Positions 1 to 64,000 are shown, counted from the first letter of the stretch. The stretch is 64,000 bases of DNA from Acidimicrobiia bacterium (GCA_038240075.1 JBBSEC010000008.1:18-64017), one strand, 5' to 3'. Made by a program: numbers and translations. Notes: a model not told the origin generated them from the sequence alone.

Positions 1-2
1 CG

Positions 3-353
3 TTGCGCGCCGCGCTCGCCATCGCGGGCGCGTTCCCGATCACGGTCGACCGGGCCGACGCGGTCGAGTGGCTGCCGGCCCAGCTAGCCGTTCCGCATTC
101 CGGGTTGGCGACGGTCGTGATGCACTCCGTGTTCTGGCAGTACCTCTCGCCGAACGCGCAGGCGTCGATCGTGGCGAGCCTCGCCGCGGCCGGTGCCCGC
201 GCCGCACCCGACGCTCCGCTCGCGTGGGTGCGACTCGAGCCGTCGGAATCAGGGCGGTCGCTCGAGCTTCGGCGCACGCTGTGGCCCGGCGACGAGGAGA
301 CCGTCCTGGCCAAGGCCGGCTTCCACGCCGGCCCCGTCACCTGGCTCGCCTGA
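3..353 (+). CDS. DUF2332-family protein, C-terminal part (5' truncated by window edge)
   Basis: Motifs DAVEWL, VVMHSVFWQYL, PLAWVRLEP and terminal 'HAGPVTW' recalled as typical of DUF2332; frame open from window start. Confidence 0.7.
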   Translation: MRAALAIAGAFPITVDRADAVEWLPAQLAVPHSGLATVVMHSVFWQYLSPNAQASIVASLAAAGARAAPDAPLAWVRLEPSESGRSLELRRTLWPGDEETVLAKAGFHAGPVTWLA

Positions 354-424
354 TCGGAGCAGGTGAGCGGTCAGCCCCGTATCCGGCAGGGCCGCCGGGC
401 GAGCCGAGCGAAGATGCGACCATG

Positions 425-1228
425 TCAGTCGAGGAGCGCGCCGAGCGCGGCGACGGCTCGGGGCACGGCCGACGCGTAGCCCTCGGCGTCGATCTTCGGA
501 CCGATGAGCTCGAGGTCGAACACGCCGTCGTATCCCGACGCCACGACCTGACCGAGGATGCGAGCGAGCGGGATGTCGCCGTCGCCGGGCACGCGCCGGT
601 CGGGCGTCGCGAGCGTTCCGACTGCGAAGTCGCTCACCTGAACCAGTCGGATGACGTCGTGCGCGTCGGTGATGGTCTCCGGCAGTCCGCGTTCGGCCCA
701 ACACGCGTTGATCTCCATGCACACGCCGGTTCCGAGCCGGCGCGCGAGGTCGACGGCGTCGTGCAGGGAGTGCACGAAGCCGACATCGACCCGCAACGAG
801 TTCGTGTGCTCGACCGCGAACGGAATACCGAGTGCCCGCGCCTCGACGAGCACGGGTGCGAGCGCGGTCTCGAGCGCGTCCGCGGCCTCGTCCCACGGGA
901 GCGGCCCCGCGGGCCCGGTCGTGAAGACGACGCATCCCGTGTTCAGCGCGTGGCCGGTCTCGAGCGCGCGCACGAGGCGCTCGCGCTGCCGTTCCCATTG
1001 ATCCGGTTGCGTGAGCGCGAACGGTCCGAGTCCGATGAGGTTCGCGACGCGCAGACCGCGGTCGACCGCTTCGGCCACGCGTCGCGTGCCGTCGACCCAT
1101 CCGAACGCCTCGAGCTTCGCGACCGAGACGCCGACGCAGTCGATCGCGTGCGCCTCCCAGAAGTCGAGGTCGGCCGCGAGGTCGAGCTTGAACGTTGAGA
1201 TCGCGCTCACGCAGATGCGGGGATGCAC
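425..1228 (-). CDS. Sugar phosphate isomerase/epimerase (AP endonuclease 2 TIM barrel)
   Basis: C-terminal 267 aa of ORF 425..1915; GTG start at 1228 just after the SDR stop; motifs FAVEH, QVSD, R-VPGDGDIPL, GYDGVFDLE. Confidence 0.8.
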   Translation of the reverse strand: MHPRICVSAISTFKLDLAADLDFWEAHAIDCVGVSVAKLEAFGWVDGTRRVAEAVDRGLRVANLIGLGPFALTQPDQWERQRERLVRALETGHALNTGCVVFTTGPAGPLPWDEAADALETALAPVLVEARALGIPFAVEHTNSLRVDVGFVHSLHDAVDLARRLGTGVCMEINACWAERGLPETITDAHDVIRLVQVSDFAVGTLATPDRRVPGDGDIPLARILGQVVASGYDGVFDLELIGPKIDAEGYASAVPRAVAALGALLD

Positions 1229-1242
1229 GGGGTGCCTGCCGC

Positions 1243-2010
1243 TCAGCCCAGCGTCAGGCCGCGGGCGATGCTGCTGCCCCCGTCGACCTGGAGGTTGAGC
1301 CCGGTCACGAAGCCCGACTCCTGCGAGGCGAGGTAGACCGCGGCGTACGCGATGTCGTCGGCGTTCCCGAGCCGCGTGAGGTGCATGCCTTCGTAGCGGG
1401 CTCTGCGTTCGGCGTCGATGTCGGCGTCGCGCCGGTCGTTGAGCACGTACCCGGGGCTGATCGTGTTGCAGCGGACGCCACGGTCGGCGTAGTCGACGGC
1501 GATCGAGCGGGTCAGCGCGTTCAAGCCGCCTTTGCTCGCGATGTAGGCCGCGAAACCTCGGCTCGCGCGCTCGGCCTGCCGCGTCGAGATGTTGACGATC
1601 GAGCCGTGACCGGCGTCGACGAGGTGGGGGAGCGCCGCGCGCGTGAGCCACATCGGGGCGGTGAGGTTCACCGTGAGGATGACCTGCCACGCCTCGGTGG
1701 TGACCGCGCCGACCGGTCCGTCTCCACCGTCGCCGCCGGCGGCGTTGTTCACGAGCACGGAGAGGCCGCCCAACGCCTCGGTGGCCGACGCGACGAGCGC
1801 GTCGCACGCTTCCTCGTCGCGCAGCTCGGCGGGAACGAAGCACGCGCGGCCGCCGTCGGACTCGATCGCGGCGACGACCGCGTCGCCGCGTGTCCGGTCG
1901 CGGCCGGTGACACACACGGCCGCGCCTTCGGCGGCGAAACGAAGTGCGATCGCGCGTCCGATGCCCGCCGTCGACCCCGTGATGAGCGCTCGTTCCCCCG
2001 CCAGCCGCAC
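1243..2010 (-). CDS. Short-chain dehydrogenase/reductase (FabG-like SDR)
   Basis: TGSTAGIG Rossmann motif, NNAA, catalytic YIASK, C-terminal VDGG; TAGCCT -10 box 7 nt before the GTG (leaderless). Confidence 0.92.
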   Translation of the reverse strand: MRLAGERALITGSTAGIGRAIALRFAAEGAAVCVTGRDRTRGDAVVAAIESDGGRACFVPAELRDEEACDALVASATEALGGLSVLVNNAAGGDGGDGPVGAVTTEAWQVILTVNLTAPMWLTRAALPHLVDAGHGSIVNISTRQAERASRGFAAYIASKGGLNALTRSIAVDYADRGVRCNTISPGYVLNDRRDADIDAERRARYEGMHLTRLGNADDIAYAAVYLASQESGFVTGLNLQVDGGSSIARGLTLG

Positions 2011-2034
2011 GCGGGCGAGGCTACCGGCGCGCGG

Positions 2035-3024
2035 TTATCGGCGAGCGCCGGCGTCGCGGAGCGCGAGCTCCAACGGCTCGCCCGGCAGGAGGGTCAGCAC
2101 CTCGACGCCCGCCGCGGTGACCATCAGCGCGTGCTCGAACTGCGCGGTCAGCGAACCGTCGGCGGTGACCGCGGTCCAGCCGTCGGGCCAGATGCGACCG
2201 ACGTCGTAACCGCCGGCCGTGACCATCGGCTCGATGGTGAACGTGACACCGGGCTCGAGGATCCCGTCGGCGCTCGGGTCGTAGTAGTGGGGAATCGTCG
2301 GCGCGGTATGGAACTCGCGGCCGACGCCGTGGCCGACGAACATCCGCACGACGCCGAACCCGGCGGCCTCGGCGTGCTCCTGGATCGCGCGCCCGATCTC
2401 GTTCACCCGCCCTCCCGGACGAACCGCGGCGATCCCGTGCCACATGCACTCGCGGGTGACGCGCACCAGCCGTTCGGCTTCCGGATCGCATTCACCGACG
2501 AGAAAGGTCTCGCTGTGATCGCCGTGCACGCCGTCGAGGTAGATCGTCACGTCGCAGTTGACGATGTCGCCTTCGAGGAGGCGCCGGTCATCGGGGATGC
2601 CGTGGCAGATGACCTCGTTCACCGACGTGCACAGTGACTTCGGAAAGCCCCGGTAGTTCAGCGGGCTCGGATACCCGCCGCGCGCGATGCACGCGTCGTG
2701 CACGATCACGTCGAGCTCTTCGGTCGTCACGCCGGGACCGACCGCCGGCGCGACCTCGAGCAGCACCTCGCGTGCCGCACGTCCGGCCGCTCGCATCCGG
2801 TCGGCGTACTCGCCGGGCGGGAACGTCGGTACCAGCGCGGCCGCCCCGCGGGTGTCGCGGATGTACGGAGGGCGAGGGATGTTCGACCGCACCGGCCGCT
2901 CGGGCGAGACGTGTCCGGCCCGGATCCGCGGGCGCGACGCGGAGAGACTCCCTACCTCCACACCGCCGGGGCCTGCGGCCTCACGGCGCCGCCCGAGGCG
3001 TCGCTTCTGCTGTCGTTTCGTCAC
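2035..3024 (-). CDS. map: Type I methionine aminopeptidase
   Basis: YRGFPKSLCTSVNEVICHGIPD, DVTIYLDGVHGD, GHGVG..FH, TIEPM, AQFEH; start uncertain (GTG 3024 lies 8 nt after a TACGCT -10 box). Confidence 0.93.
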   Translation of the reverse strand: MTKRQQKRRLGRRREAAGPGGVEVGSLSASRPRIRAGHVSPERPVRSNIPRPPYIRDTRGAAALVPTFPPGEYADRMRAAGRAAREVLLEVAPAVGPGVTTEELDVIVHDACIARGGYPSPLNYRGFPKSLCTSVNEVICHGIPDDRRLLEGDIVNCDVTIYLDGVHGDHSETFLVGECDPEAERLVRVTRECMWHGIAAVRPGGRVNEIGRAIQEHAEAAGFGVVRMFVGHGVGREFHTAPTIPHYYDPSADGILEPGVTFTIEPMVTAGGYDVGRIWPDGWTAVTADGSLTAQFEHALMVTAAGVEVLTLLPGEPLELALRDAGARR

Positions 3025-3072
3025 GGCCCGCAAGCGTACGCCTCGTGATGCGGTGTGTTATCCCGGCGATAC

Positions 3073-3112
3073 TCAGGCGCAGCGCCGGCACATCAGGCGC
3101 AGCGCCGACACA
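3073..3112. repeat. 20-bp tandem duplication of the fur 3' end (tcaggcgcagcgccg[g/a]caca x2)
   Basis: Copies at 3073-3092 and 3093-3112, 1 mismatch. Confidence 0.85.
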
Positions 3113-3539
3113 CGCCGATGAGGTCGAGGCGGTGGTGGTCGATGCGGAAGCCGGTTGCCTCGGCCGCGCCCGCCATCGCGGCGGCGACCGATCGTTCGAG
3201 GCCCGGCGACGCGGGGACGTCCTCGACCAGCCCGCACTCGGAGCACACGAGATGGTGGTGGTGCCCGCTCAGCGCCTCGCCCAGCTCGTAGCGGGCGAAC
3301 TCGTCGTGGGTGACCACGCGGCGCACGACACCGGCCTGCTCGAGCACGACCAGGTTCCGGTAGAGCGAGCTCTGGGCCAGATCGGGGCGTTGATCCCGAA
3401 TTTCGGGCATCGTGAGCGGCCGCTCGCTCGTCGCGAGCAGCTCCACGATCGACGCCCGCTTCTGGGTGAGCCGCAGACCGCCTCGGGCCAAATGCGCCGT
3501 CGCGGCTCCGCGCCAATCGGCGGTCGGCGATGCGGCCAT
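3093..3539 (-). CDS. Fur-family transcriptional regulator (Zur/FurB-like)
   Basis: RLTQKRASIVELL, SSLYRNL, HHHHLVCSECG and C-terminal CRRC; ATG at 3539 with TAGACT -10 box 7 nt upstream. Confidence 0.9.
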   Translation of the reverse strand: MAASPTADWRGAATAHLARGGLRLTQKRASIVELLATSERPLTMPEIRDQRPDLAQSSLYRNLVVLEQAGVVRRVVTHDEFARYELGEALSGHHHHLVCSECGLVEDVPASPGLERSVAAAMAGAAEATGFRIDHHRLDLIGVCRRCA

Positions 3540-3593
3540 GGCTCCCAGTCTACGATGGACGGCCTGGGAGCGGGCCCGGTCTGAAAGGCACAG

Positions 3594-5321
3594 ATGCGGC
3601 CCGTCCATGGTCATTCTGCGTTTCGTCCTGCACTGCCGTTCGTTGCGCTCGTCGCCGCGGTCGCGCTCCTCGGCGCCTGCGGGAGCAGCAAGGGCACGAG
3701 CGCTGCGCCGCCGAGCACCACTCGTGCGACGACCGTTGTGACGAAGGACGGCGGGACGCTCGTCGTCGGCGCCGAGCAGGAGCCCGACTGCTTCGACTGG
3801 CTCGGCGACTGCGCCGCGTCGAGCTGGGGAAGTTGGATCGCGCAGTTCCAGACGATCCCGCGCGTGTTCGACACCGACGCACGCGCCGACGGCTCGCTGC
3901 AAAACGTGCCGAGCAAGCTCCTTGTCGACGCGCCGACGTTCGCGACGACCCCGGTCGAGACGATCACCTACCACCTCAACCCGAAGGCGGTCTGGTCCGA
4001 CGGTGTCGCGATCACGTGCGCCGACTTCGCGTACACCGTCGATCAGGAACAGCACGCGAACAACATTCTCGATCGTTCCGGTTACACCGACATCGCGCGG
4101 GTCGACTGCCCCGAGCCGACGACGGTCGTCGTCCTCTACAAGTCGGGAACGACGTACGCGGGTTGGCAGGCGCTGTTCGGAGCGAGCACCGGTGTGTACC
4201 CGTCGCACATTCTCAAGGGCCACGACCGCGACGCGATGATGAAGAACGGCTACTCGTGGTCGGGTGGCCCGTGGATCGCGGCGTGGGCGAAGGGCGACAA
4301 CGTCACGCTCACTCCGAACCGCCGGTACTGGGGTGGCCAGGCCCACCTCCACAAGGTGGTCTTCAAGTTCGAGAGCGACACCGCGGCGGAGTTCCAGGCC
4401 TTTCGCTCGAACCAGCTGCAGGCGATCTACCCGCAGCCGCAGGTCGACGTCGTGAGCGCGATCAAGGCCGGTCTCGGGAACGCGAACCTGCTGACGAACG
4501 CGCACACGGCCTACGTCGAGGCGCTGTTCGTCAACAACGCGCGGCCTCCGTTTACCGACGTCGCGGTGCGGAAGGCGTTTGCGTATGCGATCGATCGGGT
4601 TGCGATCGTGAAGCAGCTCTTCGGATCGCTGGGAGTCGACCAGCCGTCGAACTCGATCAACCCCTACGCGATCAAGGACTACTCCGACCAGAACGCGTTC
4701 GCGACGTACCACCTCGATCTGGGCATGGTCTCGAAGCTCATGACGGGGGCCGGTTGGAGCGAGGACGGCAAGGGCATCTGGACCAAGGCCGGCAAGCAGG
4801 CCGCGTTCACGCTCACCACCACGGCCGGCGACAAGCGCCGGCAGCTCACCGCGCAGGTCGTCGCGCAGGAGTTGAAGGACGCGGGGTTCGCAGTGAAGCT
4901 CGACTTCCAGAGCCTGTCGGTCATCGGCGGCACCGAGCTGCCGAACGGCACCGCCGACGTCCTGCTGATCGCGAGCGGACTCACGAGCTTCACGCCCGGC
5001 CAGTGCACGGGCTTCTGCTCGACGAACGTGCCCGGCCCCGCGAACCAGCAGTCGGGGCAGAACTACTTCCGCGTCCGCAACCGGCAGCTCGACACGTTGC
5101 TCGAGGGAGTCGACACGAGCCTCGACGACGCGACCCGGCGCGCGGACGCCAAGCAGGCCGACGACGTCATGGCCGCGAACATGGTCGTGCTGCCGCTCGA
5201 CCCGCTTCCCGACATCCTGATCTGGAGCAAGCGCGTGGTCGGACCGATCAGCGACAACTCGGTCGAAGGGATGTTCTGGAACCTCGCCGACTGGGGTTGC
5301 GTCGACGGCGTGTGCAGCTGA
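3594..5321 (+). CDS. ABC transporter substrate-binding lipoprotein, family 5 (peptide/nickel-type)
   Basis: Lipobox LLGAC, GGTLVVG, KAVWSDG..ITCADF, SGGPW, VRKAFAYAIDR. Confidence 0.88.
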   Translation: MRPVHGHSAFRPALPFVALVAAVALLGACGSSKGTSAAPPSTTRATTVVTKDGGTLVVGAEQEPDCFDWLGDCAASSWGSWIAQFQTIPRVFDTDARADGSLQNVPSKLLVDAPTFATTPVETITYHLNPKAVWSDGVAITCADFAYTVDQEQHANNILDRSGYTDIARVDCPEPTTVVVLYKSGTTYAGWQALFGASTGVYPSHILKGHDRDAMMKNGYSWSGGPWIAAWAKGDNVTLTPNRRYWGGQAHLHKVVFKFESDTAAEFQAFRSNQLQAIYPQPQVDVVSAIKAGLGNANLLTNAHTAYVEALFVNNARPPFTDVAVRKAFAYAIDRVAIVKQLFGSLGVDQPSNSINPYAIKDYSDQNAFATYHLDLGMVSKLMTGAGWSEDGKGIWTKAGKQAAFTLTTTAGDKRRQLTAQVVAQELKDAGFAVKLDFQSLSVIGGTELPNGTADVLLIASGLTSFTPGQCTGFCSTNVPGPANQQSGQNYFRVRNRQLDTLLEGVDTSLDDATRRADAKQADDVMAANMVVLPLDPLPDILIWSKRVVGPISDNSVEGMFWNLADWGCVDGVCS

Positions 5322-5366
5322 TCCGCCTCCATTGGGAGTCGTGCGGCGCGTTATAGCGTTCCCGCG

Positions 5367-6149
5367 ATGGACCCGACGGCTCGTTTCGTGGCGCTCGTCA
5401 GCGACGTCACGATCGAGCCGCCCCTCGACGTCGCCGCACTCCTCATCGCGGCGCACGTGCATCCCGCGCTCGACGTCGACCTCTGGACCGGCCGGCTCGA
5501 CGACATCGCGCGAGCGTGCGCGGACGCGACCTTCGACGGTGTGCGGCACCAGCTGTTCGCGGTCGAGGGGTTCCGCGGCAACATCGAGCGGTACGACGAT
5601 CCTGCCAACTCGCTCCTCGACGCGGTGTTGGAGCGTCGCCTCGGAATCCCGATCACGTTGGCGGTCGTCATGATCGAGGTTGCGCGCCGGATCGGGGTCG
5701 GCGCGGCCGGTATCGGCATGCCCGGCCATTTCCTCGTCGGCGATCCCGAGCGGCCCGGTTGCTTCTGCGACGTCTTCTCCGGCGGGACGTTGTTGGGCGA
5801 AGAGGAGTGCGCCGCGATCTTCTCCCGAGCGCTCGGCCCCGGCCACGCGTTCGAGCCGGAGATGCTCGCGCCGACGGGCGCCCGCGCGATCCTCGCCCGG
5901 GTGCTCGCGAACCTCGAGCGATCGTCGTTGGCCGGCGATCCGGTGCACGCGACCTGGATGGCGACGTTGCACTTCTCGATCGCGGGGCTCCCGATCGTCG
6001 AGCGGCTCGGTCTCGCCCGTCGCCTCGGCTACCTCGGGCGCATCACGGTCGCCGCCGACGAGCTCGACACGCTGGCCGAGCTGGTCTCCGAGGAGCCCGC
6101 GCAACGGCTCCGCGACGAAGCCCGCGCGCTGCGCTCGCGGCTCAACTGA
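5367..6149 (+). CDS. SirB1 / transglutaminase-like (Transglut_core2) protein
   Basis: GFRGNIERYDDPANSLLDAVLERRLGIPITL, GIGMPGHFL, ILARVLANL; TAGCGT -10 box 7 nt before ATG. Confidence 0.85.
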   Translation: MDPTARFVALVSDVTIEPPLDVAALLIAAHVHPALDVDLWTGRLDDIARACADATFDGVRHQLFAVEGFRGNIERYDDPANSLLDAVLERRLGIPITLAVVMIEVARRIGVGAAGIGMPGHFLVGDPERPGCFCDVFSGGTLLGEEECAAIFSRALGPGHAFEPEMLAPTGARAILARVLANLERSSLAGDPVHATWMATLHFSIAGLPIVERLGLARRLGYLGRITVAADELDTLAELVSEEPAQRLRDEARALRSRLN

Positions 6150-6182
6150 CCGCGTGTCATCTGACCGGTTGGTCACGCGCCG

Positions 6183-6815
6183 ATGAGCCGGATCGCACCG
6201 ATGTTCCCGCTCGGAACCGTGCTGTTCCCGCACGCGGTGCTGCCGCTGCACGTGTTCGAGCCGCGCTATCGGGCGTTGACGCGCGCGGTGCTCGACGGAG
6301 ACCAGGAGTTCGGCGTCGTGCTCATCGAGCGCGGTAGCGAAGTCGGCGGCGGCGATGTGCGCTTCGACGTCGGCACGGTGGCGCACATCGTGCAGGCCTC
6401 CGAGCTGGCCGACGGACGCTTCGCACTCGCGGTCGTCGGCGTGTCGCGGTTCCGAGTCGACCAGTGGCTCCCCGACGAGCCGTATCCCCGCGCCGAGATC
6501 GTGGTGCTCGACGATGACAACCATGCCGATGCGACGCCCGCGGCCGCCGCGGCCGCGTTGGTCGACCCCGTCGTCGCGACACTGCGCGAGGTGTACGAGC
6601 TCTTCGGTCGCGTGCACGCCGTCGCGACGAGCGCGCCGTCGGACTTCTCGCCCGATCCTGAGCAGGCGTCCTTCGAGGTGGCCGCCGCGGCCGCACTCGG
6701 TCCGCTCGACGCGCAGCGCGTGCTCGAGATCCCCGACACCGGTGCGCGTCTGCGCGTGCTGAGCGAGCTGCTCGTCGATCACGCGGCTCTGTTGCGCAGT
6801 CAGCTCGGAGGCTGA
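6183..6815 (+). CDS. Stand-alone LON peptidase N-terminal (substrate-binding) domain protein
   Basis: PMFPLGTVLFP..LPLHVFEPRY, FGVVLIERGSEVGGGD, VGTVA; no ATPase or protease domain. Confidence 0.88.
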   Translation: MSRIAPMFPLGTVLFPHAVLPLHVFEPRYRALTRAVLDGDQEFGVVLIERGSEVGGGDVRFDVGTVAHIVQASELADGRFALAVVGVSRFRVDQWLPDEPYPRAEIVVLDDDNHADATPAAAAAALVDPVVATLREVYELFGRVHAVATSAPSDFSPDPEQASFEVAAAAALGPLDAQRVLEIPDTGARLRVLSELLVDHAALLRSQLGG

Positions 6816-6859
6816 CCGCACCCGATCGCGAGCGTGTCGCCCGTGGGTAACCTCGCGCC

Positions 6860-7222
6860 ATGAACGACACCCCAATCGACGAAGCGGCCGCGCGGAGCAG
6901 GCTCGACGCGGAGCGCGAGAAGCTGCAGGGCCTGGTCGCGGGTCTGCGCAGCGAGACGACGCAGGGCGAGGCGCAGCCCGACGCCGAAGCCGGTTCCTAC
7001 GAGCAGCACCCCGGCAACGTCACGGGCGAGACGTTCGAGCGCGAGAAGGATCTCGCGATCCTCGAAGGCCTCGAGACCGAGCTCGCCGAGGTCGAGGCCG
7101 CGTTGCGCCGGCTCGACGACGGCACCTACGGCATCGACGAGGTGACCGGCGAGCGCATCGACCCCGCGCGACTCGAGGCCCTGCCCAACGCACGCACCAA
7201 CGTCGATTCAGAACCGGCCTGA
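6860..7222 (+). CDS. TraR/DksA-family protein lacking the C4 zinc ligands
   Basis: Coiled coil then ALRRLDDGTYGIDEVTGERIDPARLEALP; TAACCT -10 box 6 nt before ATG. Confidence 0.85.
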   Translation: MNDTPIDEAAARSRLDAEREKLQGLVAGLRSETTQGEAQPDAEAGSYEQHPGNVTGETFEREKDLAILEGLETELAEVEAALRRLDDGTYGIDEVTGERIDPARLEALPNARTNVDSEPA

Positions 7223-7254
7223 CCGCGCGGTCGAGCCGCACCCGACTGCGCCGC

Positions 7255-7542
7255 GTGCCTGCCGTCCGTCTCCTGCTGTTTGCCCGGGCCCGTGAGGCCG
7301 CCGGCCGCCGCGACGACGTGGTCGACGCCGCGACGCTCGGTGACCTGCTCGCCGGTGTCCGCGATCGCTACGGGCCCGAGTTCACCGACGTATTGGCCGC
7401 GTCGCGCGTGTGGATCAACGGCGAGGAGCCCCATGATGGCGACGCGACGGTGCTCTCCGACGGAGACGAGGTCGCCGTGTTGCCTCCGGTGAGCGGGGGC
7501 GGCCACGAGTGGGGCCGCGATAGCCTGAAATTCGGCTCGTAA
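7255..7542 (+). CDS. MoaD/ThiS ubiquitin-like (beta-grasp) protein with C-terminal extension
   Basis: LLFARAREAAG, WING, LSDGDEVAVLPPVSGG followed by 13 extra residues. Confidence 0.85.
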   Translation: MPAVRLLLFARAREAAGRRDDVVDAATLGDLLAGVRDRYGPEFTDVLAASRVWINGEEPHDGDATVLSDGDEVAVLPPVSGGGHEWGRDSLKFGS

Positions 7543-7564
7543 CCGTTTCACCACGCGGACAGAG

Positions 7565-8074
7565 GTGAGTGCAACGCAACGCATCCAGCACCTGGTCGCC
7601 CCTGAGTTCTCTTCCGGTCTCGGCGACCGCGACCTCGATGCCCTGCGACTGATGCGTACCGAGTGCGGCGAAGTCGAGCACGCGGTGTCGTACACGCGCC
7701 GGTTGGCACAGGGCCGGTTCGAGATCCTCACCGCCGAGCAGACCCGGCGCCGCGAGGGTGGATCGGTGCAAGACCTGATCGCCGACCTCCCGCGCATCCT
7801 CGGCGAGGAGCGCGGTCGGGCGACGGCGGCCAACACCCGCGCCACCACCGCCGACGAGCCCGCGCTCGACATCGACTGGGGACCGCAGGGGCGGTTGATC
7901 GACGACGACACGCTCGCGAACCTCGCCGACCTCAGCGACGCCGACCTCGCCACGTCGATCGCGGGACTCAGCGAGTTCGAGCACGACCTGTCGGAGCACC
8001 GTCGCGCGCTGCACCAGGTGATCGATGCGATCGAGCACGAGATCGCCACGCGGGCTGCCGCCGACGTGGGATGA
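7565..8074 (+). CDS. rsiG: RsiG/AmfC-like anti-sigma factor (putative c-di-GMP binding)
   Basis: Two E-x3-S-x2-R-x3-Q-x3-D-like motifs: EHAVSYTRRLAQGRFE and EHDLSEHRRALHQVID. Confidence 0.7.
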   Translation: MSATQRIQHLVAPEFSSGLGDRDLDALRLMRTECGEVEHAVSYTRRLAQGRFEILTAEQTRRREGGSVQDLIADLPRILGEERGRATAANTRATTADEPALDIDWGPQGRLIDDDTLANLADLSDADLATSIAGLSEFEHDLSEHRRALHQVIDAIEHEIATRAAADVG

Positions 8075-8481
8075 CCGCTGCCGGTTCCGTGGGTGCGGCC
8101 ACCCGGCGGCACGATCTCGGTGCGTTCATCCGTGAGCAACGACGCACGGCGCGGCTGTCGCTGCGCAAGCTGAGCGAGCTCGCGGGGATCTCGAACCCGT
8201 ATCTCAGCCAGATCGAACGTGGTCTGCGGAAGCCGTCGGCCGAGATCCTGCAGTCGATTGCGAAGGGACTGCGCATCTCCGCCGAGACGCTCTACGTCCG
8301 CGCCGGTATCCTCGACGAGCGCGGCGACGGGCCCGATCTCGCGGGCCAGATCTTGAGCGATCCGAGCGTCAGTGAGCGCCAGAAGCAGGCGTTGATCGAG
8401 ATCTACCGGTCGTTCCAGGCCGAGACGGCCGCCGAACGCGCCCGCGAAGGGGCGGTCTCCGAACGAGGGGTCCCCGGGTAG
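8071..8481 (+). CDS. XRE-family HTH transcriptional regulator
   Basis: LGAFIREQRRTARLSLRKLSELAGISNPYLSQIERGLRKPSAEILQ; ATGA overlap with the upstream gene. Confidence 0.9.
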   Translation: MTAAGSVGAATRRHDLGAFIREQRRTARLSLRKLSELAGISNPYLSQIERGLRKPSAEILQSIAKGLRISAETLYVRAGILDERGDGPDLAGQILSDPSVSERQKQALIEIYRSFQAETAAERAREGAVSERGVPG

Positions 8482-8490
8482 CATCCGGAA

Positions 8491-9723
8491 ATGCCGGTTC
8501 GCCGGGTTGCCGTCCTCAGCGTCCACACCTCGCCGCTCGCCCAGCCGGGTGCAGGCGACGGTGGAGGAATGAACGTCTACGTCCGAGCGCTCGCGGCCGG
8601 GCTCGCCCACGCGGGTGTCGAGTGCGACGTCTTCACCCGTCGCGAAGACCCCTCGTCGGCCACCGTCACACGCGTCGAAGACCGCTTTCGCGTCGTGCAC
8701 CTCGACGTCGGGCCGAGCGGTCCAATGGCGCTGCACGATCTGACCGCGCTCATCGATCCGTTCTCCGACGCGGTGCTCGATCACATGCGCAGCACCGGCG
8801 ACGAGTACGACGTGCTGCACGCCAACTACTGGATCTCGGGTGCGGTCGGCCATCGACTCAAGCACGCCCTCGACCGGCCGCTCGTCGCCACGTTCCACAC
8901 GCTCGCGCGGGTCAAGGCCGAAGCCGGCTTCGACGACGAGCCCGAACAGCGCGCGCGGCTCGAGCACGAAATCATCGACTGCGCCGACCTCATGCTCGCG
9001 TCGACCGCCGAAGAGCGGATGCAGCTCGCGGCGCTCTACGGCGCGGAGCCGTCGCGCATCGAGATCGTGCCGCCGGGTGTCGACCACTCGGTGTTCCGCC
9101 CGAGCCCCGGGCACGGTGCCGCGCTGCGCGAGCAGCTCGGTCTCGGCGACCGGCCCATGCTGTTGTTCGTCGGTCGCATCCAGCCGCTCAAGGGTGTCGA
9201 CGTCGCGTTGCGCGCGCTGGCGGAGCTCGACGACCAGACCGCGACGCTCGTCGTCGTCGGCGGTCCGAGCGGTCCGTCGGGCACCTCGGAGTCGGAGCGC
9301 CTCCACGCGCTGGTCGACGAGCTCGGCCTCGCGTCGCGCGTGGTGTTCCTCCCACCTCAGCCCCACGACGCGCTCGCCGACTTCTACCGCGCCGCGGATG
9401 TGTGCGTGGTGCCGTCGCGCAGTGAATCGTTCGGTCTTGTCGCGCTCGAAGCCGCCGCGTGCGGCACCCCCGTCGTTGCCGCGGCGGTCGGAGGTCTGCG
9501 CTCGCTCGTCGACGACGGCGTCACCGGATTCCTCGTCGAAGGCCACGAACCGGCCGATTACGCGACGCCACTCTCGTACCTGCTCGGTGACCCGTTGCGC
9601 GCGGCCGAGATGGGTGAGGCCGCCGTCGCGCGCTCGGGTCGCTATTCGTGGAGCATCACCGCGGCGCGGTTGCGCCGTCTCTACGGCGACCTCGTCGCAC
9701 GCAGCCTCGTTCAGTGCCGCTGA
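8491..9723 (+). CDS. mshA: D-inositol-3-phosphate glycosyltransferase (mycothiol biosynthesis)
   Basis: SVHTSPLAQPGAGDGGGMNVYV, HANYWISG, FVGRIQPLKG, PSRSESFGLVALEA; ybjN-like gene downstream as in other actinobacteria. Confidence 0.88.
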   Translation: MPVRRVAVLSVHTSPLAQPGAGDGGGMNVYVRALAAGLAHAGVECDVFTRREDPSSATVTRVEDRFRVVHLDVGPSGPMALHDLTALIDPFSDAVLDHMRSTGDEYDVLHANYWISGAVGHRLKHALDRPLVATFHTLARVKAEAGFDDEPEQRARLEHEIIDCADLMLASTAEERMQLAALYGAEPSRIEIVPPGVDHSVFRPSPGHGAALREQLGLGDRPMLLFVGRIQPLKGVDVALRALAELDDQTATLVVVGGPSGPSGTSESERLHALVDELGLASRVVFLPPQPHDALADFYRAADVCVVPSRSESFGLVALEAAACGTPVVAAAVGGLRSLVDDGVTGFLVEGHEPADYATPLSYLLGDPLRAAEMGEAAVARSGRYSWSITAARLRRLYGDLVARSLVQCR

Positions 9724-10202
9724 GCGACCAGGCACACCCGGACGACGCGCACCCGGGCGCATCGCCCGACCCCGCGCGGTACGCCGCCGCGCACGCGTTG
9801 CTCGCCGGTCACCTCGAAGGTGAGGTCAGTCGCGAGCCGTGGGTGCAGGTCGTCGAGTACGACGCGAGCATCCCGCGCTGGTACGTGCGCTTCGGTTGCG
9901 ACGGTCGCGACGCGGCGACGATCTATTTCGACCTGCACCAGCGCACCCTGCGCTACGAGCTCTACTTCGTTCCCGACCCTCCCGGCCACCACGAGGACCT
10001 GTACCGGTTCCTGCTCCAACGCAACCACTCCCTGTACGGCGCGCGCTTCTCGATCGGCCCCGACGGCGACGTCTACCTCACGGGGCGCACGCTGCTCGAG
10101 CACCTCGACGTCGAGGAGCTCGACCGCATCATCGGGGTGCTCTACGAGTTGGTGGAGCAGTGGTTCCAGCCGGTGATCCGCCTCGCCTTCCGACGGAGCT
10201 GA
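9714..10202 (+). CDS. YbjN-domain protein (T3SS chaperone-like fold)
   Basis: HEDLYRFLLQRN..LYGARFSIGPDGDVYLTG..ELDRIIG; position after mshA; start uncertain. Confidence 0.75.
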   Translation: MPLSDQAHPDDAHPGASPDPARYAAAHALLAGHLEGEVSREPWVQVVEYDASIPRWYVRFGCDGRDAATIYFDLHQRTLRYELYFVPDPPGHHEDLYRFLLQRNHSLYGARFSIGPDGDVYLTGRTLLEHLDVEELDRIIGVLYELVEQWFQPVIRLAFRRS

Positions 10203-10252
10203 CGTTCGTCTCGCCCAAGACGTCAGCATGTCGGACATTGCGTCTGACTGGC

Positions 10253-10282
10253 TTGCATCCCATCATCGTGGTCGGATACCTT
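10253..10282 (+). promoter_or_regulatory. Housekeeping-sigma promoter (TTGCAT-N18-TACCTT)
   Basis: -35 at 10253-10258, -10 at 10277-10282; the predicted start coincides with the 5' end of the hairpin at ~10288. Confidence 0.5.
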
Positions 10283-10287
10283 GCGTC

Positions 10288-10360
10288 CGGGCCCGAGGTG
10301 CAACGGCTCCCGTCGTTCGGGGAAGTACGGCGGGACGTCGAGGTTCCTCGGGCCCGTTTC
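10288..10360 (+). ncRNA. Candidate ~70-nt structured small RNA (unassigned)
   Basis: Outer 11-bp stem cgggcccgagg/cctcgggcccg, 5x5 internal loop, inner ~13-bp stem, then tttc; promoter directly upstream. Confidence 0.4.
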
Positions 10361-10390
10361 CGCGCACGGTCACCCCGGCGCCCGCTCCGG

Positions 10391-10450
10391 TCCTTGGTAC
10401 TGCACCTATGACGCATACGACATAGGTGCAGCACCAAGGACGGGTTTTCG
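10391..10450. repeat. Palindromic REP-like element, copy 1
   Basis: 20-bp arms tccttggtactgcacctatg / cataggtgcagcaccaagga (1 mismatch), 10-nt loop; second copy at ~45598-45654. Confidence 0.8.
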
Positions 10451-10579
10451 GCTGCCTGAGGCCACGGTGAGCCGTGCGACACGAGCCGCGGTCGGCACCC
10501 GGGTGCGCTCCCTGCGGGGGTTTGCGGTGACCCACGACTCCGCGCTCCGGATCGCCGCGCGGTCGGTAGCCTCCGGCGT

Positions 10580-11398
10580 ATGACTCGCGTGGCGCTGCTC
10601 GGCGGCGGAAAGATGGGCGGCGCCCTGGTGGGTGGGCTCCTCGCCGCCGATTTCGAAGGGGCCGACCTCGCGGTCGCGGAGGTCGACGCCGAGCGTCGTC
10701 GCGAGCTCGAAGGCCGCTTCCCCGACGTGCGCGTGGTGCCGAGCGTCTCGTGGGCGGTCGCCGACGCCGACGTCGTGGTCGTGTGCCTGAAGCCCGCCGA
10801 CGTCGCCCCTGCGCTCGACGCCGCCGGCGCGGCACTCGGCACCGACGCGTTGGTCCTGTCGATCGCGGCCGGCGTCACGATCGCCGCCCTCGAGGCCGCG
10901 GCTCCCGGACGTCCCGTCGTGCGCGCGATGCCGAACACGCCCGCGACCATCGGGCTCGGCGCGGCTGCGATCGCGGCGGGATCGCACGCCAACGACGGCC
11001 ACCTCGACCTCGCAGAGACGTTGCTCGGCGCGCTCGGCCTCGTCGTCCGCCTGCCCGAGCACCTGCTCGATGCCGTCACCGGGCTGTCGGGCTCAGGCCC
11101 GGCGTACCTGTTCCTCGTCGCCGAGGCGCTCGTCGAGGCGGGCGTGCTCGTCGGGTTGCCGCGCGACGTCGCGAGCCTGCTCGTGAACCAGACGCTGCTC
11201 GGCGCGTCGACGCTGCTGGCGCAGGGCGACGAAGGTCCCGAGGCGTTGCGCGCCGCGGTCACGTCGCCGGGTGGCACCACCGCGGCCGGCCTGCGCAGCC
11301 TCGAGGCGGCGGGCGTGCGCAGCGCGTTCATCGACGCCGTCGTCGCCGCCACGCGCCGCTCCGGAGAGCTTGGCGGACGACCCGCGACCGGGGTCTGA
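10580..11398 (+). CDS. proC: Pyrroline-5-carboxylate reductase
   Basis: GGGKMG, SIAAG, RAMPNTPA, TGLSGSGPAY, VTSPGGTT; leaderless TAGCCT-N7-ATG. Confidence 0.96.
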   Translation: MTRVALLGGGKMGGALVGGLLAADFEGADLAVAEVDAERRRELEGRFPDVRVVPSVSWAVADADVVVVCLKPADVAPALDAAGAALGTDALVLSIAAGVTIAALEAAAPGRPVVRAMPNTPATIGLGAAAIAAGSHANDGHLDLAETLLGALGLVVRLPEHLLDAVTGLSGSGPAYLFLVAEALVEAGVLVGLPRDVASLLVNQTLLGASTLLAQGDEGPEALRAAVTSPGGTTAAGLRSLEAAGVRSAFIDAVVAATRRSGELGGRPATGV

Positions 11399-11492
11399 AA
11401 CCCGCCCAAAAGGGTTTGACCCTGGTCACACTCGACAACACGGGCAACCCGGCGTACAGTTCTGCCGAGCGGTCGGAGTAGGGAGAATCCGC

Positions 11493-11687
11493 GTGGCGCA
11501 GGGGCTGAGCAAGGCGCGCTTTCTGACAGTTCAGGAAGTCGCGGATCTGATGCGGGTATCGTCGATGACGGTCTACCGGCTGATCAAGGCGGGCGATTTG
11601 CCGGCTGTACGCGTTGGGCGGTCTTTCCGGGTGTCGGAGTTGGATGTCGACACCTACCTCGCCTCTCGCTACACGCAAGCCGGCTGA
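11493..11687 (+). CDS. Small excisionase-like HTH_17 DNA-binding protein (Rv0500A/BldC-type)
   Basis: RFLTVQEVADLMRVSSMTVYRLIKAGDLPAVRVGRSFRV; GGGAG SD before GTG; conserved position after proC. Confidence 0.88.
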   Translation: MAQGLSKARFLTVQEVADLMRVSSMTVYRLIKAGDLPAVRVGRSFRVSELDVDTYLASRYTQAG

Positions 11688-11703
11688 ACGGACGCGCGGC
11701 GGT

Positions 11704-11722
11704 ACGGAGCCTCCGGCTCCGT
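11704..11722 (+). terminator. Possible hairpin terminator
   Basis: acggagcc-tcc-ggctccgt right after the HTH gene; no U-tract. Confidence 0.3.
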
Positions 11723-11758
11723 CACCGGGGGCTTCTGCGCGCTACGTTCAGGATTGTC

Positions 11759-12607
11759 GTGTCTGAGCAGCTGGGGTTCGTCTCGTTCCTGTCCGATTAC
11801 GGGCACAGTGACGAGTTCGTCGGTGTCTGCAAGGGCGTGATGCTGGGCATCGCGCCCCATCTGACGATCCTCGACGTCACCCACGACGTCGCCGCGTTCG
11901 ACGTCCGGGCCGGCGCCCTCGCCCTGTCGCGGGCGGTTCAGTACCTGCCCGCCGGGGTCGTGCTGGCGATCGTCGATCCCGGCGTCGGGACGGCCCGCCG
12001 CTGCGTGGCCGTCGCGGTCGAGAACGGCTACCTGGTCGGTCCCGACAACGGGCTGCTGGCGCCGGCCGTCGCCATGCTGGGTGGGCCGCAGCAGACGGTG
12101 GCGCTCACGAGTGCGGAACACCGGCTGGATGCGCCCGGCGTCACGTTCGCGGGCCGCGACATCATGGCCCCCGCGGCGGCGTACCTGGCCGACGGCACGC
12201 CGCTCACCGACCTGGGCGAGGAGATCGACCCGGTGACACTGGTGCCGGGCATGGTGCCGCTCCCGACCGAGTCCGACGACGGCGTGCTGGCCGGCGAGGT
12301 GCTGTGGGTCGACCACTTCGGCAACTGCCAGCTCAACCTCGATGCCGACATGCTGCGCGCCCGTGATCTCGGGCCCGGCGCGGGCTTCGAGATCCAGATC
12401 GGCGAGGTGTCGGGGCGGGTCCGGTGGGTCGACACCTTCTCGGAGGCCAAACCGTCCGAGCTCGTGGTGCTGGTCGACTCGTACGGCCTGCTCGCCCTCG
12501 CCCTCGACCGCCAGAGCGCCGCGACGCGGCACAAGCTCAGGGTCGGGACGGCTGTCACCCTGATCCCGCCGGGCGCCACCGTTCCAGCCGTCGGGAGCCC
12601 CGAATGA
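11759..12607 (+). CDS. SAM hydroxide adenosyltransferase / chlorinase-fluorinase family (DUF62)
   Basis: SDYG, DVTH, IVDPGVGT, VGPDNG, TFAGRDIMAP, VDHFGN. Confidence 0.9.
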   Translation: MSEQLGFVSFLSDYGHSDEFVGVCKGVMLGIAPHLTILDVTHDVAAFDVRAGALALSRAVQYLPAGVVLAIVDPGVGTARRCVAVAVENGYLVGPDNGLLAPAVAMLGGPQQTVALTSAEHRLDAPGVTFAGRDIMAPAAAYLADGTPLTDLGEEIDPVTLVPGMVPLPTESDDGVLAGEVLWVDHFGNCQLNLDADMLRARDLGPGAGFEIQIGEVSGRVRWVDTFSEAKPSELVVLVDSYGLLALALDRQSAATRHKLRVGTAVTLIPPGATVPAVGSPE

Positions 12608-12693
12608 GACGCGGAACGAGCCTGATCCTGGTCGCGCTGCTGGTGTTGATCCTGCTCGCGTCGCTGATGCAGTTCTTCATTCAGGGCCGCTGA
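12604..12693 (+). CDS. Putative 29-aa single-TM small protein
   Basis: MRRGTSLILVALLVLILLASLMQFFIQGR; ATGA overlap with the DUF62 stop; basic N-terminus plus hydrophobic helix. Confidence 0.55.
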   Translation: MRRGTSLILVALLVLILLASLMQFFIQGR

Positions 12694-12751
12694 CCAGGCC
12701 ATCTAGAAAAGCCACGGATAGTGGCAGAACTTCGCTCAAGTCGCGCTCTCC

Positions 12752-12884
12752 GCGAGCCGTAACTAGGGGCACACCCCCCTGAGGGGTCACAGATCCGGGG
12801 TTCCGGTTCGTGGGCGTGGGCGGCACGGCAGATCGGCGCGATGCACCAGCATCCCGCCGATGTTCGTGCAATGCCTCCCAGCCC
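12752..12884. ncRNA. Candidate two-hairpin structured RNA (unassigned)
   Basis: Hairpin 1 12752-12811 (gcgagccg/cggttcgt, aact/ggtt, inner cccc/gggg); hairpin 2 12812-12884 (core atcggcg-c-gatgc / gcatc-c-cgccgat). Confidence 0.35.
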
Positions 12885-12940
12885 GCCCCAGAAACGTCCG
12901 CACCCGCGGCCGGAGCCCCGTATTCCTGAGCGGTTCTCCC

Positions 12941-13134
12941 TCGCTCACTCCTGCGCCGCCCGGCTCCACCGTCCGCTTCTCCCTCGGACTGTGGTCGGCG
13001 GCTGGTTCGTTCCAACTTGTTTCGCTCACTCCTGCGCCGCCCGGCTCCACCGTCCGCTTCTCCCTCGGACTGTGGTCGGCGGCTGGTTCGTTCGCTGGCG
13101 AGCTTGACGCTCGCTTCGCTCACGCCTGCGCCGC
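12941..13134. repeat. Tandem MIRU-like repeat: two identical 72-bp units (81-bp period) plus a partial third
   Basis: tcgctcactcctgcgccgcc...ggctggttcgttc at 12941-13012 and 13022-13093; tcgctcacgcctgcgccgc at 13116-13134. Confidence 0.9.
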
Positions 13135-13183
13135 GCCTGACCGGCACCGGAGTGGCGGAGGCGGGCGCCGGTACGATCCCGGC

Positions 13184-14707
13184 ATGAATCTCGCTTCGGT
13201 GCTGCTGGCGCGCGTCGCAACCGATGGCGATGCGATCGCGCTGCGCGCCGAAGCCGGAGCGAGCGCCGTCAGCTACGCCGAGCTCGACGACCGCTCGGGA
13301 GTCCTCGCCGGCGCGCTCCGCGAACGGCTCACGCCCGGTTCGCGCGTCGCCATCGTCACGGGCAACGTCCCCCTGTTCGTCGTGGCCTACCTCGCGTCCC
13401 TGCGCGCGGGCATGGTCGCGGTCCCGCTCGACCCGACGGCGCCCGCACGGGAGCTGAGTCGCGCGCTCACGATCGTGGGCGCCGAGCTGGTGATCGTCTC
13501 CGAGACCTACGGCGCGCACCGCGGGCTCGACGAGTGCGAGACCATCGCCTTCGACGCAGCAGGAATCGTGGCCGGCCTCGCGGCTCCTGCGACGCGCGAG
13601 ATCGCGCCGGTCGCCGCCGGCGATCCGGCCGTGCTGCTCTTCACGTCGGGCACCGCGGGGGCGCCGAAGCCGGCGATCCTCACGCATGGATCGCTCGCCG
13701 CGAACCTCGAGCAGGTGCAGCGGCACCCGGGCCTCGCGCTCCGGTCCGACGACATCGGGCTCGGGTTGCTCCCGTTCTTCCACATCTTCGGGCTCAACGT
13801 CGCGCTCGGTCTGCCGCTCGCGGCCGGCGCGTCGGTAGCGATCATTGAGCGCTTCGATCCGGCCGGTTCGCTCGCGCGGGTGCGCGATGCCGGCGTCACC
13901 GTGATCGCGGGCGTGCCGGCGGTCTTCTCCGCGTGGCTGGAACTCGCCGAGGCCCAGGCACCGAAGGCCGCGTTCGCCACGGTGCGCATGGCGGTCTCGG
14001 GCGCGGCGGCGCTTCCCGTGGAGGTCGCGGCGGCGATGCACGAGCGCTTCGGTGTCGACGTCCGCGAGGGCTACGGCCTCACCGAAGCCTCGCCCATCGT
14101 CGCGACGGCGGCGCTCGGCGGACCGGCACGGCCGGGATCGATCGGGCCGCCGCTCCCGGGTGTCGACGTGCGCCTGCTCGACCACGATGGCACCGACGTG
14201 CTCGTCGGCGATCCCGGCGAGATCTGGGTGCGTGGCCCCAACGTGTTCGCGGGGTACTGGAACGACGTCGACGCGACCGCGCGCGTGCTCGACGCCGACG
14301 GATGGCTCCACACCGGTGATCTCGCGATCGTCGACGACGACGGTTGGTTGCGGCTCGTCGACCGCGCGAAAGATCTGATCATCGTCTCCGGCTTCAACGT
14401 GTACCCGGCCGAGGTCGAAGACGCGCTGGTCGAGCACCCCGACGTCGCCGAGGCCGCCGTGGTCGGTGTCGCGGATCCGAAGTCAGGCGAGGCGGTGGTC
14501 GCGTACGTCGTCCCGTGCGACGGCGCGAAACCCACGTGGACCGAGCTGACCGCGCATCTCCGTCGCCGCCTCGCGCGGTACAAGCTGCCGAGCCGCATCG
14601 AGCTCGTGAACGAGCTTCCTCACAACTACGCGGGCAAGGTCTCGCGTCGCGAGCTGCGGGCGCTCGCAGGTCGCGGTACCGACGACGCGACTGCGAACCC
14701 CGCGTAG
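13184..14707 (+). CDS. Long-chain acyl-CoA ligase (AMP-binding enzyme, FadD-like)
   Basis: FTSGTAGAPK, EGYGLTE, GWLHTGD, RAKDLIIVSGFNVYPAEVE; leaderless TACGAT-N6-ATG. Confidence 0.92.
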   Translation: MNLASVLLARVATDGDAIALRAEAGASAVSYAELDDRSGVLAGALRERLTPGSRVAIVTGNVPLFVVAYLASLRAGMVAVPLDPTAPARELSRALTIVGAELVIVSETYGAHRGLDECETIAFDAAGIVAGLAAPATREIAPVAAGDPAVLLFTSGTAGAPKPAILTHGSLAANLEQVQRHPGLALRSDDIGLGLLPFFHIFGLNVALGLPLAAGASVAIIERFDPAGSLARVRDAGVTVIAGVPAVFSAWLELAEAQAPKAAFATVRMAVSGAAALPVEVAAAMHERFGVDVREGYGLTEASPIVATAALGGPARPGSIGPPLPGVDVRLLDHDGTDVLVGDPGEIWVRGPNVFAGYWNDVDATARVLDADGWLHTGDLAIVDDDGWLRLVDRAKDLIIVSGFNVYPAEVEDALVEHPDVAEAAVVGVADPKSGEAVVAYVVPCDGAKPTWTELTAHLRRRLARYKLPSRIELVNELPHNYAGKVSRRELRALAGRGTDDATANPA

Positions 14708-15345
14708 ATCACCGCGATCCCGGAAGCGAGCGTCGCGGCGAACGCCTGGTCCTTGCCGACCGCGCCTTGAATCAGCCCGCCGCTCGAGAGCACGAGGGTG
14801 CCCAGCGCGATGAGGCCGTTGCCGGCCGCGAGGCGCGAGGTCCCCGGCGCGCGCGAGCGTGCGAAGCGCACTGCCGACCAGATCGCGCCGACGAGCACAA
14901 CGGTCGCACCGACTCCGCTCGCCACACCGGCCAGGGCGCGCGGCATCACGCCGAAGTGGTCCTTTCCGATCGGGATGCCGCCGTCGGGCGCGATGTGTCC
15001 GTGGATCGGTGCGCTCAATACGACGCCGATCGCGAAGCCGGTGAAGAGGATCAGGCCCGTCTCCACGCGGTGGCCGACCTTCGCTCCCGCGAGGAGGTAG
15101 ACGGTGCCGAGCCCGAGCCACGGTACGCAGAGCACCGCGCCGAGGAGGTAGAACACCCGAAATGTCCCGAGATCCCACCCGGTGGACGCTCCGGTGGCGA
15201 GCGACGCCGACGCGAGGGCGAACAGTGCGAGGGCAATCGTCCACGCCCGCTCGTGCGGTTTGCGCTTCCGGGTGAAGCGCACGCCGGTGGCCTGGGCAAA
15301 CACGGTTGCGATCGCAGTCGCGAGGAAGGCGAGGCCGGCGACCAT
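14626..15345 (-). CDS. Multi-pass membrane protein of unknown function
   Basis: About 7 hydrophobic segments; GW..GTFRVFYLLGAVL.VPWL.LGTVYLL; start chosen at ATG 15345. Confidence 0.7.
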   Translation of the reverse strand: MVAGLAFLATAIATVFAQATGVRFTRKRKPHERAWTIALALFALASASLATGASTGWDLGTFRVFYLLGAVLCVPWLGLGTVYLLAGAKVGHRVETGLILFTGFAIGVVLSAPIHGHIAPDGGIPIGKDHFGVMPRALAGVASGVGATVVLVGAIWSAVRFARSRAPGTSRLAAGNGLIALGTLVLSSGGLIQGAVGKDQAFAATLASGIAVIYAGFAVASSVPRPASARSSRRETLPA

Positions 15346-15370
15346 CGCCCTCAAACCTACCGCTCCGACT

Positions 15371-15388
15371 TTGAGAATCCGGTCACAA
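15371..15388. promoter_or_regulatory. Rex operator (ROP)
   Basis: TTGAGAA-TCCG-GTCACAA vs consensus TTGTGAA-N4-TTCACAA (12/14); 5 nt upstream of a TACGCT -10 box preceding rex. Confidence 0.75.
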
Positions 15389-15401
15389 GGTCCTACGCTC
15401 G

Positions 15402-16151
15402 GTGAGAACAAGCCGCTTCGGACCTCGAACCAGGGAGCACTTCGTGGCCGTTCCCTCCCGGCGACGTATCCCCGAGGCGACGGTGGCCCGGCTGCCGCTC
15501 TACTACCGGGCGTTGCTCGAGGTCTCCGACGCCGAGGTGGGCACCGTCTCGTCCGAGCGTCTCGCCGAGCTGGCCGGTGTCAACGCGGCCAAGGTGCGCA
15601 AGGACCTGAGCTATCTCGGCTCCTACGGCACCCGCGGCGTCGGGTACGAGGTCGAATACCTGCTGCACGAGATCTCGCGCGAGCTCGGGCTCACGGAAGA
15701 CTGGCCGGTCGTGATCGTCGGGGTCGGAAATCTCGGTGCCGCGCTCGCGAACTACCGCGGGTTCGGCGCGCGCGGCTTCCGGGTGACGGCGCTCGTCGAC
15801 TCCGACCCGGACAAGATCGGGCGCCACATCGGGTCGCTCGTCGTGGAAGACCTCGAGACGCTCGCGAGCGTCGTCGAGACCCGCGCGATCGCCATCGGGA
15901 TCGTTGCGACGCCGGCGCAGGCCGCGCAGGAGGTCGCCGACCGGCTCGTCCACGCCGGCGTGCGTTCGATCCTCAACTTCGCACCGACCGTGATCACGGT
16001 CCCGAACCACGTGTCGTTGCGCAAGGTCGACCTCGCGACCGAGCTGCAGATCCTTTCGTTCTATCAACGCCGACTGACGGCCATGCCCAACGGTGGCGGT
16101 CCGGCCGGCGCGCCGACGGCGCGCACCGAGCGCACCGAGGAGCACTCGTGA
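15402..16151 (+). CDS. rex: Redox-sensing transcriptional repressor Rex
   Basis: IPEATVARLPLY, VRKDLSYLGSYGTRGVGY, VGVGNLG, ILNFAP; the true start may be GTG 15444. Confidence 0.96.
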   Translation: MRTSRFGPRTREHFVAVPSRRRIPEATVARLPLYYRALLEVSDAEVGTVSSERLAELAGVNAAKVRKDLSYLGSYGTRGVGYEVEYLLHEISRELGLTEDWPVVIVGVGNLGAALANYRGFGARGFRVTALVDSDPDKIGRHIGSLVVEDLETLASVVETRAIAIGIVATPAQAAQEVADRLVHAGVRSILNFAPTVITVPNHVSLRKVDLATELQILSFYQRRLTAMPNGGGPAGAPTARTERTEEHS

Positions 16152-16831
16152 GCCCGCCGAGCGACGCGGCCGACCCGGTTGACCCTGGCTCCCAAGCGCT
16201 CGGGCGGCCGGGGCTCGCGGGGTGGCCGGTCAACCTGCTCGTTCGTGACCGCCGGATCGTCGTGGTCGGCGCCGGGCGCATCGCGGCCCGCAAGATCGAG
16301 CCGCTGCTCCAGCTCGGTGCCGACGTCGCGGTGATCGCACCCGAGGTCGGTCCGGAGGTGCGGGCGTGGCACGCCGCCGGGCGCCTCGAGCTCCACGAGC
16401 GTGCCTTCCGGCCCGACGATCTCGACGGTGCGTGGCTTGCGGTGACGGCGACCTCCACGGCGGCGGTCAACGAGGCGGCGAAACAGGCGGGCGACGAGCG
16501 CCGGATCTTCGTGAACGCCGCCGACGATCCGGCCAACTGCTCCTTTACGCTGATGTCAGTGGTACGCCAGAACGACATCGTCGTCGCGATCGGGACCGGC
16601 GGCCGCAGCCCCGCCCTCGCGACCTGGCTCAAGCGCCATGTTCAGGGCGAGATGGGGGCTGAGTACGCGACGCTCCTCGAGCTGCTCTCCGAGGCGCGCG
16701 AAGAGCTCCGTTCCGGGGGCGCCAGTTCCGAGGACGCCGATTGGCAACGCGCCTTCGATTCCGGCATTCTCGACCTTGTCAGGGCGGGACGAATCGACGA
16801 GGCGAAGGAGTTGCTCCGCACGTGTCTCTGA
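16148..16831 (+). CDS. Precorrin-2 dehydrogenase / sirohydrochlorin ferrochelatase (CysG N-terminal/SirC-like)
   Basis: VVVGAGRIAARK, VNAADDPANCSF, IGTGGRSPALA; GTGA overlap with rex. Confidence 0.9.
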   Translation: MSPPSDAADPVDPGSQALGRPGLAGWPVNLLVRDRRIVVVGAGRIAARKIEPLLQLGADVAVIAPEVGPEVRAWHAAGRLELHERAFRPDDLDGAWLAVTATSTAAVNEAAKQAGDERRIFVNAADDPANCSFTLMSVVRQNDIVVAIGTGGRSPALATWLKRHVQGEMGAEYATLLELLSEAREELRSGGASSEDADWQRAFDSGILDLVRAGRIDEAKELLRTCL

Positions 16832-18096
16832 TCGTCGTCGGTCTCAACCATCGTACGGTCCCGATTGCGGTGCTCGAACGCGTGAGCGTCCCGCAGTCGC
16901 AGCTCTCGAAGGCGCTGCACGACGCCGCCGCTCGTGAGCACCTCGCCGAAGCGGTCGTGCTTTCCACGTGCAATCGAACCGAGGTGTACGCGCGCACCAC
17001 GCGCTTCCACCCCGCCGTGGGCGATGTGCGCGACTTCCTCGCCGAGCTCTCCGGCGCCGATCCCGATGAGCTCTCGGATCACCTCTACACCTACGTCGAC
17101 GACGCCGCGACCGCGCATCTCTTCGCGGTGGCGGCCGGTCTCGACTCGATGATCGTCGGTGAGAGCGAGATCCTCGGTCAGGTGCGCAACGCGTGGCTCG
17201 CGGCCGAGAAGGAATCGACGGCCGGGTATCTCCTCGGCGGTGTCTTCCGTCACGCGGTCGAGTCGGGCAAGCGCGTCCGCACCGAGACGCAGATCGGGCG
17301 GCACCCGGTCTCGATCTCCTCCGCGGCCGTCGCGGTTGCCGGTGAGCATCTGGGCGGTCTCGAAGGCTGCCACGTGCTCGTCATCGGCGCGGGTGAGATG
17401 GCCGACGGTATGGCGGTCGCGCTCGCAAACCGCGGTGTCGCCGACATCTGCGTCGCGAACCGCACCCTCGGGCACGGCGACGATCTCGCCCGCCGCGTCG
17501 GAGGACGCGCGGTCGAGCTCGACCGTCTGCCCGACGAGCTCGCGGCCGCCGATCTGGTGCTCGCGTCGACGGGGTCGAGCGACGTGCTGGTGGAACGCAG
17601 CGCGGTAGAAGTCGCGATCGCGCAGCGACCCGAGCGTCCGCTCCTCGTCGTCGACGTTGCGATGCCGCGCGACATCGATCCCGGTGTCGGCGCGATCCCG
17701 TCGGTCACGCTGCTCGACATCGACGACCTCAAGGATTTCGCCCGCCGGTCGTCGGAACGCCGCCGCGCCGAGATCGGCAAGGCGCGCGAGATCCTCAACG
17801 AAGAGCTCGACCGCTACCGCAGCGCGCGCGACGCCCGTCAGGCCGTGCCGCTCGTCGTCGCGTTGCGCGAGATGGGCGACGACATCCGTGGGCGCGAGCT
17901 CGAACGCTTCGGACCACGGTTCTCCGACCTCGACGACGCGACGCGCGCCGACATCGAGGCGTTGACACGCGGCATCGTCAACAAGTTGCTGCACGAGCCC
18001 ACCGTCCGGCTCAAGGCGGCCGCAGGGACCGACCTCGGCGCCGCCTACGCGGAGACCCTCGCCGCCCTCTTCGATCTGCCCAGTGGCGATACCTAG
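16822..18096 (+). CDS. hemA: Glutamyl-tRNA reductase
   Basis: GLNHRT, LSTCNRTEVY, GLDSMIVGESEILGQV, IGAGEM, DVAMPRDI. Confidence 0.96.
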   Translation: MSLIVVGLNHRTVPIAVLERVSVPQSQLSKALHDAAAREHLAEAVVLSTCNRTEVYARTTRFHPAVGDVRDFLAELSGADPDELSDHLYTYVDDAATAHLFAVAAGLDSMIVGESEILGQVRNAWLAAEKESTAGYLLGGVFRHAVESGKRVRTETQIGRHPVSISSAAVAVAGEHLGGLEGCHVLVIGAGEMADGMAVALANRGVADICVANRTLGHGDDLARRVGGRAVELDRLPDELAAADLVLASTGSSDVLVERSAVEVAIAQRPERPLLVVDVAMPRDIDPGVGAIPSVTLLDIDDLKDFARRSSERRRAEIGKAREILNEELDRYRSARDARQAVPLVVALREMGDDIRGRELERFGPRFSDLDDATRADIEALTRGIVNKLLHEPTVRLKAAAGTDLGAAYAETLAALFDLPSGDT

Positions 18097-19000
18097 CCTG
18101 CGCGTCGCCAGCCGGGGGAGCGTGCTGGCGCGGTGGCAGGCGGAGCGGGTGATCTCGCTGCTCGACCGACCCGCGGAGCTCGTGATCGTGTCGACCCGCG
18201 GCGACGAACGTCGCGACGTCGAGATCCACAAGCTCGGTGGAACGGGCGTCTTCGTGAAGGAAGTCGAGCAGGCCGTGCTCGACGGGCGGGCCGATCTCGC
18301 CGTGCACTCCGCGAAGGATCTGCCGTCGACAACCGAAGCCGGTCTCGTGCTCGCCGCGGTTCCCGAACGGGCCGATCCCCGTGACGCGCTCGTCGGCGGC
18401 ACTCTCGCAGGGCTGCCGACGACGTCGCGAATCGCGACCGGGTCGGTACGCCGCCGCGCGCAGCTGGCGGCGGCGCGGCCCGACCTCCAGTTCACGGGAT
18501 TGCGCGGCAACCTGGAGACACGCATCGCGCGCGCCGCCGATGCCGACGTCGACGCGGTTGTCGTCGCGGTCGCCGCGCTCGAGCGACTGGGACGCCTGGA
18601 CGAGGCGACCGAGGTGCTCGAACCCTCGGTGATGCTTCCGCAGGTCGCACAGGGAGCGCTTGCGGTCGAGTGCCGCGCCGATGACGACGCGACGATCGCG
18701 ATCCTCGCGGCGATCGACGATGCCGACGCGCACCGGTGTGTGCTCGCCGAACGCGCGTTTCTCGCCGAGCTGGGCGGCGGCTGCGATCTTCCCGTCGGTG
18801 CGCTCGCGAGCCTCGTCGGCGACGAGTTGATGCTCACGGTGCTGCTCGCGTCGCTCGACGGACGCGTGGTCGTGCGTGCGCACGCGCGTGGCTCCGATCC
18901 GGCCGCGACGGGCCGCGCCGCCGCGGCCGCGTTGCTCGACGGCGCCGGTGGCCGTTCTCTGCTCGAGGCCGCGTTGCCGACGACGCTGCCGGTGCCGTGA
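18083..19000 (+). CDS. hemC: Hydroxymethylbilane synthase
   Basis: SRGSVLARWQ, GVFVKE, AVHSAKD, TGSVRR, LRGN, LGGGC. Confidence 0.96.
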   Translation: MAIPSLRVASRGSVLARWQAERVISLLDRPAELVIVSTRGDERRDVEIHKLGGTGVFVKEVEQAVLDGRADLAVHSAKDLPSTTEAGLVLAAVPERADPRDALVGGTLAGLPTTSRIATGSVRRRAQLAAARPDLQFTGLRGNLETRIARAADADVDAVVVAVAALERLGRLDEATEVLEPSVMLPQVAQGALAVECRADDDATIAILAAIDDADAHRCVLAERAFLAELGGGCDLPVGALASLVGDELMLTVLLASLDGRVVVRAHARGSDPAATGRAAAAALLDGAGGRSLLEAALPTTLPVP

Positions 19001-20466
19001 CCGTCTACCTGGTGGGAGCGGGGCCGGGCGATCCTGGGCTGCTCACGGTGCGCGGCGCCGAGCTGCTCGCGCGTGCCGATGTCGTGGTCCACGACCGTCT
19101 CTCGTCTCCGCTCCTGCTCGACCTCGCGCCGCTCGAGGCGGAACGGATCGATGTCGGGAAGGCGCCGGGCCGGGTCGCGATGCCTCAGGGCGACATCGAC
19201 CGGCTGCTCGTCGAGCGCGGGAAGCGCGGCGAGACCGTGGTCCGGTTGAAGGGCGGCGATCCCTTCGTGTTCGGCCGCGGTGGCGAAGAGGCCGAGGCGC
19301 TCATCGCGGCGGGGGTGCCGTTCGAGGTCGTCCCCGGCGTCACCAGCGCGATCGCGGCACCCGCGTACGCGGGCATCCCGGTCACGCACCGCGGGCTGTC
19401 GACCCACGTCACGATCGTCACCGGCCACGAAGACCCGGCGAAGGGAACGTCCGACACCGACTGGGAAGCGCTCGCGCGCGCGGGCGGCACGCTCGTCGTC
19501 TTGATGGGCGCGGGTCGGCTCGCCGAAGTCGCGGCGCGCCTCATTGCCGGTGGTCGCGCGCCCGAGACGCCGGTCGCGGCGGTGCGCTGGGGCACCCACC
19601 CGCATCAGCGCACGATCCGCGCGACCCTCGCAACCATCGCGGTGCAAGGAGTCGAAGCACCCTCGGCGATCGTGGTCGGCGCGGTGGCGGCACTCGACCT
19701 CGGGTGGTTCGAACGCCGTCCCCTCTTCGGCCGGCGCGTTGTCGTCACCCGCGCGCGCGAGCAGGCGAGTGGATTTCGGGCCCGGCTCGTCGAGCTCGGC
19801 GCCGAAGTGATCGAGCTGCCGGCGATCGCGGTGAAGCCACTCGAGTTCGAGCTCCCGGATCTCGCCGCGTACGGCTGGGTGGTGCTCACGTCGGCCAACG
19901 GCGTCGAGGCCTTCTTCACACATGGTCTCTTCGCACGCGGGCTCGACGCGCGCGCGCTCGCCGGCGTGAAGGTCGCGGCCATCGGGCCGGGAACCGCGAC
20001 CGCGCTCGGACGCTTCGGTGTCCGGCCCGACCTCGTGCCCGAGCGGTTCGTCGCCGAAGCGCTCCTCGCCGCGTTCCCACCGCCGCGCGCAACGGGTGAG
20101 AAGGTGCTCCTCGCGCGCGCCGAGCAGGCGCGCGACGTGCTCCCCGACGGGCTCGCGCGCAACGGATACTCCGTCGACGTCCTCGCGGTGTACCAAACGG
20201 TCACCGCCGAGCCCGATCCGGTCGAGCTCGAGCGGGTACGAGCCGGAGAGTTCGACGCGGTCACGTTCACGTCGTCGTCGACGGTCGACAACTTCTGCCG
20301 GCTCGTCGGCCCCCTCAGCGGCGATCCGATCATCGTGTCGATCGGGCCCGTCACCTCCGCGAGCGCGGCCGCGGCCGGGCTCCGCGTCACGGTCGAAGCC
20401 GATCCCCACGACATCGACGGTCTCGTTACCGCCGTCCTCGGCGTGCTCGGGCCACCGGTAGCCTGA
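18997..20466 (+). CDS. cobA: Fused uroporphyrinogen-III C-methyltransferase / uroporphyrinogen-III synthase (CobA-HemD)
   Basis: VYLVGAGPGDPGLLT, RLKGGDPFVFGRGGEE, then RPLFGRRVVVTRA, TSANGV, FTSSSTV, SIGPVT. Confidence 0.94.
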   Translation: MTVYLVGAGPGDPGLLTVRGAELLARADVVVHDRLSSPLLLDLAPLEAERIDVGKAPGRVAMPQGDIDRLLVERGKRGETVVRLKGGDPFVFGRGGEEAEALIAAGVPFEVVPGVTSAIAAPAYAGIPVTHRGLSTHVTIVTGHEDPAKGTSDTDWEALARAGGTLVVLMGAGRLAEVAARLIAGGRAPETPVAAVRWGTHPHQRTIRATLATIAVQGVEAPSAIVVGAVAALDLGWFERRPLFGRRVVVTRAREQASGFRARLVELGAEVIELPAIAVKPLEFELPDLAAYGWVVLTSANGVEAFFTHGLFARGLDARALAGVKVAAIGPGTATALGRFGVRPDLVPERFVAEALLAAFPPPRATGEKVLLARAEQARDVLPDGLARNGYSVDVLAVYQTVTAEPDPVELERVRAGEFDAVTFTSSSTVDNFCRLVGPLSGDPIIVSIGPVTSASAAAAGLRVTVEADPHDIDGLVTAVLGVLGPPVA

Positions 20467-20470
20467 TCGC

Positions 20471-21451
20471 ATGCCGTTCCCCGAACGGCGCCTCCGGCGT
20501 CTTCGTCGAACTCCCACGCTCCGGCGCCTCGTTGCCGAGACCCGGCTCTCCGTCGACGGCCTCGTCGCGCCGCTGTTCGTGAAGGAGGGCATCGACAAGC
20601 CCGAGCCCATCGCGTCGATGCCGGGCGTGGTTCAGCACACCCAGGAAAGCCTCCGCAAGGAGGTGCACGAGCTGGCCGGCCTCGGCATTCCCGCGGTGAT
20701 GCTGTTCGGGATACCGGCCGCGAAGGACGCGCGTGGCTCGGGCGCCGACGCGACCGACGGTGTCGTGCAGACCGCGGTGCGGAACCTGCGCGACGAGGTC
20801 GGTGACGCGATGGTGCTGATGACCGACGACTGCCTCGACGAGTTCACCGACCACGGTCACTGCGGACTGCTCACCGCCGATGGCCTCGTCGACAACGACG
20901 CGACGCTGGAGCGCTACGCGTCGATCGCACTGAGCCAGGCCGCCGCGGGCGTCGACATCGTGGCGCCTTCGGGAATGATGGACGGGCAGGTCGCGGCGAT
21001 CCGCGCCGCGCTCGACGGTGGCGGATACGAGGCGGTCGCGGTCCTTGCCTACGCGGCGAAGTACGCGTCGGCGCTCTACGGACCGTTCCGCGACGCGGCC
21101 GAGTGCGCACCCCAGTTCGGCGACCGGCGCGGCTACCAGATGGACCCTGCGAACGGGCGTGAAGCGATCGCGGAGGTCGCCGACGACGTCGCCGAAGGCG
21201 CCGACATCGTGATGGTGAAGCCCGCCCTCGCGTACCTCGACGTGATCGCGGCGATCCGCTCGCAGTTCTCGCTGCCGGTCGCGGCCTATCACGTCAGCGG
21301 TGAGTACGCGATGGTGAAGGCCGCCGCGCAGCTCGGTTGGATCGACGGTGAGGCCGTCGCACTCGAGCACCTGGTCGCGATCAAGCGCGCGGGCGCCGAC
21401 ATCATTCTCACCTACCTCGCTCGCGAGGTCGCCGAGCTCCTCCACGGTTAA
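20471..21451 (+). CDS. hemB: Porphobilinogen synthase (Zn-type)
   Basis: RLRRLR, DCLDEFTDHGHCG, APSGMMDG, YGPFRDA, MVKPAL, YHVSGEY. Confidence 0.97.
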   Translation: MPFPERRLRRLRRTPTLRRLVAETRLSVDGLVAPLFVKEGIDKPEPIASMPGVVQHTQESLRKEVHELAGLGIPAVMLFGIPAAKDARGSGADATDGVVQTAVRNLRDEVGDAMVLMTDDCLDEFTDHGHCGLLTADGLVDNDATLERYASIALSQAAAGVDIVAPSGMMDGQVAAIRAALDGGGYEAVAVLAYAAKYASALYGPFRDAAECAPQFGDRRGYQMDPANGREAIAEVADDVAEGADIVMVKPALAYLDVIAAIRSQFSLPVAAYHVSGEYAMVKAAAQLGWIDGEAVALEHLVAIKRAGADIILTYLAREVAELLHG

Positions 21452-21459
21452 AGGCATTT

Positions 21460-22728
21460 GTGAGCGAGCTTTTCGATCGGGCTCTCGCGCGCATCCCCGG
21501 CGGTGTGAACTCGCCGGTGCGTTCGTTCGCGTCGGTGGGCGGGCGGCCGTTCTTCACCGCGCGCGGTGAAGGCGCGTACCTGATCGACACCGACGATCGG
21601 CGCTACGTCGACTACGTGCAGTCGTGGGGGGCGTCGATCCTCGGTCACGCGCATCCGGCCGTCGTCGAGGCGGTGCAGCGCGCCGCAGCCGCGGGCACCT
21701 CGTACGGCACGCCGACGCGCGGCGAGGTCGAGCTCGCGGAGGTCATCTGCGACCGCGTCCCCGGTGTCGAGAAACTCCGGCTGGTGTCGTCGGGAACGGA
21801 AGCCGCGATGACCGCGGTGCGGCTCGCGCGCGGTGCGACCGGGCGCGACAAGATCGTGAAGTTCGCGGGCTGTTACCACGGCCACGCCGACGCGTTGCTC
21901 GTCGCCGCGGGCAGCGGAGTCGCGACTCTCGGGCTTCCGGGCTCGGCTGGAGTGACGAAGGGCGCCACCGCCGACACGATCGTCGTGCCTTACAACGACC
22001 TCGATGCGCTCGACGCCGTCCTCGCGACGCACGGCTCGACCGTGGCTGCGATTCTCGTCGAACCGGTCGCGGCGAACATGGGTCTGGTTGCGCCCGCACC
22101 GGGGTACCTCGACCGACTCCGCGCGCGCTGCACCGCGGCCGGCGCGCTGCTCGTCTTCGACGAGGTGATCACCGGCTTCCGTGTCGGTCCGGCCGGAGCA
22201 CAGGGCCGCTTCGGGGTGCGCCCCGATCTCTCGATCTTCGGCAAGGTCGTCGGCGGTGGGCTGCCGCTCGCCGCGCTCGGCGGACCCACCGCGATCATGG
22301 ACGAGCTCGCGCCGCTCGGGGCCGTGTACCAGGCCGGCACTCTGTCGGGGAACCCGCTCGCGACCGCGGCCGGCCTCGCGGTGCTCGCCCGCCTCGATGA
22401 GGCCGCGTTCACCGAGTTGGAGTCGAAGGCCGAGCGGCTCGAGCGCAGTCTCCGCGACGCGTGCCGCGCCGCGGGCGTCGCGGCTCAGGTCACGCGGGTG
22501 CACACGCTCGTGGGGCTGTTCTTCGCGGCGGCCACGGTCGTCGACTACGAGCGCGCGAAGGCGGCCGACCACGATCGGTACGCGCGCCTGTTCCACGGCC
22601 TGCTCGACCGCGGCGTCTACTTTGCGCCGAGCGGCTACGAGACGTTGTTCGTCTCGCTTGCACATGACGACGTCGCCGCCGAGGCGACGGCAACCGCCGT
22701 GTTCGACGCGCTGTCGCAGCTCGGGTAA
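21460..22728 (+). CDS. hemL: Glutamate-1-semialdehyde 2,1-aminomutase
   Basis: PGGVNSPVR, SGTEA, GCYHGH, FDEVITGFR, GKVVGGGLP, YQAGTLSGNP. Confidence 0.97.
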   Translation: MSELFDRALARIPGGVNSPVRSFASVGGRPFFTARGEGAYLIDTDDRRYVDYVQSWGASILGHAHPAVVEAVQRAAAAGTSYGTPTRGEVELAEVICDRVPGVEKLRLVSSGTEAAMTAVRLARGATGRDKIVKFAGCYHGHADALLVAAGSGVATLGLPGSAGVTKGATADTIVVPYNDLDALDAVLATHGSTVAAILVEPVAANMGLVAPAPGYLDRLRARCTAAGALLVFDEVITGFRVGPAGAQGRFGVRPDLSIFGKVVGGGLPLAALGGPTAIMDELAPLGAVYQAGTLSGNPLATAAGLAVLARLDEAAFTELESKAERLERSLRDACRAAGVAAQVTRVHTLVGLFFAAATVVDYERAKAADHDRYARLFHGLLDRGVYFAPSGYETLFVSLAHDDVAAEATATAVFDALSQLG

Positions 22729-22824
22729 CGCTCGCCTGCTCAGTCCTTTACACGGTCGCATGCTCGCTCGACTGGGCGTGCGCTCCGGCCGAGAACTCAG
22801 CTGAACGCTCGCCTGCTCAGTCCT
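22727..22824. repeat. 21-bp direct repeat (aacgctcgcctgctcagtcct) flanking a 56-bp insert; 77-bp period
   Basis: Exact copies at 22727-22747 and 22804-22824 between two convergent stop codons. Confidence 0.85.
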
Positions 22825-23068
22825 CGCCGGTCCGGCGCCTGCGCACGCGGTCCATGTAGAAGAGGGAGGCCGCGAACAAACCGCACATGATCGCGAACGC
22901 CACGAACGCCGCCGCGCCCTGGTCGGATGCGTCGATGGGCTGCGGTGCGACGGCACCCGCGGGCACCGCCGAGGCGAGCAGCGCGAGCAGCGACGCCATC
23001 GCGAGGAGCGGGTATCGGAGCGTGCGGAGCTTGATCGACGGTCGGGTCATCAACGGTTCGTTCCTCAT
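22817..23068 (-). CDS. Small membrane protein, last gene of the Rieske/cytb operon
   Basis: Signal-like helix plus C-terminal TM followed by RVRRRR; ATGA overlap with the upstream gene. Confidence 0.6.
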   Translation of the reverse strand: MRNEPLMTRPSIKLRTLRYPLLAMASLLALLASAVPAGAVAPQPIDASDQGAAAFVAFAIMCGLFAASLFYMDRVRRRRTGED

Positions 23069-23877
23069 GTCGCCGGCACGGGGCTCTTCGCCAACCGCTG
23101 CTTCTCGCGCTCGCGCTCACGCTCGTCGAGCTCGTACCAGTGCAGGCCGAGCATGCTGATGACGAAGAGGATGATCGAGCCGAACAGGTAGCAGACCGGT
23201 GGCAGGCGGGTGGAGCCGAAGTCGTACTCGAGCACGGCAACCTTGCGCGGGATGTCGGGGTCGCACTTCGGTAGCGGAGGCTTCTGACCGAACGGAACGG
23301 TCTGCACGAGCGCAACGCAGTACTGCACCGCCGCGTACTCGGGCTTGTGCCAGAAGTAGCGGTTCGGCTCACCGCCGACCTGGTACGTGCGCAGGTTCTG
23401 TGTCGGGTCGTCGGTGATGTACTGCAACCCGCTGTCGAACTGCGCGAACGGTTGCACCTTCGGCTTGGCGCCCGGCAGCGTGACCGCCCGCACGAACGCG
23501 CTGTCGAGGAAGGATCGGATGGTCGTGGCGGTCTGCGGAATCAGCAGCGATCCTTGTTGCGCGATATTACGGATCGCGGGGATCTTCGCGTCGGTGAACG
23601 AGGTGTCGACCTCGACCGCCTTCCACGCCGCAGCCCGGCCCTTGGGGCTCTCGAGCGGTGTGCTCGTCGTGAGCCACAGGGTGCTGAGCAGCACCATGAA
23701 GCCCGTCAGTGCCGCGGCCGCGACCAGGAACCCAAGCCGCGCCCCGAGGTTGGTCGAGAGCAGCAGGTAAGCCGATCCGCAGAACAGGAACACGCCCGCG
23801 ACGGGAGCGAGGATGCCGATGATCGTCGGATCCCACAACGTGTTCGAGGCGGCGAGGACGAGGGCGAGGTGCATCAC
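23065..23877 (-). CDS. Membrane protein of unknown function in the Rieske/cytb operon
   Basis: Two N-terminal TMs, a soluble domain with Cys residues, a C-terminal TM; GGAG SD; tight spacing. Confidence 0.75.
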   Translation of the reverse strand: MMHLALVLAASNTLWDPTIIGILAPVAGVFLFCGSAYLLLSTNLGARLGFLVAAAALTGFMVLLSTLWLTTSTPLESPKGRAAAWKAVEVDTSFTDAKIPAIRNIAQQGSLLIPQTATTIRSFLDSAFVRAVTLPGAKPKVQPFAQFDSGLQYITDDPTQNLRTYQVGGEPNRYFWHKPEYAAVQYCVALVQTVPFGQKPPLPKCDPDIPRKVAVLEYDFGSTRLPPVCYLFGSIILFVISMLGLHWYELDEREREREKQRLAKSPVPAT

Positions 23878-23883
23878 AGGCTC

Positions 23884-25119
23884 CTAGAACTTCGCGCCGG
23901 GATAGTCGACCGCTTCGAGCTTGTCAGTGGTCTTGTCGAGCCCTTCACGTTCGTACGTGACGATCTCGGTGATCTGCTCCTTCGTCAACAGCACACCGAA
24001 TCCTGGCATCCGGCCGGTACCGACTCCGTTGTTGCCGTACGGGGCTTCGAAGTCGGAGCCGAGTGACACGAACGCGATCTGCTGGGCGAGGCCGGCTCCG
24101 TTCGCGTTGTCGGAGAAGCGCGCGAGCTCCTGACTCAGGTCGGGGCCGAACGCGCCGCCGCCCGGCTGTTCGATCACGTTCTCGGGTTTCATGCCCGTCG
24201 ACGGATCGAACACCGACCAACCCATGGTGTGACACCGGGCGCAGTTCACCTCGAACAGGAGTTGTCCTTGGGACACGTTTTTTCTTCGGGCCGACCAGTC
24301 TTCGGCCCAGCTCAGCGCGCTCTGGGCATCGGTGACGGCAGTGTGTGCGGTCGTGACGTCGACCGCGGCGGCCTTGGGGTTGTCCTCGACCTTGATGAGA
24401 TTCTTCTGTGCGGCGGTGAGCGCTTCCTGCGCCGCCTTGAGCTGCTGGGACGGTTCGCCGGCGTACGCCGCGAGCGCATCGTTCGACTGCTTGCGTGCCT
24501 GTTCCGGAGTCAGCTGCCGTGACTTGATGTACGCGACGAGGTCGTTGATGCTCTGCACGTTCTTCGGGCCGCCTCCTGCGACACCCCACGGCTGCATCGG
24601 GGTCCCGGGCCGCCCGTACGTGATGATCTGGTTGACCTCTTGCGGCGAGAAGCGCAGCAGCACCGTGTTGAGTGCCGGTGCTCTCCACGGCACGAGGTTG
24701 CCGCTCTTGTCCTTGAAGATGTGTGCGACGCTGGTCGAGCCGCCACCGAGATCGGTGCCGTGGCAGTTGGCACACTGCAGCGACTTCGCCTGGTCGTACG
24801 CGGTCATCTGGTTGTTCGCGAACAGCGTCGCGCCGCGCTCGACGGCACCGCTGCTGAAGTAGTGCGCCGACTCGTGCTGGCGGTTGGGCTCGCGCAGCCA
24901 GTAGATCGGGAGCGCGACCGCGACGAGCGCGGCGAAGAACAGCGTCCAGCCGAGCACGCGCTCGAGGTGCGGGCCTTCGAGGGTCTCGTCGTCGTGGAAC
25001 ACCGCGAGGTTTTGCGGCGTGTGGGTTTCGCGGGTGCGCTTGACCGACACGATCGCGAAGATCGCGAGTGCCAGCAGCGCCGCGAGATTGATCACGACGA
25101 GAACATTGCGAACGCTCAT
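23884..25119 (-). CDS. Membrane-anchored diheme cytochrome c
   Basis: CANCH and CARCH heme motifs, candidate distal Met in PGTPMQPW and GRMPGF; two N-terminal TMs. Confidence 0.9.
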   Translation of the reverse strand: MSVRNVLVVINLAALLALAIFAIVSVKRTRETHTPQNLAVFHDDETLEGPHLERVLGWTLFFAALVAVALPIYWLREPNRQHESAHYFSSGAVERGATLFANNQMTAYDQAKSLQCANCHGTDLGGGSTSVAHIFKDKSGNLVPWRAPALNTVLLRFSPQEVNQIITYGRPGTPMQPWGVAGGGPKNVQSINDLVAYIKSRQLTPEQARKQSNDALAAYAGEPSQQLKAAQEALTAAQKNLIKVEDNPKAAAVDVTTAHTAVTDAQSALSWAEDWSARRKNVSQGQLLFEVNCARCHTMGWSVFDPSTGMKPENVIEQPGGGAFGPDLSQELARFSDNANGAGLAQQIAFVSLGSDFEAPYGNNGVGTGRMPGFGVLLTKEQITEIVTYEREGLDKTTDKLEAVDYPGAKF

Positions 25120-25172
25120 GACGATCTCCCGTCGGGATCAGTCATGACGTGCGCACACGCGATGTGGTGCAT
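25116..25172 (-). CDS. Putative 18-aa bridging mini-ORF (MHHIACAHVMTDPDGRSS)
   Basis: GGGAGG just after the Rieske stop, ATG at 25172, TGA overlapping the cytochrome c ATG (ATGA). Confidence 0.3.
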   Translation of the reverse strand: MHHIACAHVMTDPDGRSS

Positions 25173-25181
25173 GCCTCCCTC

Positions 25182-26030
25182 TCAGCCAACGCAGTGCGGG
25201 CCTTCTGCCACTTGTCCGGTCGTGTTGGTGCCGATGGGCGGGCCCACGGAGAGCAGCCCGGTGTTGATGCTGACAGCACCGCCGGAGATGAGCGCCTGGA
25301 AACGGTCGAGACCGCGTGGTGCCGGCCCGTCGCGCTTCTCGCCCACCCGGTTGTACTTCGAGCCGTGGCAGGGGCATTCGAACCACTGCGCCGACTGGCA
25401 CCACGGGACTCGGCAGCCGAGGTGCACACACTTCTGGTACAGGGCGACGATGCCCTGCTCCATGCCGGCGTAGATGTAGTCGTCGTAGATCTTCTTCGCG
25501 TTGGGCAGCGCGTTCGCGGGATACGGCTGGATGTAGGTCCGCGCCTCGGGAACGTAGAACGGCTGCAGGTTGGTCGCCATGAACGAGGTGATGTCGGACA
25601 GCTTCCCGGCCGCGATCGTGCCGCCGAAACCGCCGCTGCTCGACGGCCAGAGGAACGCAAGCAGGCTCGCCCCGAAGGTGCCGAGCGCGGCGAGCACGGT
25701 GACGAGGATCCCGCGGTTGAGGAACTGCCGGCGGGTGACACCGAGCTCTTCCGGGTCGACCGGTTCCCAGACGACCGGGGTGGAGCCCCGGCGCTTCGCG
25801 AGCCCACCAGCGGCCTGCGCGCGCGCGTCGTCGGCGCGCCCGCGCGCCTCGGCACTGAGCTCGAGCTCGGTACCCGTGGCGGCGTCGTTGCCCTTGGGGT
25901 CGGTGCTCGCGTCGCGGCTCAACGTCTCGCGGCTGAGGTTCCCGGTTGCGGAGCGCTGCCGGTTCGCGAGCAGGAAGAGGCTGGCGAGTGCGATGAGGAT
26001 GACGATGACGATCGGGATGACGACGATCAC
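25182..26030 (-). CDS. Rieske [2Fe-2S] subunit of a Rieske/cytochrome b complex
   Basis: CVHLGC and CPCHGSKY boxes, GPAPRGL, internal twin-arginine VTRRQFL plus TM. Confidence 0.93.
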   Translation of the reverse strand: MIVVIPIVIVILIALASLFLLANRQRSATGNLSRETLSRDASTDPKGNDAATGTELELSAEARGRADDARAQAAGGLAKRRGSTPVVWEPVDPEELGVTRRQFLNRGILVTVLAALGTFGASLLAFLWPSSSGGFGGTIAAGKLSDITSFMATNLQPFYVPEARTYIQPYPANALPNAKKIYDDYIYAGMEQGIVALYQKCVHLGCRVPWCQSAQWFECPCHGSKYNRVGEKRDGPAPRGLDRFQALISGGAVSINTGLLSVGPPIGTNTTGQVAEGPHCVG

Positions 26031-26039
26031 GATTTCTCC

Positions 26040-26942
26040 TTAGAGCTCGAAGAAGACGTGGTCGTTCCACGGGAAGGTGAAGTTGAAGCCCTGCCCACGG
26101 AAGAACGAGCCGATGATGACGAGGATCGACCAGAACATGAGGAACACCGTGAAGATGCAGATCGCGAACTTTCGGTCGCTCGGCTTGTGCGACGGGTTCT
26201 TGTCTGCGTACGGGGCGATCATGAGCAGGCCGAGTGCGATGCCGGGGATCGTGACGCCCGCGACCATCGGCGTGAACATGGTGAGGAGCTCCTGGAGCCC
26301 GAGGAAGTACCACGGTGCCTTCGACGGGTTCGGCGTCTGGTTCACATCGGCGAGGCCGAGCAACGGCGCCTTCACGAGCGCGGAGAAGATCGTGAGGAAC
26401 GCGGTGACCGACAGGATCGACGCGAACTCGATGACGAGCAGGTGCGGCCAGACGTGCACCTTGTCCTGCGCGTCGGCACGCGTCTGCTGGATCGATCCCG
26501 ACTTGACGACCGTGAGGAGCCGCTGGGTGTGACCGCCGGGCCCGGTGCCGCTCGGCGCGGGTGCGGTCGCGGCAGCCGCGCGCGGCAGCGTCGCGGTCGC
26601 GGTGCCGCCTCCGCCTGCAGGGGCTGCACCGCCGCCACCACCGGCGAGCGCGGCCTTGCGCTTGCGCGAGCGCTCGAGCAGCGCGGCGGGGACACCACCG
26701 ACGCTTTCGGTGATGACTTCGCCCGCGTCGGCACTGGCGGCGACGGGCGCGGCCTCTTCCGCCGGCACGGTCTCGCCGCCGGCGTCGGCGACGGGCGCGG
26801 CCTCTTCCGCCGGCACGGTCTCGCCGCCGGCGTCGGCGACTTCGGCCGCGGGCGCGTCGTCCTCTTCGCCGTCGACGGGGAGGCCGAGCGCCTTGCGGCG
26901 TTCGCGGCTGCGCTTGAGGAGATGTTCGGGTACTTCGGCCAT
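26040..26942 (-). CDS. Cytochrome b6f subunit IV (PetD)-like protein with long acidic/Ala-rich N-terminal extension
   Basis: VWPHLL, APL...A...TPNPSKAPWYFLGLQELL, 3 TMs, PYADKNP. Confidence 0.88.
   Translation of the reverse strand: MAEVPEHLLKRSRERRKALGLPVDGEEDDAPAAEVADAGGETVPAEEAAPVADAGGETVPAEEAAPVAASADAGEVITESVGGVPAALLERSRKRKAALAGGGGGAAPAGGGGTATATLPRAAAATAPAPSGTGPGGHTQRLLTVVKSGSIQQTRADAQDKVHVWPHLLVIEFASILSVTAFLTIFSALVKAPLLGLADVNQTPNPSKAPWYFLGLQELLTMFTPMVAGVTIPGIALGLLMIAPYADKNPSHKPSDRKFAICIFTVFLMFWSILVIIGSFFRGQGFNFTFPWNDHVFFEL
26738..26840. repeat. In-frame 48-bp tandem repeat (ADAGGETVPAEEAAPV x2)
   Basis: Identical units at 26738-26785 and 26786-26833 plus a 7-bp tail. Confidence 0.9.
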
Positions 26943-26958
26943 GGTGCTCCTTCCGGCC

Positions 26959-27762
26959 CTACAACGGTCCGGAGATGCCGCCGTCCTTGCGGACGCGCCA
27001 GAAATGGACGGCCATGAAGATCACGATCACAAAAGGCAGCATCAGTACATGAAGTACGTACCATCGCAGCAATGTGTCGTTGCCGATCTCCTTGGAACCC
27101 AGCAGCACGAAGCGAACCTGGCTGCCGAAGACCGGGGTGTAGCCCATCATGTTGGTGCCGACGGTGACGGCCCACAGCGCGAGCTGGTCCCACGGGAGCA
27201 GGTAGCCCGTGAAGGAGAGCAGCAGCGTGAGCGTGAGCAGGATGACGCCGATCACCCAGTTGAACTCTCGGGGCGCCTTGTACGCGCCGTGGTAGAAGAC
27301 GCGGCTCATGTGCAGGAACACCGTGAGCACCATGAGGTGCGCGGCCCAGCGATGCATATTTCGCACGAGTGAGCCGAACGTGACCGCGGTCTCGAGGTTC
27401 TGCACCGTGCTCCACGCGTCGGCCGCGGTCGGGCGGTAGAAGAACATCAAGAAGATGCCGGTGACGGTGAGCAGGATGAAGAGGAAGAACGAGAGGCCGC
27501 CGAGGCACAGCGTGTAGGAGACCTTCACCGCGTGCCGCTTCACCTTCACGGGGTGAAGGTGAAACAGCACGTTGTTCATGATCACGTACGAGCGGTTCCT
27601 GGGGCTGTCGGTGTAGCCCTTGCGGTAGATCGATCCCGGCCGGAAGATCGAGTTCCACGCCTGGGAGCCCTGCAGCTTGTCGCCGAGCTCCGAAGCGCGC
27701 GCGCTCACCTTGACGCCGAGCCCACCCGATCCGTTGCCGTTGCTGCCGTTCCCGTTGGCCAC
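26959..27762 (-). CDS. Cytochrome b6 (PetB)-like N-terminal cytochrome b
   Basis: TLCLGGLSF, RNMHRWAAH, FLHMSRV, PREFNW, TGYLLPWDQ, YVLHV..LP, VHFWRVRKDGGISGPL; GTG at 27762 after GGAGA. Confidence 0.93.
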   Translation of the reverse strand: MANGNGSNGNGSGGLGVKVSARASELGDKLQGSQAWNSIFRPGSIYRKGYTDSPRNRSYVIMNNVLFHLHPVKVKRHAVKVSYTLCLGGLSFFLFILLTVTGIFLMFFYRPTAADAWSTVQNLETAVTFGSLVRNMHRWAAHLMVLTVFLHMSRVFYHGAYKAPREFNWVIGVILLTLTLLLSFTGYLLPWDQLALWAVTVGTNMMGYTPVFGSQVRFVLLGSKEIGNDTLLRWYVLHVLMLPFVIVIFMAVHFWRVRKDGGISGPL

Positions 27763-27770
27763 GATGTCTC

Positions 27771-28184
27771 CTAGAAGCGCACGCCGTAGGCGTAGCCGTG
27801 CCGGTTGGTGCGGACATTGGGATCGCCTTCGGCCCAGTCGTTGGTGACCTTGCCGAGGATGATGACGCCGGTCGGGCAGCGGTCGACGCAGAGCGCGCAG
27901 CGCGTGCACACGTCTTCGTCGACGACGAAGAACACGTGGTCCTTCGGGTCGTCGCCCGGGCGGTCCGCGTTGACGGAGTCGTCGATCGCGTCGACCGACA
28001 ACATGTGGATGCACTTCCACGGACAGATGTCGACGCAGCCTTCGCAGAGGATGCACTCGGCCTGGTCGATGTGCAGGAACTGCTTCGGCTTCACCGCGGA
28101 CGTGAGCCACGACGGATCGACCTCTTGCAGCACGTAGTCGGCTGCGAACTCCGGCATCGGCGGATTGGCGTCGTTACGCGGCAT
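27771..28184 (-). CDS. 2x[4Fe-4S] ferredoxin
   Basis: CILCEGCVDICP and CTRCALCVDRCP; acidic linker. Confidence 0.92.
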   Translation of the reverse strand: MPRNDANPPMPEFAADYVLQEVDPSWLTSAVKPKQFLHIDQAECILCEGCVDICPWKCIHMLSVDAIDDSVNADRPGDDPKDHVFFVVDEDVCTRCALCVDRCPTGVIILGKVTNDWAEGDPNVRTNRHGYAYGVRF

Positions 28185-28190
28185 CGCGCG

Positions 28191-28709
28191 TCACACCTTC
28201 GCCGTCATGGGTCGCCCGTACGCCGACGTTCCCGCCGGGTCCGACTCGCTTGACGCCGCGCCGTCGTCGGACAGGGGTGCCGCGACCGGACGTCGCTGCC
28301 AGATCTGGAAGAGCCTGATGTTCAGGGTGAGCATGACGACGTAGATGACGGCCGCGATCGCGTCGTTGGCTGTCTGCTTGTTGACGTCGAAATGAACGAA
28401 GCGGTTCCTCTGGAACACGTACTTCGCGGTGCCCCACCGCAGGTACGAGTTCGCGTAGACGATCCACTCGTGCGGGATCGTGCCGTACGCAACGATCATC
28501 AGCGAGAACGCGGCCAGTGCACCGAGCATCGCCTGCGCCCACGTCGGGGGCTCGGCCGGCTTCGGGCGCCGCGCGAGAAATCCGATCACGGCCAGCCCGA
28601 TGAGGAGGATCACGACGGCCCAGATCAGACGGCCGGCGGCATGCGTCCACGACATGTTGAAGCCGAGCACGCTCTTGGGAAGAGGGTTGGGAATGTGCAC
28701 CGCGAGCAT
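28191..28709 (-). CDS. 3-TM membrane protein, first gene of the Rieske/cytb operon
   Basis: TWAQAMLGA..YGTIPHEW..W, C-terminal TSAYGRP; GGGGAG SD. Confidence 0.75.
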   Translation of the reverse strand: MLAVHIPNPLPKSVLGFNMSWTHAAGRLIWAVVILLIGLAVIGFLARRPKPAEPPTWAQAMLGALAAFSLMIVAYGTIPHEWIVYANSYLRWGTAKYVFQRNRFVHFDVNKQTANDAIAAVIYVVMLTLNIRLFQIWQRRPVAAPLSDDGAASSESDPAGTSAYGRPMTAKV

Positions 28710-28834
28710 TGGACGCTCCCCGATCTCCTCTGTCCGTGGAGATGATTGCTACCACGCTAGATGAGGCGTGGGCACATTGTTGAACAGGGCCCGCGACGGG
28801 CGCGTTGCGCGTTCCGGATCATGGGCGTGGGAGC

Positions 28835-30130
28835 ATGAGCACAACCGCCCTGTCGTCCGCGAACGGACGCGTGATGCACGAACGCACAAGCGATCGCTAC
28901 GACGTTCTCGTGATCGGCGCGGGACCGTCGGGCGCGGCTGCGGCCTACTGGCTCGCGGAGCGGGGACGGCGAGTGCTTCTCGTCGAGAAGAAGCGGTTCC
29001 CGCGCGAGAAGACGTGCGGCGACGGCCTCACGCCGAGAGCCGTGCGCCAACTGCACGACATGGGTCTCGCCGAACCGCTGTCGGAGTTCCATCGCTTCGA
29101 CGGGCTCCGGTCGATTGCTCACGGCGTCACCCTCGAGCTCGCGTGGCCCGACCATCCCGACTTCCCCGGCTACGGCTATGTCGTCCGGCGCAGCGAGCTC
29201 GACCAGATGGTGGCCGAGCGCGCGGTGAAGGCGGGGGCGACCCTCTGGCCCGCGAGCGAAGCGATCGGGCCGGTGCTCGAGCGCGGGATCCTCGACGGCG
29301 CGGTGGTCCGGCGGGCCGACACCGGCACGACCGAGGTCGTCCGGGCCCGGTACGTGATCGTCGCCGACGGGGCCAACTCGCGCTTCGGCCGGGCGCTCGG
29401 CACGGTCCGGGACCGCAGCTTCCCGCTCGGCATGGCGATTCGCGGCTATTTCACCAGTCCGTACCACGATGAGCCCTGGATCGAGAGCCACCTCGACCTC
29501 CGCGACCGTGACGGGAACCATTTGCCAGGGTATGGGTGGATTTTTCCGGTCGGCGACGGCACGGTCAATGTCGGCGTCGGGCTCCTCTCCACCTTCCGCG
29601 GCTGGAAGGACGTCAACACCTCCCACCTGATGGAGGCCTTCTGCGAGACCGCGCCGGCCCGGTGGGGCATCGGGCCCGACACGGCCACCTGCGCACCGAC
29701 CGGCGGGAAGCTCCCCACCGGCACCTCGATCCACCCCACCGTCGGACCGAACTTCGTCGTGGCCGGCGACGCCGCAGGCACCGTCAACCCGTTCAACGGC
29801 GAGGGCATCTCGGTCGCGTACGAGACGGGACGGTTGGCCGCCGATGCCGTCGACCTCGCGCTGGCGACCGACGACGGCCTCGCGCTGCAGACCTACACCG
29901 AACGCCTCGACGAGGTGTACGGCCTCTACTTCAAGGTCGCGCGCACCTTCGTGACCGCCATCGGCAACCCCGCGGTCATGCGCGAGCTCACGCGGGTCGG
30001 GATGCAGAGCCGACCGCTGATGGAGTGGGTGCTGCGCATCATGGCGAACCTGCTGCGGCCCGACGAGATCGGGCCCGCCGAGGCGGCGTACAAGATCGTC
30101 GAACGCCTGGTCGCGCTCAGCCCCGTCTGA
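28835..30130 (+). CDS. Geranylgeranyl reductase-family FAD oxidoreductase (MenJ-like menaquinone side-chain reductase)
   Basis: DVLVIGAGPSG, FPREKTCGDGLTPRAV, ADGANS, GYGWIFP, GDAAGTVNPFNGEGI; upstream of nuoA as in streptomycetes; start uncertain. Confidence 0.85.
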   Translation: MSTTALSSANGRVMHERTSDRYDVLVIGAGPSGAAAAYWLAERGRRVLLVEKKRFPREKTCGDGLTPRAVRQLHDMGLAEPLSEFHRFDGLRSIAHGVTLELAWPDHPDFPGYGYVVRRSELDQMVAERAVKAGATLWPASEAIGPVLERGILDGAVVRRADTGTTEVVRARYVIVADGANSRFGRALGTVRDRSFPLGMAIRGYFTSPYHDEPWIESHLDLRDRDGNHLPGYGWIFPVGDGTVNVGVGLLSTFRGWKDVNTSHLMEAFCETAPARWGIGPDTATCAPTGGKLPTGTSIHPTVGPNFVVAGDAAGTVNPFNGEGISVAYETGRLAADAVDLALATDDGLALQTYTERLDEVYGLYFKVARTFVTAIGNPAVMRELTRVGMQSRPLMEWVLRIMANLLRPDEIGPAEAAYKIVERLVALSPV

Positions 30131-30197
30131 CCAACGGTTCTGACCCCGCGGCCCGCCCTTCGACCCGCGACTGCCCGCGGGCGATACGCTCCGACCC

Positions 30198-30674
30198 GTG
30201 AACGATTACTTGCCGATCGTCTTGATGATCGGCCTCGTCGTCGCCTTTGCCGGCCTGTCGTTCGTCGCGTCCGGGCTGCTCGGCACGCAGGAGCCCAATT
30301 CGGCCAAGCAGGCCCCGTACGAGTGCGGGATCGTGCCCGAGGTCGAGCCCGCAGAGCGCTTTCCGGTCAAGTTCTACCTGGTTGCCATGGCGTTCATCGT
30401 GCTCGACGTCGAGATCGTGTTCCTCTATCCCTTCGTCACGGTGTTCCGACAGCTCGGGCTGTTCGGCCTCGTCGCGATGGGTGTGTTCGTCTTCGGGCTG
30501 CTGGTGCCGTTCGCGTACCTGCTGTCGGTCGGCGCGCTCGCATGGGGACCGGTCCAGCGACGCGTCTCGGCTGGTATCGGTCCGCTGCGCCGCTCGGCGA
30601 TCGCGGTCTTCGATCCGACGCCGGCGAACGCGGCCACGGCGCCGATCGCGAGCCCGGAGCACGAAGCCGCCTGA
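30198..30674 (+). CDS. nuoA: NADH-quinone oxidoreductase subunit A (cluster 1)
   Basis: [25 protein letters not shown]; leaderless TACGCT-N7-GTG. Confidence 0.95.
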
Positions 30675-30688
30675 GGGCGGGCGCCACC

Positions 30689-31216
30689 ATGGGTCTCGAG
30701 CAGGTCAGCCACAACTTCCTCACCGCTCCGCTCGAAGATCTCGTGCGCTGGGCCCGCCGCAACTCCGTCTTTCCCGCGACGTTCGGCCTCGCGTGTTGCG
30801 CGATCGAGATGATGGCTGCCGGCGCCGCGCACTACGACCTCGCGCGCTACGGCATGGAGGTCTTCCGCGCCAGCCCGCGCCAGGCCGACCTGATGATCGT
30901 CGCCGGACGCGTGAGCAACAAGATGGCCCCGGTCCTCCGTCAGGTCTACGACCAGATGGTGGAGCCCAAGTGGGTGATCTCGATGGGGGTCTGCGCGAGC
31001 ACCGGTGGAATGTTCAACAACTACGCGATCGTGCAGGGCGTCGACCAGATCGTGCCGGTCGACGTCTATGTCCCGGGCTGTCCACCCGGACCTGAGACCC
31101 TCATGCACGGCATCCTGACCCTGCACGACATGATCCGCACCGGTGAGCTCATGAAGCGTCGTGAGACCACCCCGCACGGCGGTGCGGGCGTGACGCTCGA
31201 GCCCGCTTCCGCCTGA
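30689..31216 (+). CDS. nuoB: Complex I subunit B (cluster 1)
   Basis: [27 protein letters not shown]. Confidence 0.96.
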
Positions 31217-31261
31217 GCCTGCCGACCGTCCGACAATCGCTCGAGAACCCCTTCAAGAACC

Positions 31262-31846
31262 ATGGCCGACGAAGTTCGTGAACCAGATCACGAGGGCGAG
31301 CCGGAAGCACCCGCGCCCCCGCGACCTGTTGAGGACCGACCGTCCGACGAAGTCGCGGCCGCGTTGTGCGACCGCTTCGCCGACGCGATCTTCTTCGAGT
31401 CGCACGGGCAGAGCGTCGTCTACCTCGACCGGGCGCACCTCGCCGACGCAGGTGGGTACCTGCGCGACGACGAGCAGTTCACGATGTGCGTCGATGTCAC
31501 GGCCGTCGACCATCTCGTCGACGGCGTGCGTCACGCCGCGCCGGGTGTCGCTCCTGAGCGCTTCGAAGTCGTCGCGAACTTCCTCTCGCACACGCGCAAC
31601 CGCCGCATCCGTTTGATCTGCGAAGTACCGGAGTCCGACCCGTCGGTGCCGTCGCTCACCGGCGTGTATCCGGGCACTGACTTCGCCGAGCGCGAGGTGT
31701 TCGACTTGTTCGGGATCCGCTTCGACGGTCACCCCGATCTCACTCGCATCCTGATGCCGGACGACTGGGTCGGTCACCCGTTGCGCAAGGACGATCCGTC
31801 CGCGCGCGTCCCCGTCACCTTCAAGGGCGATCCGAGGCCGCGATGA
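31262..31846 (+). CDS. nuoC: Complex I subunit C (cluster 1)
   Basis: EREVFDLFGIRFDGHPDLTRILMPDDWVGHPLRKD. Confidence 0.95.
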   Translation: MADEVREPDHEGEPEAPAPPRPVEDRPSDEVAAALCDRFADAIFFESHGQSVVYLDRAHLADAGGYLRDDEQFTMCVDVTAVDHLVDGVRHAAPGVAPERFEVVANFLSHTRNRRIRLICEVPESDPSVPSLTGVYPGTDFAEREVFDLFGIRFDGHPDLTRILMPDDWVGHPLRKDDPSARVPVTFKGDPRPR

Positions 31847-31947
31847 GCGAGCAGACGGAAATACGCGTCGTGAAAGCGACATCCGGCCCAGTCGCGAGCG
31901 GGGCCCGAGCGGCCCGGCGCCGCAGGCGCCAGGAGCGGGAACGATGA
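31843..31947 (+). repeat. MIRU-like insertion encoding a 34-aa ORF that bridges nuoC and nuoD
   Basis: ATGAGCGA duplicated at 31843 and 31944; ORF MSEQTEIRVVKATSGPVASGARAARRRRRQERER has ATGA overlaps at both ends. Confidence 0.75.
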
Positions 31948-33335
31948 GCGACGAGCTCGCGGGCGTCACCGACCCGAACGTGCTCGACCCGAGCGAGGAC
32001 GCGATCGCCGAGCCGATCGGGTCGCAGGAAGCCGCGGCCGACCACCCGTTCCACCGCGTGCCCGCCGACGAGGCCCGCCTCGAGCGCCAGACCGGCGAAG
32101 GCGCGCAGGAGTTGCGCACGCGTGAGCGCGAGATCGTGATGACCGGTGGCACGTGGCCGGTCGACGAGCTCGGCGACACGATGGTCATCAACATGGGGCC
32201 GCAGCACCCGTCGACCCACGGCGTGCTGCGCATCATGATGGAGCTCGACTCCGAAGAAGTCGTGCGCGCGAAGGCGATCATCGGCTATCTCCACACCGGG
32301 ATGGAGAAGACCGGCGAGGAGCTCACGTACGTGCAGGGTGCGACCAACGTCACGCGCATGGACTACGCGTCGCCACTCTCCAACGAGCTCGTGTACGCGA
32401 CGGCCGTCGAACGGTTGCTCGATCTCGAGGTTCCCGAGCGCGCGACGTGGATGCGCATGATGCTCGTCGAGCTGAATCGCATCTCGTCGCACCTGCTGTT
32501 CCAGGCCACGAACGGCATGGACATCGGCGCGGTGTCGATGATCATCTACGGCTGGCGTGAGCGTGAGGAAGTTCTCCGCCTCCTCGAGTCGATCACCGGC
32601 CTGCGCATGAACCACGACTACATCCGAGTTGGTGGAGTCGCCGCCGACCTGCCCGACGGCTGGCGTGAACACGTTCTCAACACGATGGACATCGTCGAAG
32701 CCGGGGTCGCCGAGTACGACGCGCTCCTCTCGGAGAACCCGATCTGGTTGGAACGCACCGTCGGCATCGGCGCGATCACGACCGAGGAGTGCATTGCGCT
32801 CTCGATCACGGGCCCGATCCTGCGCTCCACCGGATTCGCCTGGGATCTGCGCAAGGCCCAGCCGTACCTTGCGTACGACGACGTCGACTTCGACGTCATC
32901 TTCACCGAGAACGGCGACGTCTTCGACCGCTACCGCATCCGGCTCTACGAGATCCTCGAGTCGGTGAAGATCGTCCGCCAGTGCGTCGCGAACATGCCCG
33001 GCGGCGACTACCGCGTGCAGGATCGGAAGGTCACACCGCCGCCGCGTGCTCGCATCGACGAGTCGATGGAGGCGTTGATCCACCATTTCAAGCTCTTCAC
33101 CGAGGGTTTCAAGGTCCCAGCCGGCGAGACGTACACGGCGGTCGAGTCGCCGCGCGGTGAGATCGGTTGCTACATGGTGAGCGACGGTTCCGGGAAGCCG
33201 GTGCGCATGCACATCCGCGGTCCCTCGTTCTACAACCTGCAGGCGATGGGACCGATGGTGCGCAACAGCCTCGTGGCCGACGCGGTTGCGATCGTGTCGA
33301 GCATCGACCCGATCCTGGGGGAGGTCGACCGCTAA
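31944..33335 (+). CDS. nuoD: Complex I subunit D (cluster 1)
   Basis: NMGPQHPSTHGVLR, GYLHTGMEK, RMDY, ESPRGE, GEVDR. Confidence 0.96.
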   Translation: MSDELAGVTDPNVLDPSEDAIAEPIGSQEAAADHPFHRVPADEARLERQTGEGAQELRTREREIVMTGGTWPVDELGDTMVINMGPQHPSTHGVLRIMMELDSEEVVRAKAIIGYLHTGMEKTGEELTYVQGATNVTRMDYASPLSNELVYATAVERLLDLEVPERATWMRMMLVELNRISSHLLFQATNGMDIGAVSMIIYGWREREEVLRLLESITGLRMNHDYIRVGGVAADLPDGWREHVLNTMDIVEAGVAEYDALLSENPIWLERTVGIGAITTEECIALSITGPILRSTGFAWDLRKAQPYLAYDDVDFDVIFTENGDVFDRYRIRLYEILESVKIVRQCVANMPGGDYRVQDRKVTPPPRARIDESMEALIHHFKLFTEGFKVPAGETYTAVESPRGEIGCYMVSDGSGKPVRMHIRGPSFYNLQAMGPMVRNSLVADAVAIVSSIDPILGEVDR

Positions 33336-33337
33336 CG

Positions 33338-33826
33338 ATGCCGTTCTCCGACGTGAACACCGCGAAGGCGCGCGAGATCGTCGCTCGCTACCCGCGCGCG
33401 AAGTCGGCGATCCTTCCGCTCGCGCACCTCGCGCAGGATCAGGACGGCTGGCTCACCAGAGAGGCGATGGAGGAGATCGCGGAGCTCACCGGCGTCACGC
33501 CGGCCGAGGTGCAGGGCACGTGCTCCTTCTACACGATGTTCAAACGCCGGCCGTGTGGCTCACTGATCGTCTCGGTGTGCACGAATGTCACGTGTCTCGT
33601 CACCGGCGGACCGGAGATCCTCGATGCGCTCTCGGCGCGCTACGGCGACGACGACACGGTCACGGTCGAAGAGGTCGAGTGCCTCGCCGCGTGCGGCGGT
33701 GCGCCCGCGTTGCAGGTCAACTACGAGTACCACGAGCACATGACACCCCAAACGGCCGAGCGGGTCGTCGACGACTACAAGTCGGGCCGCTCCGTCGCCC
33801 GCACCGTGTCGGGAAGCCGGACGTGA
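33338..33826 (+). CDS. nuoE: Complex I subunit E
   Basis: SAILPL, SFYTMF, CTNVTC...CLAAC (N1a ligands). Confidence 0.94.
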   Translation: MPFSDVNTAKAREIVARYPRAKSAILPLAHLAQDQDGWLTREAMEEIAELTGVTPAEVQGTCSFYTMFKRRPCGSLIVSVCTNVTCLVTGGPEILDALSARYGDDDTVTVEEVECLAACGGAPALQVNYEYHEHMTPQTAERVVDDYKSGRSVARTVSGSRT

Positions 33827-35127
33827 CCGTTCAAGAGACGCGGTTCGTCACCAAGCGGCTGCACGACCGTCCCGACGACTCGTGGACGATCGACGGTGCC
33901 GTCGGGTCCGGCGCGTACGAGCAACTCCGCGCGGTCGTGAGCGCGAACAACCCGGCCGATGTGCAGGAGCAGGTCAAGGCATCGGGATTGCGCGGGCGTG
34001 GTGGCGCGGGCTTCCCGACCGGTCAGAAGTGGTCGTTCCTGCCGGCCGGATCGTTTCCGCGGTACCTGGTGGTCAACGCCGACGAGGGTGAGCCTTCGAC
34101 CTTCAAGGACCGCATGCTCATCGAGCGCGATCCGCACCAGCTCGTCGAGGGCATCGCCATCGCTGCGTTCGCGCTGCAGTGCAACCTTGCGTTTGTCTAC
34201 CTGCGCGGCGAGTTCGCCCTCGGCTACGAGCGACTCACCGAGGCGATCGTCTCGGCCAAGGCGCGCGGCTTCCTCGGTTCCAATGTGCTCGGCACCGACT
34301 TTGCGCTCGACATCGTCGTGCACCGGGGCGCCGGCGCGTACATCTGCGGCGAAGAGACCGCGTTGCTCGAGAGTCTCGAAGGCGAACGCGGCATGCCGCG
34401 CATCCGTCCGCCGTTCCCCGCGATCGAGGGGCTCTACGCGAAGCCGACCGTCGTGAACAACGTCGAGACGCTCTCGACCGTGCCGCACATCATGGCGATG
34501 AGCGGCGCCGAGTACGCGAAGCTCGGCGTGAACCGCTCGACCGGAACGCGCATCTTCTCGGTATCGGGACACGTGAACAAGCCCGGTAACTATGAGGTCG
34601 AGCTGGGCATCACGTTCCGTCAGCTCATCGATGAGCTCGCGGGTGGAGTGCCCGGCGGACGCAAGGTCAAGTTCTTCATCCCGGGGGGAGCGTCGTCGCA
34701 GTGGTTGATCGGCAGCGACGAGCACCTCGACGCCCCCCTCGACATGGATTACGTGCAGCAGACCTTCGGCGTGATGCTCGGCTCGGGCGCGGTGATGGTG
34801 TTCGACGAGACGACCGACCCGATCCTCGTCGCGTGGCGGCTCGCGAAGTTCTTCGCGCACGAGTCGTGCGGGAAGTGCACGCCGTGTCGTGAGGGAACCG
34901 GCTGGATCGAGAAAGTGCTGTACCGCATGGCGCACGGCCTCGGTTCACCATCCGATCTCAAAATGCTGCTCGACGTCGGCGACAACATCTCGCCGGGACT
35001 CAACGCACCGTTCAGTCAGACGACCATCTGCCCACTCGGACCGAGCGCGGTCTCGGCGATCGTGAGCCTCGACAAGTTCTTCCGCGCCGAGATCGAAGCG
35101 CGGCTCGGTGCTGGAGCGCCCGCATGA
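33823..35127 (+). CDS. nuoF: Complex I subunit F (FMN/NADH-binding)
   Basis: SGLRGRGGAGFPTG, NADEGEP, GAGAYICGEETAL, ESCGKCTPCREG, TICPL. Confidence 0.96.
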   Translation: MTVQETRFVTKRLHDRPDDSWTIDGAVGSGAYEQLRAVVSANNPADVQEQVKASGLRGRGGAGFPTGQKWSFLPAGSFPRYLVVNADEGEPSTFKDRMLIERDPHQLVEGIAIAAFALQCNLAFVYLRGEFALGYERLTEAIVSAKARGFLGSNVLGTDFALDIVVHRGAGAYICGEETALLESLEGERGMPRIRPPFPAIEGLYAKPTVVNNVETLSTVPHIMAMSGAEYAKLGVNRSTGTRIFSVSGHVNKPGNYEVELGITFRQLIDELAGGVPGGRKVKFFIPGGASSQWLIGSDEHLDAPLDMDYVQQTFGVMLGSGAVMVFDETTDPILVAWRLAKFFAHESCGKCTPCREGTGWIEKVLYRMAHGLGSPSDLKMLLDVGDNISPGLNAPFSQTTICPLGPSAVSAIVSLDKFFRAEIEARLGAGAPA

Positions 35128-37817
35128 CAACTACTGAGCCGAAGCCCGGCGCCAAGCCGACCGTCGCGACCGTCACCATCGACGGGCGCGAGGTGACGGC
35201 GAAGCCCGGCGAGCTGCTCATCAAGGTCGCGCAGGAGCACGGCGTCTACATCCCGCGGTTCTGCTGGCACGAGCGCATGAAGCCGGTCGGCATGTGCCGC
35301 ATGTGCCTCGTCGAGGTCGAAGGCGTGCGCGGCTTCCCGCCCGCGTGCACCACCACCGTCACCGACGGGATGGTCTGCCATACGCAGACCGACACGGTGA
35401 AGAAGATCCAAGACGGCGTGCTCGAGTTCCTGCTGGTGAACCACCCGCTCGACTGCCCGGTGTGCGACCGCGGCGGCGAGTGCCCGCTGCAGGACCAGAC
35501 CCTCGCGTTCGGTCCCGGTGAGTCGCGGTTCACCGAGGAGAAGCGCCACTTCGAGAAGCCGATCCCGATCAGCGACGTGGTGCTGCTCGACCGCGAGCGC
35601 TGCATCCAATGCGCGCGCTGCACGCGCTTCGCCGACGAGATCGCGGGCGATCCGCTGATCACGTTCGTCGACCGCGGTGATCGCACCGAGGTCCTCAACT
35701 TCCCCGACCACCCCTTCGCGTCGTATTTCTCGGGCAACACGGTGCAGATCTGCCCGGTGGGCGCGCTCACCGCGAAGCCCTACCGGTTCCGCGCGCGTCC
35801 CTGGGACCTCGCGACCGTCGAGACGTCGTGCACGACGTGCGCGGTCCAGTGCCGCGGCGCGCTGCAGTCGTCGACCGACCGGCTCGTGCGGTTCCTCGGT
35901 GTCGATTCGGAGCCGGTGAACCACGGTTGGCTGTGCGACAAGGGTCGTTACGGCTTCGAATACGTCCACAGCGAGACGCGCGTCATCGAGCCGCAGGTAC
36001 GCGAGGACGGCGCACTCGTGGAGAAGCCGTGGCCCGAGGCGCTCGACGCGGCGGCCTCGATCCTCGAACGCACGAAGTCGATGCACGGCCCGGGGGCGAT
36101 CGCCGTGCTCGGCGGGGCCCGGGGCAGCAACGAGGACGCGTACGCGTGGGCGCGCCTGGCCAAGGGTGTGATCGGCACCGACAACGTCGACGCGCAACTC
36201 GCCGACGGTTTGCCGGCGGAAGTGGTGCTCGGCCTTCCCCGCGCGCAGATCGCCGATCTCGATCACGCCGCCGCGATCGTGTTGGTGGGTCCCGACCTCA
36301 AGGAAGAGTTGCCGGTTCTGCACCTACGCGTCCGTCGCGCCGCCGTGGAGCTGAAGGTTCCCGTCATCGACTTCGCGTTCGACGGCGGATCGATTCCGGG
36401 GTCGATCGCGATGCGGTGCGCGCCAGGCGAGTCGGGCGCCCTGGCCGAGCGGCTCATGAGCGCGGTCAACAGTGGAGCTGCGGTCGCCGACGATCCGATC
36501 GGTCGAGCCGCGGCCGCGATACGCGAACGCGACGGTGCGGTGATCGTCGTGCTCGGCCGCGCGTCGCTGGCGGAGCGACCCGATCACACGCTGCGCGCCG
36601 CTGCCGCGTTCGCCGCGCTGCCTCAGGTCGGCTTCCTCTCCGCGCTGCGCCGCGGCAACGTGCACGGTGCACTCGAGCTCGGTCTCGCGCCGGGAGTGCT
36701 TCCCGGACGGGTTTCGCTGGCCGACGGGCGCGCCGCGTTTGCATCGGCGTGGGGCGCGGTCCCCGAGACCACGGGCCTCGACGCCACGGGAATCCTGCGC
36801 GCCGCAGCCGCGGGCAAGATCCACGCGCTGGTGCTCGTGGGTTGCGACCCGCTCGCCGACTTCCCCGACCGTGCGCTCGTGCGGGAGGCGTTCGAAATCG
36901 TCGGTTCGGTGATCGCGGTCGACGCGTTCCTCTCCGATTCGGTTCGACAGGCCGACGTCGTGCTGCCCGTGACGCTCTGGGGCGAGAAGCAGGGCACGGT
37001 CACGAACCTCGAGGGTCGCGTCCAGCGCCTCGGGCGCAAGGTCTCGCCGGCGGGCAGCGCGATGGACGACTGGCGCATTGCCGGCGAGCTTGCGCTCCGC
37101 CTGGGCTCCGACTTCGATCTCGAGCAGGTCGACGAGGTCACCGACGAGATCGCCAAGGTCGCGCCCGCCTTCGCCGGCGCGACCGCGGAGCTGTTGCGCC
37201 GGGCGCGCGACGGCGTCGTACTCCCGGTCGCCGAGCACCGTTCCGAGATCGTGCTGCGCGCCGGTGGTCTCACGATCCTCGCCGACGACGGCTCCGGCGC
37301 CTCCTGGGAACCAATCAGGGCAGTCCGGGATGCAGACGAGACCGGAGCAGCCGCAGCGACGGATCGGAGTGCGGAACAAGACGGTGAAGCGCACGCGAAT
37401 GCGACCGATGTGATCGCGGCAGCCGGTCCGAGCTCGACACCGAACTTGATCGTGTGGGATCGCTCGTTTGGTTCCCCGGAACTCCCGGCGCGCGACGCGT
37501 ACGCTCTGCGCCTCGTGACGGGCCGCACGCTGTACGACGGGGGACGGACGGTCGCATCGTCGCCCGCGATCGCTGCGCTTGCGCGCGATGTCGCGCTCCT
37601 CGTGAGCGCGACCGATCTCGCGCGCATCGGTGTCGACGAGGGTGCGATCGTCAAAGTCACCTCGCAGCGCACGAGCCTCAACCTCGTGGTGCAGGTCGAG
37701 TTGCGGCTGCCGGCGGGCATCGCGCGGCTCTATTTCACGCCCGACCACGAGGGCGCGGCCGAGCTCATCGATCTCTCGGCGCCGGTCACCGACATCAGGG
37801 TGGAGACCCTCCGGTGA
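35124..37817 (+). CDS. nuoG: Complex I subunit G (with N7 cluster motif)
   Basis: [37 protein letters not shown]...CDKGR. Confidence 0.95.
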
Positions 37818-39034
37818 GCGCGCTGCGAACCTTCGGCCTCCTCGCCACCGACCCCGCACTCACCGGTCACATCAGCTGGTCGGTGCTGGCCGTGATCCTC
37901 ATCAAGGTCGTGGGCGCGTTCGTGCTGCTGCTCGTCTCGGTGATGCTCTACATCTGGGCGATGCGCAAAGTCATCGCCGACATGCAGAACCGCGTCGGCC
38001 CCGACAACGCGGGGCCGTACGGTGTGCTGCAGACGCTGGCCGACGGCATCAAGCTGTTCTTCAAGGAGCAGTCGATCCCCGACACGGCCGACCGGCCGGT
38101 GTTCAAGCTCGCGCCCTATCTCTCGCTGCTTCCTGCCTTCCTCATGTTCTGTGTGATCCCCGTTGGCGGGCGGGTGTCGATCCTGGGGCACCAGACCTAT
38201 CTCCAGGTGGCCGAGCTCCCGATGGGCGTGCTGTTCATCCTCGCGATGTCGGGTATCGGTGTGTACGGCGTGATGCTCGCGGGGTGGTCGTCGGGTTCGA
38301 AGTACCCGCTGCTCGGCTCCGTGCGCGCGTCCGCGCAGCTGCTCTCGTACGAAGGCGCGCTCGGGCTCGCGGTCCTCGGCGTGCTCATCCAGGCGGGCAC
38401 GCTCTCCACCCGCACGATCGTGCAGAACCAGGCGTGGGTCAACGTGGGCTCGATCGTGCGCGAGTGGTACTGGCTGCCGGCGCTGGTGCCGTTCGGAATC
38501 TTCCTCATCGCCGCGACCGCGGAGACGAATCACCCTCCGTTCGATCTCGTCGAGGCCGAGCAGGAGCTGGTCGGCGGGTTCCACACCGAGTACACCGGCA
38601 TCCGCTTCGCGATCTTCTTCCTCGCCGAGTTCATGAACGTGATCACGATGTCGGCGGTGGCGGTCACGCTGTTCCTGGGCGGGCCGTCGGGCCCGGCGCT
38701 CGGCTTCCTCTCGAGGACTGGCACGATCAACGTCTGGCTCATGCCGGTGGTGTGGTTCATGGTGAAGGTGCTCGCGTTGCTCTTCGGCACCGTGTGGCTC
38801 CGCGCGTCGCTGCCCCGGATGCGCTACGACCAGTTGATGGCGCTCGGATGGAAGTACCTCATCGAGATCGCGATCCTCTGGGTGATGGTGTCGGCCACGA
38901 TCGTCGTCGCGCGTCAGAACGGGTGGCACCTCTGGATCGCCCTGCCGGCCGCGGTCCTGCTCGCGCTCGGCGCGTACGGGATGTTGTGGCTCGCGATTCC
39001 CAAGCCCGGCGAGACCGTCGAGGAGTTCCGCTGA
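37814..39034 (+). CDS. nuoH: Complex I subunit H (cluster 1)
   Basis: [47 protein letters not shown]. Confidence 0.96.
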
Positions 39035-39645
39035 TGGGCCGGCTCGCAGGATTCGGCGTGACGTTGCGGCAGATGTTCAAGCCGCGGCTCACCACCGACT
39101 ATCCAAAAGAGAAGAGCCCGAGGCCCGAGCGTCTCCACGGCCGTCACGTCCTCAACCGGTACGAGGACGGGATGGAGAAGTGCATCGGGTGCGAGCTGTG
39201 CGCGGGCGTGTGCCCGGCGCGCTGCATCTACGTGCGCGGCGCCGACAACCCCACCGACGATCCGGTCTCGCCGGGGGAGCGCTACGGCTTCGTCTACGAG
39301 ATCAACTACCTGCGCTGCATCCACTGTGACCTGTGTGTGGAGGCCTGCCCCACCGAGGCCATCACCGAGACGAAGCTCTTCGAGTTCTCGTTCACGAACC
39401 GCGCCGACGCGATCTACACCAAGGACCAACTGCTCGTCGACGACGACGGCCGCGCCCGCCGCCAACCGTGGGAGCTGTGGGACGGCCACGAAGACGAGCA
39501 CACCAGTGCGTGGATGCGCGCGACGTCGCCGTCGGGGTCGGCTGCGTACGAGGGGCGCGCGACGTGGTCGGGTGAGCTCGGCTTCGGCGTCCGGGCGGCC
39601 GAGCAGGGTCAGACGAACGACGATGCGCCGGAGCGCGACGCATGA
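39034..39645 (+). CDS. nuoI: Complex I subunit I (cluster 1), with Trp-rich C-terminal extension
   Basis: [12 protein letters not shown] and [12 protein letters not shown]. Confidence 0.95.
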
Positions 39646-40190
39646 CCGCGGTGCTCTTTTTCGTCTTCTCCGCGATCACGCTCGGCGGAGCGTTCGGAGT
39701 CATCCTCGCCCGCAACCCGGTGCACTCGGCCCTGTTCCTCGTGCTCGCGCTGATCGCGATCGCGGGGTTCTTCCTGCTCGAAGACGCCGACCTCGTCGCG
39801 ATCGTGCAGATCATCGTCTACGCGAGCGCGATCGTCGTGCTCTTCATCTTCGTGATCATGCTGCTCGGTGTCGATCGACGAGAGGCGTTCGAGCAGCCCA
39901 ATCGCCTGCAGGTTCCGGCGGCGCTCGGACTCGGTCTGCTGCTCGTGGTCGAGGTGCTCGTGCTCGCGGGCCGGCACTGGGTGACGGGGGCGCAGTCGGC
40001 ACGCGGTGCGCTGAACAGTCCCTCCGACGGCAACGTGCACAACCTCGCGAGCCGTCTCTTCACCGACTTCCTCTGGCCGTTCGAGATCACCGCAGTGCTC
40101 CTCGTCATCGCGGTGGTCGGCAGCGTCGTCTTGGCGCGCCGCTCGCGGCAGGCGCCGGAGACCGTCGACAGCGACGAGGTGCCGCGATGA
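39642..40190 (+). CDS. nuoJ: Complex I subunit J (cluster 1)
   Basis: [29 protein letters not shown]. Confidence 0.94.
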
Positions 40191-40492
40191 CGATCACGCC
40201 CGGCTACTACCTCACGGTTGCTGCGATGCTCTTCACGATCGGCGCGGTCGGTCTGCTCATCCGCCGTAACCCGCTCGTCATGTTCATGTGTATCGAGCTC
40301 ATGCTGAACGCGGCGAACCTCACGTTCGTTGCGTTCGCCAAGGCCCTGAACGACGTCGGCGGCCAGGTCATCGTGTTCTTCACCCTGGTCGTCGCGGCCG
40401 CCGAGGTCGCGGTGGGCCTCGCGATCATCGTGGCCATCTTCCGGCGCCGACCCGGCGCGACCGCAGACGACGTGGATCTGCTGAAGGGCTGA
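40187..40492 (+). CDS. nuoK: Complex I subunit K (cluster 1)
   Basis: [25 protein letters not shown]. Confidence 0.95.
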
Positions 40493-40496
40493 TCGA

Positions 40497-42470
40497 TTGA
40501 GCGGTCACGGTGTCCTCGATCTCGTCTGGCTGATCCCTGCGCTTCCGGCGTTCGGCGCGGTCGTGCTGCTGTTGTTCGGCAAGCGCATCGGCGAACCGAT
40601 CGCGGGTTGGATCGCCACGTCGACGATGGGCCTCGCGTTCCTCTGCTCCGTGATCACGTTTGCGGTGTTGCTCGGTCGCCATGCCGACGAGCGTCAGCAG
40701 GTGCGCTCGCTCTGGACTTGGTTCCAGTCGGGCGGCTTCGTCGTGAAGATGAGCTTCCTCGTCGATCCGCTGTCGGTCACGATGATCCTCTTCGTCACCG
40801 GCATCGGCACGCTGATCCACCTGTATTCGATCGGGTACATGCACGGCGATCCCCGTTTCTCGCGGTTCTTCGCGTACATGAACCTGTTTGGCGCCTCGAT
40901 GCTCATCCTCGTGCTCGGCGGCAGCTTCCTCGTCACCTTCCTCGGATGGGAAGGCGTCGCGCTCTGCTCCTACCTCCTCGTCTCGTTCTGGTTCGAGCGC
41001 AACGCCGCGGCCGTCGCGGGCAAGAAGGCGTTCGTCACCAACCGCGTCGGCGACTTCGGCTTCCTGCTCGGCACGTTCCTGCTTGTCTCGAAGACCGGCT
41101 CGCTCGACTACTCCGGTCTCGCGGGCCGCATCGCGCCGCTGTCGCACGGCACGGTGACCGCGATCGCGCTGCTTTTCTTCCTCGGGGCGATGGGCAAGAG
41201 CGCGCAGTTCCCGCTGCACGTCTGGCTTCCCGACGCGATGGAGGGCCCCACCCCGGTCTCCGCGCTCATCCACGCCGCAACGATGGTCACCGGCGGCGTG
41301 TACCTCATGTGCCGCGCGCACGTGTTCCTCGACGTCTCCGCGATCAGCGGGTCGGTGCACGCGGGCACGGTGATCTCGTGGATCGGCGCGATCACCGCAC
41401 TGGGCGCGGCCACCGTCGCGATCAAGCAGAACGACATCAAGAAGGTGCTTGCGTACTCCACGCTGAGCCAGCTCGGGTACATGTTCATCGCGGTCGGGGT
41501 CGGCGCCTACTCCGCCGGGATCTTCCACATGGTCACCCACGCGTTCTTCAAGGCGCTGCTCTTCCTCGGCTCCGGCTCGGTCATCCACGGCATGCACGAC
41601 GAGCAGGACATGCGCAAGATGGGCGGGCTGCGCAAGTACATGCCGATCACGGCGATGACCTTCGTCGTCGGATGGCTCGCGATCGCGGGCGTCATCCCGT
41701 TCGCGGGCTTCTGGTCGAAGGACGAGATCCTGGCGAAGGCGTGGGCGCACCACAGCTACGGCCTCTGGGCCGTCGGCGCCGTCGCCGCCCTCTTCACCGC
41801 CTTCTACATGACGCGCCTGGTCTGGCTCACGTTCTACGGGCCGGAACGCTTCCGCGATCCGCAGGCCGTCGGCGACGGCGAAACCGCGCACGAGGTGCAC
41901 GAGCCGCACGAGTCGCCGGCGCTGATGCTCATCCCGCTCGGCGCGCTCGCCGGTCTCTCGATCGTCGGGGGCCTCCTCAACCTGCCGTTCACCAAGCAAT
42001 CACTCGACTTCCTCAACCAGTGGCTCGCACCGTCGTTCGCGGGCAGCCGCAGCGTCGAGGTCGGTTCCTTCACGACCGGCTTCGCGTTGTCGACGTTCGC
42101 GCTCATCGTCGCGGTCGGCGGGATTCTCTGGGGCTACTCGGTCTACCGCAACGGACTCACCGCGACGGGCGAAGACCCGATCGACGCCAAGCTCGGTCCG
42201 GTCGCGAAGGTGTGGGCGCACGCGTACTACTTCGACATCGGCCTCGCGCGCGTCGTGAGTGGCCCCGTCACCGGCCTTGCGCGGTTCCTCGCCGACGGAG
42301 TCGACAAGAAGGTGATCGACGGTGCGGTCAACGGCGTCGGCATCGCGTTCCGCACCAGTGCGGGCGGCCTGCGGCGCGTGCAGACCGGCCTCGTGCGCAA
42401 CTACGCGCTGGGCATCGCCCTGGGCGCGGTTGCGCTGCTGATCTTCTTCGTTCTGCGGGTGAACCTCTGA
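40497..42470 (+). CDS. nuoL: Complex I subunit L (cluster 1)
   Basis: WEGV, KAFVTNRVGD, KSAQFPLHVWLPDAMEGPTPVSALIHAATMV, SKDEI. Confidence 0.96.
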   Translation: MSGHGVLDLVWLIPALPAFGAVVLLLFGKRIGEPIAGWIATSTMGLAFLCSVITFAVLLGRHADERQQVRSLWTWFQSGGFVVKMSFLVDPLSVTMILFVTGIGTLIHLYSIGYMHGDPRFSRFFAYMNLFGASMLILVLGGSFLVTFLGWEGVALCSYLLVSFWFERNAAAVAGKKAFVTNRVGDFGFLLGTFLLVSKTGSLDYSGLAGRIAPLSHGTVTAIALLFFLGAMGKSAQFPLHVWLPDAMEGPTPVSALIHAATMVTGGVYLMCRAHVFLDVSAISGSVHAGTVISWIGAITALGAATVAIKQNDIKKVLAYSTLSQLGYMFIAVGVGAYSAGIFHMVTHAFFKALLFLGSGSVIHGMHDEQDMRKMGGLRKYMPITAMTFVVGWLAIAGVIPFAGFWSKDEILAKAWAHHSYGLWAVGAVAALFTAFYMTRLVWLTFYGPERFRDPQAVGDGETAHEVHEPHESPALMLIPLGALAGLSIVGGLLNLPFTKQSLDFLNQWLAPSFAGSRSVEVGSFTTGFALSTFALIVAVGGILWGYSVYRNGLTATGEDPIDAKLGPVAKVWAHAYYFDIGLARVVSGPVTGLARFLADGVDKKVIDGAVNGVGIAFRTSAGGLRRVQTGLVRNYALGIALGAVALLIFFVLRVNL

Positions 42471-44050
42471 TGCTCGCTGCCGCGCCGGTGATCGCCGAAC
42501 ACGTGACCAACGGCGGTTTTCCGCTCCTTACCGCGCTGATCGTCACGCCGTTGGTCGGTGCGGTCATCGCGATCCTGATGCCGTCCCGACGGCCCGAGTA
42601 CTCCCGCATCGTCGGCTACGTCGCGACTGCCGCGACGGGTGGGTTCGCGGTCGATCTGCTCGTGCAGTACCAGACGACCGCGCACGGCTACCAGTTCGTC
42701 GAGAGTCACCAGTGGATCAGCGCGTTCGGTGTTCGCTACCTGCTCGGCGTCGACGGGATCAGCCTGTTCATGGTGGCGCTGACCGCCCTGCTCATTCCGA
42801 TCGGGTTGGTTGCGTCGGCCGAGATCGAACGGCCGAAGGCGTTCACGGTGTGGATGCTCCTCCTCGAGTCGGCGCTCATCGCGGTGTTCCTCAGTCTCGA
42901 CCTCGTCCTGTTCTTCGTGGCGTTCGAGTTCGTGCTGGTGCCGATGTACTTCCTCATCGCCGAGTGGGGTCATGGCAACAAGGTGTACGCGGCGACGAAG
43001 TTCTTCTTGTACACGATGGCCGGTTCCGCGTTCCTCTTCGTCGGTCTGCTCAGCGTCGCGTTGCTCTACCACCACGCCGGCCATCCGCTGACGTTCGACG
43101 TGCGCACGCTCACGGCATGGACGTCGGCGAAGGGCAACCTCTCGTCGGGCGTCGGGCGCGCGCTGTTCCTGGCGTTCTGCGTCGCGTTCGCGGTCAAGGT
43201 GCCGTTGTTCCCGCTGCACACGTGGCTGCCCGACGCGCACACGGAAGCGCCCACCGCGGGCTCGGTCATCCTCGCGGGTGTGCTCCTCAAGATGGGCACC
43301 TACGGCTTCTTGCGTTTCGCGATCCCGATGTTCCCGCAGGCCGCCGTCGATCTCGCACCCGTGTTGCTCGTGGCGGGCGTCATCGGCATCACCTACGGCG
43401 CGATCGTCGCCGCGATGCAGTCCGATCTGAAGCGACTCGTCGCGTACTCGTCGATTGCGCACCTCGGGTTCGTCGTGATCGGTGTGTTCTCGCTCACGAC
43501 CCAAGGCATCCAGGGCGGGCTGTTCACGATGATCAGCCACGGCTTGACCACAAGCGCGCTCTTCCTGCTCATCGGGATGCTGTCCGACCGGCGCCACACA
43601 CGGCTGATCGCCGACTTCGGCGGCCTCTGGAAGTCGGTGCCGATCCTCGGCGGCCTGTTCGTGACCGCGACGTTCGCGTCGATCGGCCTCCCGGGCTTCT
43701 CCGGTTTCGTCGGTGAGTTCCTTGCGCTGCTCGGCACCTTCATCACCCAACGCTGGTACGCGGTCGTCGCGACCACCGGTGTGATCCTCGCCGCGGTGTA
43801 CCTGCTCTGGGCCGTGCAACGCGCGTTCATGGGCGAGCCGAAGGGTGACAACGTCGGCATGCGCGACATCACGTTCCGCGAGCTGGCGACGGTCGTGCCG
43901 CTGCTCGGGCTCAGCCTCTTCCTCGGCCTCTACCCGAAGCCGGTTCTCGACCGCGTGAAGCCTGCGGTCGACGATCTCGTCGCGCACGTGCAACAGACCA
44001 CCAACTACCGGGCGCCGGCGGTCTCCACAACGGGTCGGGCGGCACCATGA
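42470..44050 (+). CDS. nuoM: Complex I subunit M (cluster 1)
   Basis: GVDGIS, KVPLFPLHTWLPDAHTEAPT, KRLVAYSS, GLPGFSGFVGE. Confidence 0.96.
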   Translation: MLAAAPVIAEHVTNGGFPLLTALIVTPLVGAVIAILMPSRRPEYSRIVGYVATAATGGFAVDLLVQYQTTAHGYQFVESHQWISAFGVRYLLGVDGISLFMVALTALLIPIGLVASAEIERPKAFTVWMLLLESALIAVFLSLDLVLFFVAFEFVLVPMYFLIAEWGHGNKVYAATKFFLYTMAGSAFLFVGLLSVALLYHHAGHPLTFDVRTLTAWTSAKGNLSSGVGRALFLAFCVAFAVKVPLFPLHTWLPDAHTEAPTAGSVILAGVLLKMGTYGFLRFAIPMFPQAAVDLAPVLLVAGVIGITYGAIVAAMQSDLKRLVAYSSIAHLGFVVIGVFSLTTQGIQGGLFTMISHGLTTSALFLLIGMLSDRRHTRLIADFGGLWKSVPILGGLFVTATFASIGLPGFSGFVGEFLALLGTFITQRWYAVVATTGVILAAVYLLWAVQRAFMGEPKGDNVGMRDITFRELATVVPLLGLSLFLGLYPKPVLDRVKPAVDDLVAHVQQTTNYRAPAVSTTGRAAP

Positions 44051-45570
44051 ACCTGCTGCTCGCACTCACCAGCGCGCCGACCAAGCCGCTGCCCGTCCCG
44101 AACATCGACTGGGTCTCGATCTCGCCCGAGCTCTGTCTCTTCGCCGCCGCGCTCGCGATCGTGATGTTGCGTTCGATCGTGCGCCGTTCGCCGCGCGTGT
44201 TCGACGCGTCGTTGCTCATCGCCGTCGCTGGCATCGCGGCGTCGGGCGTGTGCACCGCCGTCGTCTGGCATGTCGTGCGCCAGGACGGTCCGTACCAGGC
44301 GATCAGCGGCATGGTGGCGGTCGACGGGTTCTCGGTCTTCATTCGCGTCGTCGTGCTCATCGCGACGCTGCTGTCGGTGCTGCTGTCGTCGGTGTATCTC
44401 GTCCGCGAACGCCTCGACGGGCCCGAATACCTCGCGCTGATGTTGTTGTCGGCCGCCGGCATGATGATCATGGCGGCCGCAAACGATCTCGTCGTCGTGT
44501 TCCTCGCCCTCGAGATCCTGTCGATCGCGCTCTACGTCCTCGCCGCGTTCGACCGCCGCCGGCTCGAGTCGCAGGAGGCGGGCCTCAAGTACTTCGTGCT
44601 CGGCGCGTTCTCGTCGGCCATCTTCCTGTACGGCATCGCGCTCACCTACGGAGCGACCGGCACCACGTCGCTCACGGGCATCGCGACCTTCCTCGCGGCC
44701 AACAATCTCGGCCACGTCGGCATCCTCGATGCCGGGTTCGCCTTCTTGCTCGTCGGGCTGGGGTTCAAGGTGGCCGCGGCCCCGTTCCACATGTGGGCGC
44801 CCGACGTCTACGAGGGAGCGCCTACACCGGTCACCGCGTTCATGGCCTCGGCGACGAAGGCGGCGGCGTTTGCCGCGCTGCTGCGCATCTTCGTCGGGAC
44901 GTTCCCGCTGTACGGCGTCGACTGGCGGCCCGCGGTGTGGGGCCTCGCCGTCGTGTCGCTCGTCGTCGGGACCGTTGCCGCGGTTGTGCAGACCGACGTG
45001 AAGCGGATGCTCGCGTACTCGTCGATCAGTCACGCCGGATTCGCGCTGATCGGCGTGCAGGTCGCGACGCGCGACGGCACGTCGGCTGCGCTCTTCTACC
45101 TGCTCGTCTACGCGTTCATGGTGATCGGCGCGTTCGGTGTGATCGGGGTGATGGCCACCAAGGGCGACCGCAGTCACGACCTCGGCGACTACAAGGGCCT
45201 CAGTTCCCGGCAGCCGCTGCTCGCGGGCCTGCTCACGGTGTTCCTGCTCGCGCAGGCGGGCGTGCCGCTCACCGGTGGGTTCGTCGCCAAGCTCGGCGTG
45301 TTCAAGGCCGCGGTCGACGTCGGCCAGTACCCGCTCGTGCTGATCGCGTTGCTCGCGTCGGTTGTCGGAGCGTTCGTCTACCTGCGCATCGTCGTGACGA
45401 TGTACGGCACCGCGGCCGACGAACCCGTTGCCGCGCGCGTCGTGGTCGACTTCCCGACGCGCGCCGTCCTCACGATCTCGGCCACGGCCATCGTCGTGCT
45501 CGGCGTGCTCCCCGGCTTCGCCATCGACTTCGCCCGCGACGCCACCCTCCTCCTCGTCGGCGCGCGTTAA
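44047..45570 (+). CDS. nuoN: Complex I subunit N (cluster 1)
   Basis: EAGLKYF, FKVAAAPFHMWAPDVYEGAP, KRMLAYSSI. Confidence 0.96.
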   Translation: MNLLLALTSAPTKPLPVPNIDWVSISPELCLFAAALAIVMLRSIVRRSPRVFDASLLIAVAGIAASGVCTAVVWHVVRQDGPYQAISGMVAVDGFSVFIRVVVLIATLLSVLLSSVYLVRERLDGPEYLALMLLSAAGMMIMAAANDLVVVFLALEILSIALYVLAAFDRRRLESQEAGLKYFVLGAFSSAIFLYGIALTYGATGTTSLTGIATFLAANNLGHVGILDAGFAFLLVGLGFKVAAAPFHMWAPDVYEGAPTPVTAFMASATKAAAFAALLRIFVGTFPLYGVDWRPAVWGLAVVSLVVGTVAAVVQTDVKRMLAYSSISHAGFALIGVQVATRDGTSAALFYLLVYAFMVIGAFGVIGVMATKGDRSHDLGDYKGLSSRQPLLAGLLTVFLLAQAGVPLTGGFVAKLGVFKAAVDVGQYPLVLIALLASVVGAFVYLRIVVTMYGTAADEPVAARVVVDFPTRAVLTISATAIVVLGVLPGFAIDFARDATLLLVGAR

Positions 45571-45597
45571 CCGCGCACCGACAACCCAAACCCCGTC

Positions 45598-45654
45598 CCT
45601 GGTACTGCACTTTCTACGCATACGACATAGGTGCAGTACCAAAGGCCGTTTTCG
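45598..45654. repeat. Palindromic REP-like element, copy 2 (possible bidirectional terminator)
   Basis: tggtactgcac (45600-45610) / gtgcagtacca (45631-45641); shares ggtactgcac and acgcatacgacataggtgcag with copy 1; lies between convergent nuoN and patatin. Confidence 0.8.
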
Positions 45655-45732
45655 ACGCCGGTGAACCGTGCGGCACGGACGGTAGGACGAACGCGCGGCG
45701 CGCTCGTTGCGGGGTTTGTCGCTGGCCGCGCG

Positions 45733-46683
45733 CTACGCCTCGACCGCGCGGGCGCGGCGGAAGGGGAGGTGCGGGCGCCGGTGGAAAGACTGCACGGCGC
45801 GCTCACGCCGGTCGTACGCGTCGAGCGCGGCGGTCGTCAGTTGGTACGCGGCCTCGATGAGCTCCTCGCCCCCGGAGAAGTCGTAGATCTCACGCGCGTC
45901 GTGAGGCCTGGGGAGCTCGATCAGCTCGATGCCGGCCGGCATGTGCCGGCGCTCGAGCTCGTAGCGCTGGTTGCGCGAGTGGGCGAACGACGTCATCACC
46001 ACGTCGAGCGGGCTGCGCTGCGGCCGGTCGGAGAAGCTTCCCGACACGTTGAGCACGTAGACGCGGTCGACCGGCCCCGAGATCGCGTGCCAGAGCGGTA
46101 CCGAGTTGACGACACCGCCGTCGACGAGGCGTCGGCCGGCATGCTCGATGACGGGGAAGATCCCGGGCAGGCAGGTGCTCGCGAGCAGGGCCGGCTTCAG
46201 TGGTCCCCGCACGATCACCACCTCTTCACCGGTGTCGAGATCGGTCGCGTTCACGCGCAGTGGGATCTGCAGGTCGGCGAACGAGCGGGCCGGGGTGGCC
46301 GTGTCGATGACCTGCACGAGGCCTTCGTTCGAGAAGAGGTTCGTCTCGCGCCGCACGACGTTCCACGCCCGGCTGATCTTGCCGCCGGGGAACACGGTGG
46401 CCGTGGTGAGGCCCATCCACACGTTGGCCAGCCTCGCGACGCCGGTGAGGTTCGGGGCGTAACAGAGGGCGGCACCGTTCAGTGCGCCGGCGGAGGTCCC
46501 GATGACGACGTCGGGCACGATGCCCCGCTCGACGAGCCCGCGCAGCATTCCGACCTGGGCGACGCCCTGATTGCCCCCACCCGAGAGGACGAAAGCGGTC
46601 CGCGGGCGGTCGCCTCGCGTGTCGTGTCGGACCCCGGGGCTCGGGGCGCGGCTCACCACCGGTTCGCCTTCATGCGACATCAC
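45733..46683 (-). CDS. Patatin-like phospholipase
   Basis: LSGGGNQG, GTSAG nucleophile elbow, VDGG. Confidence 0.92.
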   Translation of the reverse strand: MMSHEGEPVVSRAPSPGVRHDTRGDRPRTAFVLSGGGNQGVAQVGMLRGLVERGIVPDVVIGTSAGALNGAALCYAPNLTGVARLANVWMGLTTATVFPGGKISRAWNVVRRETNLFSNEGLVQVIDTATPARSFADLQIPLRVNATDLDTGEEVVIVRGPLKPALLASTCLPGIFPVIEHAGRRLVDGGVVNSVPLWHAISGPVDRVYVLNVSGSFSDRPQRSPLDVVMTSFAHSRNQRYELERRHMPAGIELIELPRPHDAREIYDFSGGEELIEAAYQLTTAALDAYDRRERAVQSFHRRPHLPFRRARAVEA

Positions 46684-46704
46684 ATCGGCCCCAACGCGCC
46701 TGTG

Positions 46705-46724
46705 TTGCGGGAGAATTCCCGCAA
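46705..46724. promoter_or_regulatory. Perfect 8-4-8 inverted repeat, candidate operator
   Basis: TTGCGGGA-GAAT-TCCCGCAA abutting TTGCGT-N19-TATACT (46725-46755) upstream of nuoA copy 2. Confidence 0.5.
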
Positions 46725-46791
46725 TTGCGTTGAGAAATCGGCCCCCGCGTATACTCCGCCGGTCGACCCGAAGCCGGGCAACGGAGCGCGC

Positions 46792-47154
46792 GTGTCGGAG
46801 TTCTACAGGCAGTATTTGGCCGTCGCGGTCTTTGTCGTAGCCGCCATTGGCATGGTGGCTGCGATGCTGGGCGTGGGCAAGCTTCTCCGGCCCACGCGGC
46901 CGCAGCCGCAGAAGTACGTGACGTATGAGTCGGGGTCCGATCCGCTGGGCGGATTCGGCCAGATGACGGTCCGCTATTACATCTACGCCCTGCTGTTCGT
47001 GATCTTCGACGTCGAGGCGCTCTTCGTCTTCCCGTGGGCCATATCGGCCGAGTCGCTGGGCTGGTTCGGGATCGTCGAGATCTTCGTGTTCATCGCGGTG
47101 CTGCTGGTGGGCCTCGCCTACCTGTGGCGCAAGGGGCTGCTCACGTGGGCCTGA
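46792..47154 (+). CDS. nuoA: Complex I subunit A (cluster 2)
   Basis: [34 protein letters not shown]; GGAG SD. Confidence 0.94.
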
Positions 47155-47669
47155 TCGACAAGGGCACGCTGCGCTCGGGACCGCTCAAGCCGCTCGGTGA
47201 CCTCCTCAACTACAGCCGGAAGTACTCGCTCTGGATGTTCCAGTGGGGTCTGGCGTGCTGCGCGATCGAGATGGGCGCTGCGCTCGCGAGCCCGCGCTAC
47301 GACGTGATGCGTCTCGGTGTCATCCCGTTCCCGGCCAGCCCGCGCCAGGCCGACCTCATGGTCATCTCGGGCACGGTCACCGACAAGATGGCACCGTCGA
47401 TCCGCCGGCTCTACGAGCAGATGCCCGACCCGAAGTACGTCATCTCCATGGGCTCGTGCGCCAACTGTGGCGGCCCCTACTGGGACTCGTACTCGGTGAC
47501 GAAGGGCGTCGACCAGATCATCCCTGTCGACGTCTACGTCCCCGGCTGCCCGCCGCGGCCTGAGGCCTTCATCGAGGGCATCACCCTCCTGCAGCAGCGG
47601 ATCATGGACGAGGACCCGGCCGCGCGGAACCGCGGCGACCACTGGGAGCCGATCGTCGTTGGCCGCTGA
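47145..47669 (+). CDS. nuoB: Complex I subunit B (cluster 2)
   Basis: [30 protein letters not shown]. Confidence 0.95.
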
Positions 47670-48381
47670 CGCACCGCCCGAAGCCGAGACCGAGGCTGCC
47701 GTCGCGCCCGACGCGGCAGAGGCCGAGCCGGTTGCAGAGCCGCGCACGACGCTCCTGCCCGGCGCGGCCGCGTTGCTCGAGAAGCTGCTCGCGCGCCTCG
47801 GCGACGCGGTCATCGAATCGGCGGCCTGCTACGGCGACGCCGTCGTGCGGGTCAAGCCCGAAGCCTGGCTCCAGGCCGCGCGGATCGCGCACGACGAGCT
47901 CGGTTGCGACTACCTGTCGTTCATCGCCGGCATCGACTGGATGCCCACTCCCACCGTCGCCGGCGCCGAAGAGGGATCGGGTGACACCTCGGCGCCGGTG
48001 CAGCCCCGCGAGACCACGTACGGAGTCGCCGGGTCGGCCGGCCGGTTCCAGGTGTTCGCGAGGGTCGACTCCACGAACGCCGGCGCGGGCCTCACGCTGA
48101 AGACCGACATCACCACCGACACGATGCGCGTCGACTCGTGGTGCTCGGTGTACCCGGGCGCCGACTGGCACGAGCGTGAAGCGTGGGAGATGTACGGGTT
48201 CGCGTTCACCGGCCACCCCGCGTTGCGTCACCTCTATCTCCCCGCCGAGTTCGAAGGCCATCCGCTGCGCAAGGACTTCCCGCTCCTCGCGCGCGAGGTG
48301 AAGCCGTGGCCGGGGCTCGTCGACGTCGAGCCGATGCCTGGCGAAGAGCCCGGTGACGACGAAGCGGCGGTTGAAGCATGA
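47659..48381 (+). CDS. nuoC: Complex I subunit C (cluster 2)
   Basis: [34 protein letters not shown]. Confidence 0.93.
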
Positions 48382-48398
48382 ACGGGGGAGCGGCATAG

Positions 48399-49595
48399 AT
48401 GACGACCACCGACCTTCCTCCTCCGGGCGACCTTCCCGAGGTCCAGATCGATCCCGCGATCTACCGCCACCTCGCCGACGCGCAGGTGAACGTCGAGCTC
48501 GACACCGGCGACATGATCCTGTCGCTCGGGCCGCAGCACCCCGCGACGCACGGCACGCTCCGGCTCGTCGTGCGCCTCGACGGCGAGCGCGTGATCGCGG
48601 CCGATCCGATCATCGGCTACATGCACCGCGGCTACGAGAAGCTCACCGAATACCGCACGTACCCGCAGATCACGACGCTGATCAACCGGATCGACTGGCT
48701 CTCGAGCTTCGCGAACGAAGTCCCGTTCGTGCACGCGGCCGAACAGCTCATGGGTATCGAGGCGCCGCCGCGGGCCGTCTACATCCGCACGGTGCTCACG
48801 GAGCTCTCGCGCATCGCGACCTTCCTGCTCTTCCTCGGTGAGATGGGCCTTCAGGTCGGGGCGATCACGCCCGCGTTCTACGGCTTCCGCGACCGCGAGT
48901 ACGTCCTCAACCTCATCGAGGCCGTCACCGGCGGGCGCTTCCACCCCAACTTCAACCGCATCGGCGGCTTGAAGGACGACTTCCCGTGGGGCTTCACCGC
49001 CGAGTGCCGCCAGGTCATGCGACGAGTCTTCGAGAGCTGCGACACGTTCGAAGACCTCGTGCTCGGCAACCCCATCTTCGAGCAGCGCACCCGGTCGATC
49101 GGGATCATCCCGCCCGACCTCGGCGCGGCCTACGGCGTGTCGGGATCGAACCTGCGCGCATCGGGCGTCGACTGGGACCTGCGACGCGACGCCAAGCCCT
49201 ACCTCGCGTACAACGAGCTCGACTGGAAGGTCTGGACCCATCCCGACGGCGACTCGTTCGCGCGCTACTGGGTGAGGCTCCAGGAGACCAGGGAATCGGC
49301 GCGGATGGTGCTGCAGCTCCTCGACGGGATGCCGAGCGGCCCGATCATGGCGAAGGTCCCGCGCATCATCAAGGTGCCGGCGGGCGAGGTGTGGGTGAAC
49401 ACCGAGAACCCGCTCGGCGAGATGGGCTACTACGTCATCTCGAAGGGCGCGACGGGCCCCTTCCGCGTCAAGATCCGTTCGGCGTCGTTCAGCAACGTCT
49501 CGATCCTGCCCTGGCTGCTGAAGGGCGTCTACGTTCCCGACATCGTGACGATCCTCGCCGGCCTCTACTTCATCCTGGGTGACATCGATCGATGA
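48399..49595 (+). CDS. nuoD: Complex I subunit D (cluster 2)
   Basis: GPQHPATHG, GYMHRGYEK, RIDW, ENPLGE, GDIDR; no NiFe CxxC motifs. Confidence 0.94.
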   Translation: MTTTDLPPPGDLPEVQIDPAIYRHLADAQVNVELDTGDMILSLGPQHPATHGTLRLVVRLDGERVIAADPIIGYMHRGYEKLTEYRTYPQITTLINRIDWLSSFANEVPFVHAAEQLMGIEAPPRAVYIRTVLTELSRIATFLLFLGEMGLQVGAITPAFYGFRDREYVLNLIEAVTGGRFHPNFNRIGGLKDDFPWGFTAECRQVMRRVFESCDTFEDLVLGNPIFEQRTRSIGIIPPDLGAAYGVSGSNLRASGVDWDLRRDAKPYLAYNELDWKVWTHPDGDSFARYWVRLQETRESARMVLQLLDGMPSGPIMAKVPRIIKVPAGEVWVNTENPLGEMGYYVISKGATGPFRVKIRSASFSNVSILPWLLKGVYVPDIVTILAGLYFILGDIDR

Positions 49596-49605
49596 CCGAT
49601 AGCCG

Positions 49606-50640
49606 ATGACCCATCTCCTCCTCGGGCTGCAGATCGGATGGGGCACGACCCTCGCGATCAAGACGCTGGTCGTGCTTGCGCTCGTCCCGTTGTCCGCGCT
49701 CATCCTCGGCTACGTCTTCCTCCTGAAGATGATGAGCCACATGCAGAGCCGGCTCGGACCAATGGACCCCGGCGGGTTCCACGGTTGGTTCCAGCTCATC
49801 GGTGACGGCATCAAGTTCATGCAGAAGGAAGACCTCACGCCGGCCGACGCCGACCCGCGCGTCTTCGCGCTGGCCCCCGTCGTCGTCGTGATGTCCACGT
49901 TCCTGATCTTCGTCGTGATCCCCGCGGGCCCCCGGGTCCAGGTCTCGAACCTGAACGTCGGCGTGTTCTATGCGCTCGCGGTCTCGAGCCTCTCGGTGAT
50001 CGGCGTGCTCATGGCCGGGTGGGCGAGTGCCAACAAGTACGCGCTCCTCGGTGCGCTGCGCGCGGCCGCGCAGCTCATCGCGTACGAGCTCCCGCTGGTG
50101 CTGGCCGTCGTCGGCGTGGTGGTGCAGGCCGGCACGATGAGCCTGCAGGGAATCGTGCTGTTCCAGCAGAGCGGGAACCTCTTCGGGTTCGGCGGGCTCG
50201 GCTTCCCACTGATCCTCACGCAGTTCGTCGGGTTCGCGCTGTTCATGGTCGCGGCGCAGGCCGAGCTCACCCAGCCGCCGTTCGACATGCCGGTGGCGGA
50301 GTCGGAGCTCGTCGCCGGGTACATGGTCGAGTACACCGGCTTCCGGTTCCTCTTCTTCTTCATCGGTGAGTTCGGCACCGCGTTCGCGTTCGCAGCGCTG
50401 GCCGCAACCCTGTTCCTCGGCGGGTGGGCGCTCCCGGGTGTGCACGGCACCACGGCCGACCTGCTCGGACCGATCGTGCTCTTCGTGAAGATCATGCTGG
50501 TCGCGTTCCTGATGTTCTGGGCGCGCTTCACGTACCCGCGCTTCCGTGAGGATCAGCTCCAGGCGCTTGCGTGGAAGTGGCTGATTCCCATCGCGCTCGG
50601 CAACATCCTGGTGACCGGCATCCTGAAGGTGGCGTTCTGA
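49606..50640 (+). CDS. nuoH: Complex I subunit H (cluster 2)
   Basis: [45 protein letters not shown]. Confidence 0.95.
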
Positions 50641-51122
50641 TGGCGCGCAGACAGATCAAGGGGATGCTCGGCGGTCTCGGCATCACGTTCAAGACGATGC
50701 TGAAGCCCGCGGTCACGGTGCAGTACCCGCACGAGCGTGAAGACCCGACTCCGCGCGCGCGTGGCGTCATCGCGCTCAAGGAGGAGAACTGCACGGTCTG
50801 CATGCTGTGCTCGCGCTCCTGCCCCGACTGGTGCATCTACATCGAGGGGCACAAGGAGAAGCGTCCGCCGCGTCGCGAGGGTGGGCGCGACCGCACGGTG
50901 AGCATCCTCGACCGCTTCGACATCGACTACGCGCTCTGCATGTACTGCGGTATCTGCGTCGAGGTGTGCCCGTTCGACGCGCTCTTCTGGAGCCCCGAGT
51001 TCGAGTACTCCGAGCCGAACATCGCCTCACTGCTGCACGACAAGGTCCGCCTCGGAGAGTGGATGGAGTCGGTTCCGGAGCCCGAGCCGCTCGAGCTCGG
51101 CGCCGAAGTGAAGAAAAAGTGA
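50640..51122 (+). CDS. nuoI: Complex I subunit I (cluster 2)
   Basis: [12 protein letters not shown] and [12 protein letters not shown]; basic insert [14 protein letters not shown]. Confidence 0.94.
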
Positions 51123-51610
51123 TCGCGGAGAACGTTGCGTTCGGGATCATCGCGGCCGCGATGGCGATCGGCGCGATCGGTGTCGTGCGCACCCAGAACG
51201 TCGTGCACGCGGCGCTGTTCCTCGTCGTAGTGCTCGCGGGCGCGGCTGCGCAGTACATCCTGCTCGGCGCCGAGTTCGTCGCGTGGGTGCAGGTGCTCGT
51301 CTACATCGGCGCGGTGATCGTCCTCTTCCTCTTCGGAATCATGCTGACCCGCGCGCCCATGCATCCCACCGAGCCCATGGACAACAACCTGCGGATCTGG
51401 GCACTGCTGCCGTCCGGCCTGCTTGCGATCGTGCTCGGCGGGCTGCTCGTCGACGCGTTCGGCCGGGACAAGATCCACCTCACCGCGCCGACTGCCAACG
51501 TCGAGATCACGAACTCGATCTTCCGCGTATACCTTGTGCCGTTCGAAGTGGTGGGAGTCCTGTTGCTCGCCGCGCTCATCGGCGCCGTCGTCCTGGCCCG
51601 GAAGGACTGA
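51119..51610 (+). CDS. nuoJ: Complex I subunit J (cluster 2)
   Basis: [29 protein letters not shown]. Confidence 0.93.
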
Positions 51611-51612
51611 CC

Positions 51613-51912
51613 GTGCTGCTCAACCAGTTCCTGCTCCTCGGCGCCTTCCTCTTCGCGGCCGGCGTCTACGGCGTGGTGACCCGCCGCAACAGCGTGCTCG
51701 TGCTCATGAGCGTCGAGCTGATGCTGGCCGCGGTCAACGTGAACCTCGTCGCGTTCTCGGCCTATCTCCACACGGTCGCGGGCCAGACGTTCGCACTGTT
51801 CGTGCTCACGATCGCGGCCGCGGAGGTCGGGGTCGGCTTGGCGATGATCCTGCTCATCTACCGCAACCTCTCGAGCTCCGATCTCGATGACGTCGACGTG
51901 CTGAAGGGCTGA
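51613..51912 (+). CDS. nuoK: Complex I subunit K (cluster 2)
   Basis: RRN, VELML, IAAAEVGVGLA, LKG. Confidence 0.94.
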   Translation: MLLNQFLLLGAFLFAAGVYGVVTRRNSVLVLMSVELMLAAVNVNLVAFSAYLHTVAGQTFALFVLTIAAAEVGVGLAMILLIYRNLSSSDLDDVDVLKG

Positions 51913-51915
51913 GCC

Positions 51916-54084
51916 GTGTTCTTCCTCGACCACGCTTGGCTGGTCCCCCTCATCCCCGCGGTGTCCTTCGTGGTCATCCTCCTGTTCGGGAAGCGCTTCC
52001 CGAAGGGCGGATCCGAAGTCGGCATCGTTGCGCTCTTCGCGTCGTGGGTGCTCTCGTGCGGCGCGTTCTACCAGTGGGTGCAGCGGGTCGACGATGCCGG
52101 CAACGCCAAGGGCGCCGCGGGCACGGTGAAGGCGTTCGCGTCGAGCCTGAAGCTGGCGGCGACGAGCAGCGGCGAGCACGCCGCGCCCGTCGCCCCGATC
52201 GTGCACTCGATCACCTGGTTCCAGAGCGGCGGGATCAAGTTCGGTGCCGGCATCCAGATCGACGGTCTCGCGGTGATGATGATGTTCGTCGTCACCACGA
52301 TCTCGCTGCTCGTGCACGTGTACTCCACCGAGTACATGCGAAACGACCGCCGCTACACCTACTTCTTCGCCGCGCTGAGCCTCTTCACCGCGTCGATGCT
52401 GCTGCTCGTCGTGGCCGACAACACGCTCCAGCTGCTGGTCGGTTGGGAGCTCGTCGGCCTCTGTTCCTTCATGCTGATCGGGCACTGGTGGGAGGAGAAG
52501 CCCAACTCGAACGCCGCGTTGAAGGCGTTCCTCACCACGCGCACCGGCGACATCGGGCTGATCATCGGTGTCGTGATGACCTTCTTCATCGTCGGTCGCG
52601 CCACGGGCACACCCTCGTTCAACATCGTGGCGCTGAACACGGCGGCGCTGTCGGGCAAGGTCAGCCACCTGATGCTGCTGGTGTGCGCGTGCGCGCTCAT
52701 GGCCGCGATCGTCGGCAAGAGCGGTCAGTTCCCGCTGCACACCTGGCTCCCCGACGCCATGGCCGGGCCGACACCCGTCTCGGCGCTGATCCACGCGGCC
52801 ACGATGGTGGTCGCGGGCGTCTACCTCGGCGCGCGCGTGTACCCCGTGTTCTTCGAGGGCTTCTCGATCGGCAACGGCGGCGTGAACCTGATGGCGATCA
52901 TCGGCGGCACGACCGTGATCATCGGCGCCGCGCTCGCGTTCGTGCAGGACGACATCAAGAAGGTTCTCGCCTATTCGACGATCAGCCAGCTCGGGTACAT
53001 GGTGATGGGGCTCGGTGTCGGCGCGTGGATCGCAGCGATCTTCCATCTCTTCACCCATGCGTTCTTCAAGGCCGACCTCTTCCTGGGGGCCGGTTCGGTG
53101 AGCCACTCGGGCTCGCACCACTCCTTCGACATGAAGGAAGACATGGGCGGCCTGCGGAAGTTCATGCCGCAGACGTTCGCGACCTTCGTGATCGGCTCGC
53201 TCGCGCTGGCCGGGATCTTCCCGCTCGCAGGGTTCTGGTCGAAGGACGAGATCCTCCTCACCGCGGGGAAGAGTGGGTACACGTTCTTCATGGTCGTGGG
53301 GCTCGCGGGCGCGTTCATGACGGCCGCGTACATGACCCGCTGCATCTACCTGACCTTCTATGGCGAGTACCGCGGTGGAGACCACGTCGGTGCGCACCCC
53401 GACGAAGCCGAGCACCTTCCGGTCGAGGACGGTCTCGAGGCGCACGCTCCCCACCGTCCCCACGAGTCCCCGCCCGTGATCACCGTGCCGCTCTGGATCC
53501 TCTCGTTCTTCGCGGTGACCGCGGGTCTGCTCAACGCCGAGCCGTTCCACATCGAGAAGTTCAAGGAGTGGTTCGAGCCGCGCGTGGCCTTCCCCGAGCT
53601 CGTGCACCCCGCGTTCAGCTGGGGCGCCGCTGGCCTCTCGGTCGCGATCGCGGTGCTCGGCATCGCGGTCGCGTACGAGTACTACTGGGACCGCCGCGGC
53701 CTGCGCGACCTCTCGTCGCGCAACGCTGCCGCGCGTGCGGGCAAGACGTTCCTGGTGAACAAGTACTACCTCGACTATCTGTACACCGATGTCGTGGTGG
53801 GCTCGATCAAGGGCCCGATCGCCAACGCGTCGTACTGGGTGAACCAGCACGTGATCGACGCCGTGCTGAACGGTGTCGGCCGCGGCTCGCTCGGGGTCGC
53901 ACGCTTCACCTACGACGTTCTCGATCAGCGCGGCGTCGACGGCATCGTCAACGGCTTGGCCGTCGGCACCGGCGACGCCGGCGGCGCGGCGCGAGCCGTA
54001 GAAACGGGTCGATTGCAGTGGTACGCCCTACTCATGTTCTCCGCGGTGACGCTATTCAGCGTCTTCCTGTGGATCGCGCACTGA
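51916..54084 (+). CDS. nuoL: Complex I subunit L (cluster 2)
   Basis: WELVG, KAFLTTRTGD, KSGQFPLHTWLPDAMAGPTPVSALIHAATMV, SKDEI. Confidence 0.95.
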   Translation: MFFLDHAWLVPLIPAVSFVVILLFGKRFPKGGSEVGIVALFASWVLSCGAFYQWVQRVDDAGNAKGAAGTVKAFASSLKLAATSSGEHAAPVAPIVHSITWFQSGGIKFGAGIQIDGLAVMMMFVVTTISLLVHVYSTEYMRNDRRYTYFFAALSLFTASMLLLVVADNTLQLLVGWELVGLCSFMLIGHWWEEKPNSNAALKAFLTTRTGDIGLIIGVVMTFFIVGRATGTPSFNIVALNTAALSGKVSHLMLLVCACALMAAIVGKSGQFPLHTWLPDAMAGPTPVSALIHAATMVVAGVYLGARVYPVFFEGFSIGNGGVNLMAIIGGTTVIIGAALAFVQDDIKKVLAYSTISQLGYMVMGLGVGAWIAAIFHLFTHAFFKADLFLGAGSVSHSGSHHSFDMKEDMGGLRKFMPQTFATFVIGSLALAGIFPLAGFWSKDEILLTAGKSGYTFFMVVGLAGAFMTAAYMTRCIYLTFYGEYRGGDHVGAHPDEAEHLPVEDGLEAHAPHRPHESPPVITVPLWILSFFAVTAGLLNAEPFHIEKFKEWFEPRVAFPELVHPAFSWGAAGLSVAIAVLGIAVAYEYYWDRRGLRDLSSRNAAARAGKTFLVNKYYLDYLYTDVVVGSIKGPIANASYWVNQHVIDAVLNGVGRGSLGVARFTYDVLDQRGVDGIVNGLAVGTGDAGGAARAVETGRLQWYALLMFSAVTLFSVFLWIAH

Positions 54085-54103
54085 CCGGAGGGGTTCTCGT
54101 CCG

Positions 54104-55669
54104 ATGAACTGGTTCGATTCGTGGGCGCTGACCCTGGTGGTCTTCGTACCCGTCGTGGGCATGGGCATCGTGCTCCTGCTGCCGCGGGAAGAAGAGCAGG
54201 CGATCAAGATGACCACCCTGCTCGCCACGCTCGTGACGTTCGGCTTCACGATCGCCGTGCTCTGCCGCTACCACTACGGCGCCAACCACCCCGGTCTGCA
54301 GTTCGACGTGAACAAGAGCTGGATCGACGTCATCAACAGCCGGTACCACATCGGTGTCAACGGCATCTCGCTGCCGATGCTCGCGCTGTCGCCCTTCATC
54401 AGCCTCTTGTGCGTCGTCTACTCGTGGAACCACTTCCCCGATCCGCACAACCCGAAGGCGTTCCTCGCGCTGCTCCTGCTCCTCGAGACGGGGATGAACG
54501 GCACGTTCGTCGCGCAGGACCTCATCTTGTTCTTCATCTTCTTCGAGTTGGTCCTGCTCCCGATGTTCTTCATGATCGGGGTCTGGGGCGGTCCCAACAA
54601 GGAGTACGCGTCGATCAAGTTCTTCCTGTTCACGATGTTCGGCTCCGCGTTGATGCTGCTGAGCTTCCTGGCGCTCTACTTCAAGGTCGACGTGACCGCG
54701 GTGACGCACGGCGCGATGCACCACACGTTCGACATCCCGACGCTGGCCAAGGCTCACGGCCAAGGACTCGTGCACGGTACGCAGTTGCTGATCTTCGGCG
54801 GCCTGTTCATCGGCTTCGCGATCAAGGTGCCGATGTTCCCGTTCCACACCTGGCTCCCGGACGCCCACACCGAAGCGCCCACCGTCGGTTCCGTGCTCCT
54901 CGCCGCCATCCTGCTGAAGCTGGGTACCTACGGCTTCATCCTGATCGCGCTGCCGATCCTGCCCGAGGCCGCCCGGAGCTGGGCACCATGGATCGGCCTG
55001 CTCGCCGTGATCGGCATCATCTACGGCGCGCTCAACTGCCTTGCGCAGAAGGACATGAAGCGCCTCATCGCGTTCTCGTCGATCGCGCACATGGGGTTCG
55101 TGATGCTCGGCATCGCGACTCTCACGTCGTTCGGCATCAACGCCGCGGTCTTCGGGATGGTCGCGCACGGTCTCATCACCGGCATGCTCTTCTTCGTCGC
55201 CGGCTCGGTGCAGCACAACTTCGGTACGCGCGAGATGAGCCGCCTCGGTGGACTGTTGCTGCAGGCCCCGAAGATGGGTTGGATCCTCGGGTTCTGCGTG
55301 ATGGCGTCGCTCGGTCTTCCCGGCCTCGCCGGGTTCTGGGGCGAGTTCCCGGCGATCCTCTCGGCGTTCCAGCCGGCGGCGCCGCTGAGTGAAGCGGTGT
55401 TCCGCACGTTCATGGTCGTCGCCGCGGTCGGCACGGTCTTCGCGGCCGGCTACCTGCTCTACATGCTGCAGCGCGTCGCGTTCGGGAACGTGCGTGACGA
55501 GTTCGCCGACGCCCACATCCACGACGTCAACCTGACCGAGTGGATCGCGTGGACCCCGATGCTCGTCATGATCCTCGTCCTCGGCATCTACCCGAACCTG
55601 CTGTTCAAGGTGACCGACGTCGCGGTGCACCCGATGACCGTCGCGATCGGGCACGCGATCAACCGATGA
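54104..55669 (+). CDS. nuoM: Complex I subunit M (cluster 2)
   Basis: KVPMFPFHTWLPDAHTEAPT, KRLIAFSS, GLPGLAGFWGE. Confidence 0.95.
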   Translation: MNWFDSWALTLVVFVPVVGMGIVLLLPREEEQAIKMTTLLATLVTFGFTIAVLCRYHYGANHPGLQFDVNKSWIDVINSRYHIGVNGISLPMLALSPFISLLCVVYSWNHFPDPHNPKAFLALLLLLETGMNGTFVAQDLILFFIFFELVLLPMFFMIGVWGGPNKEYASIKFFLFTMFGSALMLLSFLALYFKVDVTAVTHGAMHHTFDIPTLAKAHGQGLVHGTQLLIFGGLFIGFAIKVPMFPFHTWLPDAHTEAPTVGSVLLAAILLKLGTYGFILIALPILPEAARSWAPWIGLLAVIGIIYGALNCLAQKDMKRLIAFSSIAHMGFVMLGIATLTSFGINAAVFGMVAHGLITGMLFFVAGSVQHNFGTREMSRLGGLLLQAPKMGWILGFCVMASLGLPGLAGFWGEFPAILSAFQPAAPLSEAVFRTFMVVAAVGTVFAAGYLLYMLQRVAFGNVRDEFADAHIHDVNLTEWIAWTPMLVMILVLGIYPNLLFKVTDVAVHPMTVAIGHAINR

Positions 55670-55688
55670 CCGTCACCAGGGTGACCAC

Positions 55689-57179
55689 ATGAACCCGGCG
55701 ATCGACTGGCACGCATTCGCGCCGGACGCCATCCTCGTCGCGACCGTCGTCATCATCCTCGTCGCCGACCTGCTCCTGCCCAACCGGAACGCGTGGCAGA
55801 CATCGCGCATCGCCGCGGTCGGCGTCCTGTGCGCGTTGATCCCAGTCTTCACGCTCGCGGTCGACGGTCACAACCGTTCGATGTTCGGCGGGGCCTACGT
55901 CGTCGACAACTACGCGCTCGCGTTGAAGGGCTTCTTCCTCGTCGTCGCGTACATCACGATCCTGCTCTCGGTCGACTACATCTCCGAGGGCGACTACTAC
56001 CAGGGCGAGTTCTATTTCCTGCTCGTCACGTCGGTGCTCGGGATGAGCATCATGGCTTCGGCGCGCGACCTCGTCACCCTGTTCGTCGCCCTCGAGACGA
56101 TCTCGATCCCGACCTACATCCTCGCCGGGTACCGCAAGCACGACCGCCGGTCGAACGAAGCCGGCATCAAGTACTACCTGATCGGTGTGCTCTCCTCCGC
56201 GGTGATGCTCTACGGCATGTCGCTCATCTTCGGGCTCACCGGATCGACGACGTTGAGTGGCATCTCGCAATGGATCGGGACGCACGGCAGCAACGCCCCC
56301 GCGCTCCTCACGGTCGCGATCTTCCTGTCGCTCGTGGGGTTCGCGTTCAAGGTCAGCGCGGTGCCGTTCCACTTCTGGGCGCCCGACACCTACGACGGCG
56401 CGCCGCTGCCGGTCACCGCGTTCCTCTCCGTCGCGTCGAAGGCCGGCGGCTTCGTCGCCATGCTCAATATCGTCTTCTTCGGGTTCGGCAACGACGGGAA
56501 GGCGTGGTGGTGGGTCGTCGCGTTGTTGGCCGCGTTCTCGATGACGCTGGGCAACCTCGCGGCGCTGCGCCAGACCAACCTCGTGCGCATGCTCGCCTAT
56601 TCGTCGATCGCACAGGGTGGCTTCCTGCTCGTCCCGTTCGCGGCTTACGGCATCGCGCGTGACGCGTCCGTGCGCACCTCCGCGTTCCAGGCGACGATCG
56701 TCTACCTGCTCATCTACGGCGCGATGAACCTCGGCGCGTTCGCCGTTGTCATCGCGGTCGTCCGTCGGACCCGCACCTCCGACATCGAGTCGTACGCAGG
56801 CCTGTTCGCGACCTCGCCCGGTCTTGCGTTGACGATGACGATCTTCCTCGCGTCGCTCGCCGGCATCCCGCCGCTGGCGGGGTGGTACGCCAAGTTCGTG
56901 ATGTTCCGCGCCATCATCGAAGCCGGCGCCCACTCGAACTGGGCGGTCGGCCTCGCGATCGTGGCCGCGGTCAACTCGGTGATCGCGTTCTTCTACTACT
57001 CCGGCGTGATCCGGCAGATGTGGTTCCGCGAACCGGTCGGCGACGATCAGCGCCGCGTCGCCGTGCCGCCCGCACTCGGTGCGGCCATCGCGCTCACGAC
57101 GGTCACCGTGGTCGCGGTCGGCGTCTACCCGGAGTTGTTCGCCCGCGTCGGCGATCTCGCAACCCGCTTCGTCTCCTGA
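55689..57179 (+). CDS. nuoN: Complex I subunit N (cluster 2)
   Basis: EAGIKYY, FKVSAVPFHFWAPDTYDGAP, RMLAYSSI, GIPPLAG. Confidence 0.95.
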   Translation: MNPAIDWHAFAPDAILVATVVIILVADLLLPNRNAWQTSRIAAVGVLCALIPVFTLAVDGHNRSMFGGAYVVDNYALALKGFFLVVAYITILLSVDYISEGDYYQGEFYFLLVTSVLGMSIMASARDLVTLFVALETISIPTYILAGYRKHDRRSNEAGIKYYLIGVLSSAVMLYGMSLIFGLTGSTTLSGISQWIGTHGSNAPALLTVAIFLSLVGFAFKVSAVPFHFWAPDTYDGAPLPVTAFLSVASKAGGFVAMLNIVFFGFGNDGKAWWWVVALLAAFSMTLGNLAALRQTNLVRMLAYSSIAQGGFLLVPFAAYGIARDASVRTSAFQATIVYLLIYGAMNLGAFAVVIAVVRRTRTSDIESYAGLFATSPGLALTMTIFLASLAGIPPLAGWYAKFVMFRAIIEAGAHSNWAVGLAIVAAVNSVIAFFYYSGVIRQMWFREPVGDDQRRVAVPPALGAAIALTTVTVVAVGVYPELFARVGDLATRFVS

Positions 57180-58379
57180 GTGGTCGAGAGCACCGGTCCT
57201 GTTCACCATCTCGCCGGTCTGATCCGGCGCGAAGGCCCGGTCCCGTTCGACACCTTCGTCGAAGTCGCGCTCTACGGCTCCGGCGGCTTCTTCGCGTCGG
57301 GCCACGGTGCCGGGCGCGGCACGGACGCGATTGGCGCCGACCGCATCGGCGGCGACTTCATCACGAGCCCTGAGATCGGTCCGGTCTTCGGTGCGCTCGT
57401 CGCGGCCGCGCTCGACCGGTGGTGGGGCGACCTGGAGCGGCCCGACCCGTACCTCGTGGTCGAAGCGGGTGCCGGGCGCGGCCGCCTCGCCTCCGACGTG
57501 ATGCGGGCTCGGCCGCAGTGCCTCGCCGCGTTGCGGTACGTGCTCGTCGAACGGTCGGCGGTGCTGCGCGACGCGCAGCGCGCGCTGCTGCGGCTCGAGC
57601 CTCCCGACGAGGCGTTCGGACCGTACGTCGCGTCGGCCGGTTCCGACGCTCCGGAGCCGGTTCCGGAGAGCGGTCCGGTCGTGACGAGCCTCGACGAGCT
57701 CCCCGGAGTCGAGCTTGATGGCGTCGTCATCGCCAACGAGCTCCTCGACAATCTTCCGTTCGGGATCGCGCGGTATTCGGGTTCGGGCTGGGAGGAAGTG
57801 CGCGTCGGGCTCGACGGCACGGGTGCGTTCGTCGAGGTGGTGGTGCCCGCGTTGCCGGCCGACGCGCTCGCGCTCGCGCACGTCACCGCAGGCCTCGTGC
57901 CCGCCGTGGGCGATCGGCTTCCGATCCCGCGCGGCCTCGACGACTGGTTGCGACGGACCGCAGCGATTCTCCGGCGCGGCTACGTCGTGCTGATCGACAC
58001 CATGGATACGGCCGCGGGGACCCTGGCGCGCGACACGGGCGCCTGGCTGCGGACGTACCGCGGTCACGCGTCGGCCGGGCCCGCGCTCGCCGATCCCGGT
58101 TCGCGCGACCTCGTGGCCGACGTCGTGACCGAGCAGCTGCGGCACGCGGCGGCCGACGCCGGATTCGCAGTGCTGACCGACACGACCCAGGCGGCCTGGC
58201 TCGACGACCTCGGGATCGCGGGCATGGTCGACCGCGGTCGCACCCTGTGGGAAGAGCGCGCCGCCGTCGGCGACCTCGCCGCGCTCGAGGCGCGCAGCGT
58301 CGCGAGCCAAGCCGCCGCGCTCACCGACCCGGCCGGCCTCGGTGCCCACCGCGTCGTCGTCCTCGGCCGCCACCTCTGA
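57180..58379 (+). CDS. MidA/NDUFAF7-family SAM-dependent methyltransferase
   Basis: [53 protein letters not shown]; starts on the base after the nuoN stop. Confidence 0.88.
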
Positions 58380-58440
58380 GGCAGAACCCGTGCCGCGCGT
58401 CGGTAATAGGTTTGCCCGGCACGGCGACGGAGGGAGCACC

Positions 58441-60396
<1,956 letters not shown>

Positions 60397-60399
60397 ACG

Positions 60400-60888
60400 C
60401 TGCGGTTCCTCCCCGAACATTGGACCTGGCGTGACGGTCCGGTCGAGCCAGGGTCCGCCGTCGTCGTCGACATCGACGGGGTCCTGTCGGATGCGTCGAC
60501 GCGGCAGCACTACATCGAGGCGCCGCGCGCGAACTGGCGGGCGTTCTTCGATGCGTGCGGCGAAGACCCGGTGATCGAAGAGGTGCGCCGGTTGCTCGAC
60601 CTGCTCGATCCCGAGCTCCGGATCGTGCTCCTCACGGCCCGCCCGCACCGGGTGCACGAGCTCACCGAGGCCTGGTTGCGGCGGTACCAGATCCGTTGGG
60701 ATCTGCTCGTCATGCGGCCGTGGGGCGACTACGACCTCTCGCGCGACTTCAAGCAGTCGACGGTCTGGGAGCTGCGCTCCGCCGGCTTCGATCCGCGGCT
60801 GGCGTTCGAGGACGACCGGCGGAACGTCGAGATGTTCCGCTCCGAGGGCATTCCCTGCCTCTACGTCCATTCCGGCTACTACGACTGA
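60400..60888 (+). CDS. HAD-superfamily phosphatase (PNKP 3'-phosphatase-like), probable CTG start
   Basis: Frame extends upstream of the ORF-track call: VVVDIDGVL (motif I), LLTARP, FK, AFEDD; no ATG/GTG/TTG before motif I; GAGGAGG 8 nt before CTG 60400. Confidence 0.75.
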   Translation: MRFLPEHWTWRDGPVEPGSAVVVDIDGVLSDASTRQHYIEAPRANWRAFFDACGEDPVIEEVRRLLDLLDPELRIVLLTARPHRVHELTEAWLRRYQIRWDLLVMRPWGDYDLSRDFKQSTVWELRSAGFDPRLAFEDDRRNVEMFRSEGIPCLYVHSGYYD

Positions 60889-60904
60889 GCGTGTGCTGAG
60901 AACG

Positions 60905-60930
60905 GGAAAATTCTTCGCGACGACGGTGTT
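60905..60930 (+). promoter_or_regulatory. ECF sigma (SigR/SigH/SigE-type) promoter
   Basis: GGAAA-N18-GTT upstream of htpX. Confidence 0.5.
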
Positions 60931-60972
60931 ACCTGGTCAAAGCGTCCGCTCGATTCCACAGGTGATCCCAAC

Positions 60973-61818
60973 ATGGTGAGAAACACCACCAAGACCGTCA
61001 TCCTCCTCACGTTCCTCGGAGTGCTGTTCCTCGGGGTCGGTTCCTTCTTCGGCCAGGGCGGGCTGCTCATCGGGCTCGCGCTGGGCCTCGTCTTCGTCGG
61101 CGGCTCCTACTGGTTCAGCGACAAGGTGGCCGTGAAGGCCGCCCGCGCCCGCGCGGTCACGGAGCAGGAGGCGCCGCAGCTCTACGCGATCGTGCGCGAC
61201 CTGACCCAGCGGGCCGACATGCCGATGCCCGCGATCTACATCGCGCCGGCCGAGCAGCCGAACGCGTTTGCGACCGGCCGCAACGAGCACCATGCCGCGG
61301 TCGCCGTCACGCAGGGCCTCCTGCAGGTCGTCGACGAGAACGAGCTGCGTGGTGTGCTCGCCCACGAGATCTCCCACGTCCGCAACCACGACATCCTCAT
61401 CGGGTCGGTCGCGGCCACCGTTGCGCTCGCGATCACGTTCCTCGCGCGCATGGTCATGTGGGGAGCGATGTTCGGCGGTGGTGGCCGCAACCGCGACGAG
61501 AACATCTTCGGTCTGCTCGCGATGTCGATCCTGGCGCCCCTTGCGGCCGGGCTGCTGCAGATGTCGCTCTCACGCTCGCGTGAGTACGAAGCCGACCGCA
61601 GCGGCGCCGAGCTGATCGGCACCGGTGAACCGTTGGCGACCGCGTTGCTGAAGCTCGACGCGTACGCACGCAAGGTGCCGATGGACATCGACCCCGCGCA
61701 CGCGACGGCGTACATCATCAACCCGTTCACGGGCCGCAAGGTGAAGTTCGCGAACTGGTACTCGAGCCACCCGCCGACCGCCGACCGGGTCGAGCGCCTG
61801 CGCCACCAGCACACGTGA
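60973..61818 (+). CDS. htpX: Zinc metalloprotease HtpX (M48)
   Basis: PNAFATGR, GVLAHEISH, SRSREYEAD, SSHPP. Confidence 0.95.
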   Translation: MVRNTTKTVILLTFLGVLFLGVGSFFGQGGLLIGLALGLVFVGGSYWFSDKVAVKAARARAVTEQEAPQLYAIVRDLTQRADMPMPAIYIAPAEQPNAFATGRNEHHAAVAVTQGLLQVVDENELRGVLAHEISHVRNHDILIGSVAATVALAITFLARMVMWGAMFGGGGRNRDENIFGLLAMSILAPLAAGLLQMSLSRSREYEADRSGAELIGTGEPLATALLKLDAYARKVPMDIDPAHATAYIINPFTGRKVKFANWYSSHPPTADRVERLRHQHT

Positions 61819-61900
61819 TCGACGATGAGAACGCAGAACGACGTCGGGCGCGTCCGACACGTTGACACGCGCGGTTCTGGAGCCGTAACGCCGTCGGGGT

Positions 61901-62389
61901 TCAGTCGCGGAAGTTCGTGAACTGCAAGGGAACCTCGAAGTCGTGCTCGCGCAGCGCGGCGATCGCGGACTGCAGGTCGTCGCGCTTCTTGCCGGTCACG
62001 CGCAGCTGGTCTCCCTGCACCTGGTGCTGCACGCCTTTGAGACCGAGGCCCTTGATGTACTTGCCGATCTCGCGTGCCTTGTCGGTCGAGATGCCGACGT
62101 TCATGGTCGCCGACTGGCGCACACTTCCCTTCGTTGCTTCCTCCACCTTGCCGTACGAGAGGAGCTTCAGCGAGACCTTGCGTTTCACCAGCTTTTCCTC
62201 GAGCACCTGGACGAGTGCCTTGAGCCGGTCCTCGCTGGCCGACGCGAGCTCGATCGTCGACTCCTTGAGCTCGACCGAGCTTTCGGTGCCCTTGAAATCG
62301 AAGCGGGTCGCGACTTCCCGCGACGTCTGATCGACGGCATTACGAACTTCTTGCTGGTCGACTTCGGAGACGACATCGAACGACGGCAT
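61901..62389 (-). CDS. yajQ: YajQ-family nucleotide/c-di-GMP-binding protein
   Basis: MPSFDVVSEVD..EVRNAVDQ..RFDFKG, QGDQLRVTGKKRDDLQ, PLQFTNFRD. Confidence 0.95.
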   Translation of the reverse strand: MPSFDVVSEVDQQEVRNAVDQTSREVATRFDFKGTESSVELKESTIELASASEDRLKALVQVLEEKLVKRKVSLKLLSYGKVEEATKGSVRQSATMNVGISTDKAREIGKYIKGLGLKGVQHQVQGDQLRVTGKKRDDLQSAIAALREHDFEVPLQFTNFRD

Positions 62390-62439
62390 GGCGGTAACTC
62401 CCTCGGAAGGTCTGTGCAGCGCGCTGCTAACGTAGCGCC

Positions 62440-62525
62440 GGGTCGGTACCCGAGAGGCCAAAGGGGACGGGCTGTAAACCCGTTGCGTTACCGCTACGTT
62501 GGTTCGAATCCAACCCGGCCCACCA
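62440..62525 (+). tRNA. tRNA-Tyr(GUA)
   Basis: Acceptor GGGTCGG/CCGGCCC, anticodon arm ACGGG-CTGTAAA-CCCGT, long variable arm, TTCGAAT, encoded CCA. Confidence 0.96.
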
Positions 62526-62556
62526 CCGCCCTCTCCACGATGGCACACTGGGCTCC

Positions 62557-63099
62557 GTGGGAGTCGCGGGTCGGCGTTTCGCTCGGGGAGTCGGACTGTT
62601 CTTCGTGCTTCCCGCCGTCGTCGGCGGCGTGTTCGGCCTCGGCCTCGTCGCGTGCGGCTTCAACGTGGCGGTCGGCGGATCGACGGGTGGGAGCTTCATC
62701 CGCGAGAACCACCTGAAGCCGATCGCGATCCCGGCGCACGCGTGCCCGTATCTCGACGCGGTTCACGTGACGTCCGCCGCGGGTCAGGCGTTCTGGGACG
62801 AACGGGATGCGTTCAAGAACCTGGGCACTCCCGCGGCTGACCAACGCCTCGACTCGGTCCTCGCTCCGTTTGACTTCGCGCTCCGAGGAACCGCGCCCCA
62901 GGTACCGGCTCGGTTGCGCGCCGAGCTCGTCGCCGTTGCGAAGCAGGTCGAGATCGGACGGGCACTGATCGCCTACCGACAGGCGGGAAGCCTGGCCTTC
63001 TTCCAATCGTTGACCGCCGGCACGATGTCGTTGAGTCACGCGTCGGACCTCGTCGGTCACGCGTGCGGCTTCCCGCACGCGCCCGACGCGTGGTTCTAG
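62557..63099 (+). CDS. Hypothetical membrane-anchored/exported protein
   Basis: Fills the gap between tRNA-Tyr and the convergent GNAT; N-terminal RR plus hydrophobic helix, Cys pair; no recognisable family. Confidence 0.5.
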   Translation: MGVAGRRFARGVGLFFVLPAVVGGVFGLGLVACGFNVAVGGSTGGSFIRENHLKPIAIPAHACPYLDAVHVTSAAGQAFWDERDAFKNLGTPAADQRLDSVLAPFDFALRGTAPQVPARLRAELVAVAKQVEIGRALIAYRQAGSLAFFQSLTAGTMSLSHASDLVGHACGFPHAPDAWF

Positions 63100-63103
63100 A
63101 CCG

Positions 63104-63598
63104 TCAGAGCAGGCGTTGCATGAGCACGACGTCGAGCCAGCGCCCGAACTTCCGGCCGACTTCGCGCTCCGTGCCGATCGCCTCGAATCCGCAACGTGCA
63201 TGGAGCGCGATCGACGCTTCGTGATTGCCGACGATCCGGGCAATCGCGGAGTGGAATCCGTGCGCGCCGCCCAGCCGCATCAACTCGCTCAGCAGGGCCG
63301 CGCCCACACCCGCGCCCCGGCACTCCCGGCTCACGTACACGGAATCCTCGACCGTCGTCGAGTACGCCGCGCGCGGGCGGTACGGGCTCAACGATCCGAA
63401 GCCGAGCACCACGTCGTCGGCATCGGTCGCGACGATGGCGGGATGGCCGCCGGAGTGCTCGTCGAGCCAGGAGACCTGGTCTTCGATGCTGCGGGGAACG
63501 AGGTCGAACGTGACCGTCGATTCGAGCACTTCGGGGTTGTAGATCGAGCGGATCGCCTCGGCGTCGCGGCGCTCGGCGAGGCGAAGGTGCACGTCCAC
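63104..63598 (-). CDS. GNAT N-acetyltransferase (phosphinothricin/methionine sulfoximine type)
   Basis: IYN..V...TVTFD, AYSTTVEDSVYV, RGAGVG, NHEASIALH, EVGRKFGRWLDV; leaderless TACCTT-N7-GTG. Confidence 0.92.
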   Translation of the reverse strand: MDVHLRLAERRDAEAIRSIYNPEVLESTVTFDLVPRSIEDQVSWLDEHSGGHPAIVATDADDVVLGFGSLSPYRPRAAYSTTVEDSVYVSRECRGAGVGAALLSELMRLGGAHGFHSAIARIVGNHEASIALHARCGFEAIGTEREVGRKFGRWLDVVLMQRLL

Positions 63599-63642
63599 GC
63601 CTCGGAAGGTAGCGCGCGCCGTCCGCTATCCTGAGTGGGATT

Positions 63643-63715
63643 GCCCCCTTAGCTCAGACGGCAGAGCACTTCCATGGTAAGGAAGGGGTCTACGGTTCGA
63701 TTCCGTAAGGGGGCT
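63643..63715 (+). tRNA. tRNA-Thr(GGU)
   Basis: Acceptor GCCCCCT/AGGGGGC, anticodon arm CTTCC-ATGGTAA-GGAAG, TTCGATT; CCA not encoded. Confidence 0.95.
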
Positions 63716-63743
63716 CCGGGGGCCTGTGCAGCAGGCCCCGCTT

Positions 63744-63820
63744 GGCGGAGTAGCTCAGTTGGCAAGAGCACACGGCTCATAATCGTGGGGTCGCGGGTTC
63801 GAGTCCCGCCTCCGCTACCA
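63744..63820 (+). tRNA. tRNA-Met(CAU), elongator type
   Basis: Acceptor GGCGGAG/CTCCGCT, anticodon arm CACGG-CTCATAA-TCGTG, encoded CCA; lacks the initiator 3 G-C pairs. Confidence 0.93.
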
Positions 63821-63872
63821 GCCCCCGAAACCACCCACACCGTCACACCACCCGACCCGACGGAGAGTCTCA

Positions 63873-64000
63873 ATGGCCAAGGCGAAGTTCGAGCGGAACA
63901 AGCCGCATCTCAACATTGGGACGATTGGTCATATCGACCATGGGAAGACGACGCTGACGGCGGCGATCACGAAGGTGTTGCACGATCACAATCCGTCGAC
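63873..64000 (+). CDS. tuf: Elongation factor Tu, N-terminus (3' truncated)
   Basis: [33 protein letters not shown]; GGAG SD. Confidence 0.97.

Follow-up and report, generated by a model that had tools for sequence, protein, structure and literature searches.

A split b6-type Rieske/cytochrome b operon of an Acidimicrobiia bacterium, its conserved ferredoxin gene and a possible third electron port

Described relatives of the complex

Split cytochromes b with a CxGG motif have been published from deep-branching Actinobacteria, including Ilumatobacter, as the APWY clade (Kao and Hunte 2014, PMC4122944), and subfamily G of Dibrova et al. (PMC5600118) is a related published grouping. The operon that we analyzed, from an Acidimicrobiia bacterium, resembles both in its split b6 and subunit IV, its CxGG and APWY motifs and its deep-branching actinobacterial host. 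The usual motif in those papers is WCMGG, whereas the family of this operon carries L/F/YCLGG. In the accessible portions of their text, the two papers treat cytochrome b and the Rieske protein and mention neither a small stand-alone ferredoxin nor partners like g1 and g7, two membrane proteins encoded here. The cytochrome b type is thus already known; for the stand-alone ferredoxin, g1 or g7 as conserved partners of such complexes, the literature, as far as its text was accessible, yielded no description.

The anammox complexes Kuste4569-4573 and Kustd1480-1485 (PMC12954380) likewise combine a b6-like cytochrome b carrying haem cN with a high-potential-type Rieske protein, and one of their subunits, on the n-side, has a [4Fe-4S] chain that is related to the polyferredoxin FwdF; AF3 models place this Fe-S/flavoprotein subunit at the n-side dimer axis (PMC12954380). 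The operon described here differs from them in four respects: it encodes only a 137-aa, two-cluster ferredoxin with no FAD/NAD(P) domain; its subunit IV has three helices rather than five; its c-type partner is dihaem rather than multihaem or HAO-like; and its host is an aerobe in which the complex is the only complex III.

Three further systems offer comparison. Cyanobacterial and chloroplast b6f shares Cys35, Arg207 and the four-His pattern, and provides the nearest solved b6 and Rieske proteins. The Acidimicrobiia locus, in contrast, has no cytochrome f, no photosystems and APWY instead of PEWY, extends b6, subunit IV and Rieske by long cytoplasmic segments, and encodes a ferredoxin as a partner, where b6f has a diffusible visitor. 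Actinobacterial QcrCAB (bcc) shares the phylum, a dihaem cytochrome c and the role of passing electrons from menaquinol through cytochrome c to an aa3-type oxidase. Unlike QcrCAB, this operon splits cytochrome b, carries the haem-ci Cys and does not lie beside cta genes, and its NCBIfam scores fall below the cut-offs (QcrB 119 of 500 bits, QcrA 19 of 275, and QcrC, for the cytochrome c, 24 of 200). Finally, the cytochrome b is of the same NCBIfam subtype as that of Geobacter ExtOPQ (Rieske, cytochrome b and membrane protein; PMC5877670), with the b6 protein scoring 308 bits against the cytb_ExtP cut-off of 290. In the available text of that paper, the Geobacter cluster includes multihaem cytochromes, a porin and a rhodanese-like protein, but no ferredoxin; none of those three kinds of gene occurs among the eight genes here or their immediate neighbors. 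We note that a "selenite/tellurite reduction" name for this cytochrome b would be misleading.

The operon and its b6-type core

Eight tightly packed ORFs occupy positions 22817-28709 on the minus strand of the window, the 64,000-nt stretch of DNA that we analyzed. They encode, in order, g1, a ferredoxin, a b6-like cytochrome b, subunit IV, a Rieske protein, a dihaem cytochrome c, g7 and g8, with intergenic gaps of 6, 8, 16, 9, 62, 6 and -4 nt; the ferredoxin gene is thus flanked by gaps of 6-8 nt, and g8 overlaps the g7 stop by 4 nt. A Pfam search assigned no family to g1, g7 or g8, and found no flavin or NAD(P) domain in the operon. Neighboring genes are a MenJ-like gene and the nuo operon, and in many relatives nuoA directly follows g7. 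To describe conservation we use two samples of loci: 40 chosen by b6 without regard to the ferredoxin, and a second set chosen by the ferredoxin alone.

The b6-like cytochrome b (26959..27762, minus strand; 267 aa; PF00033, E 1.8e-47) most likely starts at the GTG at 27762; a longer ORF, to 28110, would overlap the ferredoxin gene in a different frame. Apparent fusion proteins of ferredoxin and b6 occur in databases as singletons, and in the nearest DNA (99% identity) the two genes are separated by a stop codon. The protein has a four-helix core preceded by a cytoplasmic N-terminal extension some 80 residues long, and among solved structures it comes closest to the cytochromes b6 of chloroplasts and cyanobacteria (E 5.7e-51). 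We found that the Cys of its LCLGG motif aligns with the YCLGG Cys (Cys35) of solved b6, and that the four haem-b His residues and Arg207 are matched as well. Residues C86, L87, G88, G89, H137, H151, H238, H253 and R258 are invariant across 41 sequences, as are H68, H70 and H77 of the extension. The motif itself varies only in its first position: LCLGG in 23 of 40 sequences, FCLGG in 9 and YCLGG in 8. From these alignments, b6 is predicted to carry a covalent haem ci.

Subunit IV (26040..26942, minus strand; 300 aa; PF00032) is encoded by a separate ORF, 16 nt from b6, and contains three helices. Its C-terminal, membrane part is PetD-like, with APWY instead of PEWY as the Qo motif; orthologs carry KAPWY in 38 of 39 cases and KAHWY in the other. 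An invariant Glu172 lies within WPHLLxxE, and WPH...E is found in 38/39 orthologs. In the profile-to-PDB alignment, the Trp of WPHLL corresponds to PetD residue 32, and E172 falls at or beside Phe40. The N-terminal 150 residues are of low complexity and contain two E(I/V)PEHLLKRS-like motifs. Within this gene, positions 26738-26840 hold an exact 48-nt tandem repeat.

The Rieske [2Fe-2S] protein (25182..26030, minus strand; 282 aa; PF00355) has an additional helix at its N-terminus and then a loop of some 75 residues in the cytoplasm, followed by the sequence RRQFL, a membrane helix and the cluster domain, with the cluster motifs CVHLGC...CPCHGSKY. Its nearest solved relatives are b6f PetC proteins (E 1.6e-15). 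Box II reads C-x-C-H-G-S-x-Y in 38/39 orthologs, which thus contain the Ser and Tyr typical of high-potential Rieske proteins. The membrane-anchored cytochrome c (23884..25119, minus strand; 411 aa; PF13442 and PF00034) is a class-I-like dihaem protein with haem motifs CANCH at 116 and CARCH at 293; two CxxCH motifs are present in 34/39 orthologs, and a search by sequence found no solved relative.

The host assembly is 94% complete. It contains only two PF00033 cytochrome b genes, neither QcrB-like, together with one haem-copper oxidase (COX1) and one cytochrome bd; within it we found no type I or II reaction-centre gene (PF00124, PF00223). Because the genome offers a single haem-copper oxidase and neither a QcrB-type cytochrome b nor reaction centres, we conclude that this locus encodes the organism's complex III. 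The same complex is widespread: at 66% identity or more, b6 has an ortholog in 28/30 genomes of the class, and across the phylum in about 147 of the 400 other genomes sampled. Acidimicrobiia and several other actinomycetotal families have it as their standard complex III.

These results bear on an original prediction made from the DNA alone. Its gene order, its split b6 and, at the level of alignment, its matching of the LCLGG Cys to the haem-ci Cys of b6f all proved correct, and its remark that canonical QcrCAB and cta genes are missing holds for the window; the search that it proposed for qcrCAB elsewhere returned the two non-QcrB matches given above. Its eight-gene operon stands as eight ORFs, but only seven of the genes are conserved, as g8 was detected in just 12 of the 58 related loci with room for it. 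Its framing of the complex as an oddity is not borne out, given the distribution just described.

Conserved partners of the core

The ferredoxin gene (27771..28184, minus strand) encodes a 137-aa cytoplasmic 2x[4Fe-4S] protein of the polyferredoxin/NuoI type with Fer4 domains only; two CxxCxxCxxxCP motifs are visible in its translation. In a profile search against solved structures, it fell nearest to FwdF/MvhB polyferredoxin modules, with NuoI a weaker match. All eight Cys residues are invariant in 40 sequences, although overall identity drops to 31%. The gene lies directly upstream of b6 in 39/40 b6-selected loci and, conversely, b6 lies directly downstream of it in 67/70 ferredoxin-selected loci. 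The family is also narrow, with 589 representatives matched at E<=1e-3 in a search of 1.84 billion, and we found no ortholog in any of four genomes carrying other cytochrome b types.

The first gene of the operon, g1 (28191..28709, minus strand), encodes a 172-aa membrane protein of no known family: it had no Pfam or NCBIfam match, a Foldseek search of its AF2 model against the PDB gave nothing at E<=0.001, and its matches in the protein atlas were all unannotated clusters from Actinomycetota. The model (mean pLDDT 81) contains three helices, at 19-46, 57-88 and 111-138, and W57, A60 and P79 are invariant in the alignment. A tblastn match to g1 lies directly upstream of the ferredoxin gene in 73/76 ferredoxin-selected loci, and a small membrane ORF holds its position in all 11 other-lineage loci inspected.

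The 270-aa membrane protein g7 (23065..23877, minus strand) begins with helices, ends in a long helix and has an outer-side domain of mixed alpha/beta structure. It too is unannotated: Pfam and NCBIfam gave no match, Foldseek with the AF2 model (mean pLDDT 80) gave none at E<=0.001, a VIA-wide search returned only generic helical matches (Z about 8), and the protein atlas again gave only unannotated Actinomycetota clusters. By tblastn, g7 was matched in 32/40 b6-selected loci and in 56 of the 59 ferredoxin-selected loci with room for it. The last ORF, g8 (22817..23068, minus strand; 83 aa), begins with a signal-like segment and has a hydrophobic stretch in its C-terminal part, belongs to no Pfam or NCBIfam family and was detected in only 2/40 b6-selected loci; its membership of the complex is doubtful.

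Together, these data show that the core is co-inherited with three lineage-specific partners: the ferredoxin, g1 and g7. The original prediction had staked itself on such conservation, and these three genes are indeed kept with the core. Its built-in ferredoxin is upheld as far as linkage goes, and two of its three unknown membrane subunits, g1 and g7, are retained; the third, g8, is doubtful given its poor conservation.

A second cluster in the same genome, on contig C92, encodes a relative of the ferredoxin. There, a 604-aa GltD-like NAD(P)H flavoprotein is encoded directly upstream of a paralogous cytochrome b that is 50% identical to b6, N-terminal extension included, with H68 conserved. 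With the Fe-S domain at the C-terminus of this flavoprotein, the ferredoxin shares 39% identity (E 6e-14), and relatives of the ferredoxin include proteins of about 600 aa with the GltD-like plus Fe-S architecture. The C92 cluster contains the FAD/NAD(P)-binding domain, whereas the ferredoxin does not. Judged by sequence, the C92 pair is of anammox-type architecture.

A candidate electron port and its alternatives

With moderate confidence, we propose that the complex is a Q-cycle menaquinol:cytochrome c oxidoreductase (complex III) in which a ferredoxin bound at the cytoplasmic face serves as a third electron port. The core would belong to the APWY clade of b6-type, split Rieske/cytochrome b complexes. 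Its Qo site, to which b6, subunit IV and Rieske all contribute, would oxidize quinol, probably menaquinol. One electron would pass from Rieske through the membrane-anchored dihaem cytochrome c to the single haem-copper oxidase, and the other would cross the membrane via the two b haems to a Qi site with haem ci. The ferredoxin, and presumably g1 and g7, would bind to this complex. Placed on the n-side, the ferredoxin would be a stand-alone counterpart of the Fe-S stalk that joins NAD(P)H flavoproteins to paralogous cytochromes b; by exchanging electrons with haem ci, it could open a third, cytoplasmic port for the low-potential chain (bH/ci) while the Q cycle stays intact.

The direction of flow can be suggested only tentatively. 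Exit through the ferredoxin, as overflow or as bifurcation-type reduction of a low-potential acceptor, is slightly favored, based on the Ser and Tyr of the high-potential-type box II. Transfer from bH/ci to a [4Fe-4S] cluster of typical potential, against the membrane potential, would be uphill unless the haem potentials are unusually low; a high-potential Rieske protein combined with menaquinone has been argued to push the b haems to very low potential, and the anammox complexes offer a published analogue of bifurcation (PMC12954380). Entry, from Fe-S through ci to menaquinone, seems possible but rather unlikely. It is suggested by two 2-oxoacid:ferredoxin oxidoreductase genes in the host genome, which indicate that the cell makes reduced ferredoxin.

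An alternative that we judge unlikely is that the ferredoxin is co-transcribed with the core without being a stable subunit, acting instead as a soluble carrier or as a maturation or assembly helper (for example, in cofactor insertion), with g1 and g7 possibly assembly factors. The protein is acidic (pI 4.5) and has no membrane segment, like soluble ferredoxins, and g1 and g7 offer no fold or family clue. Three close relatives encode a second, stand-alone copy (88-91% identity) far from any cytochrome b gene (3/70 ferredoxin-selected loci), which would fit a detachable protein; in these genomes, the operon retains its own copy. Moreover, genome G164 of lineage L038 (95% complete) has no ferredoxin ortholog genome-wide but keeps the operon, g1 and all b6 motifs. 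Against this alternative, linkage is very strict across lineages despite the divergence of the ferredoxin, and the protein has conserved N- and C-terminal extensions around its cluster core that a plain carrier would not need. Furthermore, in the paralogous complex the domain homologous to it is covalently built into the n-side subunit, and the conserved extra cytoplasmic segments on b6, subunit IV and Rieske resemble a docking platform.

Somewhat less probable still is an anammox-type bifurcating enzyme that has given up the Q cycle, in which every second menaquinol electron would leave via bH/ci and the ferredoxin as low-potential reductant, driven by the high-potential branch. Such an enzyme has been proposed, with AF3 models, for Kuenenia (PMC12954380), and the likeness extends to the homology of the ferredoxin with the Fe-S module of an NAD(P)H-flavoprotein subunit, the high-potential type of Rieske box II and the APWY motif common to that clade; in addition, H68, shared with the paralog, could match the proposed interfacial haem ligand. 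However, the Qi-site features (the haem-ci Cys and Arg258 of b6, Glu172 of subunit IV) are invariant, the operon lacks a flavoprotein, and G164 keeps the complex with no ferredoxin at all. Moreover, in the host, an aerobe with a single haem-copper oxidase, we found no other quinol oxidase that reduces cytochrome c, and abandoning the Q cycle would halve the proton yield.

It is very improbable that the complex is ExtOPQ-like or runs in reverse, carrying electrons from periplasmic cytochromes to the quinone pool or to extracellular or selenite reduction. The b6 score exceeds the ExtP equivalog cut-off, and Kao and Hunte, in the accessible part of their paper, suggest reverse operation for APWY complexes (PMC4122944); yet ExtQ reaches only 49 bits against a cut-off of 150, the multihaem cytochromes and porin described in the available text on Geobacter (PMC5877670) are absent from this operon, and the oxidase of this organism depends on a complex III that runs forward. 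A photosynthetic-type b6f with ferredoxin-dependent cyclic flow is suggested by the b6f subunits that are the nearest solved relatives of b6 and Rieske and by the YCLGG motif of some orthologs. Within the limits of a 94%-complete genome, it is refuted by the absence of PF00124 and PF00223 genes, by the lack of cytochrome f and by APWY in place of PEWY, and the cyclic flow suggested in the original prediction is left with no basis.

If our preferred reading of the ferredoxin as a bound subunit is true, then a respiratory b6-type complex would possess an extra electron port on the cell-interior side.

The b6-type operon and its gene products

Eight minus-strand open reading frames lie at 22817-28709, separated by successive gaps of 6, 8, 16, 9, 62, 6 and -4 nt. 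They encode g1 (172 aa; no family, three confident helices in AF2), a ferredoxin (Fd, 137 aa; two CxxCxxCxxxCP motifs, Fer4 families, pI 4.5, without a membrane segment), the b6 protein (267 aa, GTG start at 27762; PF00033), subunit IV (300 aa; PF00032), a Rieske protein (282 aa; CVHLGC...CPCHGSKY), a cytochrome c (411 aa; anchored at its N terminus, with two CxxCH motifs), and the family-less g7 (270 aa) and g8 (83 aa). The nearest solved relatives of b6 are the chloroplast and cyanobacterial cytochromes b6 (E 5.7e-51), and no solved structure is closer than cyanobacterial b6. The Cys of the b6 LCLGG motif aligns with Cys35 of YCLGG in solved b6, and the four haem-b His are also matched, as is Arg207, which holds a haem-ci propionate (PMC5600118, section 9). 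The reading frames, the Pfam domains and the position of the haem-ci Cys thus bear out the original prediction of an eight-gene, b6f-like operon with a built-in ferredoxin. A scan for promoters and terminators returned 0 promoter-like sites, and 5 terminator-like sites versus 3.2 expected.

Foldseek comparison with the PDB gave no specific fold match for either g1 or g7 (for g7, the search was also VIA-wide), and in the protein atlas both match unannotated clusters only. Against the NCBIfam equivalog model ExtP ("selenite/tellurite reduction operon b-type cytochrome", Geobacter), the window's b6 (26959-27762) scores 308 bits versus a cut-off of 290. The subunit IV gene carries an exact 48-nt tandem repeat at 26738-26840 (2.1 copies, 100% match), a duplication of ADAGGETVPAEEAAPV in the N-terminal part, which is of low complexity; two E(I/V)PEHLLKRS-like motifs of this part are kept within the class.

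Distribution of the complex and its role in the cell

With b6 as the query, we screened a sample of 401 genomes from the same phylum. A cytochrome b match of some kind (E<=1e-20) was present in 261 of them, and the best 150 b6 matches (66-100% identity) came from the window's genome and about 147 others, 12 of which are unpublished (about 135 genomes without those). Within the same class, 28 of 30 genomes contain a b6 ortholog at that identity. Named Fd homologs carry the labels Acidimicrobiia, Acidimicrobiales, Iamiaceae, Microthrixaceae and Ilumatobacteraceae, the isolate Salinilacustrithrix flava among them. From the ortholog counts and these labels, we conclude that the operon is a standard feature of Acidimicrobiia and of several other Actinomycetota families.

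The window's genome, which is 94% complete, contains two cytochrome b genes only, together with one COX1, one cytochrome bd and two 2-oxoacid:ferredoxin oxidoreductase alpha-type genes. The NCBIfam models for QcrB, QcrA and QcrC scored far under their cut-offs. Neither of the two cytochrome b genes is QcrB-like, and to that extent the lack of a canonical QcrCAB, originally remarked for the window, holds for the 94%-complete genome. The window complex serves the cell as its complex III and passes electrons to the only haem-copper oxidase; Acidimicrobiia in general probably have a b6-type complex as their main complex III. Its substrate would be menaquinone, as suggested by a MenJ-like neighbour and by the chemotaxonomy of the class, whose quinone we take to be menaquinone.

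On one side, the neighbours of the operon are a MenJ-like gene of the geranylgeranyl-reductase family and a nuo operon; on the other, they are hemL/hemB. This respiratory and haem neighbourhood (MenJ-like gene and nuoA-D at 28805-33335; hemD/hemB/hemL at 18736-22728) is conserved among related loci (L004-L043): in 13 of 40, hemL is no more than a few kb away from the operon, and in many Acidimicrobiia relatives nuoA comes directly after g7. The MenJ-like gene itself (28805-30130) was considered as a flavoprotein partner of Fd and rejected, since it matches MenJ/GGR family models and accompanies nuo genes. At two loci from other lineages (L025, 959-1705; L043, 1445-2844), multi-helix reading frames upstream of the operon resemble, by eye in translation, Ccm-type cytochrome c maturation membrane proteins, a putative assignment.

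Linkage of the ferredoxin and membrane proteins with the core

We retrieved 15 kb around each of 40 b6 matches, picked by family spread and contig size with their neighbours not known beforehand. By tblastn, Fd lies directly upstream of b6 in 39 of these 40 loci; the genes for subunit IV, Rieske and cytochrome c then come in this order, again in 39 loci, the fortieth contig stopping early. The same method detected g7 in 32 loci and g1 in 18, nearly all of the latter from the same class. At loci of other lineages, a small membrane reading frame occupies the g1 position in all 11 viewed by eye; it aligns weakly with g1, and W57, A60 and P79 are invariant. A second set consisted of the 80 best genome loci by Fd profile, labelled Acidimicrobiia or Actinomycetota save for a few odd MAG labels. 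We found that b6 adjoins Fd in 67 of the 70 such loci with room for it, that g1 adjoins Fd in 73 of 76, that g7 is present in 56 of 59, and that the full core occurs in order in 54 of 60. The six loci without a full core comprise three stand-alone Fd genes, two with no detectable subunit IV match and one misplaced low-complexity match. These counts confirm that the ferredoxin and two of the unknown genes, g1 and g7, are conserved with the core; the small transmembrane protein g8, present in 12 of 58 loci, did not hold up as a conserved member.

The ferredoxin itself forms a narrow family: in a library of 1.84 billion, a threshold of E<=1e-3 gives 589 representatives. Across 40 sequences, with identities to the window's protein down to 31%, all eight Cys are invariant, and so is the stretch before the first cluster (DY..L..VD..WL...VKPK). 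In all four genomes searched that have other cytochrome b types, the Fd query returned weak generic 4Fe-4S matches only. Linkage and homology together suggest that Fd, g1 and g7 may bind the complex.

A different possibility is that Fd is simply co-transcribed with the complex and serves as a soluble or assembly ferredoxin; we consider this unlikely. Several observations run counter to a bound Fd. At locus L038 (G164:C1:2716256-2731256), g1 stands directly before b6 and Fd is absent; this genome, a single contig that is 95% complete, has no Fd ortholog elsewhere (best match 29.6 bits), and it keeps the remainder of the operon, with every invariant residue of b6, despite the loss, making it a natural control for Fd function. 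Three close relatives (L047-L049) each carry a stand-alone Fd (88-91% identity) at 7001-7414, and their genomes also carry a normal g1-Fd-b6 operon elsewhere with its own Fd copy; the window's genome has a single copy. The neighbours of the stand-alone genes are a secreted repeat protein, a pirin-like gene and an Fpg/Nei-like gene. Fd-b6 fusion-like proteins in the databases are singletons, many of them visibly frameshifted. Two, P0299 and P0286, look clean, and among complete metagenome loci related to P0299, all 77 have a stop codon between Fd and b6, one of them at 99% identity. Given the singletons and the stop between the genes in the nearest DNA, we rejected the fusions as Rosetta-stone evidence. 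None of these results, be it the loss of Fd, the stand-alone copies or the fusions, shows Fd to be unbound. A complex prediction from alignments, comprising two b6 chains (20-267), two subunit IV chains (135-300) and one Fd, with g1 and g7 left out, gave scores of 0.08 and 0.01, which speak neither for nor against binding.

At loci L125-L204, including those of a marine clade, one stop codon divides Fd from b6 within a shared reading frame. This arrangement is enriched there because the ranking used a fused query; it occurs in two of four suspect loci translated from the unbiased set (L023 and L029). A shared frame as evidence of readthrough was rejected on the same ground.

A paralogous cytochrome b and the proposed electron port

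The second cytochrome b of the window's genome, on contig C92, is unsplit (458 aa). It is 50% identical to b6 across the whole N-terminal half, including an unusual 80-residue extension, and it also has the APWY motif. It reads SFRLG where b6 has LCLGG and WPHLLVRH where subunit IV has WPHLLVIE, so that the Cys for haem ci has been lost together with the Glu of subunit IV. The C92 cluster (L003, 1426-5115) runs in the order 604-aa GltD-like protein, cytochrome b, Rieske and acyl-CoA dehydrogenase, with no cytochrome c gene adjacent. The 604-aa protein, whose stop overlaps the cytochrome b start, joins a GltD-like NAD(P)H/FAD part to a C-terminal 2x[4Fe-4S] domain. Across the full cluster core, this domain shares 39% identity (E 6e-14) with the Fd of the window, and it has in common with that protein a long insert between the two cluster motifs. 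Proteins of about 600 aa with the same architecture recur among more distant Fd relatives, and the nearest solved relatives of Fd by profile are polyferredoxin modules (FwdF, MvhB), NuoI being weaker. The C92 cluster has the same architecture as the anammox complexes of Kuenenia. In AF3 models of the latter, a single NAD(P)-reductase subunit with four FwdF-related Fe-S clusters lies beneath the dimer of cytochrome b (PMC12954380). By this comparison, the window's Fd resembles the Fe-S portion of a flavoprotein stalk that is nearest the membrane, present as a gene of its own. The Kuenenia models also contain an extra haem b ligated by one His of each cytochrome b N-terminal region (PMC12954380). 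Three His of the b6 extension (His68, His70 and His77) do not vary among 41 sequences. Only His68 is kept in the C92 paralog, making His68 a candidate for such an interfacial haem ligand.

Kao and Hunte 2014 already report split CxGG cytochromes b from Rubrobacter, Conexibacter, Patulibacter and Ilumatobacter, and also the APWY clade, of which, in their account, no member had been characterised (PMC4122944). Subfamily G is described as co-occurring with large NAD(P)-binding Fe-S proteins (Dibrova et al. 2017; PMC5600118). In the full texts searched, which did not extend to Dibrova 2013 or to supplements with possible gene-neighbourhood data, we found no account of a stand-alone ferredoxin or of g1- or g7-like proteins as conserved partners of the actinomycetotal complex.

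Residues on both quinone sides of the window complex are conserved. Cys86, Gly88/89 and Arg258 of b6 are invariant, as is Glu172 of subunit IV, which falls at or beside PetD Phe40, a position at which Glu is reported as an axial ligand of a low-potential haem ci (PMC12954380, discussion). The Qo motif APWY is present in 38 of 39 orthologs, and box II of the Rieske protein carries, likewise in 38 of 39, the Ser/Tyr pair found in high-potential Rieske proteins. The cytoplasmic face is unusually elaborate, with the b6 extension of 80 residues, a 150-residue subunit IV extension and a 75-residue Rieske loop, to which the conserved tails of g1 and Fd add. From these features we settle, at about even odds, on a complex III that runs a Q cycle and in which an Fe-S subunit, bound on the n-side, would serve as a third electron port. 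Because the Qi-side features are conserved, a Q cycle would be kept alongside the Fd port. NAD(P)+ reduction by the low-potential branch is discussed for Kuenenia (PMC12954380); that the window complex is a dedicated bifurcating enzyme with no Q cycle, set beside the conserved Qi side, appears distinctly unlikely. Geobacter ExtOPQ shares the cytochrome b subtype of the window's b6, whereas the Geobacter genes come with multihaem cytochromes and, in the account of PMC5877670, no ferredoxin; an ExtOPQ-like or reverse-running complex is very improbable. Photosynthetic cyclic flow, finally, has a negligible chance, and no type I or type II reaction-centre genes were found in the 94%-complete genome.

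For the three-port Q-cycle complex, we slightly favour exit as the direction of electrons through Fd. A high-potential-type Rieske protein combined with menaquinone would make the b haems unusually low, so that exit to an Fe-S cluster may be feasible, by analogy with an argument made for another organism (PMC12954380). For entry, transfer from a reduced cluster through ci to menaquinone would be strongly downhill, and the 2-oxoacid oxidoreductases could supply reduced ferredoxin. A fuller proposal, which we advance tentatively and rate well short of an even chance, is that throughout the class the [4Fe-4S] protein sits under the b6 dimer and swaps electrons with bH/ci, possibly via a His68 haem, coupling quinol oxidation to the making or burning of low-potential cytoplasmic reductant.

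If true, the debated path from ferredoxin to haem ci in b6f would have a respiratory counterpart that is hard-wired in the genes, and the bifurcation that has been proposed for anammox would exist here in minimal form. Ferredoxin contact of haem ci in b6-type complexes has been argued over for twenty years, and the chloroplast ferredoxin partner, being diffusible, is difficult to establish. In the window, the candidate ferredoxin partner has its gene in the operon and is conserved with the complex through many families. The locus connects an ordinary respiratory enzyme with the unusual complexes of anammox bacteria, one genome holding both the full flavoprotein version (C92) and the ferredoxin-only version (the window). 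With its ExtP score above the cut-off, the cytochrome b would probably be misnamed "selenite/tellurite reduction" by automatic annotation. The ferredoxin would be named NuoI/PreA-like, and the probable main complex III is hidden in this way. The ferredoxin is found in cultivable aerobes such as Salinilacustrithrix flava (Kao and Hunte list Ilumatobacter; PMC4122944), and the ferredoxin/haem-ci question could thus be tested in them without photosynthesis.

Follow-up and report, generated by a model that had tools for sequence, protein, structure and literature searches.

Positions 22817..58379 of the window, the whole 64,000-nucleotide stretch of DNA analysed here from an Acidimicrobiia bacterium, hold a respiratory gene cluster of ~36 kb. 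This region is best explained as a vertically inherited core respiratory gene neighbourhood of the Acidimicrobiia, encoding separate complexes rather than one machine. Taken jointly with the roles proposed below for its parts, this explanation is given a probability of about 0.55. A minus-strand operon would encode the organism's main menaquinol:cytochrome c reductase, a b6c-type complex with a ferredoxin partner. The nuoA-N genes (nuo1) would form an ordinary NADH dehydrogenase, and a second set (nuo2) a headless complex I fed by a low-potential cytoplasmic donor.

Gene content and conservation of the region

Pfam and NCBIfam searches confirmed the parts list of the preliminary description, which comprised a ferredoxin-containing b6f-like operon, a MenJ-like reductase, nuoA-N and nuo2. 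All of these genes lie where it had placed them:

22817..23877, minus: two trailing operon genes encoding membrane proteins of 270 aa and 83 aa, without a function by family search (no Pfam or NCBIfam family)
23884..25119, minus: membrane-anchored dihaem cytochrome c, 411 aa (Cytochrome_CBB3 and Cytochrom_C families)
25182..26030, minus: PetC-like Rieske [2Fe-2S] protein with box II CPCHGSKY (PF00355)
26040..26942, minus: subunit-IV-like protein with an APWY Qo motif and a long low-complexity N-terminal extension (PF00032)
26959..27762, minus: cytochrome b6-like four-helix subunit with a CLGG (haem cn) motif (PF00033)
27771..28184, minus: acidic 2x[4Fe-4S] ferredoxin, 137 aa, pI 4.5, no transmembrane segment (Fer4 families)
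28191..28709, minus: basic membrane protein, 172 aa, first gene of the operon (no Pfam or NCBIfam family)
28805..30130, plus: FAD-dependent geranylgeranyl-reductase-family gene, MenJ-like (TIGR02032)
30198..45570, plus: nuoA-N, 14-subunit NADH:quinone oxidoreductase, nuo1 (all 14 Pfam families matched in order, including NuoE, NuoF and NuoG)
between nuoA-N and nuo2, minus: patatin-like gene (Pfam/NCBIfam)
~46792..57179, plus: nuo2, nuoA2B2C2D2H2I2J2K2L2M2N2 without nuoEFG, start of nuoA2 uncertain (Pfam and NCBIfam)
50640..51122, plus: NuoI2, with a 15-residue basic loop between its two cluster motifs (sequence comparison)
57180..58379, plus: NDUFAF7/MidA-family methyltransferase (PF02636, 122.6 against a cut-off of 23.3)

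Upstream in the window lie rex and the tetrapyrrole genes hemA, hemC, cobA/hemD, hemB and hemL, with a Rex-box-like site at 15371-15388 (the window has three such matches, where chance would give 0.29). The MenJ-like reductase is a member of the TIGR02032 family (246 against a cut-off of 158.8), but its score of 319.7 falls well below the cut-off of 700 for the MenJ equivalog.

Of 41 relatives, 39 have both the ferredoxin and the nuo2-type NuoD (NuoD2), in most cases on a single contig at a distance of 10-25 kb, so the arrangement is not due to chance. In a sample of 151 genomes of the class, the ferredoxin is present in 137 and NuoD2 in 145.

The minus-strand operon and its ferredoxin

The eight genes of the operon run from 28709 to 22817 with tight junctions. 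Cytochrome b is split into a four-helix b6 and a subunit IV, PF00033 and PF00032 falling on separate genes. The likeness to b6f proposed in the preliminary description is borne out by the PDB, where the structures nearest to the cytochrome b are those of cyanobacterial b6 proteins (E 6e-54, compared to ~1e-29 for actinobacterial QcrB). Moreover, the haem cn cysteine motif C88-L89-G90-G91 is invariant in 21/21 sequences, and by this CxGG motif covalent haem cn (ci) attachment is predicted. Against NCBIfam, the same protein scores 308.4 for cytb_ExtP (cut-off 290) and 219 for the cytochrome b6 subfamily. The subunit IV carries an invariant K208-A-P-W-Y-F in 21 sequences (APWY being A209-P210-W211-Y212). 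The Rieske boxes read CVHLGC...CPCHGSKY, a motif present in 21/21 relatives with the Ser and Tyr of box II conserved in all 21. Its nearest NCBIfam models are b6f iron-sulfur subunits, with scores below their cut-offs. The dihaem cytochrome c has its two haem motifs, CANCH and CARCH, at residues 116 and 293. Based on these motifs, the operon would encode a Rieske/cytochrome b complex of b6c type that belongs to the 'APWY' clade, contains haem cn and has a dihaem cytochrome c in the position of cytochrome f.

The flanking membrane proteins are less constant. Of the 18 ferredoxin-bearing loci fetched, 9 have a homologue of the 172-aa protein upstream of the ferredoxin, and another such homologue lies upstream of cytochrome b6 in a locus without the ferredoxin (L048). 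Homologues of the 270-aa protein occur in 8 of 20 loci. Atlas searches with the 172-aa protein and with the trailing genes returned only unannotated actinobacterial clusters.

The genome was found to have just two genes for cytochrome b, neither of the QcrB type, and also one haem-copper oxidase and menD; the b6c complex is therefore likely the housekeeping complex III. Across the class, genomes of ~1 Mb included, its cytochrome b6 shows 73-90% identity.

The ferredoxin is closely tied to this cytochrome. In the window, only 8 nt separate its stop codon from the GTG at which cytochrome b6 begins, an AGGAG ribosome-binding site being present, and its gene lies directly upstream of cytochrome b6 in 19/19 loci across the phylum (2-147 nt between its stop and the start of the cytochrome b6 match). 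The two CxxCxxCxxxCP motifs begin at C44 and C93; none of the eight cysteines varies among 18 sequences, the N-terminal and C-terminal extensions of the core are conserved as well, and identity across the order is 71-98%. In addition, about 20 of 76 longer metagenomic matches contain both domains in one frame. Two of these fusion ORFs (P0152 and P0139) read cleanly through both parts, but all are singleton clusters and several contain frameshift garbage (P0146 and P0163), so the fusions may be assembly errors.

Being translationally coupled to cytochrome b6, the ferredoxin would be an n-side (cytoplasmic) 2x[4Fe-4S] subunit or a dedicated partner of the b6c complex. It would then give the low-potential chain of haem bH and haem cn a cytoplasmic inlet or outlet for electrons. 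The complex is able to exist without it, as two genomes (G026 and G088) keep a CLGG-bearing cytochrome b6 and lack the ferredoxin. This persistence also suits another reading, in which the ferredoxin is a maturation or reductant-supply factor, for instance for haem cn attachment, or a general ferredoxin merely co-transcribed with the complex. The same can be said of its being a separate gene in all 19 loci, with no fusion among them, of its missing membrane anchor and of its low-confidence AlphaFold2 model (pLDDT 59.6). However, the haem cn cysteine is still there where the ferredoxin is missing, which speaks against a maturation role, and the conserved extensions at both termini are at odds with either version. 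Furthermore, ahead of the second cytochrome b of the genome (contig C92) lies the gene for a 604-aa protein that combines Fer4_20, Pyr_redox_2 and Fer4 domains and whose C-terminal dicluster domain is 39% identical to the operon ferredoxin (E 6e-14); an electron relay is the natural reading of that domain. Maturation or mere co-transcription is consequently considered improbable.

The headless complex I and its electron donor

No nuoE, nuoF or nuoG was detected in nuo2 by Pfam or NCBIfam, in agreement with its earlier description as headless. Its gene order is identical in 19/20 loci and in 6/6 further loci, and the set is complete in 25/26; in the window, nuoH2 follows nuoD2 after 10 nt. The cofactor sites are intact: NuoB2 holds the N2 ligands (a 13-residue motif plus CPPRP) and NuoI2 two CxxCxxCxxxCP motifs. 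The start codon of the methyltransferase directly follows the stop codon of nuoN2, and the two genes adjoin in 10 of 15 loci of the class. The PDB matches of this protein are COG1565/DUF185 proteins, including the NDUFAF7 homologue 5ztz (E 7.8e-11). While its membership of the NDUFAF7/MidA family is clear from sequence, methylation of NuoD is a putative function only; the GPQHP..HG.LR motif is found in both NuoD1 and NuoD2. It would serve nuo2 as its own NDUFAF7-like maturation factor.

Cyanobacterial NDH-1 lacks NuoEFG, takes its electrons from ferredoxin and works with b6f in cyclic flow. By analogy, the preliminary description proposed a non-phototrophic loop in which electrons pass between the b6c complex and nuo2 by way of the operon ferredoxin, which would dock on a basic insert in NuoI2. 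Much of the distribution fits this idea. All 137 ferredoxin-positive genomes of the class sample have NuoD2, and none of the six nuo2-less genomes has the ferredoxin. In G026, precisely the ferredoxin gene of its operon and also nuo2 have been lost, and the b6c complex and nuo1, which lies between the two sites, have been kept. This double loss and the 0/6 count are what a functional link would predict. In a sample of the phylum, NuoD2-like genes (45-53% identity) are likewise present in those families that have homologues of the ferredoxin. Both systems are also retained in genomes of ~1 Mb, roughly 740 kb apart there, and an acidic ferredoxin (pI 4.5) would suit a basic loop.

An independent distribution of the two systems, which had been named as a refutation, is thus not what is observed, but they are not obligatorily coupled. 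The ferredoxin is absent from six genomes whose nuo2 is complete and has the same basic loop, and five of these also lack a b6-type cytochrome b. Conversely, G246 lacks nuo2, its NuoD and NuoL each occurring only once, and yet keeps the ferredoxin-b6 operon. The co-occurrence is therefore strong but separable, with common ancestry and, for many genomes, physical linkage as confounding factors. As for the dock, the 14-residue basic motif of NuoI2 is indeed present, in a loop about 5 residues longer than the acidic one of NuoI1, which is less than a large insert. A comparison of 26 NuoI2 sequences shows the loop conserved in every one; as a clade-wide trait that is unchanged in ferredoxin-less genomes, it does not serve specifically for docking of this ferredoxin. 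The operon contains no recognisable counterpart of NdhS, NdhV or NdhO. Finally, rough arithmetic with midpoint potentials suggests that, if the low-potential electron of menaquinol were raised against the membrane potential to a ferredoxin at about -400 mV and nuo2 then pumped 2 H+ per electron, more energy would be conserved than the oxidation of menaquinol by cytochrome c releases. A ferredoxin loop between the b6c complex and complex I is speculative and regarded as distinctly unlikely.

Another possibility is that nuo2 has no dedicated donor but uses the NuoEFG of nuo1, which would make it a second isozyme of NADH dehydrogenase; the ferredoxin would then be unrelated to it. The parts would be at hand: NuoD1-type genes accompany NuoD2 in nearly all genomes, and NuoF was present in 5/5 genomes checked, including three of ~1 Mb with nuo1 just upstream of nuo2. 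However, NuoD2 is only ~40% identical to NuoD1, the charge of the NuoI loop is reversed between the two forms, and the streamlined genomes of ~1 Mb keep both complete sets, which argues against redundancy. Sharing of NuoEFG is accordingly rated as rather unlikely.

An F420H2 dehydrogenase working with an FrhB/FpoF-like protein had been named as an alternative as well. The genome does encode a 390-aa FrhB_FdhB protein (contig C26), and cofD, whose score exceeds its cut-off, makes F420 synthesis probable. Nevertheless, the FrhB-like gene is not linked to nuo2 in the source genome and does not track it among the relatives. It occurs in 78 of the 151 class genomes, five nuo2-less ones among them (G026, G067, G146, G159 and G166), and was not found in the nuo2-bearing families f22 (0/15), f25 (0/35), f29 (0/7), f30 (0/5) and f31 (0/5). 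The Fpo equivalog models also remain below their cut-offs (346 against 600 for FpoD). Based on these scores and this distribution, an Fpo identity for nuo2 is disfavoured and a role as F420H2 dehydrogenase appears most improbable.

The preferred reading is a headless complex with a low-potential cytoplasmic donor. That nuo2 is a self-standing unit is supported by its completeness in nearly all loci and by its retention in genomes of ~1 Mb and in those where the ferredoxin or the entire b6c complex was not found. The likeliest donor would be the general ferredoxin pool, and not specifically the operon ferredoxin. This pool would be reduced by the two 2-oxoacid:ferredoxin oxidoreductases of the genome, a class of enzyme for which a search had been suggested and whose genes were found on contigs C54 and C60.

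Comparison with known systems

With the cytochrome b6f of cyanobacteria and chloroplasts and the b6c of Firmicutes and heliobacteria, the complex shares the split b6 and subunit IV, the CxGG cysteine and a PetC-like Rieske protein with CPCHGSxY; cytochrome b6 also provides its best solved-structure matches. It differs from b6f in having a dihaem class-I-like cytochrome c and no cytochrome f, which places it outside b6f proper, and in its Qo motif, APWY instead of PEWY. The source organism is a menaquinone user, as judged by menD, and the operon adds a ferredoxin gene and three unassigned membrane-protein genes. As in cyanobacteria and chloroplasts with their NDH-1, a headless complex I, a b6-type complex and a dedicated ferredoxin gene occur in one organism. 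In contrast, nuo2 falls short of the equivalog models (344.7 against 583 for NdhH, 64.9 against 302 for ndhI), NdhS, NdhV and NdhO were not recognised in the operon gene content, and there is no photosystem to re-reduce the ferredoxin.

The APWY clade of Rieske/cytochrome b complexes, which includes ExtP/ExtQ of Geobacter, was described by Kao and Hunte (2014, PMC4122944), where an Acidimicrobidae strain (Ilumatobacter) appears among the actinobacteria with a split cytochrome b. As far as the portion of that article drawn on here goes, the window complex shares the APWY motif, the split cytochrome b and the CxGG motif with this clade; it has LCLGG where WCMGG is called typical, and a ferredoxin gene is not mentioned for APWY complexes in that portion. 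Its cytochrome b scores above the ExtP cut-off but its subunit IV far below that of ExtQ (49 against 150), so the two do not classify as an ExtP/ExtQ pair. The gene context is one of aerobic respiration, not of a selenite/tellurite reduction cluster.

According to the excerpts used of Moparthi and Hagerhall (2011, PMC3144371) and Willemin et al. (2024, PMC11238625), 11-subunit complex-I-like enzymes consist of nuoABCDHIJKLMN without nuoEFG, with a cofactor-complete Q module and a donor that is not known. By its single operon in this gene order and its intact N2 and NuoI clusters, nuo2 belongs to these enzymes. It stands apart from those described there in its co-existence with a full nuoA-N in nearly every class genome, in its conserved basic NuoI loop and in the NDUFAF7-like gene that follows.

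The ferredoxin is best read as partnering the b6c complex on its cytoplasmic side. A comparable arrangement is that of the Rieske/cytochrome b complexes of anammox bacteria (Kuenenia), for which an n-side NAD(P)-oxidoreductase/FeS subunit is proposed in the consulted parts of PMC12954380 and PMC5600118. Within that scope, both have a cytoplasmic FeS protein encoded beside cytochrome b and pair a high-potential-type Rieske protein with a low-potential quinone. Unlike the anammox complexes, the window operon has only a 137-aa dicluster ferredoxin without a flavin or NAD(P) domain, its host belongs to a lineage of aerobic heterotrophs, and the acceptor is a dihaem cytochrome c, not one of multihaem or HAO type. 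The operon ferredoxin would thus represent the minimal version of such a subunit, and the second cytochrome b locus of the same genome has exactly the GltD-like-plus-Fer4 architecture of the anammox complexes.

Gene content of the window

The window belongs to a 4.43-Mb draft genome, G000 (171 contigs, 94% complete), and has a G+C content of about 68%. Going by the source names of its homologues, G000 belongs to Acidimicrobiia. Genes were called from third-position G+C and then checked with Pfam and NCBIfam, and every gene listed in the preliminary description was found.

Features of the window (nucleotide positions)
15371-15388: Rex-operator-like inverted repeat, 14 nt 5' of rex, with 2 mismatches to the consensus
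15402-16151: rex
Downstream of rex: hemA, hemC, cobA/hemD, hemB and hemL
28709 to 22817, minus strand: eight-gene b6c operon
28805-30130: geranylgeranyl-reductase-family gene (TIGR02032 score 246, cut-off 158.8)
30198-45570: nuo1 (nuoA-N), all 14 families matched
45733-46683, minus strand: patatin-like phospholipase gene, between nuo1 and nuo2 on the opposite strand
About 46792-57179: nuo2 (nuoA2B2C2D2H2I2J2K2L2M2N2), with nuoE, nuoF and nuoG absent
57180-58379: PF02636 methyltransferase gene (NDUFAF7/MidA family), its start codon abutting the nuoN2 stop codon

The two NuoD copies of G000 both lie in this window. The geranylgeranyl-reductase-family gene scored 320 against the MenJ equivalog model (cut-off 700) and is called menJ-like here. 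The Rex-box pattern matched three times in the window, with 0.29 matches expected; besides the site at rex, the matches lie inside nuoC1 and nuoD1. Allowing up to 3 mismatches, the promoters of the b6c operon, the menJ-like gene and the nuo operons gave no Rex box; the only promoter site lies upstream of rex. A patatin-like gene upstream of nuoA2 recurs in two other loci (L028 and L035).

The b6c operon and its complex

The b6c operon encodes, in order, a 172-aa membrane protein, a ferredoxin, cytochrome b6, subunit IV, a Rieske protein, a dihaem cytochrome c, a 270-aa membrane protein and an 83-aa protein. Its junctions measure 0-60 nt, each with its own Shine-Dalgarno sequence. The best solved relatives of the cytochrome b are cyanobacterial and chloroplast cytochromes b6 (E 6e-54, versus about 1e-29 for actinobacterial QcrB). 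Its CLGG motif, with the cysteine that binds haem cn, is invariant in 21/21 relatives, as is the APWY Qo motif of subunit IV across 21 sequences. The Rieske protein is PetC-like, with CPCHGSKY as box II and the Ser and Tyr kept in 21/21 sequences; according to passages of Baymann et al. (PMC3509893), these residues predict a potential of at least +300 mV. The c-type subunit is a membrane-anchored dihaem cytochrome c and not cytochrome f. Based on the cytochrome b6 match, CLGG, APWY, the PetC-like Rieske protein and the dihaem cytochrome c, the complex is b6c-type and falls in the 'APWY clade' as described in passages of Kao and Hunte (PMC4122944). The same passages already place an Ilumatobacter strain among actinobacteria with split cytochrome b and state that no APWY enzyme had been characterised at that time.

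Subunit IV has an N-terminal extension (26500-26942) of about 130 aa, which is of low complexity, rich in Ala, Pro, Glu and Gly, and holds two copies of the direct peptide repeat ADAGGETVPAEEAAPVA. Its relatives carry comparable extensions that vary in sequence. Three operon membrane proteins (28191-28709, 23065-23877 and 22817-23068) belong to no Pfam or NCBIfam family, and an Atlas search with two of them returned unannotated actinobacterial clusters only. All three may serve the b6c complex, as additional subunits or in its assembly.

Two cytochrome b genes were found in G000, together with one haem-copper oxidase gene. A QcrB-type cytochrome b, sought as the main complex III, was not found in this 94% complete genome. 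Given that result and the single haem-copper oxidase, the b6c complex is likely the housekeeping complex III of G000. Since menD scored above its cut-off and the MqnA family gave no match in G000, the organism is a menaquinone user.

The ferredoxin is an acidic protein of 137 aa (pI 4.5) that lacks transmembrane segments and carries two CxxCxxCxxxCP motifs. Among solved structures it is closest to polyferredoxin modules (FwdF, MvhB), the ferredoxin domains of HdrA, and NdhI/NuoI. In the window, 8 nt separate its TAG stop from the GTG start of cytochrome b6, and the gene is immediately 5' of the cytochrome b6 gene in all 19 loci compared, fused in none. Of 76 matching proteins longer than the ferredoxin query, about 20 combine Fer4 and cytochrome b domains. 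Six were read: ferredoxin and cytochrome b6 are cleanly fused in frame in P0152 and P0139, P0133 and P0143 run through intergenic sequence, and P0146 and P0163 hold frameshift garbage. The fusion evidence is weak because every fusion is a singleton cluster. In b6f structures, cytochrome b6 has its N-terminus on the n-side (the cytoplasmic side), so the topology of such a fusion is consistent. An AlphaFold2 model of the ferredoxin (18-row alignment) had a mean pLDDT of 59.6, too poor for a fold search, and a complex predicted from custom alignments of cytochrome b6 (36-269), subunit IV (136-300) and the ferredoxin scored 0.01.

Co-occurrence of the ferredoxin and nuo2

In the same order, the ferredoxin occurs in 39 of 41 relatives (71-98% identity, or contig-end fragments) and NuoD2 also in 39 (78-96%). 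The two relatives that lack one lack the other: G006 (78% complete, no NuoD match whatever) and G026 (96% complete). The three modules mostly share one contig, within about 25 kb. Several families have hundreds of kb between the ferredoxin-b6 operon and nuo2 (740 kb in one genome of 1.0 Mb), and in G099 the distance is 3.6 Mb, so their retention is not purely a matter of linkage.

One set of 151 genomes of the class was used for the ferredoxin, NuoD and cytochrome b counts, with presence defined as E ≤ 1e-15 for the ferredoxin and as at least 53% identity, or pieces, for nuo2-type NuoD. The ferredoxin was present in 137 genomes and nuo2-type NuoD in 145, the latter count including two contig-end pieces (G102, G144) and one split gene (G173). 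Both occur together in 137 genomes, the ferredoxin never occurs alone, both are absent from six (G026, G067, G146, G159, G083 and G166), and nuo2 occurs without the ferredoxin in eight. A b6-type cytochrome b is missing from five of the six genomes that lack both. G026 retains the membrane protein, cytochrome b6 (CLGG intact), subunit IV, Rieske protein, cytochrome c and 270-aa protein, with only 130 bp at the expected ferredoxin site; nuo1 still adjoins its b6c genes, and a second NuoD or NuoL is absent. Of the eight genomes with nuo2 only, G107 and G172 are 87% and 79% complete, and G088, G169, G145, G154, G108 and G151 have the full nuo2 operon. A cytochrome b6 with CLGG persists in G088; for the remaining five with the full operon, the query used found no b6-type cytochrome b.

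A phylum sample of 201 genomes yielded ferredoxin homologues (35-50% identity) in 87, mostly from families f42, f47, f48, f49, f51 and f55, in tallies that take in eight unpublished genomes (G174, G190, G218, G250, G256, G285, G311 and G335, feeding the counts of f42, f49, f75 and f84). The same six families also have a second, NuoD2-like gene (45-53% identity). G246 (98% complete) has the ferredoxin-b6 operon, yet one NuoD and one NuoL. The two systems had been expected to be distributed together. Independent distribution was indeed not seen in class or phylum, but they are separable, as the six full nuo2 operons without ferredoxin and the reverse case of G246 indicate, and either can stand alone. 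No P value is given for this co-occurrence, since relatives are non-independent samples.

Of 20 loci around NuoD2-like matches, 19 have the nuo2 gene order without EFG, the exception (L046) being a lone NuoD2-like gene; all 6 further loci have this order too. Family f60 (genomes of 7.5-9.2 Mb) was left out as a case of nuo2 without ferredoxin; at its single examined locus (L046, L075) a NuoD2-like gene stands alone, without other nuo2 genes around it. In 10 of 15 class loci, at most about 700 nt separate nuoN2 from the methyltransferase gene; among nuo2 loci of other classes this holds for 0 of 4. During the assembly of complex I, the mitochondrial NDUFAF7 homologue methylates the NuoD homologue at an arginine (PMC3829151); the motif GPQHP..HG.LR is present in NuoD1 as well as NuoD2.

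A search for related loci with the ferredoxin alignment gave, among the best 80 of 592 matches, close Acidimicrobiia relatives only; a Salinilacustrithrix flava chromosome is among the related loci. The ferredoxin gene appears twice with identical scores at distant sites of one genome in G010, G020, G008 and G031. Two copies on one contig (L077 and L078) are about 0.5 Mb apart, which suggests a duplicated b6c locus. A search for sequencing runs returned two, with only 0.05 of the sampled words present.

Candidate donors of nuo2 and a possible ferredoxin circuit

The preliminary description proposed that the ferredoxin couples the b6c complex to nuo2, and pointed to a basic insert of NuoI2 where an acidic donor might dock. 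This stretch exists and is flanked by the two cluster-binding motifs. When 20 NuoI2 sequences are aligned with NuoI1, the NuoI2 loop is about 5 residues longer than that of NuoI1 and basic (HKE..PP...GG+P+); the NuoI1 loop is acidic. The loop is not specific to the operon ferredoxin: it is conserved in every NuoI2 sequence, including six from ferredoxin-less genomes, where it is unchanged. It therefore marks the nuo2 clade as a whole, and some acidic donor may dock there.

Passages of PMC11238625 and PMC4453560 treat the donor of 11-subunit enzymes as unknown, with ferredoxin as a leading candidate. As for an F420H2 module, G000 has one FrhB/FdhB-like gene (on contig C26) as well as cofD. FrhB-like genes occur in 78 of the 151 class genomes, were not found in five nuo2-bearing families (f22, f25, f29, f30 and f31) and are present in five genomes without nuo2. 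In the class sample they do not track nuo2, so the FrhB-like gene is not a nuo2 module. Alternatively, nuo2 may share NuoEFG as its donor module, and NuoF was found in all five genomes checked. The suggested search of G000 for 2-oxoacid:ferredoxin oxidoreductases, which would reduce the ferredoxin pool, returned two loci (C54 and C60).

Homologues of the FrhB/FdhB-like gene (L025:7752-8921) have a single in-frame TGA in at least 11 relatives (including G160, G129, G156, G035, G026, G143, G063, G028, G093 and G106) and none in G000; this may be a selenocysteine/cysteine pair. Two further NuoF-like genes of G000 are on C36 and C123. On C36 (L023:3645-9094), the NuoF-like flavoprotein gene lies between genes for two ferric-reductase-type transmembrane proteins, one with an NAD-binding domain, together with an FMN_bind protein and ApbE, an unusual membrane redox set.

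In the reading favoured here, the ferredoxin would act as n-side partner of the b6c complex, exchanging electrons with haem bH or haem cn, and nuo2 would be a separate enzyme of the known 11-subunit kind, fed by the cytoplasmic low-potential pool. By rough arithmetic with midpoint potentials, a steady forward loop from menaquinol through b6c, ferredoxin and nuo2 back to menaquinone, if nuo2 pumped at full stoichiometry, would store more energy than the oxidation of menaquinol by cytochrome c yields. The n-side partnership can be extended to a joint reading, to which we give a probability of roughly 15%. Here, in an aerobic bacterium that uses menaquinone and is not phototrophic, the ferredoxin would be a true n-side subunit through which the haem bH/haem cn end is connected to the ferredoxin pool of the cytoplasm. 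The complex would work as a ferredoxin:menaquinone reductase or as a Rieske-driven bifurcating menaquinol:(cytochrome c + ferredoxin) oxidoreductase, the latter mode being possible because the Rieske protein is of the high-potential type. Headless nuo2 would re-oxidise ferredoxin while pumping protons, and the circuit would be inherited jointly across deep Actinomycetota classes.

Two open questions meet at this locus: the role of haem cn, including whether b6-type complexes can take electrons from ferredoxin, or pass them to it, on their n-side, and the electron donor of the widespread 11-subunit headless complex I. In this lineage, a haem-cn cytochrome b6 has a dedicated ferredoxin gene fixed immediately 5' of it, and other deep actinobacterial families have homologues of this ferredoxin. 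As the lineage has cultured non-phototrophic members, the haem-cn/ferredoxin question becomes testable free of the complications of photosynthesis. In Acidimicrobiia, even where the genome is only about 1 Mb, complex III is of the b6c type and two forms of complex I are kept, which bears on how energy metabolism is interpreted in a group abundant in soil, freshwater and the sea.

Earlier publications already cover the APWY clade, headless complex I, the FeS/NAD(P) subunits of anammox complexes and the split b6-like cytochromes of deep actinobacteria. A literature search covering main-text passages found no description of the conserved ferredoxin gene in the actinobacterial b6c operon. The second cytochrome b of G000 (C92, L022:1426-5587) is unsplit, 458 aa long and in a Rieske-less locus, with RLGF instead of the CxGG cysteine motif. 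A 177-aa cytochrome c is encoded 3' of it and, 5' with a 4-nt overlap, a 604-aa GltD-like protein with Fer4_20, Pyr_redox_2 and C-terminal dicluster Fer4 domains. The dicluster domain is 39% identical to the window ferredoxin (E 6e-14). This locus has the NAD(P)-oxidoreductase/cytochrome b architecture described in passages of Dibrova et al. (PMC5600118) and of the anammox literature (PMC12954380).

For the b6c ferredoxin itself, electrons passing inward from ferredoxin through haem cn to menaquinone would parallel, outside photosynthesis, the ferredoxin:quinone reductase route proposed for b6f; if true, this would be the long-sought b6f 'FQR' activity without a photosystem. In the outward direction, menaquinol bifurcation would reduce ferredoxin, which is less implausible because a high-potential-type Rieske protein is paired with menaquinone; such flow would resemble the anammox proposal.
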